Assembly (NCBI GenBank): GCA_041659685.1
Contig: JBAZXV010000008.1
Span: 3,332 to 67,331, forward strand
DNA length: 64,000 nucleotides
Direction: 5' to 3'
Source of the DNA: Parcubacteria group bacterium
GTDB lineage: Bacteria; Patescibacteriota; Minisyncoccia; Moranbacterales; UBA11712
Shown here: positions 1-64,000 of the stretch, piece by piece
Layout of the letters: each line of letters begins with the position of its first letter
How positions within the stretch are numbered: the stretch's first letter is position 1
The notes under the pieces: generated by a model
Databases searched by the model: none
Seen by the model: the letters and a program-made list of their open reading frames with translations, nothing else
Told to the model about the DNA's origin: nothing
Position numbers and translations under genes: made by a program

Positions 1-3000
1 GATTCCAATGCTGCCGGTGCTATTCGCGAACAAAGCTTCGGTCGATCCGGCGCGGACGCGCAGAGGCGAAAGAGTCGAAGATGCCCCGGTTTGAAGATTC
101 AGAAGAGAGCCAGTGCCATTGGCTCCGTTGTCGGTCGTGAGCGAGAAAAGATCGCTGGTTCCCGTTCCTGTCGCCCAGTTGAAAGCGGAGGAATAGGTTC
201 CCATGTTGAGAGACAAGCTGGTGCCCGGCGCTGTGAGAGCCGACCAGGTGCTGGATCCGGCGCCACCGAGATTCGTCCAGCTTCCCCCGCTGTTTTTGAA
301 TTGCAACGTTCCATTGTTATCAAAGATTCCGTATCCATTTGTCCCGGTCAAAGAACCGAAATTCAAATAGTTGTTCGATCCGCGCAAAATCGCGCTGCCG
401 GTGAGATCCAGCGCCGCCAGCGGAGAAGTTGTGCCTATGCCGACATTTCCGCTTGTATAATATATATTTGAACCGTTCTGCCCCCAGAGAGAGGAAGCGC
501 CGCTGCCGCTACTAGACGAGCCGAGAACGGTTTCGTTGCCAGAACTGTCTTTGAAGGCCAAAGCTGATGCTCCATAGGCTCTCGTCGGCGGAGTGAAATT
601 TGAAGTCCAGCGGGCTGTGCCTTTGGAAACTCGAACTTCATCCATGTAGCCACTGAAGTAGGTTGGGCCGTAAACCACCCGACCAATTTCTACAGGGGCT
701 GCAAAAGTAGACCAGGTGTTGGTAGAAGCCGTGCCGCTTGCGACGCCATTAATATACTGCGTTACAACTCCTCCCGATCTTACTATAGCAATATGTGTCC
801 ATGTGGTCGCTGGAATAGTTATAGTTGAATGAAAACCAATTACGGTGCTGCCTGATATATTCAGATAAGTGTTTAATTGATTCCCAGTATCAATATATAC
901 AGAGAAATAATTACTTGTATCTACCCACTGATCTATAATTCTATCCAACACACCTGCGTTATTCCTATTTACCCACATATCAATAGTGAAATCTCCTGAC
1001 CCGTAATCCCAATCATCGCTATCAGGCACGGAAACATAGTCTCCGGTCCCGTCAAAATAAGCGCTCTTTCCTCCAAATTCCGATTTGGTCGTACTTTGGG
1101 TGGCATCGCCATTTGCCGTCACGGTTTTTGCGCTTGAAGAACTATCCGTGAAAGTTGCACCCATTCCGTCAGCGTGGAGAAGAAGCTTGGTATATGAATC
1201 ATTTCCGGCCAGTGGAGACATGGCATACAACTTCCCAAACCCGCTCGTCGCGCTCGGAGAGCTCGTTTGTTCCGCAAGACTCATCACACCGTTAACGGTC
1301 AATTTCTCATTCGGGCTGGTTGTTCCGATTCCAATGCTGCCGGTGCTATTCGCGAACAAAGCCTCGGTCGATCCGGCGCGGACTCGGAGAGGCGAAACGG
1401 TTGAGGACGCTCCGGTTTGGAGATTCAAGAGCGAGCCGGTGCCGTTCGCCGAGTTGTCAGTCGTCAAAGAGAAAAGATCGCTGGTTCCCGTTCCTGTCGC
1501 CCAGTTGAAAGCGGTGGAATAAGTTCCCATATTGAGAGACAAAGCGGTGCTCGGCGCGGTGAGGGCCGACCAAGTGCTCGATCCGGCGCCGCCGAAATTC
1601 GTCCAGGCTCCCCCGCTGTTTTTGAATTGGAGGGTTCCGGCGTTGTCGCGGAAACCGTATCCGTTTGTTCCGTCAGCCGTTCCCCAGTTGAAATAGCCGT
1701 TGGCAGCCAAGCCGATGTTGCCGATGACATCAAGCGCGTGATTGGGAGTGGCATTGCCGATACCCACGCTTCCGCCGGTGTGGTAGATGCTGCCGTCGGG
1801 GTTGGCCGTCCAGACGCCGGTTGCCGTGGAAGAAGTGGCATAGTATTTCCAGTCGGAGTTCGAAGCGAGATCCGGACCGTTGTTATAGATCGGAGCGCGG
1901 TAGATTACGCTGTTATAGGACGCGTTGCCTCCGCCGAAAAGATAGACATATCCGCCGACAACAGCTGTTTGAGAAGCATAAAGATTGGCTGGCAAAGTTG
2001 CGCCGGAACTGACCCAGCTGGTCGGGTTCGAGACTGGAGCGCGGTATATTGTGCTTATTGCACCGCTTGTATACCCCCCCAACAAATATACATAGTCTCC
2101 GATAACGGCAACCTGCGACATTCCGATACTTGCCGGCAGAGTGGCACCTGTGTTGACCCAACTGGTCGGGTTTGAAACCGGAGCGCGGTAGATGACGTTG
2201 GTAACTGGTCCGTTGAGAGTTCCGCCGAAAAGATAGACATAACCTCCAATAACCGCGACATGAGAATATGCCAGATTTCCCGGTATGGTTGACCCGGTGT
2301 TTTCCCAGGAAGTCGGGTTCGAAACTGGAGCGCGATAGATGACGTTGGTATAGGCACTGCCGTTGTGTCCGCCGAAAAGATAGACATAGTCGCCGATGAC
2401 GGCTACTTGGGAAGCTTGGAGATTGCCCGGCAAGGTTGATCCGGTGTTTGACCAAGAAGTGGGGTCGGAAACTGGAGCGCGATAGATTACGTTGGTAATT
2501 GCGCTAGCGCTAACTCCGCCAAAGAGATATACATAATCTCCGATGACCGCCACTTGGGATTGCTGGAGATTCCCCGGCAAAGTTGCTCCTGTATTCGTCC
2601 AGGAAGTCGGATTGGAAACAGGCGCTCGGTAGATAACATTCGTTGCCGCGCTTGCATTGGTTCCACCGAAAAGATAGACATAGTCTCCGATGACAGCAGT
2701 TTGGGAATGTGCCAACACACCCGGCAGAGTCGCGCCTGTATCCACCCATTCGTCTTCTTTCATCCCCGTGCTGCCGGTTCCAGAGCTCGAACCCATCGCC
2801 ATCCAAGCGCCGTTTGAGTTTCGAAATTCCATCGTCCCGTTGTTGTCGCGGATGCCGTAGCCGGAATTTCCGGCGGTCGAGCCGAAATTGAGATAGTTAT
2901 TGAGTCCGCTCAAAATGCCGCTGCCGGCAAGGTCAAGTTTCGCGAGAGGCGCGGTCGTGCCGATCCCCACGTTTCCGGAGTTATAATAGAGTGAAGAGCC

Positions 3001-6000
3001 GTTGGTTCCCCATTGAGATGAAGCGCCGCTGCTTCCTCCAGTCAAAGCGGTAATGTTTCCGTCAGAATCCTTGTAGGCAAGATGCTTTCCAACGTCAAAA
3101 GCTTGGTTTGGCGGAGTGAAATTGGATGTCCAGCGGGCAATGCCTTTGGAGACTCGAATTTCGTCTTTATAATTTGCCACATCGTCCTGATACTCGGAAC
3201 CTCTTGAATAAAATCCTCCGATTCTTATGTAATTATTAACAGTAAAACTAAAGGAAGTGGTCGACGTAGATGTTTTCACTCCGTTTATAAACCCAAAAAC
3301 ACTGCTGCCTGACCGCACGTAGGCAACGTGAACCCATTGATTCAAGGGCACGGTGCCTTCGGTTATGGTGGTCCAGGCATAGCCGCTGCCGGTTTCCGCT
3401 CGAAAATCCAGCTGATTGTTCGTGATGCCGCACGTTATTTCTTGTCTTTGGTCCAGGCCCCAGCCTTTATCACCTATACTAAATACTGTTATCCTATGAC
3501 CTACCGTCGAGGCAGTCAGATAAACCCAGGCATCCACAGTGAAATCTCCCGCACCAAAAGCAAAATCGCTGCTGTCCGCCAAGCTGAGGTAATCCCCTGT
3601 CCCGTCGAAATAGGAGCTCTTTCCGCCAAACTCTGATTGAGTCGAACTCTGAGTTGCGTTGCCGTAGGCCGTCACCGTTTTTGGAGTAGCTTCGCTGTCC
3701 GTGAAAGTAGCGCCTGTGCCGTCGGCGTGGAGCAGTAATTTTGTGTAGGAATCATTGCCGCCAATTCCACCCACTGCGTACAACTTGCCAAATCCGCTCG
3801 TGGCATCAGGCGCATTCATGGATTCCGCAATGGAAATATTTCCGTTCACGGTCAATTTCTCGTTCGGGCTGATTGTCCCCACTCCGACATTCCCGGTGTT
3901 GCCCGCGAACAAAGCTTCGGTCGAGCCGGCCCGGATTCGGAGAGGCGAAAGGGTTGAAGAGGCTCCGGTTTGGAGATTAAGAAGCGAGCCGGTGCCGTTG
4001 GCGGAGTTGTCGGTGGTGAGCGAGAAGAGATCGCTCGATCCCGTTCCGGTTGTCCAGTTGAAAGCGGAAGAATAGGTTCCCATATTGAGAGACAAGTTGG
4101 TGGAAGGCGCGGTGAGAGCCGACCAAGAAGAGGAACCGGCGCCGGCGCCAAGATTCGTCCAGATTCCCCCGCTGTTTTTGAATTGCAATGTTCCGGCGTT
4201 ATCTCGGAAACCATATCCGTTCGTTCCGTCAGCCGTTCCCCAGTTGAAATAGCCGTTGGCGGAGAGGCCGAAGTTGCCGGTGATGTCGAGAGCATGATTG
4301 GGAGCATTGTTTCCGATGCCGACGTTCCCGCCGGTGTAGTAGATACTGCCGTTCGTGTTGGCCGTCCAGATTCCTGCCGCAGAAGAAGTTGCATATTTCC
4401 AAGAGGCGTTCGAGGCTAGGGACGGACCGCCATTGAGAATAGGAGTACGGTAAATAGTGCCGATTCCGACACTGCCATTATTTCCTCCAAAAAGATAAGC
4501 GTAATTTCCGACAGCCGCGACTTGAGAAAGATACAAATTGCTCGGCAGAGTTTTGCCTGTATTGGTCCACGTCGTCGGGCTAGAAACAGAGGCGCTATAC
4601 ATGACATTAGTATAGACACTGCTACCAAGATATCCACCCAGTTGATATATTTTATCGCCGACAATCATAGCTTGTGAATAACTGAGAGTGCCCGGTATAC
4701 TTGATCCCGTGCTGGCCCAAGAAGTCGGGTTGGAAACAGGGGCCCGATAGATAGTGGCGGTTCCATAGCCCCCGAACAAATAGACATAATCCCCAATAAC
4801 TGCAAGCTGAGACCAGGTCAGGTTCGTCGGCAAAGTCGAACCCGTGTTTGCCCAAGAAGTCGGATTGGAAAGCGGAGCGCGGTAAATAACATTGGTATTG
4901 CCGCCACCGTTATATCCCCCAAATAAATATATGTAATCTCCGATAATTGCGACTTGCGAACCATCCAAGTTTCCTGGCAAAGTCGAACCCGTGTTTGCCC
5001 AAGAAGTCGGGTTGGAAAGCGGAGCGCGATAGATAACATTGGTTGTTGTGCCAGCAATATTTCCCCCGAACAGATAGACATAATCTCCGATAATTGCGAC
5101 TTGCGAATATCCCAAATTACCCGGCAAAGTCGAACCCGTGTTTGTCCAGGACGTCGGACTGGAAACAGGAGCCCGATAGATGATATTTGAATTATATCCC
5201 CCGAACAGATAGACATAATCGCCAATGACCGCGGTTTGAGAGCCATATAGAGCGGCTGGCAAAGTCGAACCTGAATCCGCCCATCCGTCTTCTTGCATGG
5301 ACATACTAGTCGTTCCGCCGCCGCCTGATCCTATTGCTACCCAAGCGCCGCTTTGGTTTTTGTATTCCATTGTTCCGTTGTTGTCGCGCAGACCGTATCC
5401 GGAAGTTCCGGCGGTCGAGCCGAAGTTCAAATAGTTGTTGAGCCCGCTCAAGATTCCACTGCCGGCAAGGTCAAGTTTCGCGAGCGGTGCGGTCGTGCCA
5501 ATTCCCACGTTGCCGGAGGTATAGTAGGCGCTGGTGCCGTTCTGGCCCCAGAGGGAAGATGCGCCGCTGCCGGATGCTCCGGCCAAAACTGTTTCCGTGC
5601 CTAAACTGTCTTTATACGCCAGAACACCGCCGCTGCCATAAGCTCTCGTTGGAGGAGTGAAAGCGGAGGTCCAGCGGGCGATGCCTTTGGAAATTCGATA
5701 TTCATCCATATAGCCATTGAAGGAAGTGCCGCCGTTCCAATCAGCTCCGATATATAAACCACTCGCCGACATATCAAATGTGGCGCTTGTCGCCCAGTCG
5801 GAACCTTTTTGAGCTCCGTCACGGAAAACTTTCACGACTCCGTTTGTCCTGACGACCGCCGCGTGATACCAAACACCGGTGGAAAGAGAATCGGAAAAAG
5901 CATGATTAGCAGCTCCATCATATAAATTCCAGCCATTGGAAGCATCATACATTATTCTTAGGGAGGGATTCGGCAGGCTGCCGGCTGAGGTAAGGAAAAA

Positions 6001-9000
6001 ATTATTAGTTGTGCTGTTCAGTCTGAACCAAAAATCCACTGTGAAATCCCCGTCCCAAGTCCAATCGGTACTGTCAGTCGTCGACAAATAGCCGCTGCTG
6101 AAGCTGGCGCTTTCTCCTCCGAACTTGTATTGAGTTGTGCTTTGGGTAGCCGTTCCTGCCGCCGATACAGTTTTTCCGCTTGAGGAGCTGTCCGTGAAAG
6201 TCGCGCCCGTCCCGTCAGCATGAAGAAGGAGCTTGGTGTACGAATCGTTTCCCGAAAGCGGAACCGCATAGAGCTTTCCAAATCCGCTCGTCACGTCGGG
6301 GGCGGCCGCAGATTCCGCGAGACTCATTGCGCCGTTCACGGTGAGTTTTTCATTGGGAGCGGTCGTCCCGATGCCGACGTTGCCGGAATTATTTATGTAT
6401 AAAGCCTCCGTGGACCCTGCCCGGACTCGAAGGGGAGAAAGACTTGAAGACGCTCCGGTCTGGACGTTGAGGAGTGAACCGGTGCCGTCGGCCAGATTGT
6501 CGGTGGTGAGCGAGAAGAGATCGCTCGTTCCCGTTCCGGTCGTCCAGTTGAGATTGGTGGAATAATCTCCCATGCCAAGATAGGAGTTGGTGGAGGGATC
6601 GGTGAGGACCGACCAGGAAAGAGTGCTGGTTCCGGATCCGATGTCCTCCCAATTGCCCGAGCTGTTTTTGAATTGCAAAGTTCCGGCGTTGTCGCGCAGG
6701 CCATATCCGGTTCCGCCATCAGTCGCGCCAAAGTTGAGATAGGCGCTCGTCGAAAGTCCCAGGTTGCCGGCGATGTCAAATGTATGGTTTGGAATTGTCG
6801 TTCCGATGCCCACGGAGCCGGTGGTGAAATATATATTGTTCCCGTTGTTTGTCCACTGGCTGGCGCTCGCGGTCGGAATGTTGGTCCAGGACCCGCCGCT
6901 GTTTTTGATCTGGAGCGTTCCGTTGTTGTCAAAGATTCCGTAGCCTGATGATCCGGAGGTTGAGCCGAAGTTGAGATATCTGCTCGATCCGGAGAGAATC
7001 GCGTTGCCAACGACGCTAAGTGCCGCAGCCGGAGAGGTCGTCCCGATTCCCACGTTGCCGCCGGTGTAGTAGAGCGAAGAGCTATTGGTGCCCCAAGGCG
7101 AAGTCAGTCCGCTAGCGCCGCCGGTTGATCCTAAAATAGTTTCCGTGCCCGAACTGTCTTTGAACGCCAAACTGGTTCCACTTCCATAGGCTCTTGTCGG
7201 CGGAGTAAAGGCAGAGGTCCAACGGGCGGTGCCTTTTGAAATGCGCACTTCGTCCATATAGCCGTTCAGATAGTTTCCCGCATAATCACCCAGTTTTCCA
7301 ATCCCTAAATTAGTTGACACGAAATTCTTTAGTGCGCTTGCGCCTATATTTGTAGTGCTTCCTGAACCAACTTCGCTTGTTCCATTTATAAAAAGATATA
7401 ATGTGCTACCCGATCTGACTCCTGAAATATGGTACCAGGTATTGGCCGATACGGTCGTTGTAGATTTTACATAACGGAGTATATTTCCTGTATCTTTTGT
7501 GGAAAAAACTATATTATTTGAAGAATCCAAATAAAAATGCCACTCATGATCATTGCCTGCCGAGTTAAGGTCTCCGATAAAATATTGATATGATCCTACC
7601 ACGCTTACTCTAGCCCAAAAATCAACCGTAAAGTCTCCCGAGCCGAAATTAAAATCGGCTGTGGCAGGTGTCGTCACTCCGCCGGTTCCGTCGAAATAGG
7701 CGCTTTTTCCGCCAAATTCATATTGGGTTGAGGATTGGGTTGAATTTCCACCGGCTGTCATCGCGTGCGCGGAAGCCGAACTGTCAGTGAAAGTGGTTCC
7801 GGATCCATCGGCGTGAAGAAGAAGGGTTGTATAGGAATCATTGCCTGTCATGGCCATGGCATACAATTTCCCATATCCGCTCGTCGCACTTGGAGAACTC
7901 GCTTGCTCCGCGAGACTCATCACGCCGTTGACGGTCAATTTTTCATTGGGAGTGGTCGTCCCGATGCCGACGTTGTCCGAAACGCTGGAGAGATAGACGT
8001 TTGAACCCGCGTCCGTCCAGCCGCCGCCGACCGCGCCGAAAGTCGCCCAATCCCCGCCCGAGTTTTTGTATTCAATCGTTCCTCCGTTGTCCCGCAAGCC
8101 ATATCCATTTGTTCCGGTCAAAGAACCAAAATTCAAATAATTATTCGAGCCGCGCAAAATGAGGCCTCCGGTCATGTCGAGCGCCGCGAGCGGAGAAGTC
8201 GTGCCTATGCCAATATTTCCGCTTGTATAATATAAATTAGTGCCATTCTGGCCCCAGAGATTGGAAAAGCTACTTCCCCCGCCACTTCCGCCCAGTTCAT
8301 ATTCCGTGCCTCCGGCGGTTTTGTAAAAGAGTCCGGTGGTGTTGTAGGCCTGTGTCGGCGGAGTGAAAGCGGAAGTCCAACGAGCGGTGCCTTTCGAGAC
8401 GCGGAGCTCGTCGATATAGCCGGCAAAATAGTAGTGATTACTGCTGTAATCATTCATTCCAATGGTTAAGGGCTGCGCAGCATCGTTTATTGTCGCAGAA
8501 GAAGTTCCACTTCCTCTTTCCACTCCATCCACATACAGCTTGAAAGATGTTCCGTTTCTCACCCATGCAACATGATGCCAATTACTATTGGAAAGAACGT
8601 TGCTCGATGTTATGCCCACTGTTACTGATGTTCCATCTGTCCAAAAATTTGCAAACGCATGTCCTGTCGCATCCGCACCCACGACCCACCTCGTCAATGA
8701 TGCGGAGCCATAGTTGGATTGAGCGACGAATTCTTGTTCGGTTCCTGTCGCGAAATTGCTTGAGTATGCCCAAAAGTCAACGGTGAAATCCCCCGATCCA
8801 AAAGTCCAATCGTTGCTGTCCGCAACGCTCAAGGAGTCTCCGCTACCGTCAAAATAGGCCGACTTACCGCCAAATTCGGACTGAGTTGCGGATTGAATTG
8901 CATCACCGTTGGCGGTAATTGTCTTGGGAGTCGATTCACTATCTGTAAAAGAATTTCCAGTTCCATCGGCATGAAGAAGAAATTTGGTGTATGTATCGTT

Positions 9001-12000
9001 GCCTCCGGATTGTGTTGCATACAATTTCCCAAACCCGCTGGTCGCGCTTGGAGAACTCGCTTGCTCGGCGAGACTCATCACGCCGTTCACTGTCAGTTTC
9101 TCATTGGGGCTGATTGTTCCAATGCCGACGCTGCCGGAAGAATTCACATACAAAGCCTCAGTCGATCCGCCGCGGACGCGGAGGGGCGAAACAGTCGAGG
9201 ACGCTCCGGTTTGGAGATTCAAGAGCGAACCGGTGCCATTGGCTGAATTGTCGGTCGTGAGCGAAAAGAGGTCGCTGGTTCCGGTTCCCGTCGCCCAGTT
9301 GAAGACGGTCGTGAAAGCGCTCATCGGAAGAGACAGATTGGTGGATGGATCGGTGAGAGTCGACCAAGAAGCTGCGGTGCTGCTGGTACTACTTCCGCTG
9401 CCAATGTTGGTCCAGGTTCCGCCGGAAGCTTTGTATTGGAGGATTCCGGCGTTGTCGCGGATGCCATATCCGGAAGAACCGATGGTTGTGCCGAAGTTGA
9501 GATAGGCGCTCGCCGCAAGACCCAGGTTGCCGCTTGAATCAAAAACTATCTCCGGATCCCCTGTGCCGTTCACATTGAAGCCGAGCGTGTTGGCGGTGGT
9601 GTTGTAGCTCAAAGTATATTCGTCGCTTGTCGAAGATCCGATATGGAGCGTAGCCGGTCCAAGAAAGAGATCGCTCCAGCGATGGGTGTCGTCGCCGAGA
9701 TTATAGGTATCGTCAACTGAGGGAAAGATGTCTCCCGCGACGGTAAGTTTGGCGGAAGGACTTGTTGTCCCGATTCCGACGTTGCCGTTCATTGTTACGT
9801 CACCGTTAGACCTGATTGTCATTCTTTCGCTTCCATTGAGCGTCGTGTCATTCGCCGCGGTAAAAAATCCTATCTCCGTCGCCGCATTTTCCATATTAAA
9901 ACTTGCGCCTGCTCCGCCAATCCAAACCTTATTGTTAGTGCCGTCAGAACGCCCCTGAATCAATGCGACTGGCTCCTCTGCGTCGGTTTTATGAGCCATC
10001 GCGATAAAAGCATCTTTTTGCGCATTGCCGCCACTGGCATAATCAGAAAGTTTGAGAGTCACCACATTGTCACTTCCGACAATATCCAGCTTCGCCCCCG
10101 GATTCGTCGTCCCTATCCCGACGTTGCCTTGATTTGTAACGACAAATTTTTCCGACCACAGTCCACTGCCATGATTTGTATAAACCGAAAATCTTCCCGT
10201 ATAAGTGCCTGTCGCGCTTCCCGATGACTGCAATATGATATTAGAACTATCATCCGATAATGTTGGTCTGGCATTGAGGATAATTTGAGCTGTAGTTGGA
10301 TTATATACAGTCAATCCTCCGCCATTTACAAAAGCTGACCCTGCCACTTCTAGCTTCGCTCCCGGGCTCGTCGTCCCGATGCCGACGTTTCCTTGCTTTA
10401 TATACAAACTATTAGCCACCGCTCCTGAACCTGTCATCACCAAAACATCATTGGTTCCGCCTGCCCGAATCACAGTGTCTCCCGAGCTTCTGATTGTCAT
10501 GGCCGCGCTGGTATTGTCTCCGATATACACATTGTTCCCGCTGGAAAAATAAGCCAGCTGTCTTGCTGTCCCGCCGCTATCTTTTGCGGTCAAAGCCTGT
10601 TCATTATCAAGCAATATACTTCCACCCGAAACTGTCAGTTTCGCCCCCGGACTCGTCGTTCCGATGCCGACGTTGCCCGCTTTCAGTACCAGCGTATTTG
10701 CCACGGCCGAAGGTTGATAAATGGTCATGACTTGGGCAGCGTTTACTTTGAAAAGCATATTTCCGTTTGATTTGTCACCGGCTTCCAAAATAAGCGACCC
10801 CACATTAGCATGTTCATTCCCATACAGATAGATCGTCGCGCCTCTCGTGTTTCCGGCCACTCCTCCGCCAGTTATTGTCAAAACATCGCTGTCCGAAGCG
10901 TCAACTGTGGCAGTACTGATGGTCGAATTTGCTCCGAAAGACAATTTGGAAGTCGGATTCGTCGTCCCGATCCCGACGTTGCCCGCTGATGTTATTCTCA
11001 TCCACTCATTTGCTCCTGTGTTTATGCTTCCATTCGTTGCAAAAGTTATTGGATTAGCACTGTTTGTCAAGATGGAAAGTCCCGCTTCGGCTGAAATAAA
11101 ACCGCTATTAGCTCCTGCATAATAAGTATTCGTTGAAGCATACGTTCCGAGTTGGTTGTAATATGAAGAATTGTAAACCGCGATAGAATTTCTAGTATCA
11201 CTACTTGCTACAAATTTTGCCATTGTAGCACTTGTTGGAGCTCCATAAACATGCAATAGCATTCCCGGCGCGGTCGTTCCAATGCCAACGTTGCCGCCGT
11301 CGGCTACCGTCATGTATGATTCCCACACGCCGTTGTTATCTACATGCCCAAACTGAACATTTCGATCTGTCGCAGAACTCGAATTTCCCCTGATGCGGAT
11401 TGCACCGCTGTTTGTATCGCCCATTATGAATCTCTCCGTGAGTTCAGAAGAGAAAACCAAATTTCCTCGCAGACTTTCGTTTCCCACGACAACAAGTTTC
11501 GAACCGGGACTAGTTGTCCCAATCCCGACATTGCCGTTTGTGTCCCAGATTCCCGACCCGGGGAAATATGTGTTCGCCGAGAAAGTCTGCGCGCCGGTCC
11601 AAGTATTGGCGTGTCCGAGATTCAAAGACGCGACCACATCTCCGATCGTCGGCGAGATGGTGAGCGTCCCGTCGGAATTTGTGACCGAAGAAACTCCGAC
11701 GCTCGCTACCGATGTCCAACTGGCGAGTCCATTCGCGTCCGAGGTCAAAACTTTGTTGAGACCCGGAGTTCCGCCGGTGATTTTCACTTGCCCCGCAACT
11801 TCGAGTTTCGAGCCAGGTGTAGTGGTGCCGATTCCAATGTTGTCACTCTTTAAATATAACGTGTTGGCTGCGTTCCCCTGCTCCACAGTCATTACGACTT
11901 TTCCTCCTTGATTATCATAGAGTTTAAAACTTCCATCATTAGCTGTAATGCCTTGTCCAATTGACCAACCGTCTGACCCATCAACTTTGCCAAAAAACAA

Positions 12001-14763
12001 ATTGGCGTTTTGGTCTGCAGCAGCATTAGTAATTGCTATGGTTGCACCAGAAACTTGAAGATTTCTTGTCGGACTTGTCGTTCCGATGCCGACGTTTCCG
12101 GAGCTTATTATTCGCATCGCTTCCGTTGATGAATAACTTGAGTTAGTTCGTCCAGTTCTAAAAGACAAAAAATTATCGGAAGCAGTGGCGGAACCCGCAA
12201 TATCAATATATCCGCCTACTCCACCATCCTGTAAAAATGACATCTCTTGCGGACGCCCCGTGGTATGCAATACAAAACCAGATTGACCGTTTGTTGCTGT
12301 TGCAGTTAAATCTAGTATTTTATCAGCAGATGAATTTATAGACGCATGGGGGCTCGTCGTCCCGATGCCGACGTTGCCAGTTCTCAAAACAGTAAACACG
12401 TCCACCCCATCACCCAAAGCTTGGTTATTTACTGTGAATCTTCCTTCTGTCGCTCCAGAACCAGCGTTTGTGGAAATACCAGCCGTCACCCATCCAGGCT
12501 TAGTTGCGTGTGAATGGGCAAACAAGTTTATTGCTCCGCCATAACCATTGGAACCAACACCAGCTTGCATCACCAATTGACCCGTGCCCGTGTTGGTATC
12601 AGCAGATTCTCCCATTATTATGTACCTTCTGCTCCCGTCTACTTTTGATAATCTGATATTCCCGTTTACGGACAGCGGGCTGTTCGGCGCTGTCGTTCCG
12701 ATGCCGACGTTGCCGTCATTTTTTATATTCAGGATCGGATTCCCCCATGTTCCTATTTGTATTTGGTTTGTATTGTCCAAATTGCCTACATACATATCCG
12801 TTGCAGTTTGCTGATTGAAAAATATCAGTCCGCCAGAACCGCTTGCATTTGAGTTAAATTCAAGAGTGGCTCCGCTACCCGTCCCTAATTTGGCATTTCC
12901 TGCCACATGCAACAGCGAGCTTGGGCTCGTCGTCCCGATGCCAACGTTGCCCGCTATGTATCCGTTTCCGCTAAGCCACAGGTCTGACCATTTAGCGGTT
13001 GAAACTCCTAAACTTATCATGCCAGTACTAGAAACATAGGGTCTGAAGGCGCCATTAGTTAAAACAACATTGCCCCCATCTGCTCCTCCGTTTGCCTTCA
13101 AGTTGAAGTTTCCGCTTGTCCCCGCTAAAAATGTAAAATCCGGACCAGTTCCATTGGTTGTAATGCTCAATTGCCCTACGCTGTTCACAGCGAATTGGGT
13201 GTAATTTGAAGCATCGTATCCCAATCTTAATTGTTCTGTGGTTTTAAATACATGTAATGCCGCTCCCGGCGCGGTCGTCCCGATGCCGACATTGCCACTT
13301 GCTCCGGCATAGAAAGTTCCGGCGCCATATGCCGCGACTCCTCCGAGATATACATTTCCGGAAGTATCAATTCTGAAGCGAGTGGCTGGCGTTGTGCCGT
13401 CTTCAATAATGAAATTGTCATCTCCTCCGTTCTGTCCCACTCCCATATACCAATTTCGGCTGTCAGTTTGAATGGAAGTATAAGTATTGGCGTCGGCTGT
13501 TCCGCCAACCACCAGTTTATATTGTGGATTCGTTGTCCCGATCCCGACGTTGCCGTTATTTAAAATAACCATTTTTGACCCGTTACTTCCAGTCGAACCA
13601 ACCCTAAAGTCATAACCATAAGAATTTAAAACTAGTGCCTGGTCGCCTGCTCCTCCAATATTGGATATGCCCAAAGTAGCACCAGTATATCCGCTCCTTG
13701 AAAGCTGCATTGAATCATTCCATGCCGAGCCATAAACATCCAACTTCGCCCCCGGCGTCGTTGTTCCGATCCCGAGGTTGCCGTTTTGTAAGATTGTCAT
13801 TGCTTCTGTGCTTCCCATCTGAAAACGCAATCTACCTGCTCCACTTTCCATCATAATACGCCCCGACAAATCATTCATTTGTCCGAAACTCATATAATCA
13901 GCACCAACCAAATCTCCGTTAGAAGCATCGAAATACATCAAACTGTCACCCGAACCCGTATTCGCAATGAGAGTAGTAGTTCCTCCTGCAGATGAATCGC
14001 TTATGGTTAACTTTTGCCCCGGAGTCGCGGTTCCAATCCCGACGTTGCCGCCCGTGAAAGTCGCGGCGTATCCCGTTCCTGACTGAGCGACTTTGAGCGC
14101 CGTACCGGTTCCCCCGCCGGAGCCATACACGACGCTCAAAGCACTGTTTGTCCCGCTCGCGGGATTGTAATTTATATTCGCCGCGTCTTGTGCGGCCCCA
14201 GTGTTGTCGATATCGATGAATCCATCCCCGACCACGTTCAGCGAATTGATGGCTTGGGGAACCGCGCCTAGTCTTTTGCGGGGGGACATTTCCGCGTCTG
14301 AGTCGACCGTCACGCCGAGATAATATGTGTCTTGGTCAAAGTTTAGATTCAATGCATTGCCATTTCCGCTTCCGAGCATCACCGAAAAAATTCCCTTGCT
14401 GACTGCTACTGCGTTCCCGTTCACTGCCGTATACGTCCCGGTCCAGAGGAGATTTCCGTTTTCGGCCGCGTCATACAGCTTGAAAACCATGTCATAGTTC
14501 CCATCCGCCACCGCCACGTTCGAAGTGTTCGTGAGTTTTCCCTGATAATTCATCTGCCGGTTGACCGCCGCTTGAGAGAAGTAGGCAAAGCAAAAAAACC
14601 CGACTGAAACAATCAGCCCCGTTCGAACCACCCGTCCGATTCGTATTATTTTTCCCACTTGCCCCTTCAACCCCATTTTTCCCGTTTCACCCTTTTCATC
14701 CATTTTTTCAGTTTTGTTTCTTGTTTTGTTTCTCACTTGAGATTCAGTTCCCTCGATTCCCAT
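1..14763 (-). CDS. giant secreted/cell-surface protein, >4,900 aa within the window (C-terminus beyond window start): signal/TM segment + GNVGIGTT beta-helix repeats + 5 LamG-like domains + 2 Kelch-like propellers
   Basis: The minus-strand frame whose codon first bases fall on coordinates divisible by 3 is open with no stop at every point translated: 1-1380, 1681-1800, 2341-2460, 2976, 4347, 9135, 12714 and 14521-14763. Translation gives GSIGIGTTSPNEKLTVNG...KLLLHADG...GYMDEVRVSKGTARWTSNFTPP and GNVGIGTTSP motifs. In-frame stops at 14766-14768 and 14773-14775 are followed by in-frame ATGs at 14763, 14703 and 14676. A basic-then-hydrophobic N-terminus (KIIRIGRVVRTGLIVSVGFFCFAY) follows. No complete minus ORF in this frame is listed in the track, consistent with an ORF that leaves the window without a stop. 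Confidence 0.8.
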   Translation of the reverse strand, partial: MGIEGTESQVRNKTRNKTEKMDEKGETGKMGLKGQVGKIIRIGRVVRTGLIVSVGFFCFAYFSQAAVNRQMNYQGKLTNTSNVAVADGNYDMVFKLYDAAENGNLLWTGTYTAVNGNAVAVSKGIFSVMLGSGNGNALNLNFDQDTYYLGVTVDSDAEMSPRKRLGAVPQAINSLNVVGDGFIDIDNTGAAQDAANINYNPASGTNSALSVVYGSGGGTGTALKVAQSGTGYAATFTGGNVGIGTATPGQKLTISDSSAGGTTTLIANTGSGDSLMYFDASNGDLVGADYMSFGQMNDLSGRIMMESGAGRLRFQMGSTEAMTILQNGNLGIGTTTPGAKLDVYGSAWNDSMQLSRSGYTGATLGISNIGGAGDQALVLNSYGYDFRVGSTGSNGSKMVILNNGNVGIGTTNPQYKLVVGGTADANTYTSIQTDSRNWYMGVGQNGGDDNFIIEDGTTPATRFRIDTSGNVYLGGVAAYGAGTFYAGASGNVGIGTTAPGAALHVFKTTEQLRLGYDASNYTQFAVNSVGQLSITTNGTGPDFTFLAGTSGNFNLKANGGADGGNVVLTNGAFRPYVSSTGMISLGVSTAKWSDLWLSGNGYIAGNVGIGTTSPSSLLHVAGNAKLGTGSGATLEFNSNASGSGGLIFFNQQTATDMYVGNLDNTNQIQIGTWGNPILNIKNDGNVGIGTTAPNSPLSVNGNIRLSKVDGSRRYIIMGESADTNTGTGQLVMQAGVGSNGYGGAINLFAHSHATKPGWVTAGISTNAGSGATEGRFTVNNQALGDGVDVFTVLRTGNVGIGTTSPHASINSSADKILDLTATATNGQSGFVLHTTGRPQEMSFLQDGGVGGYIDIAGSATASDNFLSFRTGRTNSSYSSTEAMRIISSGNVGIGTTSPTRNLQVSGATIAITNAAADQNANLFFGKVDGSDGWSIGQGITANDGSFKLYDNQGGKVVMTVEQGNAANTLYLKSDNIGIGTTTPGSKLEVAGQVKITGGTPGLNKVLTSDANGLASWTSVASVGVSSVTNSDGTLTISPTIGDVVASLNLGHANTWTGAQTFSANTYFPGSGIWDTNGNVGIGTTSPGSKLVVVGNESLRGNLVFSSELTERFIMGDTNSGAIRIRGNSSSATDRNVQFGHVDNNGVWESYMTVADGGNVGIGTTAPGMLLHVYGAPTSATMAKFVASSDTRNSIAVYNSSYYNQLGTYASTNTYYAGANSGFISAEAGLSILTNSANPITFATNGSINTGANEWMRITSAGNVGIGTTNPTSKLSFGANSTISTATVDASDSDVLTITGGGVAGNTRGATIYLYGNEHANVGSLILEAGDKSNGNMLFKVNAAQVMTIYQPSAVANTLVLKAGNVGIGTTSPGAKLTVSGGSILLDNEQALTAKDSGGTARQLAYFSSGNNVYIGDNTSAAMTIRSSGDTVIRAGGTNDVLVMTGSGAVANSLYIKQGNVGIGTTSPGAKLEVAGSAFVNGGGLTVYNPTTAQIILNARPTLSDDSSNIILQSSGSATGTYTGRFSVYTNHGSGLWSEKFVVTNQGNVGIGTTNPGAKLDIVGSDNVVTLKLSDYASGGNAQKDAFIAMAHKTDAEEPVALIQGRSDGTNNKVWIGGAGASFNMENAATEIGFFTAANDTTLNGSERMTIRSNGDVTMNGNVGIGTTSPSAKLTVAGDIFPSVDDTYNLGDDTHRWSDLFLGPATLHIGSSTSDEYTLSYNTTANTLGFNVNGTGDPEIVFDSSGNLGLAASAYLNFGTTIGSSGYGIRDNAGILQYKASGGTWTNIGSGSSTSSTAASWSTLTDPSTNLSLPMSAFTTVFNWATGTGTSDLFSLTTDNSANGTGSLLNLQTGASSTVSPLRVRGGSTEALYVNSSGSVGIGTISPNEKLTVNGVMSLAEQASSPSATSGFGKLYATQSGGNDTYTKFLLHADGTGNSFTDSESTPKTITANGDAIQSATQSEFGGKSAYFDGSGDSLSVADSNDWTFGSGDFTVDFWAYSSNFATGTEQEFVAQSNYGSASLTRWVVGADATGHAFANFWTDGTSVTVGITSSNVLSNSNWHHVAWVRNGTSFKLYVDGVERGSGTSSATINDAAQPLTIGMNDYSSNHYYFAGYIDELRVSKGTARWTSAFTPPTQAYNTTGLFYKTAGGTEYELGGSGGGSSFSNLWGQNGTNLYYTSGNIGIGTTSPLAALDMTGGLILRGSNNYLNFGSLTGTNGYGLRDNGGTIEYKNSGGDWATFGAVGGGWTDAGSNVYLSSVSDNVGIGTTTPNEKLTVNGVMSLAEQASSPSATSGYGKLYAMAMTGNDSYTTLLLHADGSGTTFTDSSASAHAMTAGGNSTQSSTQYEFGGKSAYFDGTGGVTTPATADFNFGSGDFTVDFWARVSVVGSYQYFIGDLNSAGNDHEWHFYLDSSNNIVFSTKDTGNILRYVKSTTTVSANTWYHISGVRSGSTLYLFINGTSEVGSGSTTNIGASALKNFVSTNLGIGKLGDYAGNYLNGYMDEVRISKGTARWTSAFTPPTRAYGSGTSLAFKDSSGTETILGSTGGASGLTSPWGTNSSSLYYTGGNVGIGTTSPAAALSVVGNAILSGSSRYLNFGSTSGSSGYGIFDNNGTLQIKNSGGSWTNIPTASASQWTNNGNNIYFTTGSVGIGTTIPNHTFDIAGNLGLSTSAYLNFGATDGGTGYGLRDNAGTLQFKNSSGNWEDIGSGTSTLSWSVLTDPSTNSYLGMGDYSTNLNWTTGTGTSDLFSLTTDNLADGTGSLLNVQTGASSSLSPLRVRAGSTEALYINNSGNVGIGTTAPNEKLTVNGAMSLAESAAAPDVTSGFGKLYAVPLSGNDSYTKLLLHADGTGATFTDSSSSGKTVSAAGTATQSTTQYKFGGESASFSSGYLSTTDSTDWTWDGDFTVDFWFRLNSTTNNFFLTSAGSLPNPSLRIMYDASNGWNLYDGAANHAFSDSLSTGVWYHAAVVRTNGVVKVFRDGAQKGSDWATSATFDMSASGLYIGADWNGGTSFNGYMDEYRISKGIARWTSAFTPPTRAYGSGGVLAYKDSLGTETVLAGASGSGASSLWGQNGTSAYYTSGNVGIGTTAPLAKLDLAGSGILSGLNNYLNFGSTAGTSGYGLRDNNGTMEYKNQSGAWVAIGSGGGGTTSMSMQEDGWADSGSTLPAALYGSQTAVIGDYVYLFGGYNSNIIYRAPVSSPTSWTNTGSTLPGNLGYSQVAIIGDYVYLFGGNIAGTTTNVIYRAPLSNPTSWANTGSTLPGNLDGSQVAIIGDYIYLFGGYNGGGNTNVIYRAPLSNPTSWANTGSTLPTNLTWSQLAVIGDYVYLFGGYGTATIYRAPVSNPTSWASTGSSIPGTLSYSQAMIVGDKIYQLGGYLGSSVYTNVMYSASVSSPTTWTNTGKTLPSNLYLSQVAAVGNYAYLFGGNNGSVGIGTIYRTPILNGGPSLASNASWKYATSSAAGIWTANTNGSIYYTGGNVGIGNNAPNHALDITGNFGLSANGYFNWGTADGTNGYGFRDNAGTLQFKNSGGIWTNLGAGAGSSSWSALTAPSTNLSLNMGTYSSAFNWTTGTGSSDLFSLTTDNSANGTGSLLNLQTGASSTLSPLRIRAGSTEALFAGNTGNVGVGTISPNEKLTVNGNISIAESMNAPDATSGFGKLYAVGGIGGNDSYTKLLLHADGTGATFTDSEATPKTVTAYGNATQSSTQSEFGGKSSYFDGTGDYLSLADSSDFAFGAGDFTVDAWVYLTASTVGHRITVFSIGDKGWGLDQRQEITCGITNNQLDFRAETGSGYAWTTITEGTVPLNQWVHVAYVRSGSSVFGFINGVKTSTSTTSFSFTVNNYIRIGGFYSRGSEYQDDVANYKDEIRVSKGIARWTSNFTPPNQAFDVGKHLAYKDSDGNITALTGGSSGASSQWGTNGSSLYYNSGNVGIGTTAPLAKLDLAGSGILSGLNNYLNFGSTAGNSGYGIRDNNGTMEFRNSNGAWMAMGSSSGTGSTGMKEDEWVDTGATLPGVLAHSQTAVIGDYVYLFGGTNASAATNVIYRAPVSNPTSWTNTGATLPGNLQQSQVAVIGDYVYLFGGVSASAITNVIYRAPVSDPTSWSNTGSTLPGNLQASQVAVIGDYVYLFGGHNGSAYTNVIYRAPVSNPTSWENTGSTIPGNLAYSHVAVIGGYVYLFGGTLNGPVTNVIYRAPVSNPTSWVNTGATLPASIGMSQVAVIGDYVYLLGGYTSGAISTIYRAPVSNPTSWVSSGATLPANLYASQTAVVGGYVYLFGGGNASYNSVIYRAPIYNNGPDLASNSDWKYYATSSTATGVWTANPDGSIYHTGGSVGIGNATPNHALDVIGNIGLAANGYFNWGTADGTNGYGFRDNAGTLQFKNSGGAWTNFGGAGSSTWSALTAPSTALSLNMGTYSTAFNWATGTGTSDLFSLTTDNSANGTGSLLNLQTGASSTVSPLRVRAGSTEALFANSTGSIGIGTTSPNEKLTVNGVMSLAEQTSSPSATSGFGKLYAMSPLAGNDSYTKLLLHADGMGATFTDSSSSAKTVTANGDATQSTTKSEFGGKSAYFDGTGDYVSVPDSDDWDYGSGDFTIDMWVNRNNAGVLDRIIDQWVDTSNYFSVYIDTGNQLNTYLNISGSTVIGFHSTITIPATTWTHIAIVRSGGVVTQYINGVASGTASTNTWSTFAAPVEIGRVVYGPTYFSGYMDEVRVSKGTARWTSNFTPPTRAYGASALAFKDSSGNETVLGSSSSGSGASSLWGQNGSNIYYTSGNVGIGTTSPLAALDLTGSAILRGSNNYLNFGSLTGTNGYGIFDNNGTLQFKNSGGSWTNLGGAGSSTWSALTAPGTSLSLNMGTYSSAFNWATGTGTSDLFSLTTDNGANGTGSLLNLQTGASSTLSPLRVRAGSTEALFANSTGSIGI
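560..1190 (-). other. LamG-like domain 5
   Basis: Directly translated: KLLLHADGMGATFTDSSSSAKTVTANGDATQSTTKSEFGGKSAYFDGTGDYVSVPDSDDWDYGSGDFTIDMWV...GYMDEVRVSKGTARWTSNFTPPTRAY. Confidence 0.7.
2000..2760 (-). repeat. Kelch-like beta-propeller, 5-6 blades
   Basis: Translated blade: TSWSNTGSTLPGNLQASQVAVIGDYVYLFGGHNGSAYTNVIYRAPVSNP. The unit recurs every ~144 nt at about 2021, 2161, 2301, 2445 and 2585. Confidence 0.6.
3085..3745 (-). other. LamG-like domain 4
   Basis: Translation gives KLLLHADGTGATFTDSEATPKTVTAYGNATQ...KDEIRVSKGIARWTSNFTPP. Anchor motifs lie at 3720-3745 and 3111-3135. Confidence 0.6.
4440..5290 (-). repeat. Kelch-like beta-propeller, about 6 blades of about 48 aa
   Basis: A 144-nt periodic DNA repeat is seen at about 4550, 4725, 4855, 5000 and 5145, with the same repeat unit as the 2000-2760 propeller. 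Confidence 0.55.
5630..6235 (-). other. LamG-like domain 3
   Basis: The plus strand reads cgtcagcatgaagaaggagctt (HADG) at about 6205-6235 and ggaggagtgaaagcggaggtccagcg (RWTS.FTPP) at about 5651-5680. Confidence 0.55.
7180..7830 (-). other. LamG-like domain 2
   Basis: The KLLLHADG-encoding segment is at 7801-7830 and the RWTSxFTPP-encoding segment at 7201-7230. Confidence 0.55.
8330..8990 (-). other. LamG/Concanavalin-A-like jelly-roll domain 1 of the giant protein
   Basis: A KFLLHADG-type start sits near 8950-8990 and a DE(V/I)R(V/I)SKG.ARWTSNFTPP end near 8351-8380 (plus-strand ggcggagtgaaagcggaagtccaacg). Confidence 0.6.
9560..14100 (-). repeat. about 16 tandem beta-helix-type repeats (77-117 aa each), each carrying a GNVGIGTT(S/A)P...KL.V.G motif; N-terminal half of the giant protein
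   Basis: The plus-strand motif ccgat(g/c/t)ccgac(g/a)ttgcc (reverse complement GNVGIG) recurs at about 9768, 10120, 10375, 10662, 10965, 11278, 11516, 11828, 12082, 12362, 12698, 12930, 13280, 13535, 13765 and 14030. All copies are in the same frame. Confidence 0.7.
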
Positions 14764-14786
14764 TTTTTATTTCTAAATATTTTTGA

Positions 14787-14814
14787 ATTTTACACTGTCA
14801 TTTTTCGCTTTGAA
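14787..14814 (-). promoter_or_regulatory. candidate sigma70-like promoter for the giant gene (TTCAAA-N16-TAAAAT on the minus strand)
   Basis: The minus strand reads ttcaaagcgaaaaatgacagtgtaaaat in the 52-nt spacer between the HTH-gene stop (14816) and the first in-frame ATG (14763). Confidence 0.3.
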
Positions 14815-14815
14815 C

Positions 14816-15238
14816 TTATTTCGGAACCACTGTCACTGATCCCACTTCCTCCGGATTATCCGCGTGAATTATGAGGTTATTATTTGCATCTTTCTCAACT
14901 TTAATATCGCTTTCCGAATTGATTCCCCGATAATTCCAGGAAATTATCACAAGTATGAAAATTGCAACCAGCACAACAGCCCATTTGAGATTGAGAACGG
15001 CTTTTTTTTGCTCAAAGGCCGGGATATTTGCGTTTAGTGATTCCTGCCGGCGATAGTTCGCCTCCGCTACCCGATCGGTGTATTTTTCAACCGTTTCTTT
15101 CGTCGTAAACCACTTGCCGTCTTTTTTAAATCCCTCCAATTTTCCTTTTCTCACCAAAAGACTCAGATAGTCCGCGCTATAAGGAGAATTTTTACTGGCT
15201 TCTTGCAGTGTAATTAGATTTTTTTCTTCAGCTCCCAT
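14816..15238 (-). CDS. membrane-tethered DNA-binding protein: N-terminal excisionase/MerR-like HTH, one TM helix, short extracytoplasmic tail
   Basis: LITLQEASKNSPYSADYLSLLVRKGKLEGFKKDGKWFTTKETVEKY resembles an HTH_17-type motif, followed by a hydrophobic WAVVLVAIFILVIISW segment. The gene is co-oriented with and 52 nt upstream of the giant gene. Confidence 0.55.
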   Translation of the reverse strand: MGAEEKNLITLQEASKNSPYSADYLSLLVRKGKLEGFKKDGKWFTTKETVEKYTDRVAEANYRRQESLNANIPAFEQKKAVLNLKWAVVLVAIFILVIISWNYRGINSESDIKVEKDANNNLIIHADNPEEVGSVTVVPK

Positions 15239-15258
15239 TTTTTTGATATTTAAGGTAA

Positions 15259-15300
15259 CTCGATATCATATCCGATACTGTATCGACACCAGAATTATAG
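15259..15300 (-). promoter_or_regulatory. candidate promoter/operator of the HTH gene: extended -10 (TGcTATAAT) followed by two adjacent palindromes (CGATACAGTATCG, GATATGATATC)
   Basis: The minus strand reads gtgcTATAATtctggtgtCGATACAGTATCGGATATGATATCgag immediately upstream of the ATG at 15238. Confidence 0.35.
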
Positions 15301-15303
15301 CAC

Positions 15304-15332
15304 AAAAAAAGGCCTGCCAACAGCCTTTTTTA
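15304..15332. terminator. rho-independent terminator hairpin, A-tract/stem/T-tract and symmetric
   Basis: The sequence aaaaaaaGGCcTGccaaCAGCCtttttt lies downstream of the RAYT gene on the minus strand. Confidence 0.55.
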
Positions 15333-15348
15333 ACCAAGTTATCCACAC

Positions 15349-15376
15349 CCCACTTAGACACTCAGTGTCTAAGTGG
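15349..15376. repeat. REP-like palindrome type 1 (ccaCTTAGAcactcagtgTCTAAGtgg); overlaps the RAYT stop codon
   Basis: A perfect 27-nt palindrome. Its reverse complement recurs at 15817-15841. Confidence 0.7.
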
Positions 15377-16019
15377 ATTCATCTGATTTTTCCATAAATT
15401 CAACATCCCCTTTTCGCCTCAAGATGGCCTCAAGAGACATTTTTGAAAACTCTTCATATTCCTTGAAATTTGGAAATTGATCGCAAATTATACTTTTCTC
15501 GCAAAAGCCGGTTTTTCGCCACTTTTCGTATTCGGACCAGCTACTCAGGAAAATCCCACCAACATCTTCCATTTTATGCACTTTATAGTTCAAATTGACA
15601 TAAGTTGAGGCGTAAAGCAACTGTTTATTGGTTTTAATATGGACTGACTGGAAAGGGCCCTGAAAAAGCACTCCATTCCTCTTATGCCTGTGATTGAAAT
15701 ATTTCGTATACCCGTTTCCGATTTTGTGCATAAATTTTTCAATTCCTTTATCTGAAACTTGCTCAAGAATCAGATGATAATGGTTCGGATTGAGACAAAA
15801 ACACACTATATTTACCCACTTAGACACTGAGTGTCTAAGTGACTTATTCTTGTGAAAAGAGCTGACATAGATACCGCCATATGATTCAACCCGATTGAAT
15901 TCAGACATACTCTGCAAAAATCGGGAAATGTCTTTTTTATCGAGAAAAACAGGTCTTTTCTCAACACCTCGGTTATAGACATGATAGTACTCTCCGTTTA
16001 CTAATTGCACTTTTCTCAT
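15369..16019 (-). CDS. HUH (Y1) tyrosine transposase, IS200/RAYT-like
   Basis: 216 aa. GEYYHVYNRG N-terminus, HUH motif NPNHYHLIL and a Tyr region GNGYTKYFNHRH. A paralog lies at 22688-23347. Confidence 0.7.
   Translation of the reverse strand: MRKVQLVNGEYYHVYNRGVEKRPVFLDKKDISRFLQSMSEFNRVESYGGIYVSSFHKNKSLRHSVSKWVNIVCFCLNPNHYHLILEQVSDKGIEKFMHKIGNGYTKYFNHRHKRNGVLFQGPFQSVHIKTNKQLLYASTYVNLNYKVHKMEDVGGIFLSSWSEYEKWRKTGFCEKSIICDQFPNFKEYEEFSKMSLEAILRRKGDVEFMEKSDEST
15817..15841. repeat. REP-like palindrome type 1, inverted copy, lying inside the RAYT coding sequence (encodes SLRHSVSKW)
   Basis: cacttagacactGagtgtctaagtg is the exact reverse complement of the 15349 copy. The paralog at 22688 lacks this segment. 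Confidence 0.65.
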
Positions 16020-16029
16020 AGAGTCTTTG

Positions 16030-16995
16030 CTACTTAGAAGCTCCGCTTCTAAGTGAAATTTTGTAGCGCCTCAAAAACCACCACCAGATTCCGGCAAGTG
16101 CCAGGACTGCGAGAAGCTCTTTCCACGGAACCAAAAAAATGAATTTTTGAAATTTCATATTTCGTCCCTCCCCGTCCTTGATGTTTCCAGATATTTTATA
16201 GAGCCCGAGAAAGTCCTTCCTCTGAATATCCTCTGAAAAAACACGACTGGTTGTCGGAAGAATTGTCCGGTCTTTTATTTCCAGTCTGCCAATTTCCCGC
16301 CCAAAAATGTTTTTCACTGACACTTCCCCCTCCGGCTTAAAATGAGAATTTCCTTCGTTTGCAATTTCAATTTCCAAATTTGATTTATCGGTAAAAGAAA
16401 TTCTGGGCAATTCTACTTTTTTCAGAATGCCTTTTTTCACCGCGTTTCCGCCGGCTTGCACCAGAAACAGCACTCCCGCCCGGCCAGACACGCAAACACT
16501 TGATTTATCCGTCCAAACTACATTTTTATCTTCTTCAATATTGCATCGGGTCCGAAAGAAAATTACCCCGTAATGTCCGCCGAGATTAGCATCCTCTGGC
16601 GCCCTGATCTTATAATCAACAACCTTATTTTTTCCCTTTTCTAAGCTAAAATTATCCTCGTCAACCGAAAGCCATTTGCTCATGAGATAAGGCCTTAATT
16701 CATCGTTCGCAATGTCCCTGCCGCCGGTAAAAATATATTTTCCGGCATCGTCCATAAAAAAATCGGAAAACTCGACCGCAATATCAAGATTTTGATCAGA
16801 ATTGTTTCCGACATAAATTTTTCCTGTTTTTTCTTCCCCTGGATTGATTTCGAGATCAAAATAGAGCGGCGACACCGTGAGTGAAACCGGCCCTTCGGCA
16901 TGAGAAAAAGAAACTGGAAAAAAGAGACTGACCAAAACAATCAGCCCCAACGCCGCTATTCTTCCTGCCTGCCATATTTTTCTCATCCGCCTCAT
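16030..16995 (-). CDS. secreted protein with C-terminal TM anchor plus basic tail; DUF916/DUF3324-like (CscA-like) architecture
   Basis: 321 aa. Signal peptide (IAALGLIVLVSLFFPVSFSHA), GGHYGVIFF motif and a C-terminal LAVLALAGIWWWFLRRYK segment. Paralog of the 17000-17995 gene. Confidence 0.5.
   Translation of the reverse strand: MRRMRKIWQAGRIAALGLIVLVSLFFPVSFSHAEGPVSLTVSPLYFDLEINPGEEKTGKIYVGNNSDQNLDIAVEFSDFFMDDAGKYIFTGGRDIANDELRPYLMSKWLSVDEDNFSLEKGKNKVVDYKIRAPEDANLGGHYGVIFFRTRCNIEEDKNVVWTDKSSVCVSGRAGVLFLVQAGGNAVKKGILKKVELPRISFTDKSNLEIEIANEGNSHFKPEGEVSVKNIFGREIGRLEIKDRTILPTTSRVFSEDIQRKDFLGLYKISGNIKDGEGRNMKFQKFIFLVPWKELLAVLALAGIWWWFLRRYKISLRSGASK
16031..16056. repeat. REP-like palindrome type 2 (tACTTAGAAGCtccgCTTCTAAGTg); supplies the last codons and stop of the DUF916-like gene
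   Basis: The minus strand reads ...SLRSGASK* from this palindrome. Its inverted copy is at 58065-58089. Confidence 0.65.
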
Positions 16996-16999
16996 TATA

Positions 17000-17995
17000 C
17001 TATTCTTTTTTCTTTATCTCAAACTTCGAGAAGAAATATTTAAACAAGTAGTATATGATAATAAATATCAGGATAACCAGGATTGCAACGTGCCACGGAA
17101 AAGCATAAAAAACCAGACTCTCCTGGTCCTTAAGGTTTCCGCCAAAGCCATAAAAAACGGTGAGGTCGGCTGTATAGCGCCCGACCAGCCACTTTTTCGC
17201 CCATTCAGTCTCCTGTCTGCGGGATGAATCCGAAAGCACCACCCACTCCTTTATTGGCAAATGTGCTACTTCCGCCCCAAAGATATTTTTTATAGCCACT
17301 TCTCCTTTTACTCTCTGATAAACATTTCCGGTATTTCTGAAAACCGTGCTGAAATCCACCGGACCGTTGCGATAGAAAATTTTACCGGCTTTGAATTCCG
17401 TGATCTCCCCAGACTCAACATTGTTTCCGGCCACATTGATGAGAACCAAAAGCCCCACGCGGCTCACAAGCCTCACCTTATCTTTTCCGCCCGAAGAATT
17501 ATCGCTTGAAACAGAGACAAATATAGCGGCATAGTGACTCCCCGTCCTTGCCCCCTCGGGAACTTTGACTTCAAAAGGCAGAGACAAGCGGTCTCCGTGA
17601 TTAAGATTCACCTCGTTGATTTCCGGAGTTATCCAGTCTCTTGCCGAAGTGGCAGCCGCATAATCTCCTCCTAAAAAAACGGTTGCCTTTTCCGGGTCTT
17701 GCGAACCCACAAAGTCTTCTTTATCGATTTTAAAATCGGCTGTCCTTCCAAGGCGATTTACCACCACCATTCGCTGGCTGGACGATTCTCCCGGCGCAAG
17801 CGTGAGCTCAAGATTAACAGGAGAAATAACAAACCGGTCTTCAACATTTTCCTGATAATTTTCAATAGTATAGGCTTTTGCTGATCCGGCAATTCCAAAC
17901 ATCAAAAAAAAGCCACAAAATAAGAGTAGCCATGAAAATATCGTCTTTCCCGTGAAACAACCTTTAATAATTGGTTTAATAATTCCGGAGATCAT
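17000..17995 (-). CDS. secreted protein with C-terminal TM anchor; DUF916/DUF3324-like paralog
   Basis: 331 aa. Signal/TM segment, TGSHYAAIFV motif (compare GGHYGVIFF in the paralog) and a C-terminal HVAILVILIFIIIYYLFKYFFSKFEIKKKE. Confidence 0.5.
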   Translation of the reverse strand: MISGIIKPIIKGCFTGKTIFSWLLLFCGFFLMFGIAGSAKAYTIENYQENVEDRFVISPVNLELTLAPGESSSQRMVVVNRLGRTADFKIDKEDFVGSQDPEKATVFLGGDYAAATSARDWITPEINEVNLNHGDRLSLPFEVKVPEGARTGSHYAAIFVSVSSDNSSGGKDKVRLVSRVGLLVLINVAGNNVESGEITEFKAGKIFYRNGPVDFSTVFRNTGNVYQRVKGEVAIKNIFGAEVAHLPIKEWVVLSDSSRRQETEWAKKWLVGRYTADLTVFYGFGGNLKDQESLVFYAFPWHVAILVILIFIIIYYLFKYFFSKFEIKKKE

Positions 17996-18066
17996 TAATT
18001 TTCAAGTATCAATTTCCCGATAAATTTTCAACGCAATAATTTTCAAAATTTAAAAAATTGAAAATC

Positions 18067-18690
18067 CTATAATGTTGTTGCCGTCGCTGTGACAGTTGAT
18101 GCGTAAGCGCCGGTCGGCTGGAGCTTTGAAGATCCGACCTCAGCCTTGAAAGTTACCGTCGTGCTGTCACCGGCGGTTTCGGCGGAATTGTGAGACACCT
18201 GCTCTTTTGTTGTGCTGTTAAAACCCATATATTTATCCACTCCAAATTTCGTTTCGACATAGCTTCCGGTCGCGCCAAAGCCGAATTCCGCGGCGCTGGG
18301 CGCGACTAGCCAGGCTTCCGGAGTGCCATCCGCCGTTTCGCTGTAATCGGCAAAAACATCGCTTCCGCTATGCATTGTACTGGCCTGGTCCGTGTTCACC
18401 TCTAATTTCCACCCGGCAGAGTTGTTTGTTGTCACCGTCCAGGTGGTTGAACCCGTCGAAGAGCCCGTGCCGGTAATATCCGGCGCCATTGTCACATCAG
18501 ACGGCGTGTTGAGACTAATGGTAGCCAGGACATTCAAGTTAACAACAACGCTATCCGTAGTTTGAGCGGCATCCGATACCGCAGGCTCAAGAGCTGAAAA
18601 TCCCATTATCAGCACAAAAAGACCGGCCAGCGAAAAAGCTGCCGCCCTTAAAAAGTTTTTTCCAAATTTATTTTTATTTTCCTCTGTCAC
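18067..18690 (-). CDS. small secreted beta-rich surface protein, WxL-domain-like
   Basis: 207 aa. N-terminal hydrophobic segment. ITGTGSSTGSTTWTVTTNNSAGWKLEV resembles the D.RGTG.GW.V motif of WxL domains. C-terminus is TGAYASTVTATATTL. Confidence 0.45.
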   Translation of the reverse strand: MTEENKNKFGKNFLRAAAFSLAGLFVLIMGFSALEPAVSDAAQTTDSVVVNLNVLATISLNTPSDVTMAPDITGTGSSTGSTTWTVTTNNSAGWKLEVNTDQASTMHSGSDVFADYSETADGTPEAWLVAPSAAEFGFGATGSYVETKFGVDKYMGFNSTTKEQVSHNSAETAGDSTTVTFKAEVGSSKLQPTGAYASTVTATATTL

Positions 18691-18732
18691 TAAAATTATT
18701 TTACTTGGTGCAATTATTATATATCAAACGTT

Positions 18733-18832
18733 TTTTCCTGCAAAGGAAAAGTTATCCACAGAATTGAATAAATTTATTATATAATAAATATTTTTTTCCT
18801 GCAAAGGAAGAATTATCCACAATTCCTTTTAG
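18733..18832. repeat. about 38-bp direct repeat x2 (ttttttcctgcaaaggaa.a.TTATCCACA.aatt), each containing a perfect DnaA-box 9-mer; lies upstream of the 18067-18690 gene
   Basis: Copies are at about 18733-18770 and 18794-18832. A third TTATCCACA is at 15339-15347. Confidence 0.4.
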
Positions 18833-18842
18833 CTAAGCCGCC

Positions 18843-19550
18843 TTAAAGATTCGTGGCCGTTGCCGTGATTGTCGCCGTGTACGTGCCCAACGGCTGACTG
18901 TGGCCGGATCCGGATTCGGCCTTAAAATTTATCGTCGTGTCGTCTCCGGTACCCTCGCTGGGGGCATTCCGGTGCGCCGCTTGAATCCGATTCGCTCCGT
19001 TAAATCCCAGATATTTATCACCCGAAAAACCGGCTTCGGCATATGTCCCGGAAGAATTGAAACCAAATTCACTGTCAGCCGCCGCCACAGACCACTCTTC
19101 AGGCGTTCCGGACACCGCTTCATCGTAGTCCGCAAATGAATTTCCTCCGCTTGTCAGCGCCGGCGAGGCACTCGCATTCACTTCAAGTTTCCATCCGTCC
19201 GGGTCATTCGTTTCCACGTTCCAGGTAACGCTTCCGGAAGTCGATCCCGCTTCCTCGATTTCCGGAGATAGGGAGACATCGGCGGGCGAATTGAGACTCA
19301 CTGCCGAAACAACCGTAACGCTGACGGTCACCGAGTCCGATGAGTCTCCCGCCACGAGACCATCGATGCTTTCAAGATAGCTAAAAAATAAAATCGAAGA
19401 AAGCGCCAAGAGAACAATTCCGAGCATCGAAAAAAACTCTATTTCAAAAAGAAAAATCCGCCGTTTATTTTTCGGCAAATGGCTGTAGTATAAACCGAAT
19501 TTCTCAATCAGACTTTTGGGTCTTCTTTTTTTTGTTTTTCTTTTCATCAA
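18843..19550 (-). CDS. small secreted beta-rich surface protein, WxL-domain-like paralog
   Basis: 235 aa. VTWNVETNDPDGWKLEVN motif and C-terminal GTYTATITATATNL. The real start is probably internal, near MLGIVLLALSS. Confidence 0.45.
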   Translation of the reverse strand: MMKRKTKKRRPKSLIEKFGLYYSHLPKNKRRIFLFEIEFFSMLGIVLLALSSILFFSYLESIDGLVAGDSSDSVTVSVTVVSAVSLNSPADVSLSPEIEEAGSTSGSVTWNVETNDPDGWKLEVNASASPALTSGGNSFADYDEAVSGTPEEWSVAAADSEFGFNSSGTYAEAGFSGDKYLGFNGANRIQAAHRNAPSEGTGDDTTINFKAESGSGHSQPLGTYTATITATATNL

Positions 19551-19594
19551 ATCATGTTATTCCTATTGCCTTAGCGGCTTTATTTTGCTCCGCG

Positions 19595-20299
19595 TCAGAT
19601 CGTTCCCACCGCAGTATATGTAATCGTGCAGGAATAAGCGCCTGATTTCTGATCCGAAGGAACATCCGCCTTATATCCGATCACCGTTTCGTCAGCTTCG
19701 CTCTTGTAACCTCTCTTTGCATGTGCAGTCTCGGCCACATCCGGAAAAGCGGCGTATTTATAGTTCGGATTTTCTCCCCATTTCGCGTCCACGCCGGTTC
19801 CGGAAATAACGGTGAAGCCGAAACCCAGATTGTTCGGCGCTGACCAAAGGAGCGGCGTCGCGATTGTTCCACTATGGTCGTCAATAGTCGTCACCCCGTC
19901 CGTGTGGCGCATTTTGTGATCCTTGGAAACATTGAGCGAATAGCCGTCCCATGAGTCGGTTGTCACGGTAACCGTACTTTGCCCCGTCACCGGACTTCCC
20001 GCGAGCAGAGACCCTAAATCTTTAGTGTGGCTGTCAACCGTTAAAGTGAGATAGGTGTTTACCATATACCAAAATCCGGCATTCATCTTGTATGTTCCGC
20101 TCGCGCTTTCTCCGGTCGCAATTTCGCCCAAGGTATCATTCAGTTTATATGTTTCGGAACTGCTTGCCGCTCCCCCGAAGTTAATCGAATCAGCATTGAT
20201 CTTATAGCTTCCGCTTGACATTTGGGAGAGACAACCGCCGGCTGACAAAAAGAAAAATACGGCTAGGGAAAATATTTTAAAGACAACAAGTTTACTCAT
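19595..20299 (-). CDS. small secreted, possibly lipid-anchored, beta-rich surface protein; third paralog
   Basis: 234 aa. Signal segment with a lipobox-like LSAGGC. C-terminus GAYSCTITYTAVGTI parallels the other two paralogs. Confidence 0.45.
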   Translation of the reverse strand: MSKLVVFKIFSLAVFFFLSAGGCLSQMSSGSYKINADSINFGGAASSSETYKLNDTLGEIATGESASGTYKMNAGFWYMVNTYLTLTVDSHTKDLGSLLAGSPVTGQSTVTVTTDSWDGYSLNVSKDHKMRHTDGVTTIDDHSGTIATPLLWSAPNNLGFGFTVISGTGVDAKWGENPNYKYAAFPDVAETAHAKRGYKSEADETVIGYKADVPSDQKSGAYSCTITYTAVGTI

Positions 20300-20387
20300 T
20301 CCCTTGAGATGTTTTCAAAATTATTTATAATTTCTTTTATATTATAACCAACCCGCGCAGAATCGCCAAATTTAAATTATACAAAGC

Positions 20388-21215
20388 TTATCCGCGAGCG
20401 AAATATACAGCTAAAATTACCGCCGCCAGCGCCAGCCGGTACCAGAAAAAAATAGCGTAACTTGTTTTTTCCACGAATTTCAAAAGATATTTTATAGCGG
20501 CATATCCGCTTACCGCCGCCGCCAGCATTCCGACGAGCAGATAAATGTCAAATCCGGATTTCAAAAAATGCGGAAGTTTGAAAACGGCGGCGCCGAAGAT
20601 TATCGGCGTCGAAAGAAGGAAAGAAAATCGGGCCGCCGACTCGCGGCTTAGTCCCATCGCAAGCCCGGCCGTAATCGTTGCACCCGAACGTGAAACTCCC
20701 GGAACGATGGCAATCGCCTGCGACAAACCGACCGCCAAGCTGTCCAGCCAGGACATCTGGCTTATTTTTTTCCTGTGCTGATGATATTTGTCGACCAGAT
20801 ACAAAATCAATCCGACAGCGCTCAGAGTGAACGCGATCAGAATCGGCGAACGGAAAGTCGATTCGGCATAGCTTTCCAGGAAATATCCCGCCAAAACTCC
20901 AGGAATCGTGGCGAGGATAAGAAAATAAAGGATATTTTTTGAATAGCTGTTCTTTTTATCATTATTGGAAATTGATTTGTCAGATATTGATTGAAAATTT
21001 GAAAGCGCTAGCTTGATTATCTCCACCCAGTCCCGGAAAAAATATAAAATTACCGCAAGAAGCGTTCCGAAATGAAGCGCTACATCAAAAGAAAGGCCCG
21101 GATCGGAAAAACTAAAAAGCCACGGCGCCAAAACAAGATGAGCCGAACTGGAAATCGGCAGAAATTCTCCGGCGCCTTGAATGATTCCAAGAAAAATTGA
21201 TTGAAAAATAGTCAT
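20388..21215 (-). CDS. uppP: undecaprenyl-diphosphatase
   Basis: The GIIQGAGEFLPISSSAHL signature and multi-TM character. Confidence 0.9.
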   Translation of the reverse strand: MTIFQSIFLGIIQGAGEFLPISSSAHLVLAPWLFSFSDPGLSFDVALHFGTLLAVILYFFRDWVEIIKLALSNFQSISDKSISNNDKKNSYSKNILYFLILATIPGVLAGYFLESYAESTFRSPILIAFTLSAVGLILYLVDKYHQHRKKISQMSWLDSLAVGLSQAIAIVPGVSRSGATITAGLAMGLSRESAARFSFLLSTPIIFGAAVFKLPHFLKSGFDIYLLVGMLAAAVSGYAAIKYLLKFVEKTSYAIFFWYRLALAAVILAVYFARG

Positions 21216-21233
21216 TGTTTGAAAGAGTTAAAA

Positions 21234-22710
21234 TTATCGGCTAAAGAGCAAAAATAAAGAAACAATAATCGCAAACGCCATAAATCCCACTGCCAGCCAT
21301 CCGAAAAATTTTACCCAAAAAGGATGCGTTTCCTTCCCCATCACGCGCTTGTCATTTCCAATTATCATTATGACAGCAAGAAGCGGCAAGGCAATAATTC
21401 CGTTTAAATAAGCTGAATAGTAGAGAGCTTTAATGGGATTAATATGGAGGAAATTGAGTCCCAACCCCACCAAAATCGAAAGAGCGATAACCATATAAAA
21501 ATCCTTTTGCCCGGGAAAACTTAAGTTCAAGCCCTTCGTGCCATTTCATCACTTCGGAAAGCGCATAAGCGCCGGATCCGGCAAGAATGGGAATAGCCAG
21601 AAGGCCGGTCCCGATGATGCCGATAGCGAAAAGAAGGTAGGAGGCTTCGCCCGCAAGAGGCCGGAGAGCCAGGGCCGCCTGATCGGCTGAATCAATGGTT
21701 GTTATTCCGTTCTTGAAAAGTACCTGGGCGGTAGTAAGGACGATAAAAAAGAAAACCACATTGGCAAGAATCATTCCCGTTCCCACATCGGTCCGCATAT
21801 GCGAAATCCGGCAGTGCATGGAGGATCTTCTTTCCTGTTCGCTCAAAAGCTTATTTTCTTCCACTTCTTCCGACGTCTGCCAGAAAAAAAGATAGGGCGT
21901 GACAGTCGTTCCGAAAACGGCAATCATGGCAAAAATATAATTTTCGCTGAATCTGATATTTGGAATGAAAGCGTTCTCAAAAACTTCCCGCCAGTCAGGA
22001 TGAATCAAAAATCCGGTGACAATATAGGCGAAAACGGCAATCGTAAGCCACTTCAGAAATTTGACATAGGTCCGATAGCGAAAGAATATTTCAAGAAAAA
22101 CGATAAGAAGAGCGAAAAAAAGAGATGCCGCGCTGATATTGGCGCCCGTCACCAAATTCAGCGACGCCGCCATCGCCCCGAGGTCCGCCCCGATATTCAC
22201 GACATTGGCAACAATGAGAAGAAGCACGATAGCCCCCATGGTTTTCTTGTTGAATCTTCCGCCCAGAACCTTGGTCAAACCTTTATTTGTCACAATTCCT
22301 ATCCGGGCGCAAACTTCCTGAACCGCAAGCATGACCGGAAGAAGCCAAACCGCCATCCAAAGAATCGAAAAACCGAACATGGCGCCGACCGCCGAATAAG
22401 TTCCGATGCCGGAGGGGTCATCATCGGAAGCTCCCGTAATGAGCCCGGGGCCCAGAGCTTTTACATACAACGCAAATTTTTTTCTGGGGTTTCGGACCAG
22501 ATTCTTTACTTTAACAACGTCCGCCTCGGTTATTCGCAATGTCCCGTCGACCAGTTTTACCGCCTCTACCTCGCCCCACACAATCATTTTTTTTGCAATC
22601 ACAAGAGGAATTCCGGCTTCGCGGCGAAATTCGGAAACTGTATGCAGCTTGCCTTTCTTGACCCTAGAGTTCGACTCTAGGGTTGCGTTATTCGAGTAAA
22701 TATTTTTCAT
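21234..22710 (-). pseudogene. mntH: Nramp-family divalent metal transporter (MntH) with an apparent +1 frameshift near 21440-21530; N-terminal HTH-like extension
   Basis: ORF 21439-22710 carries GASDDDPSGIGTYSAVGAMFGFSILW and ends ...VMKWHEGLELKFSRAKGF. ORF 21234-21530 in the +1 frame continues with the Nramp C-terminal TMs (FYMVIALSILVGLGL...FGWLAVGFMAFAIIV). The 92-nt overlap contains runs tttt/ccc/ggg/aaaa/ttttt. Confidence 0.6.
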
Positions 22711-23405
22711 CCTCTTTTTTATTTTTCATGTAAACAGCGTTTTCAAAAATAAATTTTTTAAAATCAGTATAATCTTTGAACTGATTCATTATGACTTTCT
22801 TGTTGCAAAGCCCCTTTTTTCTTTTTCCAAGATAATCCGGAAAACTTGAGTACTTCCATTCTTTCTCTTTATATCCATGAATATAATGATTCAAATTCAC
22901 GTAAGCCGCAAGATAAAGCAATTTAGAATTTGATTTTATATGAACTCTCTTAAATTTCCCCTGAAACAGAGCGCCCGACCTGCTATTTCTTGTATTAAAA
23001 TAATTAGTATGACTCGTTCCGATTTTGTGCATTAATTTTTCTATTCCATTATTGACTAATTGCTTTACGATCAAATGATAATGATTTGGATTTAGACAAT
23101 AACATATAAACTCGACTAGTTTTTTTCGTTTTTTTTTCAATAATGGAAAATCAGAAAGCTCAGCCTCAGGATTGTTGTCTTTATAATCCCTCCAGGCGAT
23201 CATGAGTCCGTCATCTTGATTATTCAGCAGGTTCATCGACAGCTTAAACCTTTCAAAATCCCGCTTGTCCTGAAAAATTTTTCTCTTGTCCACTCCTCTG
23301 TTATACAGGTGGTAATATTCACCGTTTGTAAATTCAATTTTTCTCATTTTATTTTACCCTAGTACCCTAGAGTCTAGAGTCGAACTCTAGGGTTGCGTTA
23401 TTCGA
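22662..23405 (-). mobile_element. IS200-like (TnpA-only) element: Y1 transposase gene bracketed by a direct repeat TCGAATAACGCAACCCTAGAG-loop-CTCTAG(GG) containing hairpins
   Basis: Left copy is at 22662-22695 (ccctagagTTCGActctaggg + ttgcgttattcga). Right copy is at 23365-23405 (ctagagTCGAActctaggg + ttgcgttattcga). The repeat supplies TCGAATAA stop codons for both glmS (VTVE*) and the transposase (YLLE*). Confidence 0.6.
22688..23347 (-). CDS. HUH (Y1) tyrosine transposase, IS200/RAYT-like paralog
   Basis: 219 aa. GEYYHLYNRG, NPNHYHLIV and HTNYFNTRN motifs. Its last 7 codons overlap the first 7 codons of the mntH ORF as called. Confidence 0.7.
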   Translation of the reverse strand: MRKIEFTNGEYYHLYNRGVDKRKIFQDKRDFERFKLSMNLLNNQDDGLMIAWRDYKDNNPEAELSDFPLLKKKRKKLVEFICYCLNPNHYHLIVKQLVNNGIEKLMHKIGTSHTNYFNTRNSRSGALFQGKFKRVHIKSNSKLLYLAAYVNLNHYIHGYKEKEWKYSSFPDYLGKRKKGLCNKKVIMNQFKDYTDFKKFIFENAVYMKNKKEDEKYLLE

Positions 23406-25227
23406 CGGTGACGCTCTTTGCCAGATTGCGCGGCTTGTCTACATCAAGGCCTTTCAGAGCCGCGAAGTGATAGGCAAAAAGCTGAAGAGGGACTACCGAT
23501 AAAATCGGAGTCAGCATCTCAAGAGTTTTGGGTATATAAATAACATCGTCCGCGATTTTTTTCACTTCTTTGTCGCCCTGAGTGGTAATGGCTATCACTT
23601 TTCCGTTTCGGGCCTTTATTTCCTGCATGCCCGAAAAATTCTTTTCATAAACGCTGTCCTGCGGCATAACAAATATTGAAGGGAAATTTTTATCGATCAT
23701 GGCAATGGGACCATGTTTCATTTCACCGCTCGCAAACCCTTCGGCATGAACATAGCTCAATTCCTTGATCTTGATTGCGCCTTCAAGAGCTATCGGATAA
23801 TTATATTTTCTGCCAAGCAGAGAAAAATTATTCGCTTTGATATATTTTTTGGCTATTTTATTTATCTCTTCGCTTTGAGAAATAATTTTCTTTATTTTGG
23901 AAGGAATTTCGAGAAGCTCTTTGAGGATACGCTGGCCGGTAACCAAAGACATGCCCCTCTGGCGGCCCAAAAGGACCGTCATCAGGGCCATTATTGCAAG
24001 TTGTGAAGTAAATGCCTTCGTGGAAGCGACCGCTATTTCAGGACCGCTGTGATTGTATATTCCCGCGTCCGTTTCCCGGGCGATTGTCGATCCCACGGCG
24101 TTTACGATCCCCAGGGTCAAAGCTCCTTTTTCTTTTGCTTCTCTCACAGCCGCCAGAGTATCAGCTGTCTCTCCGGACTGGGAAACGGCGATAACTGCCG
24201 TATTCTTGTCAATAATCGGCTTTCGATAGCGGAATTCATGGGCGTAATCGACTTCCGTCGGGATCCCCGCATATTCCTCAAGCATGTATTCGCCGGTCAA
24301 AGCCGCCAGCCGCGCCGTTCCGCAAGCCACAATAACGAGCCGGTCAATTTCCCTCAGCCTGTCCTTCACAGATTCCAGGCCTCCCAGCTTGGCATTCCCC
24401 TTTTCCAAAATATACCTTCCTCTCACGCTGTTCATAAGAGACTCGGGCTGTTCCATGATTTCTTTCAGCATGAAATGGTCGTATCCTTTTTTCTCTGCCT
24501 CTTCAAGAGTCCAGTCGATCTTGGAAATTTTTTTATCAACTTTTTTCCGTTTAAAGTTCGTAACCTTGAAGTTGCCTTTCGTCACTTCGGCCATTTCCCC
24601 GTCTTCAAGATATATCACCTGGTCAGTATATCTCACAATCGGGGCCACGTCGGAAGCGATGATATATCCGTCGCTTGCCACCCCCAGAACCAACGGGCTT
24701 CCATTCCTTGCCAAAAAAATCCTCTCCGGTTCATTGCGGTCGATAATAGCCAGGCCGTAGGTTCCGTCGATATGCGCCAAAGTTCTCCAGATCGCTTCTT
24801 CGATCGGCACCTTTTTTTTGTATTCTTCGATAAGATGGGCCAAGACCTCCGTATCTGTTTCCGACAAAAACTTGTGTCCCATTTTTTCAAGATCCGTCTT
24901 CAGCTCCTTATAATTTTCAATTATCCCGTTATGGACAAGAAAAATATTTTTTCCGCAATCGCAGTGCGGATGAGCGTTTTTTTCGGAAGGTTTTCCGTGC
25001 GTTGCCCAACGGGTGTGGGCAATCCCGACGTGGCCCCTGATGTCCAGGCCGTTAATTTTATTTTCAAGTTCCACCACTTTCCCCACTGCCTTTTCCGTAA
25101 TAACCTTGTTCCCGTCAAGAACCGACAATCCGGCGCTGTCATAGCCCCGGTATTCCAACCTTTTAAGACCATCCATGAGAATTGGCATAGCCTCCTTTTT
25201 CCCAATATAACCGACAATTCCGCACAT
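23398..25227 (-). CDS. glmS: glutamine--fructose-6-phosphate aminotransferase
   Basis: MCGIVGY N-terminus, 609 aa, canonical C-terminus LAKSVTVE. Confidence 0.95.
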   Translation of the reverse strand: MCGIVGYIGKKEAMPILMDGLKRLEYRGYDSAGLSVLDGNKVITEKAVGKVVELENKINGLDIRGHVGIAHTRWATHGKPSEKNAHPHCDCGKNIFLVHNGIIENYKELKTDLEKMGHKFLSETDTEVLAHLIEEYKKKVPIEEAIWRTLAHIDGTYGLAIIDRNEPERIFLARNGSPLVLGVASDGYIIASDVAPIVRYTDQVIYLEDGEMAEVTKGNFKVTNFKRKKVDKKISKIDWTLEEAEKKGYDHFMLKEIMEQPESLMNSVRGRYILEKGNAKLGGLESVKDRLREIDRLVIVACGTARLAALTGEYMLEEYAGIPTEVDYAHEFRYRKPIIDKNTAVIAVSQSGETADTLAAVREAKEKGALTLGIVNAVGSTIARETDAGIYNHSGPEIAVASTKAFTSQLAIMALMTVLLGRQRGMSLVTGQRILKELLEIPSKIKKIISQSEEINKIAKKYIKANNFSLLGRKYNYPIALEGAIKIKELSYVHAEGFASGEMKHGPIAMIDKNFPSIFVMPQDSVYEKNFSGMQEIKARNGKVIAITTQGDKEVKKIADDVIYIPKTLEMLTPILSVVPLQLFAYHFAALKGLDVDKPRNLAKSVTVE

Positions 25228-25287
25228 GAATTTTTGATTTAAGAATTATGAACTATGATCTAAAAAAGTAATATCTTACGGCCATTC

Positions 25288-25974
25288 TTAAACCGTTAAG
25301 CTTTTTAATATTTTTTCGATTTCCTTGAAATTTTTGACTTCGTAATCAACATATTTTGTTTTTTTGTCTTTGTAGCGCCCTTCTTTCCGCTTGATGAAAA
25401 AGGTGATGCATTTCTTAAACTTTTTCTTTACGGCGTCAATCTGCTCGATGCGGTCGTCAATAAAAACAAAAACGTCACCGTTTGATGAAAAGCGGCTGAT
25501 CACTTCGGACTTTATTTTGTCTGTTACCACTATTCTTTTAAAATATCTTTTTAGGTTGCATCCGTCTATTTTTTTGGCCTGAAATTTTGCATGCCCGAAC
25601 GTGATAATATGCAGATTGTTTTTGCTGAAATTTTTTAAAAACGGGTTTATGTCCTTAAAGATATACTTCCGGCTGTTTTTCAAAAACCTGTCGAGATCGC
25701 TCTTCGTTTTTTTTCCGTCAATCCCCAGTTCTTTTTCCAAAAATCTTATCTGATTATAGGGATCGCGCTTGGCAATTCCGGATTTGTTTTTCTTGGATAA
25801 TTCCCTGTATGTTCGGGAGAAATCTTCTTCCGAAACTCCATTTTTCTCGAACACGCCTATCAGCCCTTCTTTAAAAGCTTTCGTATAGAAAATCGCATCA
25901 TCAAAATCGATGAATATCTTCAGCTCCTTAGGTATTTCTTTTTTCATAATTAAGTGGAAGTCCCGTGTCTTCAA
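25288..25974 (-). CDS. HAD-superfamily hydrolase-like protein
   Basis: FIDFDDAIF (DxD motif I) and VFIDDRIEQ (motif IV-like). Confidence 0.45.
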   Translation of the reverse strand: MKTRDFHLIMKKEIPKELKIFIDFDDAIFYTKAFKEGLIGVFEKNGVSEEDFSRTYRELSKKNKSGIAKRDPYNQIRFLEKELGIDGKKTKSDLDRFLKNSRKYIFKDINPFLKNFSKNNLHIITFGHAKFQAKKIDGCNLKRYFKRIVVTDKIKSEVISRFSSNGDVFVFIDDRIEQIDAVKKKFKKCITFFIKRKEGRYKDKKTKYVDYEVKNFKEIEKILKSLTV

Positions 25975-26006
25975 AGTATTGAATTCGTGGCAGACTTCAT
26001 GAATTG

Positions 26007-27020
26007 TTAATATTTTCCGTTAATTATTTTCATCAATACTTTTGCCAATTTATCACTGTCGTGGCGGATCAGCGCCCGCGTGCCTGAAATGGCGTCCGAT
26101 TTCGAATATTTCACTGCTTCGGAGCTGAGAAGATCGGATCTAACGACCCGAAAGCCCCGCTTCCCCTCCTCAGCCTCGTAAAATTCAACCATCGCCCCCT
26201 TGCCTTCTTTCCTTTCGTATCTGTCCATTAGTTTTTTCGGCGGTTTCTTCGAATTGAAAGTGACAAAATTTATTCTTCCAGCCCCCAAGTATTTCTCCAA
26301 ATGTCTGACATATCTCTCCAGGTCATATCCGTCTGTTTGGCCTTTCCGATTGGTCAAATTGCAATTAAAAATCAACCTGGCTTTCGATTTTTGAATCGCC
26401 CGCCTGATTTCATCAACCAAGAAATTAGGAATCAGGGATCCGTAAAGATCTCCCGGACCGATAATGATAAAATCAGCTTTTCTTATCCGGTCAAGAGCCT
26501 GCCTGCACGCCCTCACTTTTTTCACAAGCCTGACTTCTTTTATTCCAATTTTTCTGATTTCTTCGCTATGATCAAGCTCCGTTTCCCCTTTCAGAACTTT
26601 TCCGTTGTTAAGCCGGATGAGAAGCCGCATATCTCCCTCGGAAACAGGCATCACCTCTCCAACGATATTCAATATTTTCCCGACTTCCTCTGTTGCCTTC
26701 ACGAAGCTTCCAGCCGTCTTTTCAAGCGCCGAAATGAAAATATTTCCGAAACTGTGGCCCTTCAGCCCGCCGTTTTCAAAACGGTAGCCCATCAGGTTCC
26801 GCATGAGGCTCGACGATTCAGAAAGAGCCACCAGGCACTGCCGAACATCTCCCGGAGGAAGCACTCCGAGCTCGTCGCGAAGAAGCCCGGTCGATCCGCC
26901 GTCGTCCGCCATCGATAAAATCGCCGTTATGTTCACCGAATATTTTTTGAGCCCCGAAAGCAAAACAAAGCTTCCTGTCCCTCCGCCGATTGTAACCACA
27001 TTCTTTTTTTTCATCATCAA
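26007..27020 (-). CDS. YvcK/CofD-family (UPF0052, gluconeogenesis factor-like) protein
   Basis: VVTIGGGTGSFVLLSGLK...ITAILSMADDGGSTGLLRDELGVLPPGDVRQCL. Confidence 0.8.
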   Translation of the reverse strand: MMMKKKNVVTIGGGTGSFVLLSGLKKYSVNITAILSMADDGGSTGLLRDELGVLPPGDVRQCLVALSESSSLMRNLMGYRFENGGLKGHSFGNIFISALEKTAGSFVKATEEVGKILNIVGEVMPVSEGDMRLLIRLNNGKVLKGETELDHSEEIRKIGIKEVRLVKKVRACRQALDRIRKADFIIIGPGDLYGSLIPNFLVDEIRRAIQKSKARLIFNCNLTNRKGQTDGYDLERYVRHLEKYLGAGRINFVTFNSKKPPKKLMDRYERKEGKGAMVEFYEAEEGKRGFRVVRSDLLSSEAVKYSKSDAISGTRALIRHDSDKLAKVLMKIINGKY

Positions 27021-27973
27021 TTTAGATCGTAATTATAATCTCCGTCGTCATTATTCCTGATCGTGTTTTTTGAGAGTTTTACGTTTTTCTTTATGAATGT
27101 GACGAATTTATCCCGAAGCGAAGATGCAAAACGGATAAATTTTATGCCGTATTTTCCGTTTCCCGTGATGGTGTTTTTCTTTATATTCACTTTTCCTTTC
27201 TTCGAGGAATAAACCTGCACCCCGATTCCCTGCGCGTCGTTATTTTTTATGTCATTGCTTTGGATTGTCAAATTCGTCCCGGCGAGAATAAGCTCGATTC
27301 CGCTCTCGCCGTTGTCTTCAATCCTGTTATTCCTTATGGTTCCCTTGATCCCGTCATGGAGATCGACTCCCTCTTCGCCGTTTTTGTGAATGTAATTCCC
27401 TTTGAGGCTTATCCGGCGCGCTGAGGCGTAAATTCCATATTTTTTGCCTCCATTCACACTACTGTTCGTCATCGTGAAGACATAACTCTTCCGGTTTGAT
27501 CCCTTCTTGATTTCAATTCCCACAATTGCCGAGTCCTTCATCTCGCAATTTTCAACCGTCACTTTTGATTTTCTGTCGACAATAAGATTATTATTGGCGT
27601 TTCTTACCGTTATGTCTTTTATGGTGCTTTTTGTCGATTCAAAATAGATGCCCGCGCTTTTCCCGCCCGCGTCGATAATCGTGTTTTCCTTGTTCTCACC
27701 ATATAATCTCGTGTGGTTTCGCAAGGTTATCGATTCATTATAGGTTCCTCTCGAAATATACACCCTTTCCTTTTTCAGCCCGTGTTCCCTGATATAATCC
27801 GTCGCCTGCGTGATCGTCTTCCAGGGATAGTTCTGGGTTCCGTCCTGGACCTCCTGGCTTGAGTTGGCATCGACATAAAAATTATATTCTGCCGCTCTCG
27901 CCTGATTCGCCGCAAACAGCAACAATGATGCCAAAATGATTTTTATTACTTTTATTTTCATAAATTTTTCCAC
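27017..27973 (-). CDS. secreted right-handed parallel beta-helix repeat protein
   Basis: Signal peptide (ILASLLLFAANQARA). Repeated segments of N..I.NN / G.GI. periodicity typical of pectate-lyase-like beta-helices. Confidence 0.55.
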   Translation of the reverse strand: MEKFMKIKVIKIILASLLLFAANQARAAEYNFYVDANSSQEVQDGTQNYPWKTITQATDYIREHGLKKERVYISRGTYNESITLRNHTRLYGENKENTIIDAGGKSAGIYFESTKSTIKDITVRNANNNLIVDRKSKVTVENCEMKDSAIVGIEIKKGSNRKSYVFTMTNSSVNGGKKYGIYASARRISLKGNYIHKNGEEGVDLHDGIKGTIRNNRIEDNGESGIELILAGTNLTIQSNDIKNNDAQGIGVQVYSSKKGKVNIKKNTITGNGKYGIKFIRFASSLRDKFVTFIKKNVKLSKNTIRNNDDGDYNYDLN

Positions 27974-28024
27974 TGTCAGTCCAAAATCAATTCCAAGGCT
28001 AATTAGGCTGGATCAGGCTGACAA

Positions 28025-28705
28025 TTATTTGAATTTTTCTATCTCCGTCTGGGCTTTCTCGAGGTCTTGAGGATTTCCAATCGCCATCCAGCGCGTCGTT
28101 TTCATTACTTTCACCGGATAGTCCTTCGCCATCACTGCCAAGGTTTGAGGGAGTCCGAATTCTTTTCCCGTTATCCTAACCAACTCATAATCAAAAAATT
28201 TATCATTAAGCATGAAAGCGTTCGTGCTGACAAAGGCATCCCCTTCCATCTTTGGTTTTTCGACTATTTCAACAAGCTTCCCCTCCTCATCCGTCTTAAG
28301 GACTCCGAACCTTGACGGATCATCGACTTCCTGAGCGAGAACCGCCAAGCTTTCTTTTATCATATCTTTCAAATCTTTTTTGTAGTAAAGGTCATCTCCC
28401 ATAACAACCAAGAATTTTCCTTTCGCCAGATTTTTACACGCGTGAAGCGCCCCGCCCGTTCCATTCAGTTCTTTTTGGACGACATATTTTATTTTCCGGC
28501 CCTTCCAAACGCCCCCGAAATAATTTTTTATTTGGTCGGAAAGATAATTGACAACGATTATGACTTCGTCGATCTCGTCCGGCAAAAAGGAAAGTGTCCA
28601 TTCCAAAATTGGCTTTCCTTTGATGAAAAGCATTGGCTTTGGCGTTTTATATGTGAGCGGTCGCATTCTTGTCCCTTCTCCCGCGGCCATGATGACTGCT
28701 TGCAT
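28025..28705 (-). CDS. sugar-phosphate nucleotidyltransferase (RmlA/GlmU-N-like)
   Basis: MQAVIMAAGEGTRMRPLTYKTPKPML. The called ORF extends to 28750, but its first 15 codons are encoded by the intergenic cagatt-repeat palindrome, so the start is probably at 28705. Confidence 0.7.
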   Translation of the reverse strand: MQAVIMAAGEGTRMRPLTYKTPKPMLFIKGKPILEWTLSFLPDEIDEVIIVVNYLSDQIKNYFGGVWKGRKIKYVVQKELNGTGGALHACKNLAKGKFLVVMGDDLYYKKDLKDMIKESLAVLAQEVDDPSRFGVLKTDEEGKLVEIVEKPKMEGDAFVSTNAFMLNDKFFDYELVRITGKEFGLPQTLAVMAKDYPVKVMKTTRWMAIGNPQDLEKAQTEIEKFK

Positions 28706-28791
28706 ATGGAATACAGATTGTGAACAGATTTGACACAGATTAATTTGCAATGATCTGTATTATCCGCGTGTAATCTGTCAAAAATTTGCGT

Positions 28792-31695
28792 TTAATGTGT
28801 GATTACGAAGTTTATCAATCTGTCTTTCACAAAAATAATTTTCCGTATATCTTTTCCTTCCGTGTATTTTATAATCTTTTGGCTCTCGAGCGCCAGCTTC
28901 TTCGCTTCCTCTTCCTTGACACCGGACGGGACCTTAATCTGGTCGCGAACCTTACCGTTCACTTGAATAATCAGCATTATTTCTTCGTCTTGGACGAGTT
29001 TCGGGTCATACTCCGGCCATTTTTCAAAAAATATAGATTCTTTGCGGCCGAGTTTTTCTTGCCATATCTCCTCCGCCATATGCGGTGCGAATGGGCTTAG
29101 TATAGTATTTAGCAGTTGGTAGCTGATAATCGGTAACTCTTTTTCTTTCTCCATTTCATTCACTAAAATCATCATCGCCGAAATCGCCGTATTGAACCGC
29201 AGATTATCGATATCTTCGGTAACTTTTTTTATAGTCTTATGCAATAATGAATTTATTTTCGTGTTTTGTGTTTTGGGGCCTGGGTTTTGTTTGGTATTTT
29301 GTGTGTTCGTGCTTTGTGTTTTTTCTTCCAATCGCCAGACCCGCTCCAAAAATCTTCTCAATCCTATAATACTGGATGTGTTCCATCTTTTCATATCCTC
29401 AAGCGGACCCATGAACATTTCATAAAGCCGAAGGACATCCGCGCCGTACTCTTTCACTATTTCATCCGGATTAATGACGTTTCCCAAAGACTTCGACATT
29501 TTCCGCCCGTCCTCGGCAATAACAATCCCTTGATGGCGAAGTTTTTTGAACGGCTCGTCGAAATCGATGCGGCCGTGCCTGTGAAGCGCTTTCGTGAAAA
29601 ATCGGGAATACAGCAAATGAAGAACCGTGTGTTCGGCGCCACCGATATAGAGGTCAACCGGCAGCCATTTTTCTATTTTTTCTTTTCCGGCAAATTCTTT
29701 TTCGTTCTTCGGATCAGAAAATCTGAAAAAATACCAGGATGAGCAGACGAATGTGTCCATCGTGTCGAGCTCCCGTTTTGCGGCGGCGCCGCATTTCGGA
29801 CAAACCGTATTCACAAAATCAGAATTTGTTCCAAGCGGCGATGTTCCTTTCGGGCGATAATCCTTCACCTCCGGAAGAAGAACGGGAAGATCTTTCTCGG
29901 AAACCGGCTGCCATCCGCACTTTTCGCAATAAATCATCGGTATCGGGCTTCCCCAATATCTTTGCCGCGAAATGAGCCAGTCGCGGATCTTATAGGTTGT
30001 TTTTCTTCCGCCAAAATTATTTTTTTCAAGCCAAACGGCCATTTCTTCGCGGGCTTTTTCCGATGAAAGACCGGAATATTTTCCCGAATTCACCAAAAAT
30101 CCCTTTTCGGTTAGCACTTTTCCTTCGAGATAAGAAAGATCGATCTTGTCCTTCTCTTCGCTCCTGTTTTTTATGAAATAATTTTTCAAATTTATGAGAA
30201 ATTTCCGGCTCAAAACAAGTGACTGATAATCGCCAAATGTTTTGATCTCTTCTTCGAAATCACAATCTTTTAATCCGTATTCCCAGGCGCAAGGGCCGAT
30301 ATCCACTTCGATTCCGTTTGAATTTTTGAAAATAAAGTTAGTCAATTTTTCGGTTAACTTTTTCTCTTTTATCTTTTCGAAGCCAAGCTTCTCGAGAACG
30401 GCTATCATCTTTTCCTGCGAAGCCGGATCTCTGGCGATCAGATCCAGATCGTCGTGCTCGCGATATACGATTCCCGCATAAAATGCATTGGCCAGGCCGC
30501 CAAGAAGCCAGAACTTTACATTTTCTTTTTGCGCTTCATTATATATTTCCTTCAGGGCCTCCAGAACCTTTATTGTCTTTTCATAAGATTCGAAATCAAG
30601 AGTGATGGATTGGCTTATCGGCAGATTGTATTTTTTTGCAAACTCAAAATCCCGCTCGTCGTGAGCCGGAACAGCCATTACTGCGCCGGTGCCGTAGGTT
30701 GAAAGAACATAATCGGCAACGAATATGGGAACTTCCTTGTCCGTGAAGGGATTAATTACCCTAAGGCCTTTGATTTCGACTCCCGTTTTTTCTTTCTGGA
30801 GTTCCGTTCGCTCGAGATCCGTTTTCCTTTTCGCTTCGTTAATATATTTTTCAACTTCCTTGTAATTTTCAATCCCATCTTTTATTTTTTCTATAATCGG
30901 ATGTTCTGGAGAGACAACTGCATAGGTCATGCCATATACAGTATCCAAACGAGTTGTATAGACCCTAATTCCTGATTCGTAATTCGTAATTCGTAATTCA
31001 AATTCCGCGCCGACGGACTTTCCAATCCAATTTTTTTGCGCGATTTTTGTCGATTGCGGCCAGTCAATCTTGTCGAGCCCCTCAATGAGTTCTTCCGCAA
31101 AATCGGTTATCTTGAAAAACCACTGCTCAAGATCTTTCTGGATCACTTCGTTCTTGCAGCGTTCGCAAATTCCGCCTTCCGCCTGCTCGTTGGCGAGAAC
31201 CGTCTGGCAGGATCCGCACCAGTTTACCTTCGCCTTTTTGCGGTAAGCAAGGCCGTTTTTATATAAAAACAAAAAGAACCATTGGGTCCATTTGTAATAT
31301 CCGGGATTCGAAGTGTCGATTTCCCGCTTCCAGTCATAAGACAGCCCAAGGCTCTTGATTTGTCCCGTAAAATTTTTGATATTTTGATGCGTACTCTTGT
31401 CGGGATGAACTCCGGTCTTGATGGCATAGTTTTCCGCCGGAAGGCCGAACGCGTCCCACCCCATCGGATGCAGAACATTTTTTCCTTTCATTCGCTGATA
31501 ACGGGAATATATGTCTGAGGCAGTGTATCCTTCCACGTGCCCGACATGGAGCCCGTCGCCCGAAGGATACGGAAACATATCAAGGCAATAGAATTTTTCC
31601 TTTTCCGACTTCTCGTCCGCCTCAAAAAGTTCCGGATGCTCCGCCCAGTATTTTTGCCACTTTCTCTCAATTTTCTTAGGATTATACTTAGGCAT
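28792..31695 (-). CDS. leuS: leucine--tRNA ligase
   Basis: 967 aa. PYPSGDGLHVGHVEGY (HIGH) and KMSKSLGNVI (KMSKS) motifs. Confidence 0.95.
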   Translation of the reverse strand: MPKYNPKKIERKWQKYWAEHPELFEADEKSEKEKFYCLDMFPYPSGDGLHVGHVEGYTASDIYSRYQRMKGKNVLHPMGWDAFGLPAENYAIKTGVHPDKSTHQNIKNFTGQIKSLGLSYDWKREIDTSNPGYYKWTQWFFLFLYKNGLAYRKKAKVNWCGSCQTVLANEQAEGGICERCKNEVIQKDLEQWFFKITDFAEELIEGLDKIDWPQSTKIAQKNWIGKSVGAEFELRITNYESGIRVYTTRLDTVYGMTYAVVSPEHPIIEKIKDGIENYKEVEKYINEAKRKTDLERTELQKEKTGVEIKGLRVINPFTDKEVPIFVADYVLSTYGTGAVMAVPAHDERDFEFAKKYNLPISQSITLDFESYEKTIKVLEALKEIYNEAQKENVKFWLLGGLANAFYAGIVYREHDDLDLIARDPASQEKMIAVLEKLGFEKIKEKKLTEKLTNFIFKNSNGIEVDIGPCAWEYGLKDCDFEEEIKTFGDYQSLVLSRKFLINLKNYFIKNRSEEKDKIDLSYLEGKVLTEKGFLVNSGKYSGLSSEKAREEMAVWLEKNNFGGRKTTYKIRDWLISRQRYWGSPIPMIYCEKCGWQPVSEKDLPVLLPEVKDYRPKGTSPLGTNSDFVNTVCPKCGAAAKRELDTMDTFVCSSWYFFRFSDPKNEKEFAGKEKIEKWLPVDLYIGGAEHTVLHLLYSRFFTKALHRHGRIDFDEPFKKLRHQGIVIAEDGRKMSKSLGNVINPDEIVKEYGADVLRLYEMFMGPLEDMKRWNTSSIIGLRRFLERVWRLEEKTQSTNTQNTKQNPGPKTQNTKINSLLHKTIKKVTEDIDNLRFNTAISAMMILVNEMEKEKELPIISYQLLNTILSPFAPHMAEEIWQEKLGRKESIFFEKWPEYDPKLVQDEEIMLIIQVNGKVRDQIKVPSGVKEEEAKKLALESQKIIKYTEGKDIRKIIFVKDRLINFVITH

Positions 31696-31841
31696 AATTT
31701 AAATGTTTTGCCCCTTAACTCTATCCCATTTGGGGATTTTTTTCAACTTATAATTTGATTTTTATATTATTGACAACCAATAAAAAAAGTGTTAGCGTTC
31801 TTCGACAGATCTTTGTCAAAAAATTTTTGCCGGAGGGGCAG

Positions 31842-32972
31842 ATGAAACTTCATATAACATTGAATCCCGCTGATGATTGCGACCGGGGATGCGCCCATTG
31901 CTTCCTGGAATCTACTCCCAATAAGGGAACAAGAATGGTGCCGGAAACGATGGAAATTCTCATTGAAGAAGTCAAGAAAATCAACCCCGAACAACTGTTT
32001 TGGGCGTACACTGGCGGCGGAGAACCTTTTCGAAATCCAATGATTACCGAACTCATAGAGAGTCCTCTTAGACCGCTCGGAGGAAAAATGGCAAAACTTC
32101 GGATCGTAACATCCGGATTTTTGCCAAAAAATGAGGACGAAATCGAACGCTTTATTCGGCTTATCGAAAAACCCTTCTCCGGATTCCTGCAAATTCTCCT
32201 AAGTTTCAATCTTTTTAACCCGCAATTTCCCAGAAGGCTGAAAAACACCCTGGCTTTGATTATGAACCACCGCAGCAGAGCCGGATTCACCTTCATCAGG
32301 CTTTGCCTGAGCTGCGAAGGCTTTGGACGTTCATACCGGTCTCTCGAAAAAGTATTGAACGATTTTTGCTCCGATACCCATTCCGAAATTCTCCCTATGT
32401 TTGCGGAAATACCAAAAAGCCAGATGGATTCTGCAATCAGCTTCTTTCTGCCGGAAAGGCAATTGATAGCAAAGAAAAATTTTCCGGGCGAAGAGGACGG
32501 GGAGCAATGGGAATGGATAAAAGAGCGATGGTCCGAAGATCGGGAAGGAAAAATGATTGACGAAGCGCACCTCTATGACCTTTTCTGCTGGGCAAGCAAT
32601 CCGATGCGCGGCGTATTTCCTCTCATCATCCAGCCCATTCCTCTCCTGAAAATCGGACGGGCAAAAAAAATTCGCCAGACTCCCCTCCGCTATTTTTACT
32701 GCGATTCCATTATGGGGCGCCCCGATAATGGCTCGGAAAGAATTATCGTGGGAGCGGATGGAAGCCTTTACCCGCAAATGCAATGCTGCGGATCCCAGAG
32801 GATGTCGCTCGGGAAACTCGGAAAAGATTCTCTCCGGGAAGCATTGGATCGCAAAAGAGAATTTTCTTCAGTTGCTCTCAAGGAAATCTTGGCGGACGGA
32901 AGAATGTTCGATGAGGAAAGCAACGGCATATGTGAAGTGTGCAAAAGCATCAAATCCAGGCTGAAACTTTAG
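31842..32972 (+). CDS. radical SAM protein with C-terminal Cys-rich (SPASM-like) region
   Basis: CDRGCAHCF (CxxxCxxC) near the N-terminus. C-terminal QCCGSQRMSLGKL...NGICEVCKS. The ORF track starts at 31755, and the start at the MKLHITL methionine is more likely. This is the only sizeable plus-strand gene in the window. Confidence 0.65.
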   Translation: MKLHITLNPADDCDRGCAHCFLESTPNKGTRMVPETMEILIEEVKKINPEQLFWAYTGGGEPFRNPMITELIESPLRPLGGKMAKLRIVTSGFLPKNEDEIERFIRLIEKPFSGFLQILLSFNLFNPQFPRRLKNTLALIMNHRSRAGFTFIRLCLSCEGFGRSYRSLEKVLNDFCSDTHSEILPMFAEIPKSQMDSAISFFLPERQLIAKKNFPGEEDGEQWEWIKERWSEDREGKMIDEAHLYDLFCWASNPMRGVFPLIIQPIPLLKIGRAKKIRQTPLRYFYCDSIMGRPDNGSERIIVGADGSLYPQMQCCGSQRMSLGKLGKDSLREALDRKREFSSVALKEILADGRMFDEESNGICEVCKSIKSRLKL

Positions 32973-33118
32973 CCTGGATAAAATAAAGGGCGGACCTCAC
33001 GGACCGCCCTTTTGATATTCTTGAAATATAAATTATGCAAAAGGAATTTTATCGGAATATAAAATGATTGGGATCCGCAACCTTCTGCGGATCCCGTGTC
33101 TTCCATGCAGCCTTCCTT

Positions 33119-33400
33119 TCAGGCGTAGAAGACATTGTAGGGTGATATGACCCCCGCGGCCTGTTGGAAAAGATTCTCTCCGCCGGGCAAAGATTGGTTA
33201 GTATAGAGGCGCACATCCGGCCTCGATACTTTGCTTGAGCGCACTTCCTGAAGAGCTCTTTTGGTGTCTCCTCCACAGAGGATATACTCGGCGCTTTTGC
33301 GGAATTCAGGATATCCCTGCAGCTTTTTTCGGAGCTCCTCTTCTCCGCACCCCATGCAAATGACCACTGTAACATGCGGCACAACCCCTTTTAGACTCAT
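33119..33400 (-). CDS. hypothetical small Cys-containing protein (CMGCG / LCGG)
   Basis: 93-aa ORF convergent with the rSAM gene. No family recognised. Confidence 0.3.
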   Translation of the reverse strand: MSLKGVVPHVTVVICMGCGEEELRKKLQGYPEFRKSAEYILCGGDTKRALQEVRSSKVSRPDVRLYTNQSLPGGENLFQQAAGVISPYNVFYA

Positions 33401-33726
33401 CTTCCGGGACCTCCTTCCCTTGAAAGATAGATTTGCTATTAATAAACGCTGGCGGTACTAGTTAATAAGAAACTAGCAAAAAAGAAGGAAATATTCAAGT
33501 AAACAAAAAGATGCGATCAGCGCCATACTTTTTTTGCTGTATACAACTCTAAAAGATATCGTGATCTTATGATATCAGCATTCTTTCCGTCGGCAAGTTA
33601 TTTTTTCCGATTTTCCGGTTTACTTCTTTTGGGTTTTTTCAAGAAGCTCGGCCAATTTTCTTTTTTTTGAAAATCCGCCCGCTGGAACTCAAGGCCCAAA
33701 TATATTATAATTAAGAATAGGACGAT

Positions 33727-33951
33727 ATGGAAAAAACAAAATCAAAACTCGAGCAAGAATCCCTGAGAGTGATTTCTTCCTATTTCGGGGAAAAAACAGG
33801 AAAACTTTATGAAGACAAATTTATCGGCAAAAGCGATGCCATTGTTTTGGTAATGGTGCGGGAGCTTTTGGGGGAATATTTGGGCCAAATAGAGACCGAG
33901 GCGCAAATGAGGTCTCTTTATAAATTAATAGACAATAATTTACCCCGTTAG
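33727..33951 (+). CDS. hypothetical small protein
   Basis: 74-aa ORF that reads as a real protein and sits upstream of the membrane protein at 33994. Confidence 0.4.
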   Translation: MEKTKSKLEQESLRVISSYFGEKTGKLYEDKFIGKSDAIVLVMVRELLGEYLGQIETEAQMRSLYKLIDNNLPR

Positions 33952-33993
33952 AAATCATAACCGCTTTGTATGATTTCCGACTGAAAAAATAAC

Positions 33994-34815
33994 ATGAAAA
34001 TTAACAAAAAAAATCCTAACGGGGTGAAGACAAATAAATTTCTGATCGCGGTTCTTGGAATTTTATTCATTTTTCTGGCTGCCGCCTATATTTTTGAAAA
34101 ACCGGCGGCTCTCCTTACTGAAACATTATTTCTTTTTCCGGTTTTTCTTTCAACGGCGGCCGGCTTCTCGGCTGCCGGGATCTACGGGCTCAAAAGCCAC
34201 AACGGAAAAGCCTTGCTCCTCATCGCTTTCGGTTTGTCTTTTTGGTCGGCAGGTGAACTGGTCTGGTATATTTTCAAAAATTTCATGGGTATCGACCCTT
34301 TTCCCTCGATAGCTGACCTCTTTTTCCTGCTTGCTTATCCCCTGCTTCTCACCGGCATATTGTATGGAACCAGATTGACTCAAATTAAGTGGAGTCAGAT
34401 GGATAAGAAAACAACCGCGGCCGGATTAGCGACGGTGATAATTCTTACCGCGGCCGTATCTTACTGGGGAATATATGAAGCTTACGATCCCCAAACCGGA
34501 TTTCTTGAAAACGTTGTTGTTATGAGCTACGGAGTGGCCGACCTAATTCTCATCGGATCCCTTATTTTTTCCCTTGGAATAGCCCGCGTGTTCAGGGGCG
34601 GCCGGTTCGGGACTTTTTGGACCTTAGTCACTGTTGGATTTTTCTTTAATCTTGCGGCGGATATTTTGTTCGCGATCTATCGCTCGTCCTATTCCGAAGA
34701 CTTGAAACCCTATATGTATATCGACCTTATCTGGATGGCCGGATATCTGCTGGTCGCCTACAGCCTTCTGGACAACGCGCTTTCTTTGCGGGCTATTCAC
34801 AAGAAATTGAAATAA
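33994..34815 (+). CDS. polytopic membrane protein (about 7 TM), unknown function
   Basis: Repeated hydrophobic helices throughout 273 aa. Confidence 0.6.
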   Translation: MKINKKNPNGVKTNKFLIAVLGILFIFLAAAYIFEKPAALLTETLFLFPVFLSTAAGFSAAGIYGLKSHNGKALLLIAFGLSFWSAGELVWYIFKNFMGIDPFPSIADLFFLLAYPLLLTGILYGTRLTQIKWSQMDKKTTAAGLATVIILTAAVSYWGIYEAYDPQTGFLENVVVMSYGVADLILIGSLIFSLGIARVFRGGRFGTFWTLVTVGFFFNLAADILFAIYRSSYSEDLKPYMYIDLIWMAGYLLVAYSLLDNALSLRAIHKKLK

Positions 34816-35023
34816 TCTTACTGATTTATCTTGCATCCGGCCCCAAAATTTTCGCCAGTCATATTTCATTGAATATTTCCAAAAAGAACGCGCTGATAAA
34901 TTTTGAACTGGATCGATTTCCAAACTTTTTAAACTATTGGAAAAGGGCAGTGTCCGCGGACACTGCCCTTTATTTTCTGGAAAAATAACAATTTTTTTTC
35001 CGACTTTCTTAAGCCAGGCGTGT

Positions 35024-35542
35024 TTATTCAGCCGATTTCCGCCCCAGTTCGTAGAAAACCTGGGAAGTCACTCCCCGCTCCGTCGATTTGATATGAAGAA
35101 ACGGGAAAATTCCTTTGAACAACCCGGAGTGCTTGATTGCTCCAGGCAGTTCTTTGAACATCTGATAGGTGTCCAACAGGTTCTGCTCTAAATGGCAAAT
35201 TACGGCGCAGGGATAGTGGAGAACTGCCACAATATTATCGATGGGCATTTCTTCCACAGGAACTCGAATATTTTTCAGAAGGCAATCTGCCAGCCACATG
35301 TCGAATCCCTTGAACGAGGGAGTCAAGAACACGGGGCCGCCGAAGATTGCAAAGTGATTGAAGGGCTCAAATACTTCTTGCAAAGTGCTGGCAATATTTG
35401 TTCGCCCATCCCCGCAATACGTCGATGCGGTCCTGGTTGGATCCAAATGCCCCAGAACATCCGCCAAAACAACCGGCCTAATCAACTCTTGAGAGACCAA
35501 CTCTGTTTGAAGCGCCAAGTCCTCTGGTTTCATTACCGCCAT
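35024..35542 (-). CDS. hypothetical protein, locally GC-richer
   Basis: 172-aa ORF with no recognisable motifs. Composition differs from its neighbours. Confidence 0.45.
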   Translation of the reverse strand: MAVMKPEDLALQTELVSQELIRPVVLADVLGHLDPTRTASTYCGDGRTNIASTLQEVFEPFNHFAIFGGPVFLTPSFKGFDMWLADCLLKNIRVPVEEMPIDNIVAVLHYPCAVICHLEQNLLDTYQMFKELPGAIKHSGLFKGIFPFLHIKSTERGVTSQVFYELGRKSAE

Positions 35543-35793
35543 GTCCCCCTCCTAAAAAAATGAAAGATGTATTACAACAAAAAAAGCGCCGTACGCTCTT
35601 TTGTTATCCTGATTGTTGCATATTTTTCCCTTTTCGTCAATACGTATTTTACGCTTATATAGCAATAAATGATTATAATTAGCTACTATTTCCGAAAGCA
35701 GTCTTAATATATTGCATTTCAGGCGTTTAATTTCAATGTTTATCACTCATTTTTCAAGCGCTTGAGAACCAAAAAGGAGGATAAAAAATCTTT

Positions 35794-35818
35794 AAAAGCG
35801 GCTCCATCGGCCGCTTTT
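35794..35818 (-). terminator. intrinsic terminator
   Basis: AAAAGCGGCtccatcgGCCGCTTTT, followed on the minus strand by a U-rich tract. Lies downstream of the 35849-36322 gene. Confidence 0.6.
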
Positions 35819-35848
35819 GTCTTTATTCTGAAAAGTTTTTACAAAAAA

Positions 35849-36322
35849 TTATTCAATTTTCATAAAATCAATACTCTCACTGTCGTCTATAAGCTTCGCG
35901 TAAACGAGAATTATTTCTTTTTCAGGATAATACTTTAAAATTTTTTCTTTCGCTTTTCGGAGTTCGCTTTCGTGGAATTTCTGCTCGGCTTCAAGGTCGC
36001 CCTTGAACTCTGCGCTTCCGCCGTAAGCTCCGCAGTCGGCATGATTCACGATAACGATTTTTTTGACGTGATGCAGATCGCACGGAACGCCAATGCACAT
36101 CATCGGGACATCGACTTCGTTCTGACAGTCGTTTATTGCTTTCGCGGATCCGGGCATTTTAGGAAAATCATACGATTTAATCCCGAGATCCTCATCGATA
36201 AACTTCATCGTCTCTTTCCAAAATCGGAAGTCTATGCAGGCAAGGACAACCGCGTCGCAACTGTGAATGTTTTTATAGTTGAATGGGGTTTTCATAAAAT
36301 ATCTTTTTTGTTCGAAGCGCAA
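35849..36322 (-). CDS. beta-carbonic-anhydrase-like protein (divergent)
   Basis: ACIDFRF (compare CxDxR) and NHADCGAYGG (compare HxxCG), the two zinc-ligand motifs of beta-carbonic anhydrases, with Phe replacing the usual Ser. Confidence 0.4.
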   Translation of the reverse strand: MRFEQKRYFMKTPFNYKNIHSCDAVVLACIDFRFWKETMKFIDEDLGIKSYDFPKMPGSAKAINDCQNEVDVPMMCIGVPCDLHHVKKIVIVNHADCGAYGGSAEFKGDLEAEQKFHESELRKAKEKILKYYPEKEIILVYAKLIDDSESIDFMKIE

Positions 36323-36425
36323 AGCTCAAATCTCAAAACCACAGAGAAAAACTTAAAACTTTTTATAATTTTTAATTTTAAGTTGTGGTTTTGAACTTTG
36401 CGTTTTGAATTTTGAGCTTAATTAC
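36310..36425. repeat. about 110-bp palindromic intergenic element, copy 1
   Basis: About 90% identical to 38800-38925 (aaaaccacag.g.aaaacttaaaacttttt ... gttgtggttttgaactttgcgttttga.ttttgag). Confidence 0.7.
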
Positions 36426-36853
36426 TCGATTTTCATTCCTCTTCTCGTCAGATGTTTTTTTGCCACTCGGATTCGCGCCAGATTTTTTTCAAGAATCGCC
36501 GCCGCGGTCGCGTATTCTGTTTCATCCATTCTTATCTTTTCCTCTTTTATTTTTTCCGCCCGCGCTTTCGCTTCTTCCGCCCGCTTCACATCGATCTCCT
36601 CCGCCCTTTCGGCTGTGTCGGCGAGAACCGTAATCTCATTTTTTTGCACTTCGATCATGCCGCCTGAGGCCGCTATCGCCACTTCTTCGTTTTCTCTTTT
36701 AGCGACAATTTCTCCGGCGCGAAGAACTGAAATCAGAGGAATATGATTCGGAAGCACGGTAATCTCCCCTTCTGATGTCGGAAGAGTAACTTGATCAACT
36801 TCAGACTCATAAACAGTACGTTCGGGAGTTACGATCTTAAATTTTATTTTCAT
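36422..36853 (-). CDS. atpC: ATP synthase F1 epsilon subunit
   Basis: IVTPERTVYESEVDQVTLPTSEGEITVLPNHIPLISVLRAGEI. Confidence 0.85.
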   Translation of the reverse strand: MKIKFKIVTPERTVYESEVDQVTLPTSEGEITVLPNHIPLISVLRAGEIVAKRENEEVAIAASGGMIEVQKNEITVLADTAERAEEIDVKRAEEAKARAEKIKEEKIRMDETEYATAAAILEKNLARIRVAKKHLTRRGMKIE

Positions 36854-36894
36854 GTGACAGATTTTACGCGGATTATAAACCGATTAGACACGGA

Positions 36895-37335
36895 TTACAC
36901 GGATTGTTTTTGCTTTATCTTTGCAAAAAATGGCTTGTTATCGTTTGTACAAATTATTCTTCTGAAATACAACGACGGCAATCCGAAATTAAAAACATAG
37001 CCTATCTCATATTCCGACGCTTTTAAATATTCTGACAACTGGATTTCATGCTTTCTGAAGACTTGCGGCACGGCTTTCAACTCCAGAACAATTTTATTTT
37101 CTATAACCAAATCAGGCTCATAATATCCAATTTCGTTTCCGGTATCTCTTGAACGGATAGCTATTTTGGGCTTTGAAAGAAATTTCAACTTGTCTAAATT
37201 CAATCTTTCTTCCAGAGCTTTGTGGTAAATTCGTTCATTATGAACAGATTTATAATCCCTGTGAATTGCCATGCAAATCCCCACGAGCCTGTAGCTCAAT
37301 TCCTTATGCAAAAATTTTTCCTCCTTCATATCCAT
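36895..37335 (-). CDS. GxxExxY-family protein (PD-(D/E)XK-like), inserted between atpD and atpC
   Basis: LSYRLVGICMAIHRDYKSVHNERIYHKALEERL...GYYEPDLVIENKIVLELKAV...EYEIGYVFNFG matches the family pattern (G..E..Y; DL.VE..I..E.KAV; G.L.NF). Confidence 0.8.
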   Translation of the reverse strand: MDMKEEKFLHKELSYRLVGICMAIHRDYKSVHNERIYHKALEERLNLDKLKFLSKPKIAIRSRDTGNEIGYYEPDLVIENKIVLELKAVPQVFRKHEIQLSEYLKASEYEIGYVFNFGLPSLYFRRIICTNDNKPFFAKIKQKQSV

Positions 37336-37401
37336 TGATTTGCGCTAAACTAATCCGCGTAATCCGCAAAAATCTGCAAAAAATCCGTGTTTAATCTATG
37401 C

Positions 37402-38796
<1,395 letters not shown>

Positions 38797-38799
38797 TTA

Positions 38800-38925
38800 G
38801 CTCAAAGCGTAAAGCTTAAATTTCAAAACCACAGCGCAAAACTTAAAACTTTTTGAAATAATTTTGAGCTTTTAGTTGTGGTTTTGAACTTTGCGTTTTG
38901 AGTTTTGAGTTTAACTTAAATTATT
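38800..38925. repeat. about 110-bp palindromic intergenic element, copy 2
   Basis: See 36310-36425. The two copies bracket atpD-GxxExxY-atpC in direct orientation. Confidence 0.7.
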
Positions 38926-38955
38926 AAAAAATTCAATATAATTGGTAAAATAAAA

Positions 38956-39918
38956 CTAATTTTCCAAGGCAGCACGACCGGCGCTGATTTCCGCAATTTC
39001 CTGCGTGATGCCGGCTTGGCGAATTTGGTTATATATAAGCGTTAGGTTGTCCGCCATATCCCTGGCTGCATCCGTGGCGTTTCGCATCGCCACCATCCGC
39101 GCCGATTCCTTTGAAGCGTTTGACTCCAAAATGGCATGATATATCTGCATCTCAACAAGCCGCGGCAAAATTTCCGTGAGCACTGTTTTTGCATCCGGTT
39201 CAACCTTATATTCCATCGGCGGTTCATTGAGGCCGTATTCTTTCGCCAAAACATCCATATCAGCCAGCTGTTTTTCGATATCCACTTTCGATATCGGAAG
39301 AAGCTGGCGAAACTTCGGCTGTTGGACAACAGCTGAAATATAATCCATATAAGCAATCACGACTTTGTCATACTTTTTGGCCCGATACTCGTCCATAATG
39401 AGCCTGGCAAGCCCTCGCACATCTTCAGTTTGCGGAAGATAAGTCAGCTCATCAAATGTGGCAATGATGTTCTTGCCGATTTTCCGAATAAAGTTGGCGC
39501 CTTTTTTTCCGACAGTCACAAAATCAATCTCGATCTTATCATCCGGAATGCTTGATTCAATTCTTTTTGATCCAGTTCTGTTCACCTTGAGCTGGCCCGG
39601 ATTATTCACCTGCTCAGCGACTCTTCTGAGAAGCTGGGAGTTAAATCCGCCGCAAAGTCCCCGGTTCGAAGTAATGACAACCATAAGAATCTTTTTCACT
39701 TCGCGCGCTTCAAGGAGATCGATTGGATAATTTTCAAAAGCGCGGGCCATATTCGTCAGCACGCCCCAGGCGCTGTGGGCATACGGGCGGATTGCAAGAA
39801 CACTGGCCACTGTCCGCCGCATCTTCGAAGCCGCCACCATTTCCATGGCGCGTGTGATTTTTTTCGTATTGTTCACCGATTTTATTCGGCGGCGTATTTC
39901 TCGAGATCCTTGAGCCAT
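38956..39918 (-). CDS. atpG: ATP synthase F1 gamma subunit
   Basis: 320 aa. RRRIKSVNNTKKITRAMEMVAASKMR N-terminus. Confidence 0.9.
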   Translation of the reverse strand: MAQGSREIRRRIKSVNNTKKITRAMEMVAASKMRRTVASVLAIRPYAHSAWGVLTNMARAFENYPIDLLEAREVKKILMVVITSNRGLCGGFNSQLLRRVAEQVNNPGQLKVNRTGSKRIESSIPDDKIEIDFVTVGKKGANFIRKIGKNIIATFDELTYLPQTEDVRGLARLIMDEYRAKKYDKVVIAYMDYISAVVQQPKFRQLLPISKVDIEKQLADMDVLAKEYGLNEPPMEYKVEPDAKTVLTEILPRLVEMQIYHAILESNASKESARMVAMRNATDAARDMADNLTLIYNQIRQAGITQEIAEISAGRAALEN

Positions 39919-39964
39919 ATTTTTTTACAACATTCAATGTTGGGGTTCTCCCTAACATTGAATG

Positions 39965-41482
39965 TTAGGCATTCCCATACACTTCCTTATATTCCTCAAT
40001 CGCCTTTTTAAGCGATTTTTCAACGTCTTCCGTCAATTCTTTCTTCTCCTTTACGAGCGCCAGCACATCACTTTTCATTTCTTTCATGTATTTATGAAAT
40101 TCTTCTTCCCATTTTTGAACATTCGCTACCGGAGTATCATCCAAATATCCGTTCGTAAGGGCATAGAGAATCGCCACTTGATTTTCAACCGGCATCGGAA
40201 CATATTGGTCCTGCTTTAAGACTTCAACTGTCCGCTGTCCTCTCTCTATTTGCTTTCGGGTTGATTCGTCGAGGTCAGATCCGAACTGGGCAAAGGCTTC
40301 GAGTTCGCGGAACTGAGCAAGATCGAGACGCAACTTTCCGGCTACCTTTTTCATCGCCTTGATCTGCGCGGCCGACCCCACGCGGGAAACAGAGAGACCG
40401 ACATTGAGAGCCGGGCGGATACCCTTATAAAACAAGTCTGATTCAAGATAAATCTGCCCGTCAGTGATGGATATTACGTTCGTTGGAATGTAGGCCGAAA
40501 CATCGCCCGCCTGCGTTTCAATGATCGGAAGGGCGGTAATGGATCCTCCGCCGAAATCTTTTGAGAGCTTGGCGCTTCGTTCAAGAAGCCTTGAATGAAG
40601 ATAGAAAATATCTCCCGGATAAGCTTCGCGTCCCGGCGGACGTTTGAGAAGAAGCGAAACCTGCCGATAAGCCCAGGCGTGTTTTGAAAGATCGTCATAA
40701 ATGACCAGCACGTCTTTTCCCTGGTCCATGAAATATTCTCCAATCGCGCAACCGGAATAAGGCGCGATATAAGAGAGTGATGCCGGATCCGACGCTCCCG
40801 CAACCACCACAATCGTATGCTCCATGGCTTCATTTTTTTCAAGCTCGGAAACAATGCGCGCCACTTTCGATTCCTTCTGTCCGATTGCGACGTATATGCA
40901 GATTACATTCTCGCCCTTTTGGTTAATTATCGCATCAATCGCAACTGCCGTTTTTCCCGTTTGACGGTCGCCGATAATAAGCTCTCGCTGGCCCCGTCCG
41001 ATCGGAATTGCCGAATCAATGGCTTTTATTCCGGTTTGGAGCGGCTGTTTTACGGATTCACGAGCGATTACACCCGGCGCGATTTTTTCAATCGGGTAAA
41101 ATTTTTCGGTTTTTATCTCTCCTTTTCCGTCAATGGCCTGGCCGAGCGGATCCACCACTCTTCCAATCATTTTCTCTCCGGCCGGCACGGACAAAATTTT
41201 TCCGGTTGAACGCACGGTGTCGCCTTCCTTTATTTTTTCATATTCTCCAAGAATCATGGCGCCGACTTGGTCTTCTTCAAGATTAAGAGCCACGCCCAGG
41301 ATCGACCCTTGAGGAGAAGGAAATTCCAGCATTTCACTCGCCATGACGTCCGAAAGGCCTGAAATGCGGGCAATTCCGTCGCCGACTTCGATCACCTGGC
41401 CGACTTTTTCAGATTTGGCTTCCGCCTTGAAGCCGGAGATTTGTTTTTTAAGAGTCTCTACTATTAAGTCTTTTTGGTTCAT
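39965..41482 (-). CDS. atpA: ATP synthase F1 alpha subunit
   Basis: [10 protein letters not shown]-loop, 505 aa. Confidence 0.97.
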
Positions 41483-41634
41483 AATGATTTGTAAAAATTA
41501 ATTTTCAATTACCAATTTCCAATTATCAATCAATTCTCAATTCATCAATGATCAATTTTCAAACGGCATAATAGTTATAATTGAAAATTGAGTCATTGAA
41601 AATTCATTGTAAATTGATCATTGATTATTGAAAA

Positions 41635-42036
41635 TTATTTCGCCAAAATTTTCTTCAACTCCCCCAGCCGCCCCGCGATGCTCCCGTCAATCACTTCATC
41701 CCCGACTTTCATTATGATTCCGCCCTTAATGTTCACGTCGATTATGTTTCTTAAAACCACTTCCTTTGCTGAATATTTATTTTTCAAAAAAATTTTTGCC
41801 TTATGCTCCAGGGACTCGTCAGCTTTCTCACGGGTTATAATTTCGGCCTCGATAATCCCGTTTTTTTTGTTATATATATCATTAAACTGATTGATTATTT
41901 TTTCCGCCAATTTTATCTTTCTTGATTTGTTCAGATAACGCGCGAAATCAGCCACGGATTTTTCAATTTCCGTTTTTGGCTTTCCTTCCGTCATCGCATA
42001 CAGCGTTTCGGCATATTGTTTTGAAGTGATGCGCAT
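41635..42036 (-). CDS. atpH: ATP synthase delta (OSCP) subunit, short form
   Basis: 133 aa in the delta position of the operon. C-terminus VIDGSIAGRLGELKKIL. Confidence 0.7.
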   Translation of the reverse strand: MRITSKQYAETLYAMTEGKPKTEIEKSVADFARYLNKSRKIKLAEKIINQFNDIYNKKNGIIEAEIITREKADESLEHKAKIFLKNKYSAKEVVLRNIIDVNIKGGIIMKVGDEVIDGSIAGRLGELKKILAK

Positions 42037-42045
42037 CCTAAAATA

Positions 42046-42534
42046 TTAACTGATTATTTTTTCCGCCAGTTCCTTATCCGCCTTCTTGTTTATTTTTTCC
42101 CCGAGCACTTTTTCCGTCGCCAAGACAACCAGGGAGCCGATTTCCGACTTTATCTCCGCAATCGTTTTATCTTTTTCCCTGCCAATTTGATCCTTTGCCT
42201 CGGCGATTATTTTTTCCGCCTGGACTTTGGCTTCGGCGGCCAGCTCAGACTTGCTTTTTTCCGCTTGTTCATGAGCCTTTTCGACAATAATTTTTGCCTC
42301 AATCCGCGCTTTTTTGAGAATTTCTCCCTCTTTTTTCCCCGCCTCTTCCAGTTTCTTCCGGGATTCCTCGGCATCTCTCATGCCTTTCTCTATCTTCCTG
42401 GTGCGGTTTTCAAGCATTTTAAGAATCGGACCATAAGCAAACTTATACAGCACAAACAAGAGAACCAAAAAATTTATGATTTGGGCAATCAATAATTTCC
42501 AGTCTATTCCCAGTTTTGTTAATAGCTCTGACAT
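42046..42534 (-). CDS. atpF: ATP synthase F0 b subunit
   Basis: N-terminal TM followed by a long charged coiled-coil (EA.K/AEAK-rich). Confidence 0.8.
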   Translation of the reverse strand: MSELLTKLGIDWKLLIAQIINFLVLLFVLYKFAYGPILKMLENRTRKIEKGMRDAEESRKKLEEAGKKEGEILKKARIEAKIIVEKAHEQAEKSKSELAAEAKVQAEKIIAEAKDQIGREKDKTIAEIKSEIGSLVVLATEKVLGEKINKKADKELAEKIIS

Positions 42535-42641
42535 AGTATCACAAATTTTACGCTGATTATTTACAGATTAGCACAGATTACACAGATTTAATCTGCGTAA
42601 TCTGCGTTCAATCTGCCAAAAATATGTGTTCAATCTGCGCG

Positions 42642-43007
<366 letters not shown>

Positions 43008-43049
43008 TCACTAAATATTAATCATTGATTAATGTTCAATGTTCAGTGA

Positions 43050-43832
43050 TTAATGACTTTCTGTTGCCGCCATTTTAAGAAACACGAGAGTCAGCATTGA
43101 AAATACCAGAGCCTGCACGAATCCGACGAACAATTCCAAAAACAAGAACGGGAGCGGGACGAAATACGGCACAAGGAACAACATCACCATAAGGAGAATT
43201 TCTCCGGCAAAAATATTTCCAAAAAGCCGGAAGGAAAAGGAAATAATTTTAGCAACTTCGGAAACAAGCTCCAGGGCTCCAACGAAAGTTCCGACAAAAT
43301 ACGGCTTGTGCAGGGGGCTCACAAAGAATTTCCCGGCATATTTGGCAAATCCGATGGCCGCTATCCCGATAATCTGCGACCCGACAACACTCACGATTGC
43401 AAGTGCAAGGGTCATATTAAGATCAGCTGATCCGCTTCGGATAAAGGGAACGAGTTCGTTTTCTCCGTGAATCTTTTTAAAAATTCCAATTGTTCCGAGA
43501 CCCGGCAAAACTTCCACCCAATTTGAAAGTATGACAAAAATGAATATGGTCGCGACGAGCGGAAAAAATATTTTTGACTGCTTGCGATCCTGCGTAACGC
43601 TGTCAATCATATCCAGAAGAGCCTCCAATACGGCTTCCGCTGCATTTTGAAATCCCCTTGGCACCAAGCGAATGCGCGATTTGAGCAAAAACGACGCCAC
43701 AATAACCAGCAAGCTGATGCAAAGAGTCACCAAAATAGTGTTCGTCACTGGAAATGATCCTATATGGAAAATGGGTTCTGCAGCAATTGAAATATTCATA
43801 TCTAAACAGGCATCGGCTGCCCTTTTAGCCAA
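43050..43832 (-). CDS. atpB: ATP synthase F0 a subunit
   Basis: RLFGNIFAGEILL contains the conserved Arg. Confidence 0.9.
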   Translation of the reverse strand: MAKRAADACLDMNISIAAEPIFHIGSFPVTNTILVTLCISLLVIVASFLLKSRIRLVPRGFQNAAEAVLEALLDMIDSVTQDRKQSKIFFPLVATIFIFVILSNWVEVLPGLGTIGIFKKIHGENELVPFIRSGSADLNMTLALAIVSVVGSQIIGIAAIGFAKYAGKFFVSPLHKPYFVGTFVGALELVSEVAKIISFSFRLFGNIFAGEILLMVMLFLVPYFVPLPFLFLELFVGFVQALVFSMLTLVFLKMAATESH

Positions 43833-43852
43833 TACTTATGCTTAATTATCCC

Positions 43853-44080
43853 CTATTTATCGATAATATCCTTCGATTTTTTGTATACGGTGTAGCTTGT
43901 AATCAGGATTGCCAGGATTATTCCGAGGAGAAAAAACCAGGGTTCCGTATGATATTTCCTGTCGATAAATCTTCCCAGCAAAGCGAGAACTACCAGCGGA
44001 ATCGCAATAAGATATCCAAGCTCCCAGGCGAGGGACGCGGCAGACCACGATTCCTGGTCGTCTTTTTTCTCGTCGGCCAT
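43853..44080 (-). CDS. small two-TM protein in the AtpI/AtpZ position upstream of atpB
   Basis: 75 aa with two hydrophobic helices, immediately 5' of atpB. Confidence 0.45.
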   Translation of the reverse strand: MADEKKDDQESWSAASLAWELGYLIAIPLVVLALLGRFIDRKYHTEPWFFLLGIILAILITSYTVYKKSKDIIDK

Positions 44081-44160
44081 AAATTCAGAATTTAACCGAT
44101 AAATTTTTCAGGATTGTTTTCTTGCTTTCCTTTCTATTATTTTCCAATTTTGAAAAAAAG

Positions 44161-44998
44161 TCAATCCCTGTTTTTTTCCATTTTGAAAAATTCCAACGCG
44201 TTTTTGTCCGTTATCTTTTCCACCTCTCCGGCATCCATCCCCCTAATTTCCGCTATCTTTTCGGCAATACAGCTGACATAAACCGGCTCATTCCTTTTTC
44301 CGCGGAATTTCTGCGGAGCAAGAAGGGGCGAATCGCTGTCGAGCATCATCCGGGAAAGCGGAACCATCCGCACTGCCCCTGCCATTTTTTCCGCCCGTTC
44401 GACTGGCTTTGGATAGGTAATGTTTGCGGAAAATGAGAAGAATACATTTGGAAGCTTCAGAAATTTTTCGGTGTCTTTTTTCTCTCCGCTATAGCAGTGA
44501 AGGACAAAATTAGTAGCTGGTATCTCGCACCCAGTATTTTGTGCTTTTATGATTTCATAGAGATTGCTCCACGCCTCCCGGCAATGCACAATCACCGGAA
44601 GACTCAGTTCTTTTGCAATTTCAATCTGCGCCAAAAATCCTTTTTTTTGGTTTTCTTTTTGCGCGGCAGTGACGATTTCATCCGTATGGCTGAAATAGTC
44701 GAGGCCAATTTCCCCGATTGCAACCACTTTCTCGTGCTGCGCTAAACTTTTCAAATTTTTAATTTCTTTCTCATAATTCACAATTCCTAATTCGTAATTC
44801 CTAAAAAATTCCGGGTGTATTCCCGCGCTCGCGAAAACATTATCATATTTTTCCGCGATCTCGATCGATTTCCGGCTCCGCTCCAAATCGACGCCGACAT
44901 TCACAATGGCTTTTCCGCCGCTTTCAAAAAACCGCGCAATCACTTCCTCGCGGTCTTCGTTAAATTCCGGAAAATCCAGATGGGCGTGAGTGTCGATC
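44161..44998 (-). CDS. tatD: TatD-family metal-dependent hydrolase
   Basis: MIDTHAHLDF start motif. The called ORF extends to 45048, and the start at MIDTHAHL is more likely. Confidence 0.85.
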
Positions 44999-45087
44999 AT
45001 TTGTGATGCGATACACGAATAAAACGAATATTTAAACGAACACAACAAAAAAATAATTCGTTAAACTTCGTGTCTATATTCGTTATT

Positions 45088-46554
45088 TTAGTGTTTAATT
45101 CTTGGGAAAAGTATTTCTGATTTCTTAGTTTCGAGAGCTTCTTTGATTTTTTCGGAAGTTTCCGGCATAAAAAAACACATATCGTCGGCGATAACCGTAA
45201 GCGCATGGACAAGATGCTCCATAACGCTCTCAAATTTGCCAGTGTCTTTTTTCGCAAGCTCCCAAGGCTTATATTCTTCAATATATTTGTCGAGTACGCG
45301 AATAAAGGTCCAGCTGTCTTTCAGGGCAAAATCCAATCTCATTTCTTTCATGTGTCTTGCCAATATCTCATCTTCGCCTCCAAACTCATTGAAATGACTC
45401 AGCTCGAAGGATTTATCTATTTTTTCATATAACTTTACTATGCGGCTCACCAGATTCCCCAAACCGTTTGCCAAGTCCGCGTTGTATTTTTCAACCATAC
45501 GCCCCATTGTCATATCCACATCCTCGCCGAAAGTTCCGGCGCTCATAAGAAGATATCTCGTTCCATCCGTTCCGAATTTTTCGAGCATCTCATCTATGGT
45601 TATTCCATTGCCGAGCGTTTTGCTCATTTTTCTTCCGCCCGAAAGGATGTGCCCGTGGACATAAAGCATTTTTGGGAGCTCTATTCCAAGATGCATAAGC
45701 ATCGCCGGCCAGATTGTGGCATGCACCCGCAAAATATCTTTTCCAATCAGCTGCACGTCCGCCGGCCAAAACCTGAGATTCGACCTTGAGGAATCCGCCG
45801 ATGAGGCGGAGAGAAAGGTCGAACCTTGGATAGATCCGCCCCACCCCAAGCCCGTCAGATAATACAAAAAAGCGTCCGCCCAGACATAGGTCGTGTACTG
45901 CGGATCAAAAGGCAAAGGTATTCCCCATGAGACGTTTTTTCTGGATATGGAAACGTCCTTCAGCGGCTGGTTCCTGAGAAATGATAGTATTTCTTTTTTG
46001 TATTTTTCCGGATTGATTTTGAGTTCGTCTTTTTCTATTTTATCAATAAGCTCTTCCTGAAAAACGCCCAACTTAAGAAGATAGCATTCTTCTTTTATCT
46101 TTTCCAAAACCGTGTCGTGATCCGGACAACGTCCGTTTACCAACTCGTTTTCACTGCGAAATTGCTCGCACCCGACGCAATACATTCCTTCATATTCGCC
46201 TTTATATATCGCGCCCCGCTCAAAAAGAGCCTGCAGGACTTTTTGGACGGCGGATTTATGTTTTTCGTCGGTCGTCCGGATAAAATTATTGTATTTGATA
46301 TTAAGTTTTTCCCAATAGCCTTTGAACTCTTGAGAAACTTCGTCCACGAATTTTTGCGGATCTTCGCCGGCTTCTTCGGCTTTTTTCTGAATTTTGAGGC
46401 CGTGTTCGTCCGTTCCGGTCAGGAAAAAAACGTCATCTCCCCGCTCGCGATGGAACCGCGCCAAAACGTCGGCCGCAATGGTCGTGTACGCGTGGCCAAT
46501 ATGCGGCTTCGCGTTAACGTAATATATCGGGGTAGTGACAAAAAATTTCTTCAT
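45088..46554 (-). CDS. metG: methionine--tRNA ligase, short form
   Basis: PIYYVNAKPHIGHAYT (HIGH) and KMSKTLGNGI (KMSKS) motifs. Confidence 0.95.
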   Translation of the reverse strand: MKKFFVTTPIYYVNAKPHIGHAYTTIAADVLARFHRERGDDVFFLTGTDEHGLKIQKKAEEAGEDPQKFVDEVSQEFKGYWEKLNIKYNNFIRTTDEKHKSAVQKVLQALFERGAIYKGEYEGMYCVGCEQFRSENELVNGRCPDHDTVLEKIKEECYLLKLGVFQEELIDKIEKDELKINPEKYKKEILSFLRNQPLKDVSISRKNVSWGIPLPFDPQYTTYVWADAFLYYLTGLGWGGSIQGSTFLSASSADSSRSNLRFWPADVQLIGKDILRVHATIWPAMLMHLGIELPKMLYVHGHILSGGRKMSKTLGNGITIDEMLEKFGTDGTRYLLMSAGTFGEDVDMTMGRMVEKYNADLANGLGNLVSRIVKLYEKIDKSFELSHFNEFGGEDEILARHMKEMRLDFALKDSWTFIRVLDKYIEEYKPWELAKKDTGKFESVMEHLVHALTVIADDMCFFMPETSEKIKEALETKKSEILFPRIKH

Positions 46555-46625
46555 AATACACTAAGTTTAACGAGTATATACACTAAAATTAACAAATATA
46601 ACTATCTCAGTTCGTGTCTATATTC

Positions 46626-47043
46626 GTTAAATTTCGTGTCTCTCTAGGAATGGCTTCCTATCATTTGTATATATAATTCTTTTGATATATAGTTTTGAAC
46701 TTTTGAAATTTACAAAATAACCTAACTCATACTTGCTTTTTTTAAGATAGCTGTATATCTGATCAATAAAATTCTTAGGAATTATATCAACGGCCTTTAT
46801 TTCGACAATAACTTTTCCGTCTATTAAAAAATCTACTCTATAATTTCCGACTGAATTTCCAGTTTTTGGCGAATATATTTTAATATTCCTCTCCTTTTCA
46901 AAGAGAATGCTCTTTGCCTTCAGTTATTCTATGACTGCATTTTGATAAACCATCTCTTTATGTCCCGGACCAAAATTTCGCCTGACTTCCATGAAAATTC
47001 CCTGTAGTTTATAACTTAATTCTTTATACAATAAATCTGCCAT
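46626..47043 (-). pseudogene. GxxExxY-family gene with an in-frame TAA at 46925-46927
   Basis: The minus strand reads MADLLYKELSYKLQGIFMEVRRNFGPGHKEMVYQNAVIE*LKAKSILFEKERNIKIYSPKTGNSVGNYRVDFLIDGKVIVEIKAV...LGYFVNF...YTND, the same frame on both sides of the TAA. Confidence 0.6.
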
Positions 47044-47125
47044 CTTAAGCCTTCGTTTCCTTAGTGTTTATATTCGTTTCTTATCTGTGTTTTCCTTCTC
47101 CGTTGGATTCGTGTGTATTTTCGTT

Positions 47126-47827
47126 CTATTCGTGTTTAATAATCACGAATTCCCCCCTGATCTTATCACTGTTTTCTGCATAATATTCCAAAATTTCACT
47201 GACACTTCCTCTTTTGACCTCTTCAAACATCTTCGTCAGTTCCCGACCCACAATCAGTTTAGCATTTGGATTGAATTTGGAAAGCAGTTCAATATTTTTA
47301 AGAAACCGGTGCGGAGATTCGAAATATATGGACGGGTATTTGCTTTCTGCTACTCCGCGAAAAAATGTTTCTCTCCCTTTTTTGTGCGGAGGAAAACCGA
47401 GGAAAGTGAACTTGCTCATGTTGATTCCCGCCACACTCGCCAGAGTTGTCACCGCCGAAGCCCCGGGAATCGGTATTATAGACATCTGATGTCCCCAACT
47501 ATTTTGGACATCGGATGTCCAAATACGCTCGATGAGCTCGTTTCCCGGATCCGAGATTCCCGGCGTTCCCGCGTCCGAAACCAGCGCCAGATTTTTTCCG
47601 TTTTCAAGATGTTCGATGATTTTTTCCACTCTGGAAATCTTCGAATGATGGTGGTATGACAGAAGAGGTTTTTGGATTTCATACCGGTCCAAAAGTTTTT
47701 TCGTCACCCGCGTGTCTTCGCACAAAATCAAATCAGCTTCTTTCAGGATGCGCAAAGCCCGAAGAGTGATGTCCTCTAAGTTTCCGATAGGAGTGGCGAC
47801 AATATGCAGTTTGCCTTTTTCGCTCAT
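47126..47827 (-). CDS. rsmI: 16S rRNA (cytidine1402-2'-O)-methyltransferase
   Basis: LHIVATPIGNLEDITLRALRILKEADLILCEDTR. Confidence 0.9.
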   Translation of the reverse strand: MSEKGKLHIVATPIGNLEDITLRALRILKEADLILCEDTRVTKKLLDRYEIQKPLLSYHHHSKISRVEKIIEHLENGKNLALVSDAGTPGISDPGNELIERIWTSDVQNSWGHQMSIIPIPGASAVTTLASVAGINMSKFTFLGFPPHKKGRETFFRGVAESKYPSIYFESPHRFLKNIELLSKFNPNAKLIVGRELTKMFEEVKRGSVSEILEYYAENSDKIRGEFVIIKHE

Positions 47828-48537
47828 TATTTGCCTATTAATTCTTTTTTCACTTCCAAAGCAACATCCAATTTATCCGTAATAATCCCTTCTACCCGAC
47901 TGTCTTCGAGCATTTTTTTCATCATCCGCCTGCCGTTCACTCCCCAGACCATGAAACGCTTTCCATATTTTTTCGCCCTCTCCCGAAAACCCAGCCGCAT
48001 CAGGGACGAGCTGGAAACAAAAAAGTCAGCGGCATTCAGGCTGCGCCTTCTGCCGGTCAGCAGTTCCGAAAATTTTCCTTTTGATTTTCTTATACTGAAA
48101 ATCAGCCCTGCTGTTGCTTTAGGATATCTCTCTTTCAGTTTCTTAATAGAAGGATCATTGAATGATGTCACGACGAAATCTTTATAATCAACATGCCGCA
48201 AAACCATTTCCATAATTTCTGCTTCATGCCCGCTTTCTTTTATTTCAATATCAAGCCTCACCCTTCCCCTGGCCATTCTCAAAACTTCCTCAAGTTTCGG
48301 CACCGCAGCGCTTCGACGCTTATTTATTTTCTCTATTTCCTCCCACCCGATTGTTCTTATAAGTTTGCGGCAAATTTTTTGGCTGTGATGCACGATGAAA
48401 ACTCCGTCTTTTGTTCGCCGAACATCGAATTCAATCATGTCGGCGCCTTTTCGGATGGCATTTTCGAAGGATTCAATGGTATTTTCGATGGACGAAGAGG
48501 TGTCTCCGCGGTGCGCGATAATCAATTTTTCTTTCAT
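47827..48537 (-). CDS. ugpQ: glycerophosphodiester phosphodiesterase
   Basis: IIAHRGD...ENTIESFENAIRKGADMIEFDVRRTKDGVFIVHH. Confidence 0.85.
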   Translation of the reverse strand: MKEKLIIAHRGDTSSSIENTIESFENAIRKGADMIEFDVRRTKDGVFIVHHSQKICRKLIRTIGWEEIEKINKRRSAAVPKLEEVLRMARGRVRLDIEIKESGHEAEIMEMVLRHVDYKDFVVTSFNDPSIKKLKERYPKATAGLIFSIRKSKGKFSELLTGRRRSLNAADFFVSSSSLMRLGFRERAKKYGKRFMVWGVNGRRMMKKMLEDSRVEGIITDKLDVALEVKKELIGK

Positions 48538-49562
48538 GTGGGTATTTCTTCCTTCTTTGTTGTCAGATCATTCACCACTTCTCCGATTACCGTCGCAAGA
48601 GGAACAGCAATAATCACTCCCAAAACGCCGCCTAATTTTGCGCCGATAAGGAGAGCCAGAATCACAATTATGGGGTTCAGCCCGACGGCTTTTTTCATAA
48701 TAAGCGGGGTCAGGACATAACCTTCAAGCTGCTGAACGGCCGCAAACAGACCGAGAACCAGAACGCCTGTCAGAGGGCCATGGAGAAAACTGATAAGCGT
48801 TGCGATAATCGCCGAGATTATCGGTCCGACATAAGGAATAATTTCCAGTATCCCGGCAATAAGCGCTAAAATCAAAGCGTAAGGAGCTTTAATCGCCAGC
48901 AATCCCAGATAATCAAGTAAAAATACCAGAAGCATAAGAAGCAGCTGTCCCTGGAGCCAGCGGCCCATTTTATGCTGGATTCTTTCAACCAGGCCGGCTA
49001 CATATTCCTGATGGTCCTTTGGAAAAACCGATTTGAAAAATTTCTTGCTTCCCGCTTCCTGAACGCTCATGTAAAAAGCAATGGAAAGGACGATGATAAA
49101 ATCAAAAATTCCGCCAAGAAAGGATATTGTTCCGCTGAAAAGATTGGTTCCCGCATCGGAAATCCTTCCGGCGGCGTTTGAGAAGAAATTATTGATGTTT
49201 TGCTCCAAACTATGAGTGGCGGCAAAATCCTGGACAACTTTGAAATATCCCGAGAGCTGTTCGATCAATTTCGGAAGGCTTTTTCCCAGGCTTTCCGTTT
49301 CCGCCGTGATAGGGGGAATCAAAAGAGAAACCGCAAGAACAAACAAGGATAAAAAAATGACATACACAAAGAAAACAGTAAGGGAACGGGGAACGTTCTT
49401 TTTTTGAAACCAGTCCACCACAGGGTCGATGGCGCTTACTATAATGATCGCCACAAAAACCAGCGCTAAAACATCGCGGACAAGAAAGAGAAACCAGAGG
49501 AGGAGCAGGATAAATATAGTTCTTAGAATTGTTCCGGATGAAATTTCGATGGTTCGATTCAT
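48534..49562 (-). CDS. AI-2E/PerM-like (UPF0118) family membrane transporter
   Basis: 342-aa polytopic membrane protein with the topology and length of that family. Confidence 0.5.
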   Translation of the reverse strand: MNRTIEISSGTILRTIFILLLLWFLFLVRDVLALVFVAIIIVSAIDPVVDWFQKKNVPRSLTVFFVYVIFLSLFVLAVSLLIPPITAETESLGKSLPKLIEQLSGYFKVVQDFAATHSLEQNINNFFSNAAGRISDAGTNLFSGTISFLGGIFDFIIVLSIAFYMSVQEAGSKKFFKSVFPKDHQEYVAGLVERIQHKMGRWLQGQLLLMLLVFLLDYLGLLAIKAPYALILALIAGILEIIPYVGPIISAIIATLISFLHGPLTGVLVLGLFAAVQQLEGYVLTPLIMKKAVGLNPIIVILALLIGAKLGGVLGVIIAVPLATVIGEVVNDLTTKKEEIPT

Positions 49563-49638
49563 GACTGTGATTTATGAATTATGATTTACGATTTATGAAT
49601 GTTTTGAAAAATAATATTCCTGAATCTTAATTCATAAA

Positions 49639-50913
49639 TCAAATAGCTAATGTTTTTTTCAAAAATTTATCGTCTTTTATCGGCCCTATCACCGCCAAAT
49701 TGAGTCCGCCGTCAATAAAAATATTCTTAGCCACTCTTATAATATCATCTGCCGAAACTTTATCAACCCTCGCAAGAATTTCTTCCGGCCTTTCAATTTT
49801 CTTTTTCATCAGTTCCTGGCCGGCTAAAAATCCGGCAATGTCGTCTGAAGACTCGAGCGAAAGAGCCGTTTTCCCCCGAAAATTATCTTTGGCTTTCTGA
49901 AGTTCCTTCGGGCTGACTTTTTCGTCTCGGATTTTTCTTATTTCATTCATTATTGTCCTGACTGTCATTTCAACTTTGGATTGATCAGTGTCCACACCCG
50001 CCCGGACAGCCAGATATCCGCTGCCGGTATAACTTTCGTATCCGGAGTTGATATAATAAGCCAGACCCAGCCGTTCGCGGACGGAAAGGAACAGCCGGCT
50101 GCTCATCGTTCCGCCGAGAATGTTGGAAAGAATAGAGAGGGCGAACCTGTCCGGATGAAACATATTATAAGCCCGAACGCCGATCACCAGATGGACCTGA
50201 TCAGTCTTCTTCGCCTTTATTTTTATCTGCGGCTTCGATTGTTTTTCGATGGTTTTCGGCTTTTCCCCGGATTTCTTTCCCCTCATCCCCAAAAATTTCT
50301 TTTCAATTTCGCGAATCGTGCGTTTTTCGTCAATATTTCCGGCAACGCACACGACTGTGTTCGGCGCGGTATAATTTTCCCGGAGATATCTCAAAAAATC
50401 GGCGCGTCTGAAACGCCTGATATTTTCTTTCGTTCCGATAGTATCCCATCCGGCCGGCTGGTCGCCGTACATAAGCCCTTCAAAAACTTCCATTGCCTGG
50501 ATCGTCGGAGTGTCTTCGTACATATTGATCTCCTGAAGTATTACCCCTCTCTCTTTCTCTATCTCTTTCTCATCAATCTTTGAATTGAGATATATGTCAG
50601 AAATAACATCGAGCGCCAAATCAAAATGCTTCGCGTCAACTTTCGCAAAATAAGCCGTCTGTTCCTTTCCTGTGAAAGCGTTATATTCGCCGCCGACTGC
50701 ATCGAGAGCTCCTGAAATGTCTTCTGTCCTCGGCCGCTTCTTCGTCCCCTTGAAAAACATGTGCTCAAGAAAATGCGAAATGCCGTTCATTTCTTTGGTC
50801 TCGCATATGGATCCCACGCCGGCAGTGATAATCACTGTCACCGTGTTCGTGTCCTTCATCGGCGCCGTCACCACCCGTAATCCATTCTTCAAGATTGTTT
50901 TTTTGAAATTCAT
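49639..50913 (-). CDS. M16-family zinc peptidase (pitrilysin-like)
   Basis: Inverted zinc motif HFLEHM (HxxEH) near the N-terminus. Confidence 0.85.
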   Translation of the reverse strand: MNFKKTILKNGLRVVTAPMKDTNTVTVIITAGVGSICETKEMNGISHFLEHMFFKGTKKRPRTEDISGALDAVGGEYNAFTGKEQTAYFAKVDAKHFDLALDVISDIYLNSKIDEKEIEKERGVILQEINMYEDTPTIQAMEVFEGLMYGDQPAGWDTIGTKENIRRFRRADFLRYLRENYTAPNTVVCVAGNIDEKRTIREIEKKFLGMRGKKSGEKPKTIEKQSKPQIKIKAKKTDQVHLVIGVRAYNMFHPDRFALSILSNILGGTMSSRLFLSVRERLGLAYYINSGYESYTGSGYLAVRAGVDTDQSKVEMTVRTIMNEIRKIRDEKVSPKELQKAKDNFRGKTALSLESSDDIAGFLAGQELMKKKIERPEEILARVDKVSADDIIRVAKNIFIDGGLNLAVIGPIKDDKFLKKTLAI

Positions 50914-50917
50914 CTAA

Positions 50918-50957
50918 GGTTCAACCTTAGCAGCTGCTAAGGTTGAACCTTAGAAAC
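50918..50957. repeat. 40-bp perfect palindrome CTAAGGTTCAACCTTAG-CAGCTG-CTAAGGTTGAACCTTAG
   Basis: An exact inverted repeat. Each 17-mer arm is itself hairpin-forming. Lies between the M16 start and the pepA stop. Confidence 0.8.
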
Positions 50958-51056
50958 TGCAATGATTTTAATACGTATTTAAATACTCACCGCGGTAAGT
51001 ATTTTTTTGGTTCCGGCATATAAGCAATACCAATAATTGCAAATATTGCTCAAAAA

Positions 51057-52457
51057 CTAGAGTTCTTCGATTATCTTCGTCAGCAGCCTTACCGGCGCAC
51101 CGGCTGCTCCTTTCGCCAGAAATTCATCAAAAACGGCAACATCCCGTGAACCGATATCGAGATGCGCCCAAAGCGGAAACTTTTCCGCGAATTCGGAGAG
51201 GAATACCGCTCCGCGAATTGCATCACCGTATCTCGGTTCGCCAGCAGAACTTAAGTTATTCAAATCTCCAAAATTTCCAATTATTTCACTTCTATATTCT
51301 TCCCAGAGCGGCATCGGCCAGACATAGTCACCTGATTCTTCCGCTAAATTAAAAATTTTATCGCTCAAATTTTTGTCTTTGCAAAAAAGACCCGCAGCCC
51401 TTTTACCCAGCGCTACAGCCACCGCTCCCGTCAGTGTGGCGACATTCATAACCAGCCTCGGATCATATTTTTCGGCGTATCCATGCGCGTCTGCCAAAAT
51501 TATTCTTCCTTCAGCGTCAGTATTCCCGACTTCGATAGTTTTCCCGGAGATAGTTTTCAGGATGTCGCCCGGGCGAAAACTTTGACCCGAAGGCATGTTT
51601 TCGACGGCCGGAATAAGGCCAATAATCTTTTTCTTGATTCCCAGTTTCGCCGCCGCCACTATCGCATGAAATACTGCCGCTCCGCCGGACATGTCCAAAT
51701 GCATATCATTCATAAAATTTCCCGGCTTAACATTCAGTCCGCCCGTGTCGAAAGTTATTCCTTTTCCAATCAAGACAATTGGTTTCTCTTTTCGCGAAGC
51801 CAGATATTCAAGGACAATAAATTTGGGCTTTTCCGCCGAACCCCTGGAAACTCCCAAAATTCCACCCATTTCTAATTTTTTCATTTCTGCCTCTTCCAGC
51901 ACTTTCATCTTGATCGGCAAATTTCCAATGGATTTTTCTATTTCTTTGACCAAAAGTTGCGGCGTCATGTCTCCCCCGGGCATATTAGCAATTTCGCGGC
52001 ATGCGTTTGTTTCTTCGCCAATTATTTTTCCTTCCCTGATTCCTTTCTCAATGCTTTTTATATCCTTTTTCTCGGCAATTATTTTTATTTCCTCCATAAA
52101 ATCCCAACCTTCTTTCGGCATCGTTTTATATTTCACAAATTCATAATCCGCCATTTCGAAATTCGTCGCCAATAATTCAGCCAATTCATCGGTTTTTTTG
52201 CTCACTTTCGGAAAACGGAAATCATTGAATTCAATTTCTATTTTTCTTACCCGGTGCTTTTTTGCCTCCCGGATAACTTTACGGGAGAGCAATATAAATT
52301 TTCGGCGATTGATTTCCTTTTTCTCAGGCGATTTTACGATGAGTGTTTTTTCTCCGTCTTTCCCGACCACAAAACGGCTTTCCGAAATTTTAGGATCAAA
52401 AGAAATTTTCACAAAATCTTTTTTAAATTCTTTCTTATCGCTGACTTCTATTTTCAT
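51057..52457 (-). CDS. pepA: leucyl aminopeptidase (M17)
   Basis: NTDAEGRIILADA signature. Confidence 0.9.
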   Translation of the reverse strand: MKIEVSDKKEFKKDFVKISFDPKISESRFVVGKDGEKTLIVKSPEKKEINRRKFILLSRKVIREAKKHRVRKIEIEFNDFRFPKVSKKTDELAELLATNFEMADYEFVKYKTMPKEGWDFMEEIKIIAEKKDIKSIEKGIREGKIIGEETNACREIANMPGGDMTPQLLVKEIEKSIGNLPIKMKVLEEAEMKKLEMGGILGVSRGSAEKPKFIVLEYLASRKEKPIVLIGKGITFDTGGLNVKPGNFMNDMHLDMSGGAAVFHAIVAAAKLGIKKKIIGLIPAVENMPSGQSFRPGDILKTISGKTIEVGNTDAEGRIILADAHGYAEKYDPRLVMNVATLTGAVAVALGKRAAGLFCKDKNLSDKIFNLAEESGDYVWPMPLWEEYRSEIIGNFGDLNNLSSAGEPRYGDAIRGAVFLSEFAEKFPLWAHLDIGSRDVAVFDEFLAKGAAGAPVRLLTKIIEEL

Positions 52458-52485
52458 AGCTATTTATGTAATTTATTAAACTTTT

Positions 52486-52516
52486 CCCATTCCTAAAGCT
52501 CGGCTTTAGGAATGGG
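52486..52516. terminator. perfect 14-bp-stem hairpin CCCATTCCTAAAGCtcgGCTTTAGGAATGGG followed by T-rich sequence
   Basis: Between the 52583 gene and pepA. A second hairpin is at 52539-52566 (cgagggaaggccgttaggctttccctcg). Confidence 0.55.
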
Positions 52517-52582
52517 TTTTCGAGCGCTTTTAGGGGGGCGAGGGAAGGCCGTTAGGCTTTCCCTCGGAAAATGTTGGTATCA

Positions 52583-52864
52583 TCAGAAAAACCTCTCGAT
52601 AATAGGCTGGATGTTGACGGCCGGGACAGCTTCTGAGTAAATTTCCTCATCAGCTCTGATAAATTTTACCAAGGGGAAAGCTGGGCTTATGAAGTAGTCG
52701 ATAACCACTTCATCCTCTTTTTCGACCCGGCAGGCATCTTTTTCCGGATTAAGAGTTACTTTTTTCCCGGTTGAAATATGGACAACGACAAAATCGCCTT
52801 CCATGGCAATCCTGTCGACTATACCGCCCTCGCGTCCTCCTCTCCTAAACGGCGCTTTTGCCAT
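52583..52864 (-). CDS. hypothetical small protein
   Basis: 93-aa ORF with plausible protein composition. Confidence 0.4.
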   Translation of the reverse strand: MAKAPFRRGGREGGIVDRIAMEGDFVVVHISTGKKVTLNPEKDACRVEKEDEVVIDYFISPAFPLVKFIRADEEIYSEAVPAVNIQPIIERFF

Positions 52865-52923
52865 CTTATATTACCATCCTTTTTGAATTTTACTCCCTAA
52901 AAACTCTCGATTTTCAAAGAATG

Positions 52924-52941
52924 GGGCCAGGGGGCTGGCCC
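52924..52941. terminator. GC hairpin GGGCCAGggggCTGGCCC
   Basis: Downstream, on the minus strand, of the 52955 gene. Confidence 0.45.
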
Positions 52942-52954
52942 GAAAGATTATCGG

Positions 52955-53155
52955 TTAGAGGATATTGGTCACGTGTTGGCCGTTGAAGAATACGGGTTCT
53001 CCTTGACCATCCATCGGACCCAATATCACTTCCACCCCCTGGGTTAACCTGCATTGATCAATACCCTCTCTTGAGAGAGGAAAAGTTCTTCCATCTTCAA
53101 GAGAAACTTTTGCCTGGCATCCGTCCGGCTCCCAGTCAATATTTGTCACTTTCAC
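52955..53155 (-). CDS. hypothetical small protein
   Basis: 66-aa ORF. Confidence 0.35.
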   Translation of the reverse strand: MKVTNIDWEPDGCQAKVSLEDGRTFPLSREGIDQCRLTQGVEVILGPMDGQGEPVFFNGQHVTNIL

Positions 53156-53178
53156 CGCCTGGCACCTCCTTATATTTT

Positions 53179-54552
53179 TTATTCTTCAAAATTTTTCTTT
53201 AGATACTCCGCCAGGTCTTCAATTTTCACTCGTTCCTGTTCCATCGTGTCCCGGTTGCGGACGGTGACCGCCTGGTCGTTCAATGTTTCAAAATCCACCG
53301 TCACGCAAAAGGGCGTTCCGATTTCATCCTGCCGGCGGTATCTTTTCCCGATCGACTGCGTTTCGTCATATTCGCACATGAATCTCGTCTTAAGATCGTC
53401 AAATATCTTCTTTGCCGGACCGGCTAATTCTTCTTTTTTCGAAAGCGGCAGGACGGCCACGTGGACCGGCGCGATTTTTTTCGGAAATTTCATCACCACT
53501 CTTGTCTCCCCCTTTACTTCCTCTTCGCTATAAGCCGAAAGGAGCGCCGCCAAGACACTTCTTTCCACCCCGAACGTCGGCTCAAGAACATGCGGAACAT
53601 AGCGCTTGTTTTTTTCCGCGTCGAAATATTCAAGCTTTTGCCCCGACATTTTACCGTGCTGGCTGAGATCGAAATCCCCCCGATGAGCGATTCCGTAAAG
53701 TTCTTTTACGCCGAAAGGAAAATTATACATCGTGTCAATGGTTTTTTTCGAATAGTGGGAGAGCTTTTCTTTCGGATGCTCATAGCGGCTGATATTTTCT
53801 TTTTTAAGCCCGATTTCAAGCGCGAATTCTTCCTGAAGATCAAGCCACTTTTCAAAAAGCGTTTGCCAGTCGGCATCGGGTTCGATAAAATACTCAATTT
53901 CCATCTGCTCAAATTCGCGGAGCCGGAAAATGAAATTACCGGCCACAATTTCATTGCGGAAAGCTTTCCCGATTTGCGCGATTCCGAAAGGGACCTTGAC
54001 GCGCATCGAATCAAGGATATTTTTAAAATCAACAAAAATGGCTCCCGCGGTTTCCGGACGAAGATATACCGTCCCTTCGAAGCCGTTCATTTCCGTTTGA
54101 AACATCATATTGAAATTCCGGGCATCGGTCCAGTCTGACTTTCCACATTCCGGACATTTGGCCTTGAGAGAGCGCAAAGTTTTTGTCATGTCTTCAAGCC
54201 GGCCCTCCATATCTTCTCCGGTCAGCTCTTCAACCAGGTGATCGGCCCGGAATCTTTTCTTGCAATTCTTACAATCCACCATGGCGTCGTTGAACCCGGC
54301 GACATGGCCTGAGGCCTCCCAAAGCCTGGGGTGAAGAAGTATCGGACCGTCGATTCCGACAATATCTTCGCGAGCGTGCACAAATTTTTTCCACCAGAGC
54401 CTTTTTATATTATTTTTCAGTTCCGCGCCGTACGGCCCGAAGGAATAGGAATTGGCAAATCCTCCGTAAATTTCAGAGCCGGGAAAAATAAATCCGCGCC
54501 TTTTCGAGAGGGAAACAATTTTGTCCATCAGTTTTTCATTTTTTTCCGCCAT
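53179..54552 (-). CDS. glyQS: glycine--tRNA ligase (alpha2-type GlyQS)
   Basis: RRGFIFPGSEIYGGFANSYSFGPYGAELKNNIKRLWW N-terminus, 457 aa. Confidence 0.95.
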   Translation of the reverse strand: MAEKNEKLMDKIVSLSKRRGFIFPGSEIYGGFANSYSFGPYGAELKNNIKRLWWKKFVHAREDIVGIDGPILLHPRLWEASGHVAGFNDAMVDCKNCKKRFRADHLVEELTGEDMEGRLEDMTKTLRSLKAKCPECGKSDWTDARNFNMMFQTEMNGFEGTVYLRPETAGAIFVDFKNILDSMRVKVPFGIAQIGKAFRNEIVAGNFIFRLREFEQMEIEYFIEPDADWQTLFEKWLDLQEEFALEIGLKKENISRYEHPKEKLSHYSKKTIDTMYNFPFGVKELYGIAHRGDFDLSQHGKMSGQKLEYFDAEKNKRYVPHVLEPTFGVERSVLAALLSAYSEEEVKGETRVVMKFPKKIAPVHVAVLPLSKKEELAGPAKKIFDDLKTRFMCEYDETQSIGKRYRRQDEIGTPFCVTVDFETLNDQAVTVRNRDTMEQERVKIEDLAEYLKKNFEE

Positions 54553-54635
54553 ATATTTATTTAGAAAAATTATTAAATAAAACCGCGACCCCCGGCAGTA
54601 ATGCCTTAATTTTTCACTTTATCTTTTAGTTTAAT

Positions 54636-54688
54636 AAAAAAGCCCGTCCTAAACGCCTAACGAAAAACATTAGACATTCGGGACGAGC
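54636..54688 (-). terminator. intrinsic terminator in the glyQS leader (GCUCGUCC...GGACGGGC + U6)
   Basis: Read 5'-3' on the minus strand, ggctcgtcc precedes ggacgggcttttttatt. It lies 84 nt upstream of the glyQS ATG. Confidence 0.5.
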
Positions 54689-55017
54689 CATATCAAGTTA
54701 AAAATGAAAAGTTCAAAACTAAAAATGACAATTTAAACTTCTAAAATTTTTAATGTCAAAATGATTTTTGATTCAATTAATTTTGACATTTTACATTGTC
54801 ACTTTGCATTTTGATTTTTCAATCTTGCATTTCCTATGGTCCGCGGTTCCACCCGAGTTCTCCCGGAAATTATTGGCCGGTGCCAAAAAAATCCAACGAG
54901 CGCCTCTTTATTCATTTTTCATTATTTCCGTTAAAAACAGCTTCTTTATCTATTTTTTCCGGATTAAGGCTGCCAAACCTTATTTATTATAGTAACGGGT
55001 ATCACGTTTATTGTCAA
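54640..55017 (-). promoter_or_regulatory. candidate T-box riboswitch leader of glyQS with a promoter (TTGACA-N17-TACTAT at 54986-55017)
   Basis: The minus strand at 54833-54860 reads aacucGGGUGGAACCGCGGacc, a 14-nt match to the T-box consensus GGGUGGNACCGCGG. N is A, complementary to the U73 discriminator of tRNA-Gly. GGCA (Gly codon plus purine) occurs upstream. Confidence 0.35.
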
Positions 55018-55049
55018 TATGGGATTTTTCTCAAATCCGCGAAATAATT

Positions 55050-55796
55050 CTAGCGGCGATTGCCGCGAAGTTCAAATAAATTATGGATGATTTCGCATTG
55101 ATTGACCGCCGCATTCAAGAAACCCAAAATATCTTTGTCGACTTTTTCTTTTTCAAGAAAAATCATGAACGCCCTGCGGTTCGAAGTGCTCGAGCTCTCC
55201 GAAGAGAGAACGCAGTACCCTTTGTCGTTGCAAAGTTTTTTGTCCGCTGCCAGTTCTGTGATTTCTCGGTTTCCTATCTTAAAATCATGAGTCCTTACCG
55301 AAGGCGATGCCTTGGCCCAGTATTCCGAAATGGTCTGAAGGCCTTCTGTGTTCATAATGCGGATCGCCATCCAGTCTTTCTTGCTGATAGTCATCGCCAT
55401 CCGGAGTATTTCATCGACATATTCTTTCATTTCCCGCTTGCTGGCCGGCGCTTTTAGTTTTTGAAGGAATGATTTTATGAGAGACATTTGCACGTTTATC
55501 TTTCCCAAATAGGCAAAAGTTTCAAGGAGCTCCTTCTCTCTTTTCCGGTATTCTGTCTCCAATTTTTTTATTTCCCCTTCCCGCATGCTGACCGTTCTTT
55601 CATAAAGCCTGAATATTTTCCAGGCGAGCGAGACTTGAATAAAAAGCAGGACCGCTTCAAACAATTCCTCCGATAAAAAAGAAAACCCGCTTTTGATAAT
55701 AAGGGGCGTAAAGATTATCGTGACCACTAAAATAAGAAAGACCAAGAGAAATGTATTCCTAAGCCTTTCAACTTTAGGGCGATTTATAAGAGCCAT
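55050..55796 (-). CDS. hypothetical membrane protein (2 N-terminal TM plus cytoplasmic domain)
   Basis: 248-aa ORF. Confidence 0.5.
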   Translation of the reverse strand: MALINRPKVERLRNTFLLVFLILVVTIIFTPLIIKSGFSFLSEELFEAVLLFIQVSLAWKIFRLYERTVSMREGEIKKLETEYRKREKELLETFAYLGKINVQMSLIKSFLQKLKAPASKREMKEYVDEILRMAMTISKKDWMAIRIMNTEGLQTISEYWAKASPSVRTHDFKIGNREITELAADKKLCNDKGYCVLSSESSSTSNRRAFMIFLEKEKVDKDILGFLNAAVNQCEIIHNLFELRGNRR

Positions 55797-55832
55797 ATAA
55801 CTCTGTTTTAATTAGTTTCAAGAATACCGTGA

Positions 55833-56534
55833 TTATTTGAATTTGAAGCTGCCCACGATTTTATCGGCTAAAACGCACCTGGCATCCTTTTTTTGCCCGG
55901 AGCAATCATCTGTCTTTGTATACGCGTATACCGACTCGTCTTTTTCAGTAATTTTTTCTCCGGCCGCCTCGCAAAGCGTCTCATTGCCCTTTTGGCATCC
56001 GTTTTCCATCTCTTCCCACTCCTCAGAGCTGAATTTCCGGATAGTGAGAAAGGTCTTGTTTATTTTGTCCAAATCACGCGATTTTTTCTCTCCTCCGTCC
56101 GAAAGATAAAGCTGGAGATACTGGTTGGAAAGCGCGTCATCCACCGGACTCTTTACAAAGCCCGCTTTGTATTTCCAGTCCCCGATTTGAGACGGAATTC
56201 GAAGCGTAAAATCAAAACTCGGGTCGTTCAGATCCTGATTCGCGCCAGCAGAAGTTTTGTTGTTTCCGTTGGCGGACGCGACATAAAATGCGCTGTTGTC
56301 CCTGATTATTATATTTTGAGAGCTGATGAGAGAAATTAAAAAAATGAAGATGGCCAATTCCAAAACGGCAGTCAGAATAATAAGAGAAACACTGAACCTT
56401 AAGTTCGCTCTTTCTTTTCCCGATTTTTTGGAATTAAAAGATTCGGCGATAGCGCTCTTTGAAGCGCTTTTTTTCGCCGCTTTGAAATTTTTTCCAAGCA
56501 GGGATTTTTTTTCTTTTTTTGTCCTCCTGGTCAT
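55833..56534 (-). CDS. hypothetical membrane-anchored protein with Cys-containing extracytoplasmic domain
   Basis: 233 aa. Lys-rich N-terminus, one TM segment, four Cys in the C-terminal half. Confidence 0.5.
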   Translation of the reverse strand: MTRRTKKEKKSLLGKNFKAAKKSASKSAIAESFNSKKSGKERANLRFSVSLIILTAVLELAIFIFLISLISSQNIIIRDNSAFYVASANGNNKTSAGANQDLNDPSFDFTLRIPSQIGDWKYKAGFVKSPVDDALSNQYLQLYLSDGGEKKSRDLDKINKTFLTIRKFSSEEWEEMENGCQKGNETLCEAAGEKITEKDESVYAYTKTDDCSGQKKDARCVLADKIVGSFKFK

Positions 56535-56660
56535 TTTTGTTTTTTAAGATTTATTTTTATCATTTTACCATAAAGCCATATTTCCGGCAACGAATGTTTT
56601 TTTTGGCCGCAATGGAATTATTTTCGGGAAAGGAGCGGGATCAAGTCGATTAATACCGGC

Positions 56661-58055
56661 CTATTTCCCGGAATTCACTTTTCTTATTAATGATTTTTCC
56701 GGGTAATAATCTTTCAGTCTGATGAAATAGACATTTTTGCTTCCGCCGTGGGCAGATTTCACTTTTTCGCCATCCTCTTTTCTTATCTCTTCCACCCTAT
56801 CGGAAATAACTCCGGACGGAGTGACGATCTCGACTTTCTCTTTCTCGCTGAGAACGTTGTGAATCTTTACCTGCTTAAACCCCGCGAAGCAAGCGCGGCT
56901 TTCCCCCGAGTCAAGACTCGCCCTGGTATTTTCTTTATTATTTATCCCCTTCCGCAGAAAACTGCGACCACAAGCTCGCCTTATGAATGCTTCCTTCTCT
57001 GCTTCGAGGAATTTCGCTCCCCCGAAGGAGCGGACGGATATCCCGTACGCAAAATTGGGGGGCTTCATAACTTCCCCGACAAACTGCCAACGATTTTTTT
57101 CATGTGAAAGGTCAAAATTATTTTCCCACTTGTCTTTTCCGAATAAAAACCCGGTCGTGTATCCGCGATTATTAAGTTTCAGAAGCTCTCCCTTGGCGCT
57201 CTTTACCGTTTTCTTCAGCTCCTTTAAACCCTTCTTGTTCTTTATCGCATCCAACACCATCCGATAGTTTCTTACGACCGTTGAAACATAATAGACGCTC
57301 TTTGTTCGTCCCTCAATTTTGAATGAATCTATCCCGGCTTTTGCCAGATCATCCAAATGCTCAATGAGACAAAGGTCTTTGGAATTGAATATATATGTCC
57401 CCTGCTCGTCTTCTTGTATTTCAATAATGTCCTTTTCTTTTTTCGTTACTCTGTACGGCCAGCGGCACGGCTGGACGCAATCCCCGAGATTCGCGCTCCG
57501 CCCGCGCATCCAGCTCGACAGAAGACACCGCCCGGAAAGACTCATACACATCGCCCCGTGAACAAAGTATTCAAGCTCGATCCTGGGACACGCTTTCCTT
57601 ATCTTCTTTATTTCTTCGAGCGTTACTTCCCTTGCCAGAATTATCCGTTTTACGCCCTGCTTTTCCCAAAATCTTACCGCTTCGGAATTAGTCGTGTTGG
57701 CCTGGGTGGAAAGGTGGATCCTTATTTTCGGGGAGATTTTTTTGGCCAAACTGACAATTCCCGGATCACTGATAATAAGCGCGTCCGGTTTGATTTTCGC
57801 GATGAACTTCAAATGCTTTTCGAGAATCCCGAGATGACGCTCGTGGGCAAAAATATTCAAAGTAAAATATATTTTCTTCTTCCGGCTGCGCGCTATCCCT
57901 GCCGCTTTTTCAAGTTTCTTCTCCGTAAAATCATTTATTCTTGCGCGTAAAGAAAAATTCGGATGGCCGACATAGGCGGCATCCGCGCCGAAGTGATAGG
58001 CATATTCTATTTTTTCGAGGCTCCCGCCGGGAGCAACGAGTTCAAGTTTTCGCAT
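56661..58055 (-). CDS. peptidase U32 family protein
   Basis: LELVAPGGSLEKIEYAYHFGADAAYVG...EYFVHGAMCMSLSGRCLLSSW. Confidence 0.85.
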   Translation of the reverse strand: MRKLELVAPGGSLEKIEYAYHFGADAAYVGHPNFSLRARINDFTEKKLEKAAGIARSRKKKIYFTLNIFAHERHLGILEKHLKFIAKIKPDALIISDPGIVSLAKKISPKIRIHLSTQANTTNSEAVRFWEKQGVKRIILAREVTLEEIKKIRKACPRIELEYFVHGAMCMSLSGRCLLSSWMRGRSANLGDCVQPCRWPYRVTKKEKDIIEIQEDEQGTYIFNSKDLCLIEHLDDLAKAGIDSFKIEGRTKSVYYVSTVVRNYRMVLDAIKNKKGLKELKKTVKSAKGELLKLNNRGYTTGFLFGKDKWENNFDLSHEKNRWQFVGEVMKPPNFAYGISVRSFGGAKFLEAEKEAFIRRACGRSFLRKGINNKENTRASLDSGESRACFAGFKQVKIHNVLSEKEKVEIVTPSGVISDRVEEIRKEDGEKVKSAHGGSKNVYFIRLKDYYPEKSLIRKVNSGK

Positions 58056-58064
58056 CAGTTGATA

Positions 58065-58089
58065 AAAATAATCCCACTTAGAAGCGGAG
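58065..58089. repeat. solo REP-like palindrome type 2 (CACTTAGAAGCggagCTTCTAAGTG), inverted relative to 16031
   Basis: The same stems as the 16031 copy with a reverse-complemented loop. Intergenic between the U32 gene and the 58155 gene. Confidence 0.65.
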
Positions 58090-58154
58090 CTTCTAAGTGA
58101 ATGCGGATAACTTTATTCACGTAACAAATATTGAAGAAATTTTTGATTATTTTT

Positions 58155-58973
58155 TTATTTTTCTCCCCTGATTCTCTTGTTGTTTTCGAGCACAGCTTTC
58201 ACAAATTTCGGGTCATAGCCGGCTTTCTCGCTGGCTTTCGCAATCGCGTTCACATCTTTCGGCAGGCACTTGCCGGCAAATCCCCGTCTGTCCGGATATA
58301 CAGCGGAATACATTCTCCCTACCCGTTTGTCGAGAAGCCACAGTTCTCTGAGTTCCTTATACTCAACTCCGAAAGCCTCGGCCATACCGAAAAATTCATT
58401 GCAAAAAGTCACTTTGGTCGCGATGAAAGCGTTTTCCATATATTTCACAAGTTCAGCTGTCGTGGAATCGGTGATAAAAAACTTCGCGTCCGCTCCCATA
58501 ACTGCGATGAAAAAATCCAAAATAGCCGAGGCGCTTCTTTTGTCTCCTCCAACAATTTGAAAATTATGAAATTTCATGTCGGTCGGATGGGGATATTTCC
58601 AAAAAGGGACGAAATAGGGAACCCCGGCGCCTTCTCCCATATATTCAGGAGAGAAGCAGATTTTTTTGCCGGTTTTCTCGACCAACATTTCCGTTGTGCG
58701 GGGCGGAATGGTGCTTTTCACAAGAATGAGCGGAGTTTCAAGCCACCCCAAAGTTTCTTCGATGATGGAAAGGTCGCAAGAGCCATCCTCCCCCATCGGG
58801 GTCGGAACTGAGACCACTCCCAGGTCGCACTGGTTTATTTCTTCCTGCGAGGCCGAACCCTCGACATGCGGGTCGAAATAAATCGTTTCAAAATTGTCCT
58901 TGAAAAAATTATAGACTCCTTTTCCGACGTAGCCATAACCGATCACGGCCACTTTTTTCTTTGCTTTTTCCAT
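58155..58973 (-). CDS. UDP-glucose/GDP-mannose dehydrogenase family protein, short (lacks the usual C-terminal domain)
   Basis: VAVIGYGYVGKG NAD-binding motif and catalytic-Cys motif GFAGKCLPKD. Only 272 aa. Confidence 0.65.
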   Translation of the reverse strand: MEKAKKKVAVIGYGYVGKGVYNFFKDNFETIYFDPHVEGSASQEEINQCDLGVVSVPTPMGEDGSCDLSIIEETLGWLETPLILVKSTIPPRTTEMLVEKTGKKICFSPEYMGEGAGVPYFVPFWKYPHPTDMKFHNFQIVGGDKRSASAILDFFIAVMGADAKFFITDSTTAELVKYMENAFIATKVTFCNEFFGMAEAFGVEYKELRELWLLDKRVGRMYSAVYPDRRGFAGKCLPKDVNAIAKASEKAGYDPKFVKAVLENNKRIRGEK

Positions 58974-59071
58974 AAATATGAATTAAATCTTAATTAAAAA
59001 AATAATGCCTCCTACAATGCTATCAGCTTAATTTCTATTTTGCAATATTCGCATGAGATCCTGATAAAATT

Positions 59072-60211
<1,140 letters not shown>

Positions 60212-60352
60212 CTAAATTCTAAACAAATTCAAATTTTCCAAATTCAAATGCTGAAAAATTTTTGAATTTTGGTTATTTGAATTTTTCAGCCAGAGACTGA
60301 TCCGCCTTTGGCAGAGATATCGTTCAGGATTTAGAAATTAGTATTTAGGATT

Positions 60353-62323
60353 TTAATTTACAATTTCCCCCAAATCGCCCACGCCCATATCTTCCATTAA
60401 ATTGGTATTTTTCCCTCCGGAAGAAATTTCGAGTTTTTGTTTCGTGAAAGTATCATTGGCCGAAAAAACAGTTTTGGCAAGGAGGGACGCATAATCGCCG
60501 ACTTGGTTCTGACTCGGAACGAGGCCGACTTGAAATACCAACTCGCGCGGGTCGGTGAGCACGCCGATGCCGGCCGGCATAGAGCCTATATCCCAAGTCA
60601 ATTCATTGGTTCGATCATTGAAAATCACATCGGCGCTCTGCGGCAGAAAAGAATTTTTCCATTTCACGCCCGAAGCAAGAACCGCAGTCACTTTCGCATC
60701 GGTGACGTCGTTTGAGACATTTAGAAGCTTAAGGTGAAGAGTGAATGTGGTTTCCCCTCCGACTTTCGGCGGAATAGGCCCGGAATTGGAAATTTCCGCG
60801 TCATTATAATATCCTTCCGTCGCGATTCCCAGTTTGGAATTGAGCTTAACCCCGACAGTGTTTCCGGAAATAATTTTATTCGAGCCCTCCGGCGTTGGAA
60901 TATCAGGACTGTCTGCCCTGACTACGGCGCTAAAAGTAAAGTTTTTGTCGCCTGACCCCGAAACAGGAATGACTTCCTTTATGGGAATGGAAAAAACAAT
61001 TTCACCTCCGTCTCCCGGATTAAGGCTTTTGAGCTTTGGAATATCCGAGGCCTTCCAGGTTATTATCCCGTTTTGAGAATCCAGCCCGCCCTCGCCCGAG
61101 GGCATGTTTATCTGAGTGTAATCCAGCACGGGACTCTTTATTTCTTCCGATATGATGACATCCCTGAGTCCGACTGTCCCCGTATTTTGATATTTTACCT
61201 TAAAACTAAGCATTTCTCCGGCGTTTACATTAATGGAGTCTTTTGAATTATTAATGGTTTGTTCGATCTTAACAGGGGAAGCGAGTATCTTTACGCCGCT
61301 TGCCGCCTCGTTATAGGGAATAAATTCTCCATCGCTCCCGAACTGTCCGATGGCGGCCTTAAAATTTTTTGTTTCCCCGTTAAGGCCATTGAGCGTACCG
61401 TTGAATTTGACTTCTCCGCTTTGCCCCGCCCCAAGATTCCCTGCGTACCATACGTTATTATCGCTGGGAGGCAATGGCTCGGAAGAAATATAGGAAAATT
61501 CCCTGGGATAGTCCACTTTTATTTTAAGATCTTTCATTTCTTCCTGGCCGGTGTTTTGGTATTTCACAACATAGGAAACGGCGTTCCCTGCTACGACGCT
61601 CTGCGGGCCATTCATCTCCAGTGAGAGCGGGCTCGAAGAGATGAAAACTGCAGCTTTGTTTTTTGTTGTGAAAGTCGAACTAAAATTCGAGGAACTGTAA
61701 TCCAGGGAAACATCGACATAAACCAGAAGATCTTTCGGACCGAAAAATTTCCCTTTAAGAATAACTTTCCCGCTGCCGCGCCCATCGATTGTTCCGACAT
61801 TCTGTTTTCGCGAATTCGGGCCGTCAGATTCAAAATTCAGGTCTCCTTCGGGTTTGAAGTTTTCCGGATAATTGATATGGAGAACAGCATCCCTGAGACC
61901 GGCTCGGTTAAGATTCTGGTAATCAATATCGAATGAAACCAAATCACCGCTTTGGACTTTTTCGGGACCGGAAACCGAGACCTTGACTTGGTCTTCCGAA
62001 AAGGCGCTTTTTCGATAATAAATCACTCCCCAAACTAAACCGGCGAGAACCAGGGCGGCGGCGGCCGATATTAAGCTTATTTTTTTGATCTTCTTGTTTC
62101 GCTGCCACTTTTTTTCTTCGATTTCTTTTATGAATATTGCGTTCGACTCATTTTTTTTCGCCTCAAAAGACGCTGCGGAAAACGGATTTTCCTCGGCTTC
62201 GCGCGGGTTTATCTGGCTGTAGCTAAAGGGCCGCCCCTCCTCGTCGTCCCGCTGATAGATATTTTTCTCAACATCCCGAAGAGACATTGCCTGTATTTTA
62301 CAATAATTCGAGGGAAGCCACAA
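60353..62323 (-). CDS. N-terminally anchored surface protein with three DUF11-type repeats
   Basis: TM LISAAAALVLAGLVWGVIYY. Repeats GDLVSFDIDYQNLNRAGLRDAVLHINYPENF, GNAVSYVVKYQNTGQEEMKDLKIKVDYPREF and GEMLSFKVKYQNTGTVGLRDVIISEEI. Confidence 0.6.
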   Translation of the reverse strand: MWLPSNYCKIQAMSLRDVEKNIYQRDDEEGRPFSYSQINPREAEENPFSAASFEAKKNESNAIFIKEIEEKKWQRNKKIKKISLISAAAALVLAGLVWGVIYYRKSAFSEDQVKVSVSGPEKVQSGDLVSFDIDYQNLNRAGLRDAVLHINYPENFKPEGDLNFESDGPNSRKQNVGTIDGRGSGKVILKGKFFGPKDLLVYVDVSLDYSSSNFSSTFTTKNKAAVFISSSPLSLEMNGPQSVVAGNAVSYVVKYQNTGQEEMKDLKIKVDYPREFSYISSEPLPPSDNNVWYAGNLGAGQSGEVKFNGTLNGLNGETKNFKAAIGQFGSDGEFIPYNEAASGVKILASPVKIEQTINNSKDSINVNAGEMLSFKVKYQNTGTVGLRDVIISEEIKSPVLDYTQINMPSGEGGLDSQNGIITWKASDIPKLKSLNPGDGGEIVFSIPIKEVIPVSGSGDKNFTFSAVVRADSPDIPTPEGSNKIISGNTVGVKLNSKLGIATEGYYNDAEISNSGPIPPKVGGETTFTLHLKLLNVSNDVTDAKVTAVLASGVKWKNSFLPQSADVIFNDRTNELTWDIGSMPAGIGVLTDPRELVFQVGLVPSQNQVGDYASLLAKTVFSANDTFTKQKLEISSGGKNTNLMEDMGVGDLGEIVN

Positions 62324-62340
62324 ATCAAATCCTCTCGGGA

Positions 62341-63057
62341 TCAGGCAAAATAGAATTTGCGGAAAACTTTAGTAAGAACCATCAGTCTTTCCAGTTCTTC
62401 TTTCGGAATTTTTATTTTTACCGCATTCTCAAGAGAGTTTGAAAGGAAGAGGCGCAAAAGCTTGATCTGATTGTCTGAGATTGGAAAAATATTTTTTTCT
62501 TTCGGGCCGCAAACCGAACAGGCAATGCCTCCTTTTTCAAGGCTGAAAAAATTTTGCCCGCTTTTCGGCTTTTTTTTGCAGACAACGCATTTGGCCACTT
62601 CCGGCTTTTGCCCCATTTGGTCAAACAGCTTCCACCAGAAAGCGAGGATCGCAAGTTCGTCTCTTCCTTTTTTGCCCCGGCCCGCATTGCAATCCAGCGT
62701 TTTCAGAAAATTAAGAAGGAGATCGAATATTTTTTTATCAGCTTCCCCCTCGCTGAAAAATCTTGAGAAAAATCTGGAAGCGCCGATAAAAGCCTGAAGT
62801 TTTTCAAGACTGCTTTTTATTTTCTTGAAGTTCATGGCCGCGATCGCACCCGTGATTTGCCCCCGTCCGCGCGAACGGGCCACATAAACTTCAGAAAGCG
62901 TTGCCGGCTCGAGATGTCCGGCCAGTTTCGCGGCCGGTTTCCGCACTCCTTTTGCCGCCACCTTAAGAAGGCCCTGCTCAAGAGTATACATTGTATAAAG
63001 ACGGTCAAATTCTCCGATTTCTCTCGAAGTCAAAATAATGGCTGTGTATTTTTGCAT
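62341..63057 (-). CDS. recO: DNA repair protein RecO
   Basis: N-terminal OB-like region MQKYTAIILTSREIGEFDRL and a C-terminal C4 zinc finger (CVVCKKK...CSVCG). The called ORF extends to 63084. Confidence 0.75.
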   Translation of the reverse strand: MQKYTAIILTSREIGEFDRLYTMYTLEQGLLKVAAKGVRKPAAKLAGHLEPATLSEVYVARSRGRGQITGAIAAMNFKKIKSSLEKLQAFIGASRFFSRFFSEGEADKKIFDLLLNFLKTLDCNAGRGKKGRDELAILAFWWKLFDQMGQKPEVAKCVVCKKKPKSGQNFFSLEKGGIACSVCGPKEKNIFPISDNQIKLLRLFLSNSLENAVKIKIPKEELERLMVLTKVFRKFYFA

Positions 63058-63163
63058 AAATTTTATTCTATAGCATTCGGGCAAAATATGAAAATCCGCA
63101 AATTTAAAAGCGCCGCGGGAGTCCCCCTCTCCTCACGGCGCCTGGTTTTCGTTTGGGATGTGA

Positions 63164-63718
63164 TTAGAGCACCCCGTATTTCCTAAGCTCGGCCAGTTCG
63201 GCTTTCCAAACTCCCCAGCCAGTCCAAAGGCCGAACGCAATTCCCCCGGCAATTCCCCAGCGGCTCTGGTGAAAGGCATAGCCGAGACACGCTCCCAGAT
63301 AAGAGAGGATCATCAGGGAGAGCAATAGACCGAAATTCGTCTTTAGGGAGGGTTGGGATAATTTCTCAATGAATTCCCCGGTCCCATAGACCGCTTCCCC
63401 CGAAAGATCGGCGATCTCGTCCGGGAAATAATAAACGAGCAGGACAAAAGCCGACACAATGGCTCCGATTTCCGGAGATTCCATCCACCATTCAAACAGA
63501 AAAATAAAGATGGTGGAAACTATAAAAACGAAAGATCCCATCTTCACTGCCATTGCCAGACCGGGCTTGGAAGGAGGTTTGGGGTCAACCGGCACCTCAA
63601 CGCACCAGTAGCCATTCTCCTCCTTACTATAGATATAAATCACATAGACAAAAATGAATACAGCAAAACAGTAAGTCATTACGGCCAGGATGTTCCAAAT
63701 TCCAATCAGATAAGCCAT
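63164..63718 (-). CDS. hypothetical polytopic membrane protein
   Basis: 184 aa with 4-5 hydrophobic helices. Confidence 0.5.
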   Translation of the reverse strand: MAYLIGIWNILAVMTYCFAVFIFVYVIYIYSKEENGYWCVEVPVDPKPPSKPGLAMAVKMGSFVFIVSTIFIFLFEWWMESPEIGAIVSAFVLLVYYFPDEIADLSGEAVYGTGEFIEKLSQPSLKTNFGLLLSLMILSYLGACLGYAFHQSRWGIAGGIAFGLWTGWGVWKAELAELRKYGVL

Positions 63719-63751
63719 ACCCTGCCACCTCCCTGAAAAATTTGATGGTTA

Positions 63752-63964
63752 TTATTTGTTACTTTTCCTTCTTCGGCTATCAAGTATTTCCGCCAACTCC
63801 TGCGGAAAATCCCTGAACATAAAGAGGGTTAGCAATCCGACGCACAAAACAACTACCGATAAATTCTTCGACAGAAAATACATGAAATCATCAAGCATGG
63901 CCGCCTCCTGACTTTGCCAAAAAATTGTTAAAAGAGCCTTATTATTAAAATTAATAATTTTCAA
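63752..63964 (-). CDS. hypothetical small membrane protein
   Basis: 70 aa with one hydrophobic helix. Confidence 0.3.
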   Translation of the reverse strand: MKIINFNNKALLTIFWQSQEAAMLDDFMYFLSKNLSVVVLCVGLLTLFMFRDFPQELAEILDSRRRKSNK

Positions 63965-64000
63965 AAATTTTGCTTATACTTTTTTCAGCCAGATCTTTAT

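Follow-up and report, generated by a model that had tools for sequence, protein, structure and literature searches.

A giant modular surface protein of a Parcubacteria bacterium, probably a fibre related to the MAT fibres of Bdellovibrio bacteriovorus and to phage tail fibres

The minus-strand gene at one end of the window, which is the whole stretch of 64,000 nucleotides analysed in this study, is a real gene that encodes a new and very large version of a known fibre type. Its product is probably a cell-surface fibre of the MAT/phage-tail-fibre type of a Parcubacteria (CPR) bacterium, for which a mechanism is proposed below. As judged from sequence, the protein is best read as a trimeric fibre, anchored N-terminally, that would display many lectin-type domains for attachment to hosts or glycans. 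The adhesin or host-attachment architecture suggested by the initial annotation is thus supported as the best reading, and the cell's host-attachment fibre is what the protein would most likely be.

Results

The giant gene and its deposited product

Translation of the minus strand in the frame whose codon first bases are at positions divisible by 3 gave 4,922 codons without a stop, from 14766 down to 1, as expected from the uninterrupted frame first noted over 1-14763. The nearest in-frame stop that bounds this frame is at 14767-14769. The remaining two minus-strand frames contained 210 and 211 stops over positions 1-16000, or about one per 25 codons, which excludes a chance open run of 4,922 codons. 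The gene corresponds to GenBank MFA5926334.1 (P0259 in this study), a protein of a Parcubacteria MAG annotated as "LamG-like jellyroll fold domain-containing protein, partial". MFA5926334.1 has 6,031 amino acid (aa) residues encoded by codons with zero stops, and its first 4,921 residues are identical to the window translation. It is truncated by the contig end, and 3,330 nt of the gene lie past position 1 of the window. The gene thus extends beyond the window, as had been proposed.

The gene was initially described as hidden from the ORF track. Its absence there is real, but the listing rule omits ORFs that run off the end, and PGAP had annotated the gene. Extending the contig towards the C-terminus had also been suggested; the deposited protein added 1,110 residues, but the C-terminus was not reached. 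Look-ups of neighbouring genes for this extension yielded two Logan contigs (2,976 and 13,785 bp) and nothing else, neither LeuRS nor AtpA was on record in the corresponding look-ups, and scans of GTDB and JGI found relatives and no identical contig.

The ATG at 14763 was chosen as the start independently by the gene call on the Logan contig and by the GenBank protein. Alternative in-frame starts are GTG 14736, ATG 14703, ATG 14676, TTG 14670, GTG 14658, and GTG 14631. The N-domain of homologues starts 2-40 residues into the protein. Promoter-like sites in this region were no more numerous than in shuffled sequence. The features of the gene, all on the minus strand, are as follows.

1..14763, minus: giant gene, of which the window holds codons 1-4921; the product has at least 6,031 aa (open frame and identical prefix of P0259)
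14787..14814, minus: promoter-like site TTCAAA-16-TAAAAT just 5' of the ATG at 14763 (consensus match only)
14632..14763, minus: charged N-terminal stretch, aa 1-44 (several in-frame starts possible, true start uncertain)
14566..14631, minus: signal-peptide-like segment, aa 45-66, VVR-TGLIVSVGFFCFAYF-SQA/A (hydrophobicity and alignment with homologues)
14050..14565, minus: MAT-like N-domain (beta-sandwich core about aa 71-165) and linker, aa 67-238
9532..14049, minus: proximal shaft of 16 units, aa 239-1744 (PHROG, Bd2133 and unit-profile matches)
1..9531, minus: distal modular region, aa 1745-4921, short shaft connectors alternating with lectin-type domains
9136..9366, minus: X module copy 1, aa 1800-1876 (module map/HMM)
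8320..9051, minus: LamG 1, aa 1905-2148 (Pfam Laminin_G_3; module HMM)
7159..7893, minus: LamG 2, aa 2291-2535 (Pfam Laminin_G_3; module HMM)
5611..6300, minus: LamG 3, aa 2822-3051 (Pfam Laminin_G_3; module HMM)
4429..5286, minus: Kelch propeller 1, aa 3160-3445, six blades (Pfam PF24681 and Kelch_6, blade register, PDB Kelch matches)
3070..3810, minus: LamG 4, aa 3652-3898 (Pfam Laminin_G_3; module HMM; AF2 model)
1879..2751, minus: Kelch propeller 2, aa 4005-4295, six blades (Pfam, blade register)
550..1257, minus: LamG 5, aa 4503-4738 (Pfam Laminin_G_3; module HMM)
6385-6615, 3895-4125, 1342-1572 and 16-246, minus: additional X module copies

N-terminal segment and N-domain

The basic-then-hydrophobic export segment of the initial annotation was located at aa 36-68 (KIIRIGRVVR-TGLIVSVGFFCFAYF-SQA/AV), and it holds the sole strongly hydrophobic 19-mer among the 6,031 residues. 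This segment aligns with the signal peptides of homologues, such as MQMGLIALIGIFCFAFFSQAAVNRQMNYQGKL of P0003, and we infer cleavage of a signal peptide between SQA and A. In the MAT layout, a conserved beta-rich N-domain of about 130 residues comes immediately after the signal peptide, and the order here is the same. The NCBIfam model NF053851 (Bdello_MAT_N) matched the window protein with an E-value of 4e-8, and it matched 32 of the 36 family members with a best E-value of 2e-11. NF053851 scored the whole protein at 23.6 bits and the domain taken by itself at 33.2 bits, against a curated cutoff of 60 bits. At 33 bits, below this cutoff, the N-domain is only distantly related to the Bdellovibrio subfamily and falls outside it. 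The AF2 model of the N-domain is a beta-sandwich whose core has a pLDDT of 94-98, and its comparison with PDB folds found no close solved structure. This agrees with the published finding that the MAT N-domain is without a PDB homologue (Caulton et al., 2024; PMC10769870).

Proximal shaft

Each unit of the proximal shaft opens with GNVGIGTTsPxxKLxVxG, the consensus being GNVGIGTTsPgaKLdVxG. Sixteen G[NS][VIL]GIGT motifs were found at aa 239-1660, with a spacing of 76-115 residues (mean 94.7), and the motifs of the GNVGIGT type numbered 30 in the window and 37 in the 6,031 residues. The observed spacing fits the MAT beta-helix segments, which are 94-135 residues long and have capping loops (PMC10769870). 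The shaft motif also resembles the published capping-loop consensus V-G-G/N-pi-x-x-P-x-x-x-L (PMC10769870) and has one extra residue between G and P.

The only match of a PDB sequence search with aa 1-1900 was the MAT fibre Bd2133 (8OND), which was aligned via its GNVGIGATAPTAKLEVAG motifs. Searched against the whole PDB, the shaft-unit profile retrieved 8OND (6e-14), 8OJN, 8OML, 8OL4, and 8ON4, all of which are MAT fibre structures. The MAT assignment is based on the deposition of 8OND as bd2133 and on the listing of 8OL4 in the data statement of PMC10769870. Moreover, PHROG tail-fibre families matched the repeat shaft, as had been anticipated for tail-fibre models (phrog_9942, E 4e-53; phrog_18345, E 2e-37). 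Thus, the initial count of about 16 GNVGIGTTSP-type repeats holds, but the reading of each repeat as a beta-helix coil does not: by homology, the GNVGIGT motif is the boundary of a whole shaft segment of about 95 residues that corresponds to the intertwined, trimeric beta-helix segments of Bdellovibrio MAT fibres and their capping loops.

Distal modular region

HMM searches confirmed the five LamG domains and two six-bladed Kelch propellers recognized at first sight. Laminin_G_3 (PF13385) matched five times in the window (E 1e-80; 269 bits against a cutoff of 27.6), and PF24681 matched with an E-value of 7e-36 (124 bits against a cutoff of 50). Both propellers consist of six blades of about 49 residues, the identity between them is 67.5%, and the Kelch matches in PDB sequences were the propellers of LZTR1, KLHL20, and KLHDC3. 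Beyond the window, Pfam identified two more LamG domains and one discoidin domain (F5_F8_type_C) in the deposited extension. The identities among the LamG copies ranged from 42 to 57%; their terminal strands are conserved and their centre is hypervariable. In a Foldseek comparison (E 6e-10), the AF2 model of LamG 4 was similar to ConA-like lectin domains that bind carbohydrates or gangliosides, namely those in clostridial neurotoxin Hc, trans-sialidase, and the GH43 enzyme AbnA.

The connectors are composed of a GIG motif, a Y hairpin (GYGxRDNxGTLQFKNSGG), and an X module (...DLFSLTTDN...SPLRVR...). The X module is 57-70% identical to copies in proteins of TM6, Saccharibacteria, and other Patescibacteria. 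Modelled by AF2 as a monomer, one connector-LamG-connector stretch (aa 3470-4005) gave a structure of moderate confidence, with a mean pLDDT of 65.5, and its GIG/Y regions were beta-hairpins with a pLDDT of 71-82. The connector profile matched the MAT structures 8OND, 8OL4, 8OJN, 8ON4, and 8OML. A new globular fold for the X/Y connectors was rejected, as their profile retrieves the same MAT shaft structures as the shaft units; the monomer model is too weak to add to this.

Known C-terminal part

A C-terminal sortase signal had been suggested as a possible anchor. No LPx[TSA]G motif and no second hydrophobic segment were found in the 6,031 residues, the protein's own C-terminus being beyond the contig end. 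LPXTG was also absent from the last 200 residues of nine relatives and from the whole of P0260 and P0261. The known 6,031 residues, from which the C-terminus is cut off, gave no Pfam match to S74 and contained no SD...K motif. S74 was found in the relatives P0002, P0016, P0136, P0147, P0260, and P0261, and several relatives end in a small conserved NWW[IV][IV] domain of about 70 residues. A C-terminal sortase anchor is unlikely, given the lack of LPXTG, the N-terminal anchor end in the family, and the S74 and/or NWW[IV][IV] ends of the relatives.

Composition, repeats, and genomic context

The gene had been called conspicuously GC-rich. An excess exists, but it is modest (0.51 against about 0.44-0.46 elsewhere) and is located at codon position 2 (0.536 against 0.357), while GC at codon position 3 is equal to that of the neighbours (0.52 against 0.50). 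Because the excess lies at position 2 and not at position 3, the raised GC is a bias of amino acid composition and not a compositional island. Foreign DNA was rejected on the same grounds and because synonymous codon usage is similar to that of the neighbours. The protein contains 3 Cys among its 6,031 known residues, has a pI of 4.8, and is rich in G, S, T, and N, a composition of the extracellular type. Internal repeats are 67-75% identical at the nucleotide level and the longest exact repeat is about 45 nt. They are old and diverged, so recent amplification and assembly collapse were both rejected.

The proteins of the window are exact GenBank entries of the Parcubacteria MAG, in support of the earlier assignment of a giant, exported, modular protein to CPR bacteria. 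The neighbouring genes, such as those for UppP, Nramp, GlmS, LeuRS, ATP synthase, and MetRS, are housekeeping or envelope genes across the 64 kb. Y1-transposase-like genes were also observed near the giant gene, and a Csc-like cluster is adjacent to it at 16030-20299. No other MAT-like gene was detected in the 64-kb window, and Rfam and tRNA scans of the window detected nothing. An upstream ORF with HTH and TM segments had no homolog in 87 other loci, except for the Logan contig of the same organism, and conserved linkage with this ORF was rejected.

Discussion

Comparison with known systems

The closest known system is the MAT fibres of B. bacteriovorus (Bd2133/8OND, Bd3182, Bd1334, and Bd2439; Caulton et al., 2024; PMC10769870). 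Similar to MAT proteins, the giant protein has a homologous beta-rich N-domain right after its signal peptide, a shaft of beta-helix segments of about 90-135 residues bounded by a GN(V/L)G(I/L)GT..P..(K)L motif, and lectin-type adhesive domains placed distally, and its relatives include S74 and non-S74 types. Different from MAT proteins of about 1,000 residues, however, it is at least 6,031 residues long (at least six times longer), with 37 shaft motifs instead of a handful. Ten lectin-type domains are placed serially along its shaft, whereas MAT has one variable terminal tip. Moreover, its N-domain score is lower than the cutoff of the Bdellovibrio model (33 against 60 bits), and the organism that encodes it is a CPR bacterium of the monoderm type, whereas Bdellovibrio is a Gram-negative predator. 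The supplementary text files of PMC10769870 do not mention CPR, LamG, or Kelch.

The giant protein also shares its PHROG-matching shaft with phage tail fibres and tailspikes that carry a C-terminal S74 domain (PF13884), such as the T5 L-shaped fibre pb1 and the K1F endosialidase. PF13884 or an SDxRxK motif is found in many shorter homologues and in the giants P0136, P0147, P0260, and P0261, and MAT shafts were reported to be structurally equivalent to the shafts of S74-type phage fibres (PMC10769870). Different from the phage fibres, the giant protein is encoded by a cellular gene without virion context and has a signal peptide and an anchoring N-domain, and its known 6,031 residues are without S74.

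Giant envelope proteins of 1,392-4,163 residues with interaction domains were described in another CPR bacterium, Vampirococcus lugosii, and were proposed to function in host recognition and attachment and to form a fibrous surface (PMC8080830). The likeness to the giant protein of this study is by description only, and the V. lugosii domains are of the WD40, TPR, and PKD types. The words "fibre", "fiber", and "lectin" do not appear in the main text of PMC8080830.

Other giant CPR relatives are P0175 and P0200 of Moraniibacteriota and P0136, P0147, P0260, and P0261 from metagenomes. They were retrieved with a query of 3,022 residues and an exhaustive search of representatives; shorter queries returned none. 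All share a MAT-like N-domain or TM anchor, GIG shaft units, and the X module, and have LamG, Kelch, F5/8C, SPRY, or C1q domains inserted serially. For instance, P0147 combines Kelch with S74, and P0136 combines five LamG domains with S74. Their lengths range from 3,249 to 5,822 residues, their shaft motifs from 4 to 18 (against 37), and their best local identities to the giant protein from 36 to 58%. A GIG shaft with X/Y connectors that bears LamG and Kelch domains together with a discoidin domain was found in none of the relatives compared. The initial statement that this combination is not a named family is thus half true: the gene has only a generic GenBank name, but the N-domain and shaft belong to a MAT/S74 tail-fibre-like superfamily and the in-line lectin design occurs in other CPR giants. 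The giant protein is a new and very large form of a known design, which a few other CPR giants share.

Trimeric autotransporter adhesins of the YadA/BadA type are long trimeric fibres with stalks that alternate with globular heads, an anchor at one end, and multivalent adhesion. They have a C-terminal beta-barrel anchor in the outer membrane and coiled-coil stalks. The resemblance of the giant protein to them is a functional analogy only, as the sequences are unrelated; its proximal end is N-terminal, its shaft is beta-helical, and an outer membrane is unexpected here.

Proposed mechanism and alternatives

In the proposed mechanism, the chain would be exported by Sec via the N-terminal signal segment. 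The beta-sandwich N-domain of about 100 residues, homologous to that of MAT, would remain near the cell and hold the fibre on the envelope. By homology to the solved trimeric MAT fibres, three chains would wind around one another to form a beta-helical shaft with 16 segments, each about 95 residues long and bounded by a GNVGIGTTsPxxKL capping loop. At the 0.44 Å per residue of Bd3182 (60 Å for 135 residues), this proximal shaft would by itself span about 65 nm. Farther out, short shaft connectors would alternate with globular lectin-type domains, of which 7 LamG, 2 Kelch, and 1 discoidin domains are known in the 6,031 residues, or about 30 per trimer. The N- and C-termini of these domains are adjacent, so the domains could hang off a continuous shaft. 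Given the rigid framework and divergent central loops of LamG, the fibre probably reads several surface glycans or proteins simultaneously, and the small cell would be tethered to its host or substrate through multivalent binding. By analogy with the relatives, the missing distal end probably has an S74 intramolecular chaperone and/or an NWW C-terminal domain. Previous results showed that one MAT fibre binds glycans on the prey surface (PMC10769870), and for Vampirococcus, a CPR predator, giant membrane proteins were proposed as mediators of host attachment (PMC8080830).

Several points stand against the fibre model. The N-domain score is low, the known residues are without an S74 motif, and the connector-LamG-connector model is of moderate confidence and, as a monomer, blind to trimer packing. 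LamG, Kelch, and discoidin domains are also able to bind proteins or adjoin enzymes, and globular domains in line within a trimeric shaft would be a structural novelty for the MAT family, whose characterised fibres of about 1,000 residues have one terminal tip. Such in-line domains are typical of monomeric adhesins. The protein could thus be a monomeric coat or adhesin of the beads-on-a-string kind, with the GNVGIGT units as independent small domains, comparable to giant Ig-repeat adhesins or S-layer-associated proteins, and the locally confident GIG/Y hairpins of the monomer model (pLDDT 71-82) are in its favour. However, the shaft-unit profile finds solely solved trimeric MAT fibres in the PDB, the family often ends in the S74 trimerisation chaperone, and a strand-swapped trimer would be expected to give just such an extended, low-confidence model when predicted as a monomer. 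A monomeric coat is thus unlikely. A scaffold for polysaccharide or cell-wall degradation or for a predatory effector, with LamG, Kelch, and discoidin domains as the carbohydrate-binding modules of a catalytic or toxin domain that lies in the C-terminal part beyond the contig end, is improbable. The LamG/ConA-like domains do resemble the lectin/CBM domains of sialidases and of GH43 arabinanase, the relative P0230 has Hint and FG-GAP modules, the missing part could house a further domain, and giant genes of Omnitrophota were linked to cell-wall degradation (bioRxiv 10.1101/2023.11.21.568195). The known 6,031 residues, however, gave no match to a catalytic domain in Pfam or NCBIfam, those complete relatives that were examined with Pfam have lectin-type, S74, and Gly_rich_2 domains and none that is catalytic, and several relatives terminate in the small NWW domain.

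That the gene encodes a virion structural tail fibre of a phage or prophage is very unlikely. Its matches to PHROG tail-fibre, baseplate-wedge, and virion-structural families are strong, its LamG units match proteins of cyanophages and Rhizobium phages, and the Y1-transposase-like genes are close by. Nevertheless, the phage matches are limited to shared domains and the X/Y connectors have none, a MAT-type N-domain behind a signal peptide is how cellular fibres are laid out, and GC3 and synonymous codon usage are those of the neighbours. A prophage origin was also rejected on genomic context, as the 64 kb contain housekeeping and envelope genes and lack further genes for phage structure, packaging, or lysis. 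An assembly artefact or decaying pseudogene, with a collapsed or chimeric repeat array, is conceivable for a gene that is so strongly modular, comes from a MAG assembled from short reads, and is cut by the end of its deposited contig; moreover, the Logan assembly of SRR18595301 is fragmented, and its contig of 2,976 bp stops 300 nt inside the gene. It is extremely unlikely, however, since 6,031 codons are without a stop, the paralogous modules are diverged (67-75% DNA identity, longest exact repeat about 45 nt), and module order is regular with intact domain boundaries.

Implications

To our knowledge, how the ultrasmall CPR/Patescibacteria, almost none of which are cultured, find and hold their hosts is largely unexplained. 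The giant protein connects the giant surface proteins of CPR bacteria with the experimentally characterised MAT family, for which structures and one glycan-binding activity are available. It also resolves a 620-kDa protein into separately expressible units, namely the N-domain, shaft units, 7 LamG, 2 Kelch, and 1 discoidin domains, each of which is usable on glycan arrays or as a probe to fish for hosts. If the protein is merely one more large adhesin, the practical value would be an annotation better than "LamG-like jellyroll fold domain-containing protein". The recurrence of a probably trimeric shaft with serial lectin insertions in several CPR giants suggests a general design rule. Tentatively, CPR episymbionts might recognise and hold their hosts with enlarged, multi-megadalton trimeric MAT fibres, derived from phage tail fibres like those that Bdellovibrio uses on its prey, whose serial and diverged LamG, Kelch, and discoidin domains would together form a multi-specific glycan reader; gain, loss, and divergence of these modules, and not swapping of the tip, might then set host range, with the highly conserved X connector as a shuffling junction across phyla (CPR and TM6).

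Gene structure and deposited protein

In the minus-strand frame with codons beginning at positions that are multiples of 3, the final stop was located at 14767–14769 and was followed by 4,922 open codons down to position 1, in agreement with the initial annotation, whereas the remaining two minus frames contained 210 and 211 stops across the first 16 kb. At about one stop per 25 codons in these alternative frames, a chance origin of the open run is impossible. The final 1,200 window-encoded residues, searched exhaustively, retrieved a 6,031-residue deposited protein, P0259 (MFA5926334.1, "LamG-like jellyroll fold domain-containing protein, partial"), matched at its residues 3722–4921; its residues 1–4,921 were identical to the window translation. 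The giant gene has thus already been annotated, under a generic name only. It had been described as hidden from the ORF track, and it is indeed absent from the ORF list, because ORFs running off the source end go unlisted. The gene also continues beyond the window, as proposed: it is at least 18.1 kb long and reaches the contig end 3,330 nt beyond position 1, and the deposited protein is partial, without a C-terminus. No longer version was found in the other sequence collections searched for contig extension. Four housekeeping proteins of the window, GlmS (MFA5926346), UppP (MFA5926342), LeuRS (MFA5926351) and AtpA (MFA5926362), had exact GenBank matches, all from the MAG "Parcubacteria group bacterium" and a 74,591-bp contig.

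Both the GenBank protein and a separate gene prediction from a Logan contig start at the ATG at 14763. Because homologs start 2–40 residues ahead of the N-domain, the true translation start may be internal to the called ORF.

Domain organization

Features of the giant protein (residues numbered from ATG 14763; X modules by nucleotide position)
aa 1–44, minus strand: charged stretch with multiple alternative starts
aa 45–66, minus strand: signal-peptide-like segment (…FFCFAYFSQA/AV, slash marking predicted cleavage)
aa 239–1744, minus strand: 16 shaft units of 76–115 residues (mean 94.7), each headed by GNVGIGTTsPgaKLdVxG
aa 1745–4921, minus strand: lectin-type domains alternating with short shaft connectors
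aa 4922–6031, past the window: LamG6, LamG7, further Y/X connectors, an F5/8-type-C (discoidin) domain and one GIG motif, then the contig end
9136–9366, 6385–6615, 3895–4125, 1342–1572 and 16–246, minus strand: X modules of about 77 residues

The export segment expected at the N-terminus corresponds to aa 45–66, the sole strongly hydrophobic stretch across 6,031 residues, and the approximately 16 predicted GNVGIGTTSP-type repeats are the 16 shaft units. The domain order at aa 1745–4921 is LamG1, LamG2, LamG3, Kelch1, LamG4, Kelch2 and LamG5. Connectors consist of a GIG motif (the GNVGIGT-type head of a shaft unit), a Y hairpin of ~55 residues (GYGxRDNxGTLQFKNSGG) and an X module (…DLFSLTTDN…SPLRVR…). 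In total, the 6,031 residues (622 kDa, pI 4.8, 3 cysteines) contain 37 GIG motifs, 7 LamG, 2 Kelch, 1 discoidin, 6 X and 12 Y modules. The protein combines an export-type N-terminus with ten lectin-type domains in series.

Pfam scores for LamG and Kelch were far over threshold, which bears out the domains named in the initial annotation, and the distal half matched eukaryotic Kelch propellers among PDB sequences. Kelch1 and Kelch2, of six 49-residue blades each, were 67.5% identical. An AF2 monomer model of one connector-LamG-connector unit reached only moderate confidence (mean pLDDT 65.5), as a single chain taken out of a trimer would be expected to give; the LamG portion nevertheless resembled ConA-like lectin domains of tetanus and botulinum toxin Hc, trans-sialidase and a GH43 arabinanase. 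The identities among the seven LamG copies ranged from 42 to 57%. Their first (NDSYTKLLLHADG…FTDS) and last (GY.DE.R.SKG.ARWTS.FTPPT.AY) strands were near-invariant and their centers were hypervariable and indel-rich, a pattern that would fit constant insertion into the shaft with diversified ligand surfaces.

Relationship to MAT fibers

The mosaic adhesive trimer (MAT) fibers of Bdellovibrio possess a signal peptide followed by an invariant, beta-rich N-domain of ~130 residues, which lacks a PDB homolog and is thought to be located at the cell surface; the fiber is an intertwined trimeric beta-helix of 94–135-residue segments capped by a conserved loop motif, with a variable, adhesive tip in which the S74 chaperone is present or absent (PMC10769870). 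The N-domain of the window protein matched NCBIfam NF053851 (E = 4e-8, 33 bits; curated cutoff 60 bits), as did 32 of the 36 aligned homologs (best E = 2e-11). Because the score lies below the curated cutoff, the window protein falls outside the Bdellovibrio MAT subfamily. Among all PDB sequences, aa 1–1900 matched solely the MAT fiber Bd2133 (8OND, deposited as bd2133; E = 2e-7), in an alignment passing through its motifs "SGNLGLGTAAPTSALHV" and "GNVGIGATAPTAKLEVAG". A profile of 15 shaft units matched five PDB sequences, 8OND (E = 6e-14), 8OJN, 8OML, 8OL4 and 8ON4, of which 8OL4 is named in the data statement of the MAT paper (PMC10769870). The Y-X connector profile retrieved the same five structures, which argues that the connectors are specialized shaft segments and not a new fold. 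In PHROGs, the repeats fell in tail-fiber families (E = 4e-53 and 2e-37).

The PDB and PHROG matches uphold a relation of the repeats to a beta-helix shaft, but not a reading of one coil per repeat: each repeat is a complete shaft segment with a capping loop at its boundary, and the shaft itself is probably trimeric. Judged by N-domain and shaft homology, the window protein belongs to the wider MAT/S74 tail-fiber-like superfamily and would work like a MAT fiber. Different from MAT fibers, which are defined by one tip and ~1,000 residues, it is best described as a very large new variation on the MAT-type fiber, with a few uncharacterized CPR relatives.

Relatives in other bacteria

The N-terminal 620 residues had 1,395 database relatives at E ≤ 1e-5. 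The named ones were mainly from CPR bacteria (Parcubacteria, Moranbacteria, WWE3 and Pacebacteria), many with a C-terminal Peptidase_S74 and one source-named "tail fiber domain-containing protein". The in-line design recurs in six giants:

P0147, 4,127 aa: three Kelch regions and S74
P0136, 4,241 aa: LamG x5, Gly_rich_2 and S74
P0175, Moraniibacteriota, 3,253 aa: N-domain, X, LamG and discoidin
P0200, Moraniibacteriota, 3,249 aa: N-domain, C1q, discoidin, Kelch and SPRY
P0260 and P0261, 3,902 and 5,822 aa: Kelch regions and S74

Most remaining giants recovered were plain LamG or Kelch arrays without a shaft. None of the fetched proteins had an equal number of shaft motifs or united LamG, Kelch and discoidin on a GIG shaft, and an LPXTG signal was absent from all relatives checked. 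In the text-form supplementary files of the MAT paper, the MAT-like proteins are 481–1,001 residues long and come from predators and a small number of other bacteria; CPR, LamG and Kelch go unmentioned there (PMC10769870). The fiber type is likewise not covered in the Omnitrophota giant-gene preprint (bioRxiv 10.1101/2023.11.21.568195).

A C-terminal domain of ~70 residues finishing "NWW[IV][IV]" was common to 8 CPR and TM6 fiber proteins (P0002, P0016, P0147, P0175, P0200, P0230 and the loci L012:8291-14737 and L013:525-10412); in P0002, P0016 and P0147 it lies ~300–500 residues downstream of the S74 motif. It matched no Pfam family over threshold, the L013 copy weakly matching K1-lyase_C (E = 2e-4), and it may be the type of end lost from the window protein at the contig break. 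Moreover, several related giants (TM6, Pacebacteria and others; L009:8459-13372, L011:8144-12304, L013:525-10412, P0147 and P0230) open with a Phage_int_SAM_1-like Pfam domain (E = 2e-8 to 5e-10), followed by a charged linker, one TM helix and the MAT-like N-domain ('LSYQGRLTD…'). These would be membrane proteins of type II in which an integrase-core-binding-like domain faces the cytoplasm and is fused to an extracellular fiber; the window protein has no Phage_int_SAM_1-like domain. Finally, the X module was 57–70% identical to copies from TM6, Saccharibacteria and other Patescibacteria, proteins whose remainder was 25–30% identical or unalignable. A cassette junction, a partner-binding site and horizontal transfer are possible reasons for this unusual conservation.

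Neighboring genes

14816–15238, minus strand: 140-residue ORF immediately upstream of the giant gene
15369–16019 and 22688–23347, minus strand: two weak Y1_Tnp (IS200-like) genes
15351–15375 and 15817–15841: 25-nt near-perfect palindrome CACTTAGACACTGAGTGTCTAAGTG (0 expected by chance)
16031–16055: related hairpin
16030–20299, minus strand: envelope-protein cluster adjoining the giant gene
27017–27973, minus strand: 318-residue right-handed beta-helix (Beta_helix/NosD/pectate-lyase-like), likely a surface protein
28792–31695, minus strand: leucyl-tRNA synthetase, 967 residues
60353–62323, minus strand: 656-residue DUF11/DUF7619 protein, likely a surface protein

The 140-residue ORF has an N-terminus resembling an excisionase/MerR-type helix-turn-helix, then a single TM helix; upstream of the ORF lie a hairpin resembling a terminator and a -10-like box. 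It had no significant Pfam or PHROG match and no homolog beside related fiber genes. In the envelope cluster, a WxLIP_PGBD (DUF916-type) protein is joined by another secreted protein, which has a TM helix at its C-terminus, and by three small secreted ones, of which two look alike by eye. The cluster recalls Gram-positive Csc/WxL cell-surface-complex clusters, and, speculatively, its products could be the docking partner of the fiber N-domain. The first Y1_Tnp gene, with the palindromes around it, looks like a REP/RAYT-type arrangement. In LeuRS, residues ~373–472, after the editing domain, matched the nucleotidyltransferase families Aminoglyc_resit (PF10706, E = 5e-8) and NTP_transf_5 and may be an inserted domain.

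Discussion

The window protein is likely a MAT-type trimeric surface fiber displaying lectin-type domains for host attachment. That it is instead a monomeric beads-on-a-string adhesin is unlikely, and that it serves as scaffold for a C-terminal catalytic or toxin part yet to be seen is more doubtful still. A phage or prophage gene is very improbable: no phage structural genes were found in the 50 kb around the giant gene, which instead encode UppP, Nramp, GlmS, CofD, LeuRS, ATP synthase, MetRS and peptidases. The region is GC-rich as first noted (0.51 vs. about 0.46 in neighboring genes), but this is not a foreign-DNA signal. The excess is located in codon position 2 (0.536 vs. 0.357), owing to a Gly/Ser/Thr/Ala-rich composition (14.6, 11.9, 11.5 and 8.9%, respectively), with GC3 of 0.52 vs. 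0.50 and similar synonymous codon choice. The genomic context is cellular and the codon usage native. An assembly artifact is the least probable of all. Paralogous modules were only 67–75% identical in DNA, rising to 85% over 346 nt in the best pair, and exact repeats reached no more than ~45 nt; at this divergence the array is old, not collapsed or recently amplified. The initial observation is borne out and its interpretation in part: the giant exported modular protein stands, but its repeats are whole shaft segments and its GC excess follows amino-acid composition.

For the MAT-type fiber, we infer Sec export with signal cleavage after SQA, docking on the envelope through the N-domain and intertwining of three chains. 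LamG, Kelch and discoidin folds have N- and C-termini near each other in known structures, and these domains would stick out sideways from a continuous shaft, ~30 per trimer. Multivalent, probably multi-specific binding of host-surface glycans or proteins would then tether the cell. From the Bd3182 rise of 60 Å per 135 residues (PMC10769870), the 1,506-residue proximal shaft is estimated to be ~65 nm long.

In the CPR predator Vampirococcus, giant envelope proteins have been put forward as host-attachment factors (PMC8080830), and giant CPR adhesin-like proteins as such are unsurprising. The kinship with MAT fibers ties CPR giant surface proteins to an experimentally grounded fiber family and provides testable modules for CPR host recognition.

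Follow-up and report, generated by a model that had tools for sequence, protein, structure and literature searches.

Diverged module repeats in the gene for a giant, putative tail-fibre-like surface protein of a Parcubacteria bacterium

Mosaic adhesive trimer (MAT) fibres of Bdellovibrio bacteriovorus, for example Bd2133 (PDB 8OND; Caulton et al. 2024, PMC10769870), combine a signal or anchor and an N-terminal beta-rich domain with a long shaft of '...E.MRI...GNVGIGT..P..KL.V' repeats and with lectin-type adhesive domains, and they evolve as mosaics by swapping tips. A GNVGIGT shaft is also found in phage tail fibres and other 'tail fiber domain-containing proteins', which carry an S74 intramolecular chaperone. 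Very large extracellular proteins built from repeated modules are represented by Giant1-5 of Apilactobacillus kunkeei, whose diversification is ascribed to short intragenic recombination events (PMC12863079). Among ultrasmall or predatory bacteria, giant proteins that are anchored in the membrane and bear adhesion or lectin domains are described as the ConA/adhesion-domain proteins of the Absconditicoccaceae within Patescibacteria (PMC13059738) and as the giant genes of Omnitrophota (bioRxiv 10.1101/2023.11.21.568195). For both a role in host or prey contact has been proposed and fragmentation of assemblies at the repeats is documented; in Patescibacteria, surface proteins of very large size with ConA domains have been put forward as host-recognition factors (PMC13059738). 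How ultrasmall Patescibacteria recognize and attach to their hosts is largely unknown; current work on attachment centres on type IV pili (PMC12206443).

The gene analysed here lies in a window of 64,000 nucleotides (the whole stretch of DNA studied) from a metagenome-assembled genome (MAG) of a Parcubacteria bacterium (Patescibacteria/CPR). Its repeats, at positions 1-9560, had been assigned in a preliminary description to the C-terminal 9.5 kb. This does not fit the reading frame: the region falls within a single minus-strand ORF (1-14763) with its ATG at 14763, which spans 4921 codons in the window and runs open past the left edge. These codons encode the first 4921 amino acids of a 6031-aa product (P0241, NCBI MFA5926334.1), of which 1110 residues lie beyond the window and which is itself still annotated as partial. 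The gene is at least 18.1 kb long and is truncated in both the window and the public record; the 9.5 kb form its distal part, and the true C-terminus is located past the end of the contig. GC2 is 0.55 against 0.37 and GC3 0.55 against 0.50 for the repeat region, so the GC excess is an amino-acid effect and the gene looks native by composition.

At the N-terminus are a hydrophobic signal or anchor (aa 44-66) and, next to it, a conserved beta-sandwich domain (aa ~57-190; both within 14194-14634, minus strand as for all units below). AlphaFold2 (AF2) predicts this domain confidently (pLDDT >90 for aa ~67-171) and homologues are 60-61% identical, but fold matches are only weak and viral, and the match to NCBIfam model NF053851 (Bdello_MAT_N) is weak as well (E=8e-6; 25.7 bits, with the cut-off at 60). 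The next part is a shaft (9787-14049) in which a motif listing shows 15 GNVGIGT-delimited repeats (16 motifs including the one that opens the super-module region) with a period of 76-115 aa. A phmmer search with aa 823-1049 retrieves Bd2133 (8OND_A, E=4.3e-10) as well as 8OML, 8OL4 and 8OJN; the shaft repeats are homologous to the beta-helix/prism repeats of solved MAT fibres. In IMG/VR, at least 120 viral stretches contain the related motif GNVGIGTT. From sequence homology, the product is predicted to be a cell-surface fibre of the kind seen in phage tails and Bdellovibrio MAT proteins. We infer a trimeric fibre that adheres to a host cell or glycan, with gene conversion and diversification of its lectin-like cores in its history.

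Shaft, lectin-type domains and mosaic evolution are shared with the MAT fibres, and the anchor and N-terminal beta-rich domain may be counterparts as well. There are also differences: MAT fibres measure ~1000 aa and bear one adhesive tip on a predatory proteobacterium, whereas the giant protein exceeds 6000 aa, carries ten globular lectin-like domains along its shaft, belongs to a Parcubacteria bacterium and scores below the cut-off of the MAT_N model. With respect to phage tail fibres, the gene is chromosomal, amid housekeeping genes, and the visible 6031 aa contain no S74 domain, even though homologues of the N-terminal domain carry it (PF13884, Peptidase_S74). The A. kunkeei giants are similarly large, extracellular and modular but have other folds and come from another phylum, and their history was drawn from many strains whereas ours is drawn from one genome and its internal paralogues. 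Finally, the giants of Absconditicoccaceae and Omnitrophota are described with another architecture than a tail-fibre-type shaft that bears LamG/Kelch super-modules in series. As a chromosomally encoded, MAT-like fibre equipped with ten lectin-type domains, the product would be a candidate host-binding organelle.

The 6031-aa product contains seven LamG, two Kelch and one discoidin domain. Its super-modules consist of four unit types, namely a LamG unit, a head of ~80 aa, an optional six-bladed Kelch propeller and a T tail of ~85 aa, and all units meet at GNVGIGT motifs. Laminin_G_3 (PF13385) matches five stretches in the window (269.3 bits against a cut-off of 27.6). For LamG unit 5, AF2 predicts the jelly-roll fold at pLDDT >90, and Foldseek places it among lectin-like jelly rolls, with E about 1e-8 to 3e-9 for its matches to neurotoxin Hc-N and to domain 4 of AbnA. 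The Kelch families PF24681/PF13964 (124.1 bits, cut-off 50) form two tandem arrays with a period of 147 nt. Head and T units are modelled as monomers with low confidence (pLDDT 35-70). Following the shaft, the order is C unit 1, a head plus T tail (aa 1730-1876, 9136-9576); LamG unit 1 (aa 1877-2181, 8221-9135); B head 1 (aa 2182-2262, 7978-8220); LamG unit 2 (aa 2263-2568, 7060-7977); B head 2 (aa 2569-2648) with C unit 2 (aa 2649-2793; together 6385-7059); LamG unit 3 (aa 2794-3083, 5515-6384); B head 3 with Kelch propeller 1 (4330-5514; TRF array 4765-5181, 80% matches); C unit 3 (aa 3479-3623, 3895-4329); LamG unit 4 (aa 3624-3929, 2977-3894); B head 4 with Kelch propeller 2 (1774-2976; TRF array 2165-2694, 75% matches); C unit 4 (aa 4331-4474, 1342-1773); LamG unit 5 (aa 4475-4771, 451-1341; best Pfam stretch aa 4571-4714); and a chimeric head directly followed by a T tail (22-450). 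Past the window edge we find two additional LamG domains and, near the visible end, the F5/8 type C (discoidin) domain.

At the DNA level, a block of ~300 nt occurs in five in-register copies starting at 1, 1327, 3880, 6370 and 9121, which gives super-module spacings of 1326, 2553, 2490 and 2751 nt. Self-blastn E-values range from 1e-110 down to 0, so the repeats are far above chance and their reported existence stands. The same holds for the single mismatch between 1-56 and 1327-1382 (55 of 56 bases identical), a patch that lies at the junction of a T tail and a LamG unit. The figure of about 88% for 121-300 is also reproduced (87.2% against 1447-1626), although the partner had been given as 1451-1620, which is 4 nt off register and yields 28% when read literally. 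The very high identity claimed for the copies in general was a judgement by eye and does not hold: near-identity is confined to the 1-56/1327-1382 patch and identities elsewhere are 62-87%. Relative to the block at 1, the other four copies are 87, 76, 65 and 67% identical. The best repeat pair (1327-1672 against 1-346, with C unit 4 as a partner) reaches 85%, the sole long colinear pair (971-3171 against 3524-5712) 71.4%, and the self-blastn pairs other than this long one 62-85%. According to an exact-run search the longest uninterrupted match between any two sites of the gene is 46 nt (143-188 against 1469-1514), followed by 38 and 36 nt. There are 38 repeated k-mers at k=31; the number falls to 6 when k=41, and at k=55 none remains. 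A counterpart with 90% identity or more exists for just 0.16% of 150-nt windows. Identity in the 1-56 patch climbs toward the window edge; at the protein level it spans that edge over 57 aa, 38 of them past it. The identity in this pair is clustered (p about 0.002-0.005, uncorrected across 10 pairs), and closer copies could sit in the 3.3 kb left of the window or past the contig end.

Divergence between the copies is considerable. The best T/C pairs have an NG86 dS of 0.58-0.60, whereas LamG units exceed 1.5 or are saturated. Amino-acid identity amounts to 88-94% for the best C-unit/T-tail pairs against 49-57% for LamG units. Past recombination shows in the last head of the window (aa 4772-4836), a chimeric unit whose two parts meet near nt 330 (breakpoint 327-333). 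Left of nt ~330, in the 5' part, 53 of 62 informative sites agree with B head 1 at aa 2182, its nearest relative; right of it, in the 3' part, 31 of 36 agree with the C-type head at aa 4331 (max-chi2 48, permutation p<0.0005). The chimeric head could also be the ancestral form, with the head-Kelch-head forms derived from it by insertion. Furthermore, unit content varies between super-modules, aa 4901-5941 are colinear with aa 1861-2920 (62%), and each of the six T units is nearer to the others than to any T unit of 16 related giant proteins. As judged from these comparisons, the module types appear to have expanded inside the present lineage, and an array built and remodelled by recombination among its own repeats is supported as history.

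Taken as history, then, the in-frame module gain or loss proposed earlier agrees with the chimeric head, the variable unit content and the lineage-specific expansion. As a frequent process today it does not agree with a dS of 0.58 to saturation: because no exact run exceeds 46 nt at this synonymous divergence, frequent RecA-type gain or loss, and hence present-day shuffling of modules, is unlikely. We consider it fairly probable that the repeats are old, diverged module duplications in the gene of a giant tail-fibre-like surface adhesin, gained and lost on evolutionary time scales. The DNA repeats would be the footprint of segmental duplications through unequal recombination inside the lineage, one of them a higher-order event of ~3.1 kb, and the copies would have been diverging for a long time since. 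Purifying selection may have kept the scaffold units (T tails and heads) conserved, perhaps helped at times by short gene conversion, while the lectin-like LamG cores became the most diverged units. Afterwards, two head units would have undergone unequal crossover at least once, with deletion of the segment between them. By now the uninterrupted identity left between copies is probably too short for homologous rearrangement to be frequent, which speaks for module gain and loss in evolutionary time and not for a contingency switch. Like those of other giant adhesin genes, the repeats record how modules were duplicated and lost in the past, and such a feature is ordinary and well known; the protein itself is of interest, and its repeat history offers an example of how a fibre can grow and be remodelled, with conserved scaffold units, divergent LamG cores and a crossover scar.

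Without any recombination or conversion after the first duplications, unequal purifying selection on scaffold and lectin units might have produced static, ancient repeats. We regard this as rather unlikely, although synonymous divergence is high throughout and T-tail conservation follows the very high amino-acid conservation of these units (76-94%). Identical residues share the same codon at a fraction of 0.60 in T tails and 0.45 in both LamG and Kelch units (0.31-0.36 expected if randomised). For T tails, codon constraint instead of conversion could account for the lower synonymous divergence. The GNVGIGT codons, which are unusually uniform (homogeneity 0.536 against 0.328 expected, 0/5000 simulations), follow a position-specific pattern that is family-wide and also present in unrelated viral loci. 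However, units of super-modules 3 and 4, for which one duplication date is expected, differ (T tails 0.70 against Kelch 0.45 same-codon), and neither the sharp breakpoint in the chimeric head nor the clustered patch at 1-56 is expected from static copies.

An active contingency locus, in which the repeats drive frequent in-frame gain or loss of super-modules so that the population varies in fibre length or antigenicity, seems very unlikely to us. In its favour are in-frame units joined at a conserved motif with uniform codons, runs of 21-26 nt common to many GNVGIGT sites, a RecO encoded in the window, the 55/56 patch and the crossover footprint in the chimeric head. Yet the motif codon uniformity recurs in unrelated viral loci, no variant assemblies were found, and the divergence is far from the near-identity usual in copy-number-variable repeat genes. 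Taking as criterion for such arrays copies about 95-100% identical over hundreds of nt, the gene falls outside (85% over 346 nt for the best pair and 71% for the long one). A bolder picture, in which a Parcubacteria episymbiont with a trimeric 'multi-lectin' fibre of more than 6000 aa uses the near-uniform-codon GNVGIGT junctions as recombination joints for in-frame duplication, deletion or exchange of LamG, Kelch and discoidin cassettes, and so tunes the host surfaces bound, is a long shot.

That the array is wholly or partly a mis-join, collapse or expansion from short-read assembly is scarcely credible. It is true that the source contig stops inside the gene, that in the related MAG GCA_043803385.1 the homologue runs into a contig end after 255 aa, and that giant genes rich in repeats are known to break up assemblies (bioRxiv 10.1101/2023.11.21.568195). 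Against this, a single frame stays open for 6031 codons, the mutual divergence of the copies means that mis-assembly cannot have duplicated them, and a Logan contig obtained independently from SRR18595301 matches 14462-17437 at 100% identity. The warning that such repeats collapse in short-read assemblies therefore needs narrowing: with no 55-mer repeated, the visible copies cannot collapse at k>=55, and within the window the hazard concerns small-k assemblies only. The contig end, however, falls inside the gene. At 62-87% identity between copies, module counts are probably reliable within the contig, whereas the gene end is not.

No close orthologue for module counting was found in genome, metagenome and protein collections. 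A role as target of a diversity-generating retroelement was rejected: the 46 ORFs scanned with Pfam contain no reverse transcriptase domain, and in the one pair that is near-identical the sole difference is a T/C. Upstream of the gene, at 14816-17995 on the minus strand, lie conserved genes for a 140-aa HTH-like/TM protein, a 321-aa WxLIP_PGBD protein and its 331-aa paralogue. Among them an IS200-like ORF (15369-16019) has been inserted, which the syntenic loci lack. The nearest syntenic locus, from another Patescibacteria assembly (L068), carries a different fibre body.

The repeats are those of protein modules in a giant tail-fibre-like adhesin gene; they are old and diverged, the array having been built and edited by recombination. 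As a class this is already well known, since repeat-built giant adhesin genes evolve through module duplication and loss. Of greater interest is the protein: a fibre of more than 6000 aa, encoded in a Parcubacteria genome, that resembles the mosaic adhesive trimer (MAT) fibres of Bdellovibrio and carries ten lectin-type domains.

Window positions 1-14763 form a single minus-strand open reading frame, which starts with an ATG at 14763 and runs for 4921 codons without a stop off the left edge. The preliminary description took 1-9560 for the C-terminal 9.5 kb of the gene; it is instead the distal in-window part of this frame, without a stop, and the C-terminus lies further on. A HMMER search with a single repeat unit against 1.84 billion representative proteins recovered the fibre protein itself (P0241; NCBI MFA5926334.1, 6031 aa, encoded on a 74,591-nt contig), residues 1-4921 of which equal the window frame exactly. 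Because this protein is longer than the frame, the gene extends leftwards beyond the window by 3,330 nt or more. The public contig stops inside the gene, about 32 codons past a GNVGIGT motif.

The in-window protein contains 30 GNVGIGT-like motifs. A hydrophobic anchor (aa 44-66) is followed by a beta-sandwich domain (AF2 pLDDT >90 for aa ~67-171) and by a shaft (aa 239-1660) of 15 repeats with 16 GNVGIGT motifs. The remainder consists of four unit types, each opening with the motif: the LamG unit (~300 aa), the head (~65-80 aa, '...YLNFG...GYG..DN.GTLQFKNSGG.W', in a B and a C type), an optional Kelch propeller (~330 aa, six blades) and the T tail (~85 aa, 'WSALTAPST...LFSLTTDN.ANGTGSLLN.QTGASS..SPLRVRAGSTEAL'), which together with a C head makes up a C unit. 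Pfam identifies five Laminin_G_3 stretches and two Kelch propellers in the window, and past its edge two further LamG domains plus an F5/8 type C (discoidin) domain. The make-up of the super-modules varies: two have a Kelch propeller, one is without the C head and T tail, and one passes from head to T tail directly. Residues 4901-5941, mostly outside the window, are colinear with residues 1861-2920 at 62% amino-acid identity, which indicates a higher-order duplication of ~3.1 kb.

At the DNA level, repeat finding recovers a 300-nt block in five in-register copies, at 1, 1327, 3880, 6370 and 9121, together with repeat families in the LamG flanks and Kelch blades. Self-blastn of the repeats gives E-values of 1e-110 down to 0, and positions 1-56 and 1327-1382 do differ by one base, as had been claimed. 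The identity of about 88% proposed for 121-300 and 1451-1620 is likewise sound in value (87.2%), but the partner is 1447-1626, the earlier coordinates being four bases out of register. A generally very high identity between copies is not borne out. Copies 2-5 of the block are 87, 76, 65 and 67% identical to the first, and the sole long colinear pair (971-3171 against 3524-5712) reaches only 71.4%. The longest exact runs common to two places in the gene measure 46, 38 and 36 nt, and just 0.16% of 150-nt windows are matched at 90% identity or better by another part of the gene.

These figures also bear on the suspected collapse of the repeats during assembly. Repeated k-mers in the gene drop from 38 (k=31) to 6 (k=41) and then to none (k=55), which makes the hazard real for k up to 41 but small for modern assemblers in the window, where there is no common 55-mer. 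Fragmentation of giant genes by repeats is well documented (bioRxiv 10.1101/2023.11.21.568195), and a homologue in the metagenome-assembled genome GCA_043803385.1 is cut after 255 aa by a contig end. Repeats are a candidate cause of both this end and the contig end inside the fibre gene. A Logan contig from SRR18595301 (L001) is 100% identical to the window over a 3-kb stretch and ends at 14462; a break at a repeat was rejected here, the end falling in unique sequence with no repeated k-mer.

Synonymous divergence (dS) between units was taken from codon-aligned comparisons. The most similar C-unit/T-tail pairs have a dS of 0.58-0.60 and the most similar B-head pairs 0.74-0.81; the Kelch pair is at 1.7 and the LamG units are above 1.5 or saturated. 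The best C-unit/T-tail pairs agree at 88-94% of amino acids, LamG units at only 49-57%. Given this combination of dS and protein identity, the DNA likeness of the T tails mainly reflects strong protein conservation.

Concerning the proposal that recombination remodels the modules, three signals of past recombination were found (a chimeric head, synonymous similarity and an identity tract), but there is no sign of frequent shuffling at present. The chimeric head spans aa 4772-4836. Over its first ~40 residues the closest match is the B head at aa 2182 (83-93% nucleotide identity); for its last ~15 residues and the following tail, the closest are the C units at aa 3479 and 4331. By a maximum-chi-square scan the breakpoint falls at window nt ~327-333, with 53 of 62 informative sites of B type to the left and 31 of 36 of C type to the right, a value reached in none of 2000 permutations. 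Judged from the sequence, such a head is what would be left by unequal crossing-over between a B head and a downstream C head. The identity tract concerns the pair at 1 and 1327, where a GENECONV-like permutation yields a clustered tract (p about 0.002-0.005, with no correction for the ten pairs compared). Here the protein is identical across the window edge for 57 residues, so the tract may extend to ~170 nt.

Synonymous similarity is open to two readings. Identical residues use the same codon in 60% of cases for T tails and 45% for both LamG and Kelch, against a randomised expectation of 31-36%; between super-modules 3 and 4 the same-codon fraction is 0.70 for T tails and 0.45 for Kelch. Such unevenness among units of presumed equal duplication date indicates either conversion or codon constraint. 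The GNVGIGT codons are nearly uniform (GGC AAC GTC GGC ATC GGG ACG, for example at 10364-10392 and 12350-12378), with a homogeneity of 0.536 against 0.328+-0.02 expected from the codon usage of the gene (0 of 5000 simulations). We dropped this uniformity as specific evidence of intragenic conversion, since unrelated IMG/VR viral loci with a GC content of 40-50% show a similar position-specific codon pattern at the motif; it seems to belong to GNVGIGT across the family.

No close orthologue was found in searches of proteins, genome contigs and metagenome contigs. Whole-protein matches in genome and metagenome contigs were rejected as orthologues, being similar at the level of LamG only (at most 47% identity) and almost always without GNVGIGT. 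The homologue searches covered proteins up to ~1.75 times the query length (at most 1081 aa for a 620-aa query and 700 aa for a 400-aa query), so the giant relatives and the source protein were seen only with the representative library. There the head/T module occurs in 1354 proteins (E<=1e-3), many of 2000-7400 aa. Sixteen inspected relatives have one or two T tails each, against six here. Each of these six has its nearest match in a sister copy within the protein (76-94% identity, against 65-75% for any T tail of the 16 relatives), so the expansion is lineage-specific.

A syntenic locus in ENA assembly ERZ25039515 (L068) matches the three upstream genes (59-65% identity) and the N-terminal domain of the fibre (60%). 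Its fibre body of ~8.5 kb, frameshifted in that assembly, has a different middle region without LamG unit or T tail. Such mosaicism is comparable to 'tip swapping' in MAT fibres and to the intragenic recombination reported in other giant surface proteins (PMC12863079).

By eye, many giant relatives (P0242-P0247, P0253, P0257, P0287, P0292 and P0362) have further features in common beyond the head/T module. These are an integrase-SAM-like N-terminal region ahead of the membrane anchor, an S74-like 'SD.R.K' chaperone motif, an extended region resembling a coiled coil, and a conserved sequence at the C-terminus ('...TPLGSTNNQVLYVK...FNWWIV'). By analogy, they suggest that the missing C-terminus of the fibre protein may resemble theirs.

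The shaft is homologous to the Bd2133 fibre of Bdellovibrio bacteriovorus (PDB 8OND, E=4.3e-10), the alignment spanning the signature '...E.MRI..SGNVGIGT..P...L.V'; three other MAT structures match more weakly. MAT fibres are trimeric, surface-exposed, tail-fibre-like adhesins with interchangeable tip domains (PMC10769870). The NCBIfam MAT N-terminal model matches aa 57-136 at 25.7 bits, under its 60-bit cut-off. The GNVGIGTT motif is frequent in viral contigs (at least 120 stretches), and the S74 tail-fibre chaperone domain PF13884 is present in many homologues of the N-terminal domain. Monomer AF2 modelling of the super-module is confident for LamG only, which resembles lectin-like jelly rolls such as clostridial neurotoxin receptor-binding domains and arabinanase AbnA domain 4. 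The C-unit profile gave no meaningful match in the PDB. We infer a very long cell-surface fibre, probably trimeric and studded with lectin-type domains, that likely binds a host cell or glycan. Other Patescibacteria have very large ConA-domain proteins for which such binding has been suggested (PMC13059738).

The protein is rich in Gly, Ser, Thr and Asn, has few charged residues and almost no cysteine, a composition in keeping with an extracellular fibre. GC content is 0.52 in the repeat region (window 1-10000) against 0.43-0.45 in the rest of the window. Foreign origin was dismissed as an explanation: the excess sits at codon position 2 (GC2 0.55 against 0.37, GC3 0.55 against 0.50) and is an effect of the Gly/Ser/Thr/Ala-rich composition.

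Upstream of the fibre gene lies a minus-strand cluster (14816-20299). Its products are an HTH-like protein of 140 aa that has a TM segment at its C-terminus, a pair of WxLIP_PGBD-like paralogues (321 and 331 aa), and three small proteins of 207, 235 and 234 aa, secreted and Ser/Thr-rich, with a common 'GWKLEVN' motif. The last three have no Pfam match to WxL, though they appear WxL-like by eye. Synteny of the first three cluster genes extends to L068 and in part to a second locus, L069; the cluster may serve to anchor or assemble the fibre. Two paralogous minus-strand ORFs, 15369-16019 (216 aa) and 22688-23347 (219 aa), weakly match IS200-like Y1 transposases (23.1 and 27.3 bits, cut-off 23); the former lies between a WxLIP gene and the 140-aa gene and is absent from both syntenic loci.

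The remaining sequence is ordinary for a bacterial chromosome (LeuRS, MetRS, an F-type ATPase operon, GlmS, BacA, TGT, RecO), and no tRNA genes were found in the window. The leucyl-tRNA synthetase (28792-31695, minus strand, 967 aa) has an insertion at aa ~373-472, just past the editing domain, that matches nucleotidyltransferase families (Aminoglyc_resit 33.7 bits, NTP_transf_5 26.2 bits). A 318-aa right-handed beta-helix protein (pectate-lyase-like/NosD; 27017-27973, minus strand) lies among nucleotide-sugar and cell-envelope genes. Finally, a second predicted surface protein of 656 aa (60353-62323, minus strand) has DUF11, DUF7619 and DUF7507 repeat domains.

Follow-up and report, generated by a model that had tools for sequence, protein, structure and literature searches.

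A predicted membrane-tethered winged helix-turn-helix protein and a conserved operator-like double palindrome upstream of a giant surface-protein gene in CPR bacteria

What controls the expression of a giant surface protein in a CPR bacterium? CPR bacteria (Patescibacteria) are thought to live attached to hosts and their giant surface proteins are candidates for host contact. To our knowledge, the control of CPR giant genes (5 to >15 kb) is almost unstudied and very few regulators have known targets. We analysed a 64-kb stretch of DNA (hereafter the window), in which a gene for a 140-aa protein (14816–15238, stop codon at 14816–14818; taken from the ORF list and the sequence) precedes a giant surface-protein gene (1–14763); all features of this locus are on the minus strand. 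The giant gene has more than 4,921 codons without a stop and runs off the window. Its predicted product contains a Sec-type signal or anchor, 28 GNVGIGT-type motifs, and LamG-like and Kelch-like repeats; the giant orthologue on the contig of P0002, which is 88% identical to the 140-aa protein of the window, exceeds 5,157 aa. The 140-aa protein has 39 full-length homologues, and an identical protein (P0001) comes from a ‘Parcubacteria group bacterium’ MAG.

The initial annotation described the 140-aa protein as an excisionase/MerR-like HTH with one transmembrane (TM) helix and a short outside tail, a description that holds for both fold and topology. Residues 8–46 form a cytoplasmic winged HTH, which is followed by a helix at residues 47–70 (together 15029–15217). 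In the AlphaFold2 (AF2) model (pLDDT 79.9 overall and at least 90 over residues 11–60), the order is strand 8–10, helix 11–16, helix 22–30, strands 37–39 and 42–46, and helix 47–70, i.e. the strand–helix–helix–strand–strand(wing)–helix fold required for HTH_17. The Foldseek matches of the HTH core are TraN, BldC, Pukovnik Xis, RdfS and MerR-family proteins (probability 0.97–0.99, target-normalised TM-score 0.70–0.77, rmsd 1.4–1.8 Å); these close matches are all DNA-binding proteins, and most were solved in complex with DNA. At the sequence level, the family profile gives zero hits among PDB sequences even at E ≤10. Against Pfam HTH_17 (PF12728) the window protein scores 12.7 bits (E = 0.16; residues 10–54 aligned with positions 3–47 of the 51 in the profile), below the gathering threshold of 27 bits. 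HTH_17 matches 19 of 25 family members at E ≤1 (best 3.8e-6), precomputed PF12728 annotations are found on the relatives P0016, P0017 and P0022, the family member P0046 matches with 5e-13, and hhalign of the family profile (A1) against P0046 gives a probability of 97%. Since relatives pass HTH_17 and the window protein does not, its membership is transitive and applies at the family level.

Concerning the topology, the protein has one hydrophobic segment (Kyte–Doolittle peak 2.75, residues 81–99). Hydropathy and AF2 place a single TM helix at about residues 84–103 (14930–14989), which spans 74–104 in the AF2 model. K78, K79 and K85 lie on the N-side of this helix, the C-tail is net negative, and no N-terminal signal peptide was found in the protein. 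One TM helix, no signal peptide and inside-positive residues indicate that the HTH faces the cytoplasm, and the protein is a predicted type-II (N-terminus inside) single-pass membrane protein. The extracytoplasmic tail comprises residues 104–140 (37 aa; 14819–14929). Its conservation is comparable with that of the HTH: the mean column identity is 0.75 for residues 112–140, 0.81 for the HTH and 0.61 for the TM helix. The conserved tail core is VEKDxxNNLIIHADNPxxIGSVTVVPK, with D117, N121, I124, P129 and K140 invariant, and AF2 predicts two short strands with modest confidence (pLDDT 59–72). No recognisable sensor domain is present in the 37-aa outside part; the tail, as predicted, is too small for a conventional sensor.

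By definition, a transmembrane transcription regulator (TTR) is a single polypeptide that contains a DNA-binding domain together with one or more TM regions. The class is widespread and well established (PMC10269533), and the modelled 140-aa protein has both features. Its layout resembles that of ToxR, TcpP, CadC and PsaE, which have an N-terminal cytoplasmic DNA-binding domain, one TM helix and an outside part. They work from the membrane on a promoter nearby; adhesins or fimbriae are under the control of several of them (PsaE–PsaF controls the PsaA fimbria; PMC6657601), several need an outside partner, and VtrA/VtrC are described as co-component systems (PMC9214523). There are also differences: ToxR-type proteins contain an OmpR/PhoB winged helix and a folded periplasmic sensor and usually activate from upstream sites, whereas the 140-aa protein is of the Xis/MerR type with no Trans_reg_C hit, has only its short tail outside, and is associated with a site that overlaps the predicted transcription start. 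Our literature searches found no CPR transmembrane regulator linked to a giant gene.

The gene order is not particular to the window. The HTH gene lies directly upstream of a surface-protein gene encoding 1,000 to >5,000 aa in every relative with enough context, in about 15 lineages and down to roughly 30% identity. In the window, P0002, L001/L003, L004, L012, L015, L016, L019, P0047 and L032, the downstream gene (1,056 to over 5,157 aa) is on the same strand and begins 3–213 nt past the HTH gene; in L007, it follows after a small insertion. The proposed association with giant surface genes is kept in all informative relatives, where the giants are LamG/Peptidase_S74/GNVGIGTT-repeat genes. The two conditions named at first as refuting the proposal, a missing HTH fold and a lack of synteny with giant surface genes, were thus both checked, and neither speaks against it.

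The spacer from the HTH stop to the first giant ATG (14763) is 52 nt long (14764–14815) and is not conserved in relatives. The gap of 52 nt given at first is correct up to the first in-frame ATG but is a minimum only, since in L018 (75% identical) the giant gene can start only at a GTG 77 nt or an ATG 119 nt past the stop, and the homologous GTG of the window at 14736 (79 nt) is a conserved start candidate. The promoter suggested within this spacer (TTCAAA-N16-TAAAAT, 14787–14814) exists as a sequence and matches at 9 of 12 positions, but it is at chance level (2 matches in the region vs 1.8 ± 1.2 in shuffles) and is not conserved in relatives; an independent spacer promoter was rejected as unsupported on both grounds. 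No terminator was found between the HTH gene and the giant gene. A terminator-like site at 14600–14618 lies inside the signal-peptide codons of the giant gene and was judged to be a chance occurrence. The missing terminator and the chance-level spacer promoter make co-transcription of the HTH and giant genes appear more likely.

Upstream of the HTH gene, an extended −10 box and two adjacent palindromes had been pointed out. Both are present; the palindromes are far beyond chance and recur in 15 distinct related loci. The −10 box (TGcTATAAT, 15294–15302) was assigned by sequence. The palindromes CGATACAGTATCG (15273–15285) and GATATGATATC (15262–15272) are one element, an operator-like 25-bp double palindrome (CGATACAGTATC-G-GATATGATATCG, 15261–15285) with the consensus CGATAnnnTATC(C/G)GATAnnnTATCG. 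It is made of two 11–13-bp palindromes, 12 bp apart centre to centre, and can be described as four GATA/TATC half-sites or, equivalently, as two 12-bp repeats. The half-sites of one palindrome are 7 bp apart centre to centre, a spacing unusual for a symmetric HTH dimer. The pattern GATAnnnTATCnGATAnnnTATC, with ≤2 mismatches, occurs once in the window vs 0.00 expected, and the related loci, which add up to about 384 kb, have the operator once each. It has 15 distinct versions, a count that overstates independence because the loci are phylogenetically related; 15 of the 25 columns are invariant at loci whose proteins are 44–100% identical. The central triplets vary and the flanking intergenic sequence is unalignable. 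The operator starts 8 nt after the extended −10 box, and TATAAT or TATACT is found 8–13 nt upstream of it in all 15 versions. The transcription start is inferred to lie near 15287, at the operator edge.

Further elements surround this promoter. An A-tract/hairpin/T-tract at 15304–15331 is terminator-like (fold −10.3 kcal/mol, z = −1.77) and contains a −35-like TTGGCA (15315–15320), 15 nt before the TATAAT; the hairpin and T-run are kept in the window, L018, L020, L011, L014, L004 and L032. Upstream of the promoter module lies a DnaA-box-like 9-mer, TGTGGATAA (15339–15347). It has 3 copies in the window vs 0.34 expected, all within the HTH/giant-gene cluster, and recurs in relatives at the same place and upstream of other cluster promoters. 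A single palindrome, CGATAnnnTATCG, was tried as a regulon marker and was not enriched (4 hits in the window vs 2.2 expected). A motif scan of viral contigs gave at least 120 matches; among the 120 matches listed, 4 are near a TATAAT and none adjoins an HTH-module gene. With no adjacent HTH-module gene and 116 of the 120 without a nearby TATAAT, these were taken as chance matches and served as a negative control. Overall, comparison of the loci supports the palindromes as an operator that is specific to this operon, adjoins the −10 box and has a strong conservation footprint.

Which protein could read such a site? The best matches of the HTH core include BldC, Pukovnik Xis and RdfS, which are likewise small MerR-like winged HTHs without an effector domain. 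BldC and excisionases multimerise cooperatively on arrays of closely spaced repeats, a mode of binding that would fit the 12-bp-spaced units found here, as well as the three 11-bp direct repeats of L032 (see below). Unlike the 140-aa protein, BldC and the excisionases are soluble proteins of about 55–70 aa with no TM helix or tail (14–18% identity), and the excisionases act in recombination. The top Foldseek hit is TraN of the Enterococcus plasmid pIP501 (4pm3/4p0z), which contains two tandem excisionase-like winged HTHs in one chain, binds dsDNA and mirrors the two-copy form of the wider family; TraN is soluble and belongs to a conjugative type IV secretion system, whereas the window protein has one HTH copy. 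The MerR-family regulators (BmrR, SoxR, CadR, NmlR, CarH) share the winged HTH followed by a long helix. In MerR proteins a C-terminal effector domain follows the coiled coil, and activation proceeds from an operator inside an over-long −35/−10 spacer of 19–20 bp. In the window protein, helix 47–70 continues into the TM helix and no effector domain is present; the −35/−10 spacer of its promoter measures 15 nt, and the operator-like element comes after the −10 box.

The excisionase-like fold also suggests that the protein may be a true excisionase/RDF and the palindromes its recombination site, as in an invertible phase-variable promoter or an element linked to an IS200/RAYT-like transposase; immediately upstream there is indeed a Y1 transposase-like gene, which has a 26-nt palindrome of its own. 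We regard this as very improbable. No inverted repeats flank the promoter, for which reason an invertible promoter was rejected, and its orientation is the same in 15/15 loci; no neighbouring recombinase is conserved, since the RAYT gene occupies this place in the window and its closest relative but is missing from the other loci with the HTH gene and the operator. Excisionases, moreover, are not known to have a TM anchor.

Another reading places the function of the 25-nt element in the mRNA, as 5′ hairpins which, with no part played by the HTH protein, would stabilise a transcript of at least about 15 kb or regulate its translation. Being just downstream of the −10 box, the element would be transcribed; each unit can fold into a stem of 4–5 bp closed by a 3-nt loop, pairable cells make up 95.8%, and a partly conserved leader (..cttaaa.aaagcaa..) comes after the element. 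The stems are invariant and show no compensatory changes, the variable positions pair no better than shuffles (two structures), the fold energy (−6.6 kcal/mol, z = −0.88) is not better than that of shuffles, and there is no Rfam match. Together with the divergent lineages, which replace the element with direct repeats unable to form hairpins, these results render an RNA-level role improbable.

The position of the operator and its sequence in divergent lineages bear on the question of its partner. In L016 and L007, the operator follows the HTH gene and precedes the giant gene (in one lineage together with the promoter); judged from these sequences, the operator travels with the giant-gene promoter. 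Concerning the sequence, the recognition helix PYSADYLSLLVRKGKL accompanies the GATA/TATC half-sites even at 44% overall identity. L014 is the only lineage with A22V and S26R; its inner half-sites are degenerate and its outer bases are swapped. Lineages with the helix YD(S/A)NYLGLL (L032, L029) carry GTATT(G/C)AAT motifs instead: L032 (HTH domain P0051) has three 11-bp direct repeats, GTATTGAAT, about 30 nt downstream of the −10 box, and L029 (a 1.4-kb contig) has one palindromic GTATT(G/C)AAT copy and a related CTATTGAG, close to the start codon. In this comparison, which covers three or four lineage classes, the type of the putative binding repeat changes together with the recognition helix.

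A conserved and unique operator which is close to the promoter, moves with it and changes with the recognition helix is the indirect basis on which we read the 140-aa protein as a probable regulator of the giant gene. In the window, this is the only copy of the HTH module, and no other DNA-binding domain was found in the examined parts of the cluster by Pfam scans and precomputed annotation, several of the proteins there being without any hit. We therefore lean towards the prediction that the 140-aa protein controls the giant-gene operon from the membrane, as its dedicated autoregulator or repressor, and infer its binding to the double palindrome, the sign of the regulation and the signal. Several HTH copies would bind the 25-bp element, which starts 8 nt past the extended −10 box and so covers the predicted transcription start; its occupancy would hinder initiation and result in negative autoregulation of the HTH-then-giant transcript. 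In the P0037–39 lineage, where the same promoter and operator stand directly before the giant gene, regulation by the protein would be confined to that gene. The conserved outside tail probably contacts a partner outside the cell, either the giant protein or upstream-encoded WxLIP-like surface proteins (16030–16995 and 17000–17995), and such contact would make promoter occupancy depend on how far the fibre has been exported or assembled.

The wider distribution of the HTH module brings in a structural alternative. More than 2,500 protein clusters, with many giant proteins among them, have the same module at their cytoplasmic N-terminus. Among the best family representatives, it is N-terminal in 148/148 of those with a detectable module, and two tandem copies are found in 123 of 150; a single TM helix follows the module in about two-thirds, 22 of which have at least 1,000 aa. 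The giant protein of the window is homologous to the ectodomains of fused HTH–TM giants (P0075, 8e-14; P0069, 1.5e-7), so that the split and fused forms look equivalent, and the locus looks like a split version of the fused HTH–giant design. The HTH–TM protein could accordingly be a detached anchor or adaptor of the giant fibre, a cytoplasmic foot whose tail docks the exported giant. Its HTH-like domain would bind the nucleoid non-specifically, like RacA, or a protein, as the RodZ HTH binds MreB, and a different factor would read the double palindrome. RodZ has the same HTH–TM–outside architecture, but its HTH is of the Xre type and binds MreB, and Pfam gave no hits to the RodZ features (HTH_25, RodZ domain) in the 140-aa protein; RacA anchors the chromosome through a MerR-like winged HTH, but is soluble and binds DivIVA. 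Both serve as models for such a foot, and neither is tied to a specific promoter-proximal palindrome.

The comparable conservation of the outside tail and the HTH favours this structural role, as does the recognition helix, YSxxYLSLLxRxGKL, which is nearly the same across the whole family. The GATA double palindrome is absent from the two fused family genes inspected (L017 and L030), where only AT-rich imperfect palindromes are seen. Given a near-invariant helix and no GATA palindrome at these genes, the conserved residues may be the fold core, or may instead serve a common non-specific ligand. A second membrane protein of the window adds to this side of the argument. An HTH-like segment had been noted at the N-terminus of the mntH (Nramp) ORF; it is unsupported at the sequence level, with no match to the A1 family profile or Pfam, whereas its predicted structure agrees with the proposal. 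The single-sequence AF2 model (pLDDT 70.5, 2/5 models confident) has the topology strand–helix–helix–strand–strand–helix, its Foldseek matches are BldC, Xis, RacA and MerR, and the N-terminal extension is kept in the L012 orthologue.

A purely structural foot leaves unexplained an operon-specific palindrome that follows the gene pair through rearrangement, as well as a repeat type that changes with the recognition helix, and the close structural matches of the HTH are DNA-binding proteins. We consider it unlikely; it is also not exclusive with regulation, as an anchor can autoregulate too. Both roles may be held by one protein, in which case the HTH–TM module would be the cytoplasmic foot of CPR giant fibres and a product-coupled, membrane-tethered autoregulator. 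In this combined role, which we put forward as a speculative and rather doubtful proposal, fibre export, assembly or mechanical load would act through the TM helix and the 37-aa docking tail on the operator, and co-translational insertion of the giant might help bring the promoter to the membrane.

The locus provides a concrete candidate regulator–operator pair, which is approachable in vitro or in a surrogate host with no need to culture the organism; the site is 25 bp long, both partners have natural variants, and the operator has moved in one lineage. The fused and split HTH designs open the structural reading beside the regulatory one. In a very large set of CPR membrane and giant proteins, the cytoplasmic end is as a rule this small HTH module, whose role is probably general. 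If foot and autoregulator are indeed joined in one protein, this would amount to sensing without a separate sensor domain, and may represent a general logic for CPR giant genes.

All features of the locus lie on the minus strand. The gene of the 140-aa HTH-TM protein (14816..15238) is followed on the same strand by the giant ORF, which opens at 14763 and is free of stop codons to the left end of the window (>4,921 codons). The giant product begins with a hydrophobic stretch of the Sec type and has 28 GNVGIGT-type motifs, and its translation shows repeats that resemble LamG and Kelch. Moving upstream from the HTH-TM gene, the region contains a 25-bp double palindrome (15261-15285), the extended -10 box TGcTATAAT (15294-15302), an A-tract/hairpin/T-tract with TTGGCA inside (15304-15331), the 9-mer TGTGGATAA (15339-15347) and a perfect 13+13 palindrome (15350-15376), which overlaps the stop codon of an IS200/RAYT-like gene (15369-16019). 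A 140-aa protein of identical sequence has been recorded in a MAG labelled 'Parcubacteria group bacterium'.

Concerning the HTH-TM protein, hydropathy analysis finds a single TM segment (peak 2.75, residues 81-99) and no signal peptide; given the lysines on its N-terminal side and the acidic C-terminal tail, the first 83 residues should lie in the cytoplasm and the last 37 outside. The AlphaFold2 model (25-sequence alignment; pLDDT 79.9 overall, at least 90 over residues 11-60) contains a strand (8-10), two helices (11-16 and 22-30), a two-strand wing (37-39/42-46) and a further helix (47-70), followed by the TM helix (74-104) and, within the tail, by two short strands. Foldseek searches of the PDB give weak E-values (about 0.1), since the domain is small, with probabilities of 0.97-0.99, TM-scores of 0.70-0.77 and an rmsd of 1.4-1.8 A; the matches are TraN of pIP501, BldC, Pukovnik Xis and RdfS, and then DNA-bound MerR-family regulators. 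Pfam HTH_17 stays below threshold in the window protein (12.7 bits, E = 0.16). In the family as a whole, 19 of 25 members match it (best 3.8e-6), and P0046, which belongs to the family, does so at 5e-13. The protein is an N-in single-pass protein with a winged HTH of the Xis/MerR type, and the HTH of the initial annotation (checked over residues 8-50), its one TM helix and its short outside tail are upheld. Mean column identity is highest in the HTH (0.81), followed by the outside tail (residues 112-140; 0.75), the TM helix (0.61) and the juxtamembrane stretch (0.39), which argues that the tail is functional and not a spacer.

Gene contexts were compared for homologues from 88% to about 30% identity. 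Wherever the DNA context suffices, the order is the same: a WxLIP_PGBD-type surface protein leads, and the HTH-TM gene and, on its strand, a gene of very large size close the series. An insert may stand in between, RAYT in the window and P0002 or a beta-lactamase-like gene in P0038/P0039. The products of the very large genes are >5,157 aa (P0002), 1,996 and 2,498 aa (L001 and L003), 2,176 aa (L004, with Laminin_G_3), 1,056 aa (L012, with Peptidase_S74), 1,259 aa (L016 and its twin contig, with Peptidase_S74), 1,501 aa (L007, after a DUF559 insertion), >1,073 aa (L015), >2,012 aa (L019), >2,851 aa (P0047) and >4,233 aa (L032). Exceptions are L029, a 1.4-kb contig with an inserted 23S-rRNA-IVP gene, and L010, in which the downstream gene is in fragments; in the informative loci the expected retention of the HTH-TM gene in front of giant genes is borne out. 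In all relatives a conserved cassette precedes the pair (window 16030-20299(-); equivalent genes in L001, L004 and L012). It encodes five to seven proteins that are secreted or membrane-bound, and it resembles the WxL/Csc cell-surface-complex loci of Gram-positive bacteria. It holds two CscA-like proteins of about 320-330 aa, and 16030-16995 matches WxLIP_PGBD at 1.2e-10; the protein encoded at 17000-17995 has no Pfam match.

A profile search over 1.84 billion cluster representatives gave 2,515 matches at E <=0.001, only three of them at <=1e-30 and nearly all over the HTH part only. Among the best 150 representatives the module is detectable in 148, always at the N-terminus (148/148); two tandem copies are found in 123, and 99 have a hydrophobic segment after the last copy (median distance 41 aa), which is single in 92. 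Also, 22 of these 150 reach at least 1,000 aa and 12 at least 2,000 aa; examples in the family are P0069 (4,384 aa, Laminin_G_3), P0075 (3,504 aa, 14 GNVGIGT motifs) and P0044. In total, >2,500 protein clusters of 100 to 4,676 aa carry the module as their N-terminal end (e.g. P0046, P0135, P0149, P0069 and P0075), and it forms tandem arrays of two to at least four copies (up to six matched stretches in P0149). The window giant protein is homologous to the ectodomains of fused proteins (P0075 8e-14, P0069 1.5e-7, P0048 9e-8), so the locus has the look of a common fused design, HTH(s)-TM helix-giant ectodomain, that has been split. This strengthens the functional link between the HTH-TM protein and the giant gene, and it also raises the main rival, namely that the module is a generic cytoplasmic 'foot' that purely anchors the giant fibre. 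In the literature searched, no function was found for the CPR-wide HTH module and no description of the HTH-TM family or its link to giant genes in CPR; coverage was incomplete and this is absence of evidence only.

Upstream of the HTH-TM gene, the initial annotation had noted two palindromes; alignment of the upstream regions resolves them into one conserved 25-bp element, CGATAnnnTATC(C/G)GATAnnnTATCG, and its operator-like character is upheld. Fifteen columns are invariant in 15 distinct versions (G2 A3 T4 A5 A10 T11 C12 G14 A15 T16 A17 T21 A22 T23 C24); variation is found in the central triplets, and the intergenic DNA on either side is unalignable. With up to two mismatches allowed, the element occurs once in the 64-kb window (0.00 expected), and exactly once per related locus. 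TATAAT or TATACT is always found 8-13 nt upstream (preceded by TG in 9/15), so the element lies over the predicted transcription start; its end is 22-24 nt from the ATG in most loci. The P0037-39 lineage, the most distant at 44% identity, has its HTH gene directly adjoining the gene before it, and the entire promoter-plus-operator block is found in the interval that separates HTH gene and giant gene (L016 10493-10515, L007 11213-11235); what the element invariably accompanies is therefore the promoter of the giant gene. In one lineage (L007), a small DUF559 (endonuclease-like) gene (10724-10900) separates the HTH-TM gene from the operator and giant gene. As a control, the pattern was scanned in a viral-contig collection: none of the at least 120 matches listed has an HTH-module gene nearby, and only four have TATAAT within 30 nt. 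The double palindrome is thus conserved and unique, stands at the predicted start of the operon containing or preceding the giant gene and is co-inherited with the HTH-TM protein.

Other readings of the locus were tested. As RNA, neither two small hairpins nor one long hairpin shows compensatory change, pairing at the variable positions does not exceed that of shuffles, the folding energy is unremarkable (-6.6 kcal/mol, z = -0.88) and no Rfam family matches. An invertible promoter was rejected, as flanking inverted repeats are missing; long inverted repeats occur only in the RAYT palindrome. The separate promoter proposed for the 52-nt spacer did not hold: its 9/12 match is at shuffle level (2 found vs 1.8 +/- 1.2) and is absent from relatives. 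No convincing terminator is found between the two genes, so co-transcription is the simpler reading. The sole possible start of the giant ORF in L018 is a GTG 77 nt past the HTH stop. The first nine giant-ORF codons of the window (14736-14763(-)) are conserved as nucleotides in L018 (1040-1068), in another frame, which ends at a TGA overlapping that GTG; translation in the window may thus in fact begin at GTG 14736 or at an ATG further on, and the nine codons could belong either to a mini-ORF upstream of it or to the plain 5' UTR.

Every lineage that keeps the GATA/TATC half-sites, the 44% lineage included, has almost the same recognition helix and wing (PYSADYLSLLVRKGKLEG.KK.GKW). L014/L001 alone has substitutions on the helix (A22V, S26R), and it alone has a degenerate element, GGATACGACATCAGATAGTGTATCC. 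In two full-length homologues of greater divergence the helix reads YD(S/A)NYLGLL and the GATA element is absent. L032/L033 keeps the same module (TGTGGATAAC, terminator hairpin, T-run, then GGTATAAT); three exact direct repeats of GTATTGAAT with 11-bp spacing follow about 30 nt after the -10 box (L032 7940-7972, L033 3874-3906). They form the only such cluster in 16 kb, and the divergent HTH-TM gene of L032 precedes the >4,233-aa giant gene. L029 carries GTATTCAATAC plus CTATTGAG, and L031, with helix YSDEYLGLL, a single CGATATAGTATCG. Such co-change is the pattern expected of cognate regulator-operator pairs, although the lineages are few and this is not a statistical test. The window has one copy of the module, and no other DNA-binding candidate was noticed in the cluster parts examined, where several proteins have no Pfam match. 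With a pure anchor, the conserved helix would serve a common ligand and another factor would read the operator. We consider the pure anchor rather unlikely and lean, with reservation, towards the HTH-TM protein as regulator of the giant-gene operon; the two readings can be combined.

A second, cluster-wide regulatory site is suggested by a DnaA-box-like 9-mer, (C)TGTGGATAA(C) or TTATCCACA, which stands in either orientation in front of several surface-cluster genes, just after stop codons and usually about 25-60 nt upstream of TATAAT where visible. The window has three copies (0.34 expected; 15339-15347(-), 18752-18760(-), 18813-18821(-)), and 21 distinct sites are found in about 384 kb of window and related loci; the 9-mer is also upstream of a fused 3xHTH giant gene on a Portnoybacteria contig (L017). 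Upstream of a 207-aa gene (18067-18690), a promoter-like module of about 61 nt (TGTGGATAAyTyTTCCTTTGCAGGAAAAAA...TATATAATAA) is tandemly duplicated (18700-18830(-)). The window also contains two paralogous IS200/RAYT-like Y1 transposase genes (15369-16019(-) and 22688-23347(-); Pfam Y1_Tnp 8e-5 and 4e-6). The one at the HTH locus has been inserted there in the window lineage and P0002 only, and the perfect 26-nt palindrome CCACTTAGACACTnAGTGTCTAAGTGG occurs at its stop codon (15351-15376) and inside its coding sequence (15816-15841).

The Nramp/MntH transporter (21439-22710(-)) has an N-terminal cytoplasmic extension of about 95 codons (22426-22710), conserved in the L012 orthologue. The HTH-like segment previously suggested there is detected by no sequence method; a single-sequence AF2 model folds the extension as a Xis/BldC/RacA-like winged HTH, and on this model Nramp would be a second membrane protein of the window with an N-terminal HTH. 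Its ORF ends early (21216-21450(-); 423 aa vs 477-479 aa in relatives, Pfam match to profile position 304 of 357), and the C-terminal TM segments that it lacks seem to be encoded in a different frame ahead of the BacA gene, as either an assembly-error frameshift or a pseudogene.

As to mechanism, HTH multimers would occupy the four half-sites of the element, which can also be read as two 12-bp repeats suited to close packing in the style of BldC/Xis; the BldC and Xis families bind DNA in close-packed form. Occupancy would block initiation, giving negative autoregulation, and the conserved tail might contact either the giant protein or the WxLIP-like proteins encoded nearby, by which occupancy of the promoter would mirror surface content. 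The least secure steps here are the sign of regulation and the signal. The protein differs from the ToxR family in its DNA-binding fold and in having no sensor domain, from MerR regulators in having no effector domain and in the position of the operator, and the locus differs from those of excisionases in having neither recombinase nor att sites; it is a member of none of these. In function it would belong with the transmembrane transcription regulators, a widespread class (PMC10269533), several of which are reported to control adhesins or pili (PsaE/PsaF, PMC6657601; Sulfolobus ArnR, PMC6396743). The feature is real and, as a regulator-operator pair serving a giant surface-protein operon of Parcubacteria, it is a candidate with good support.
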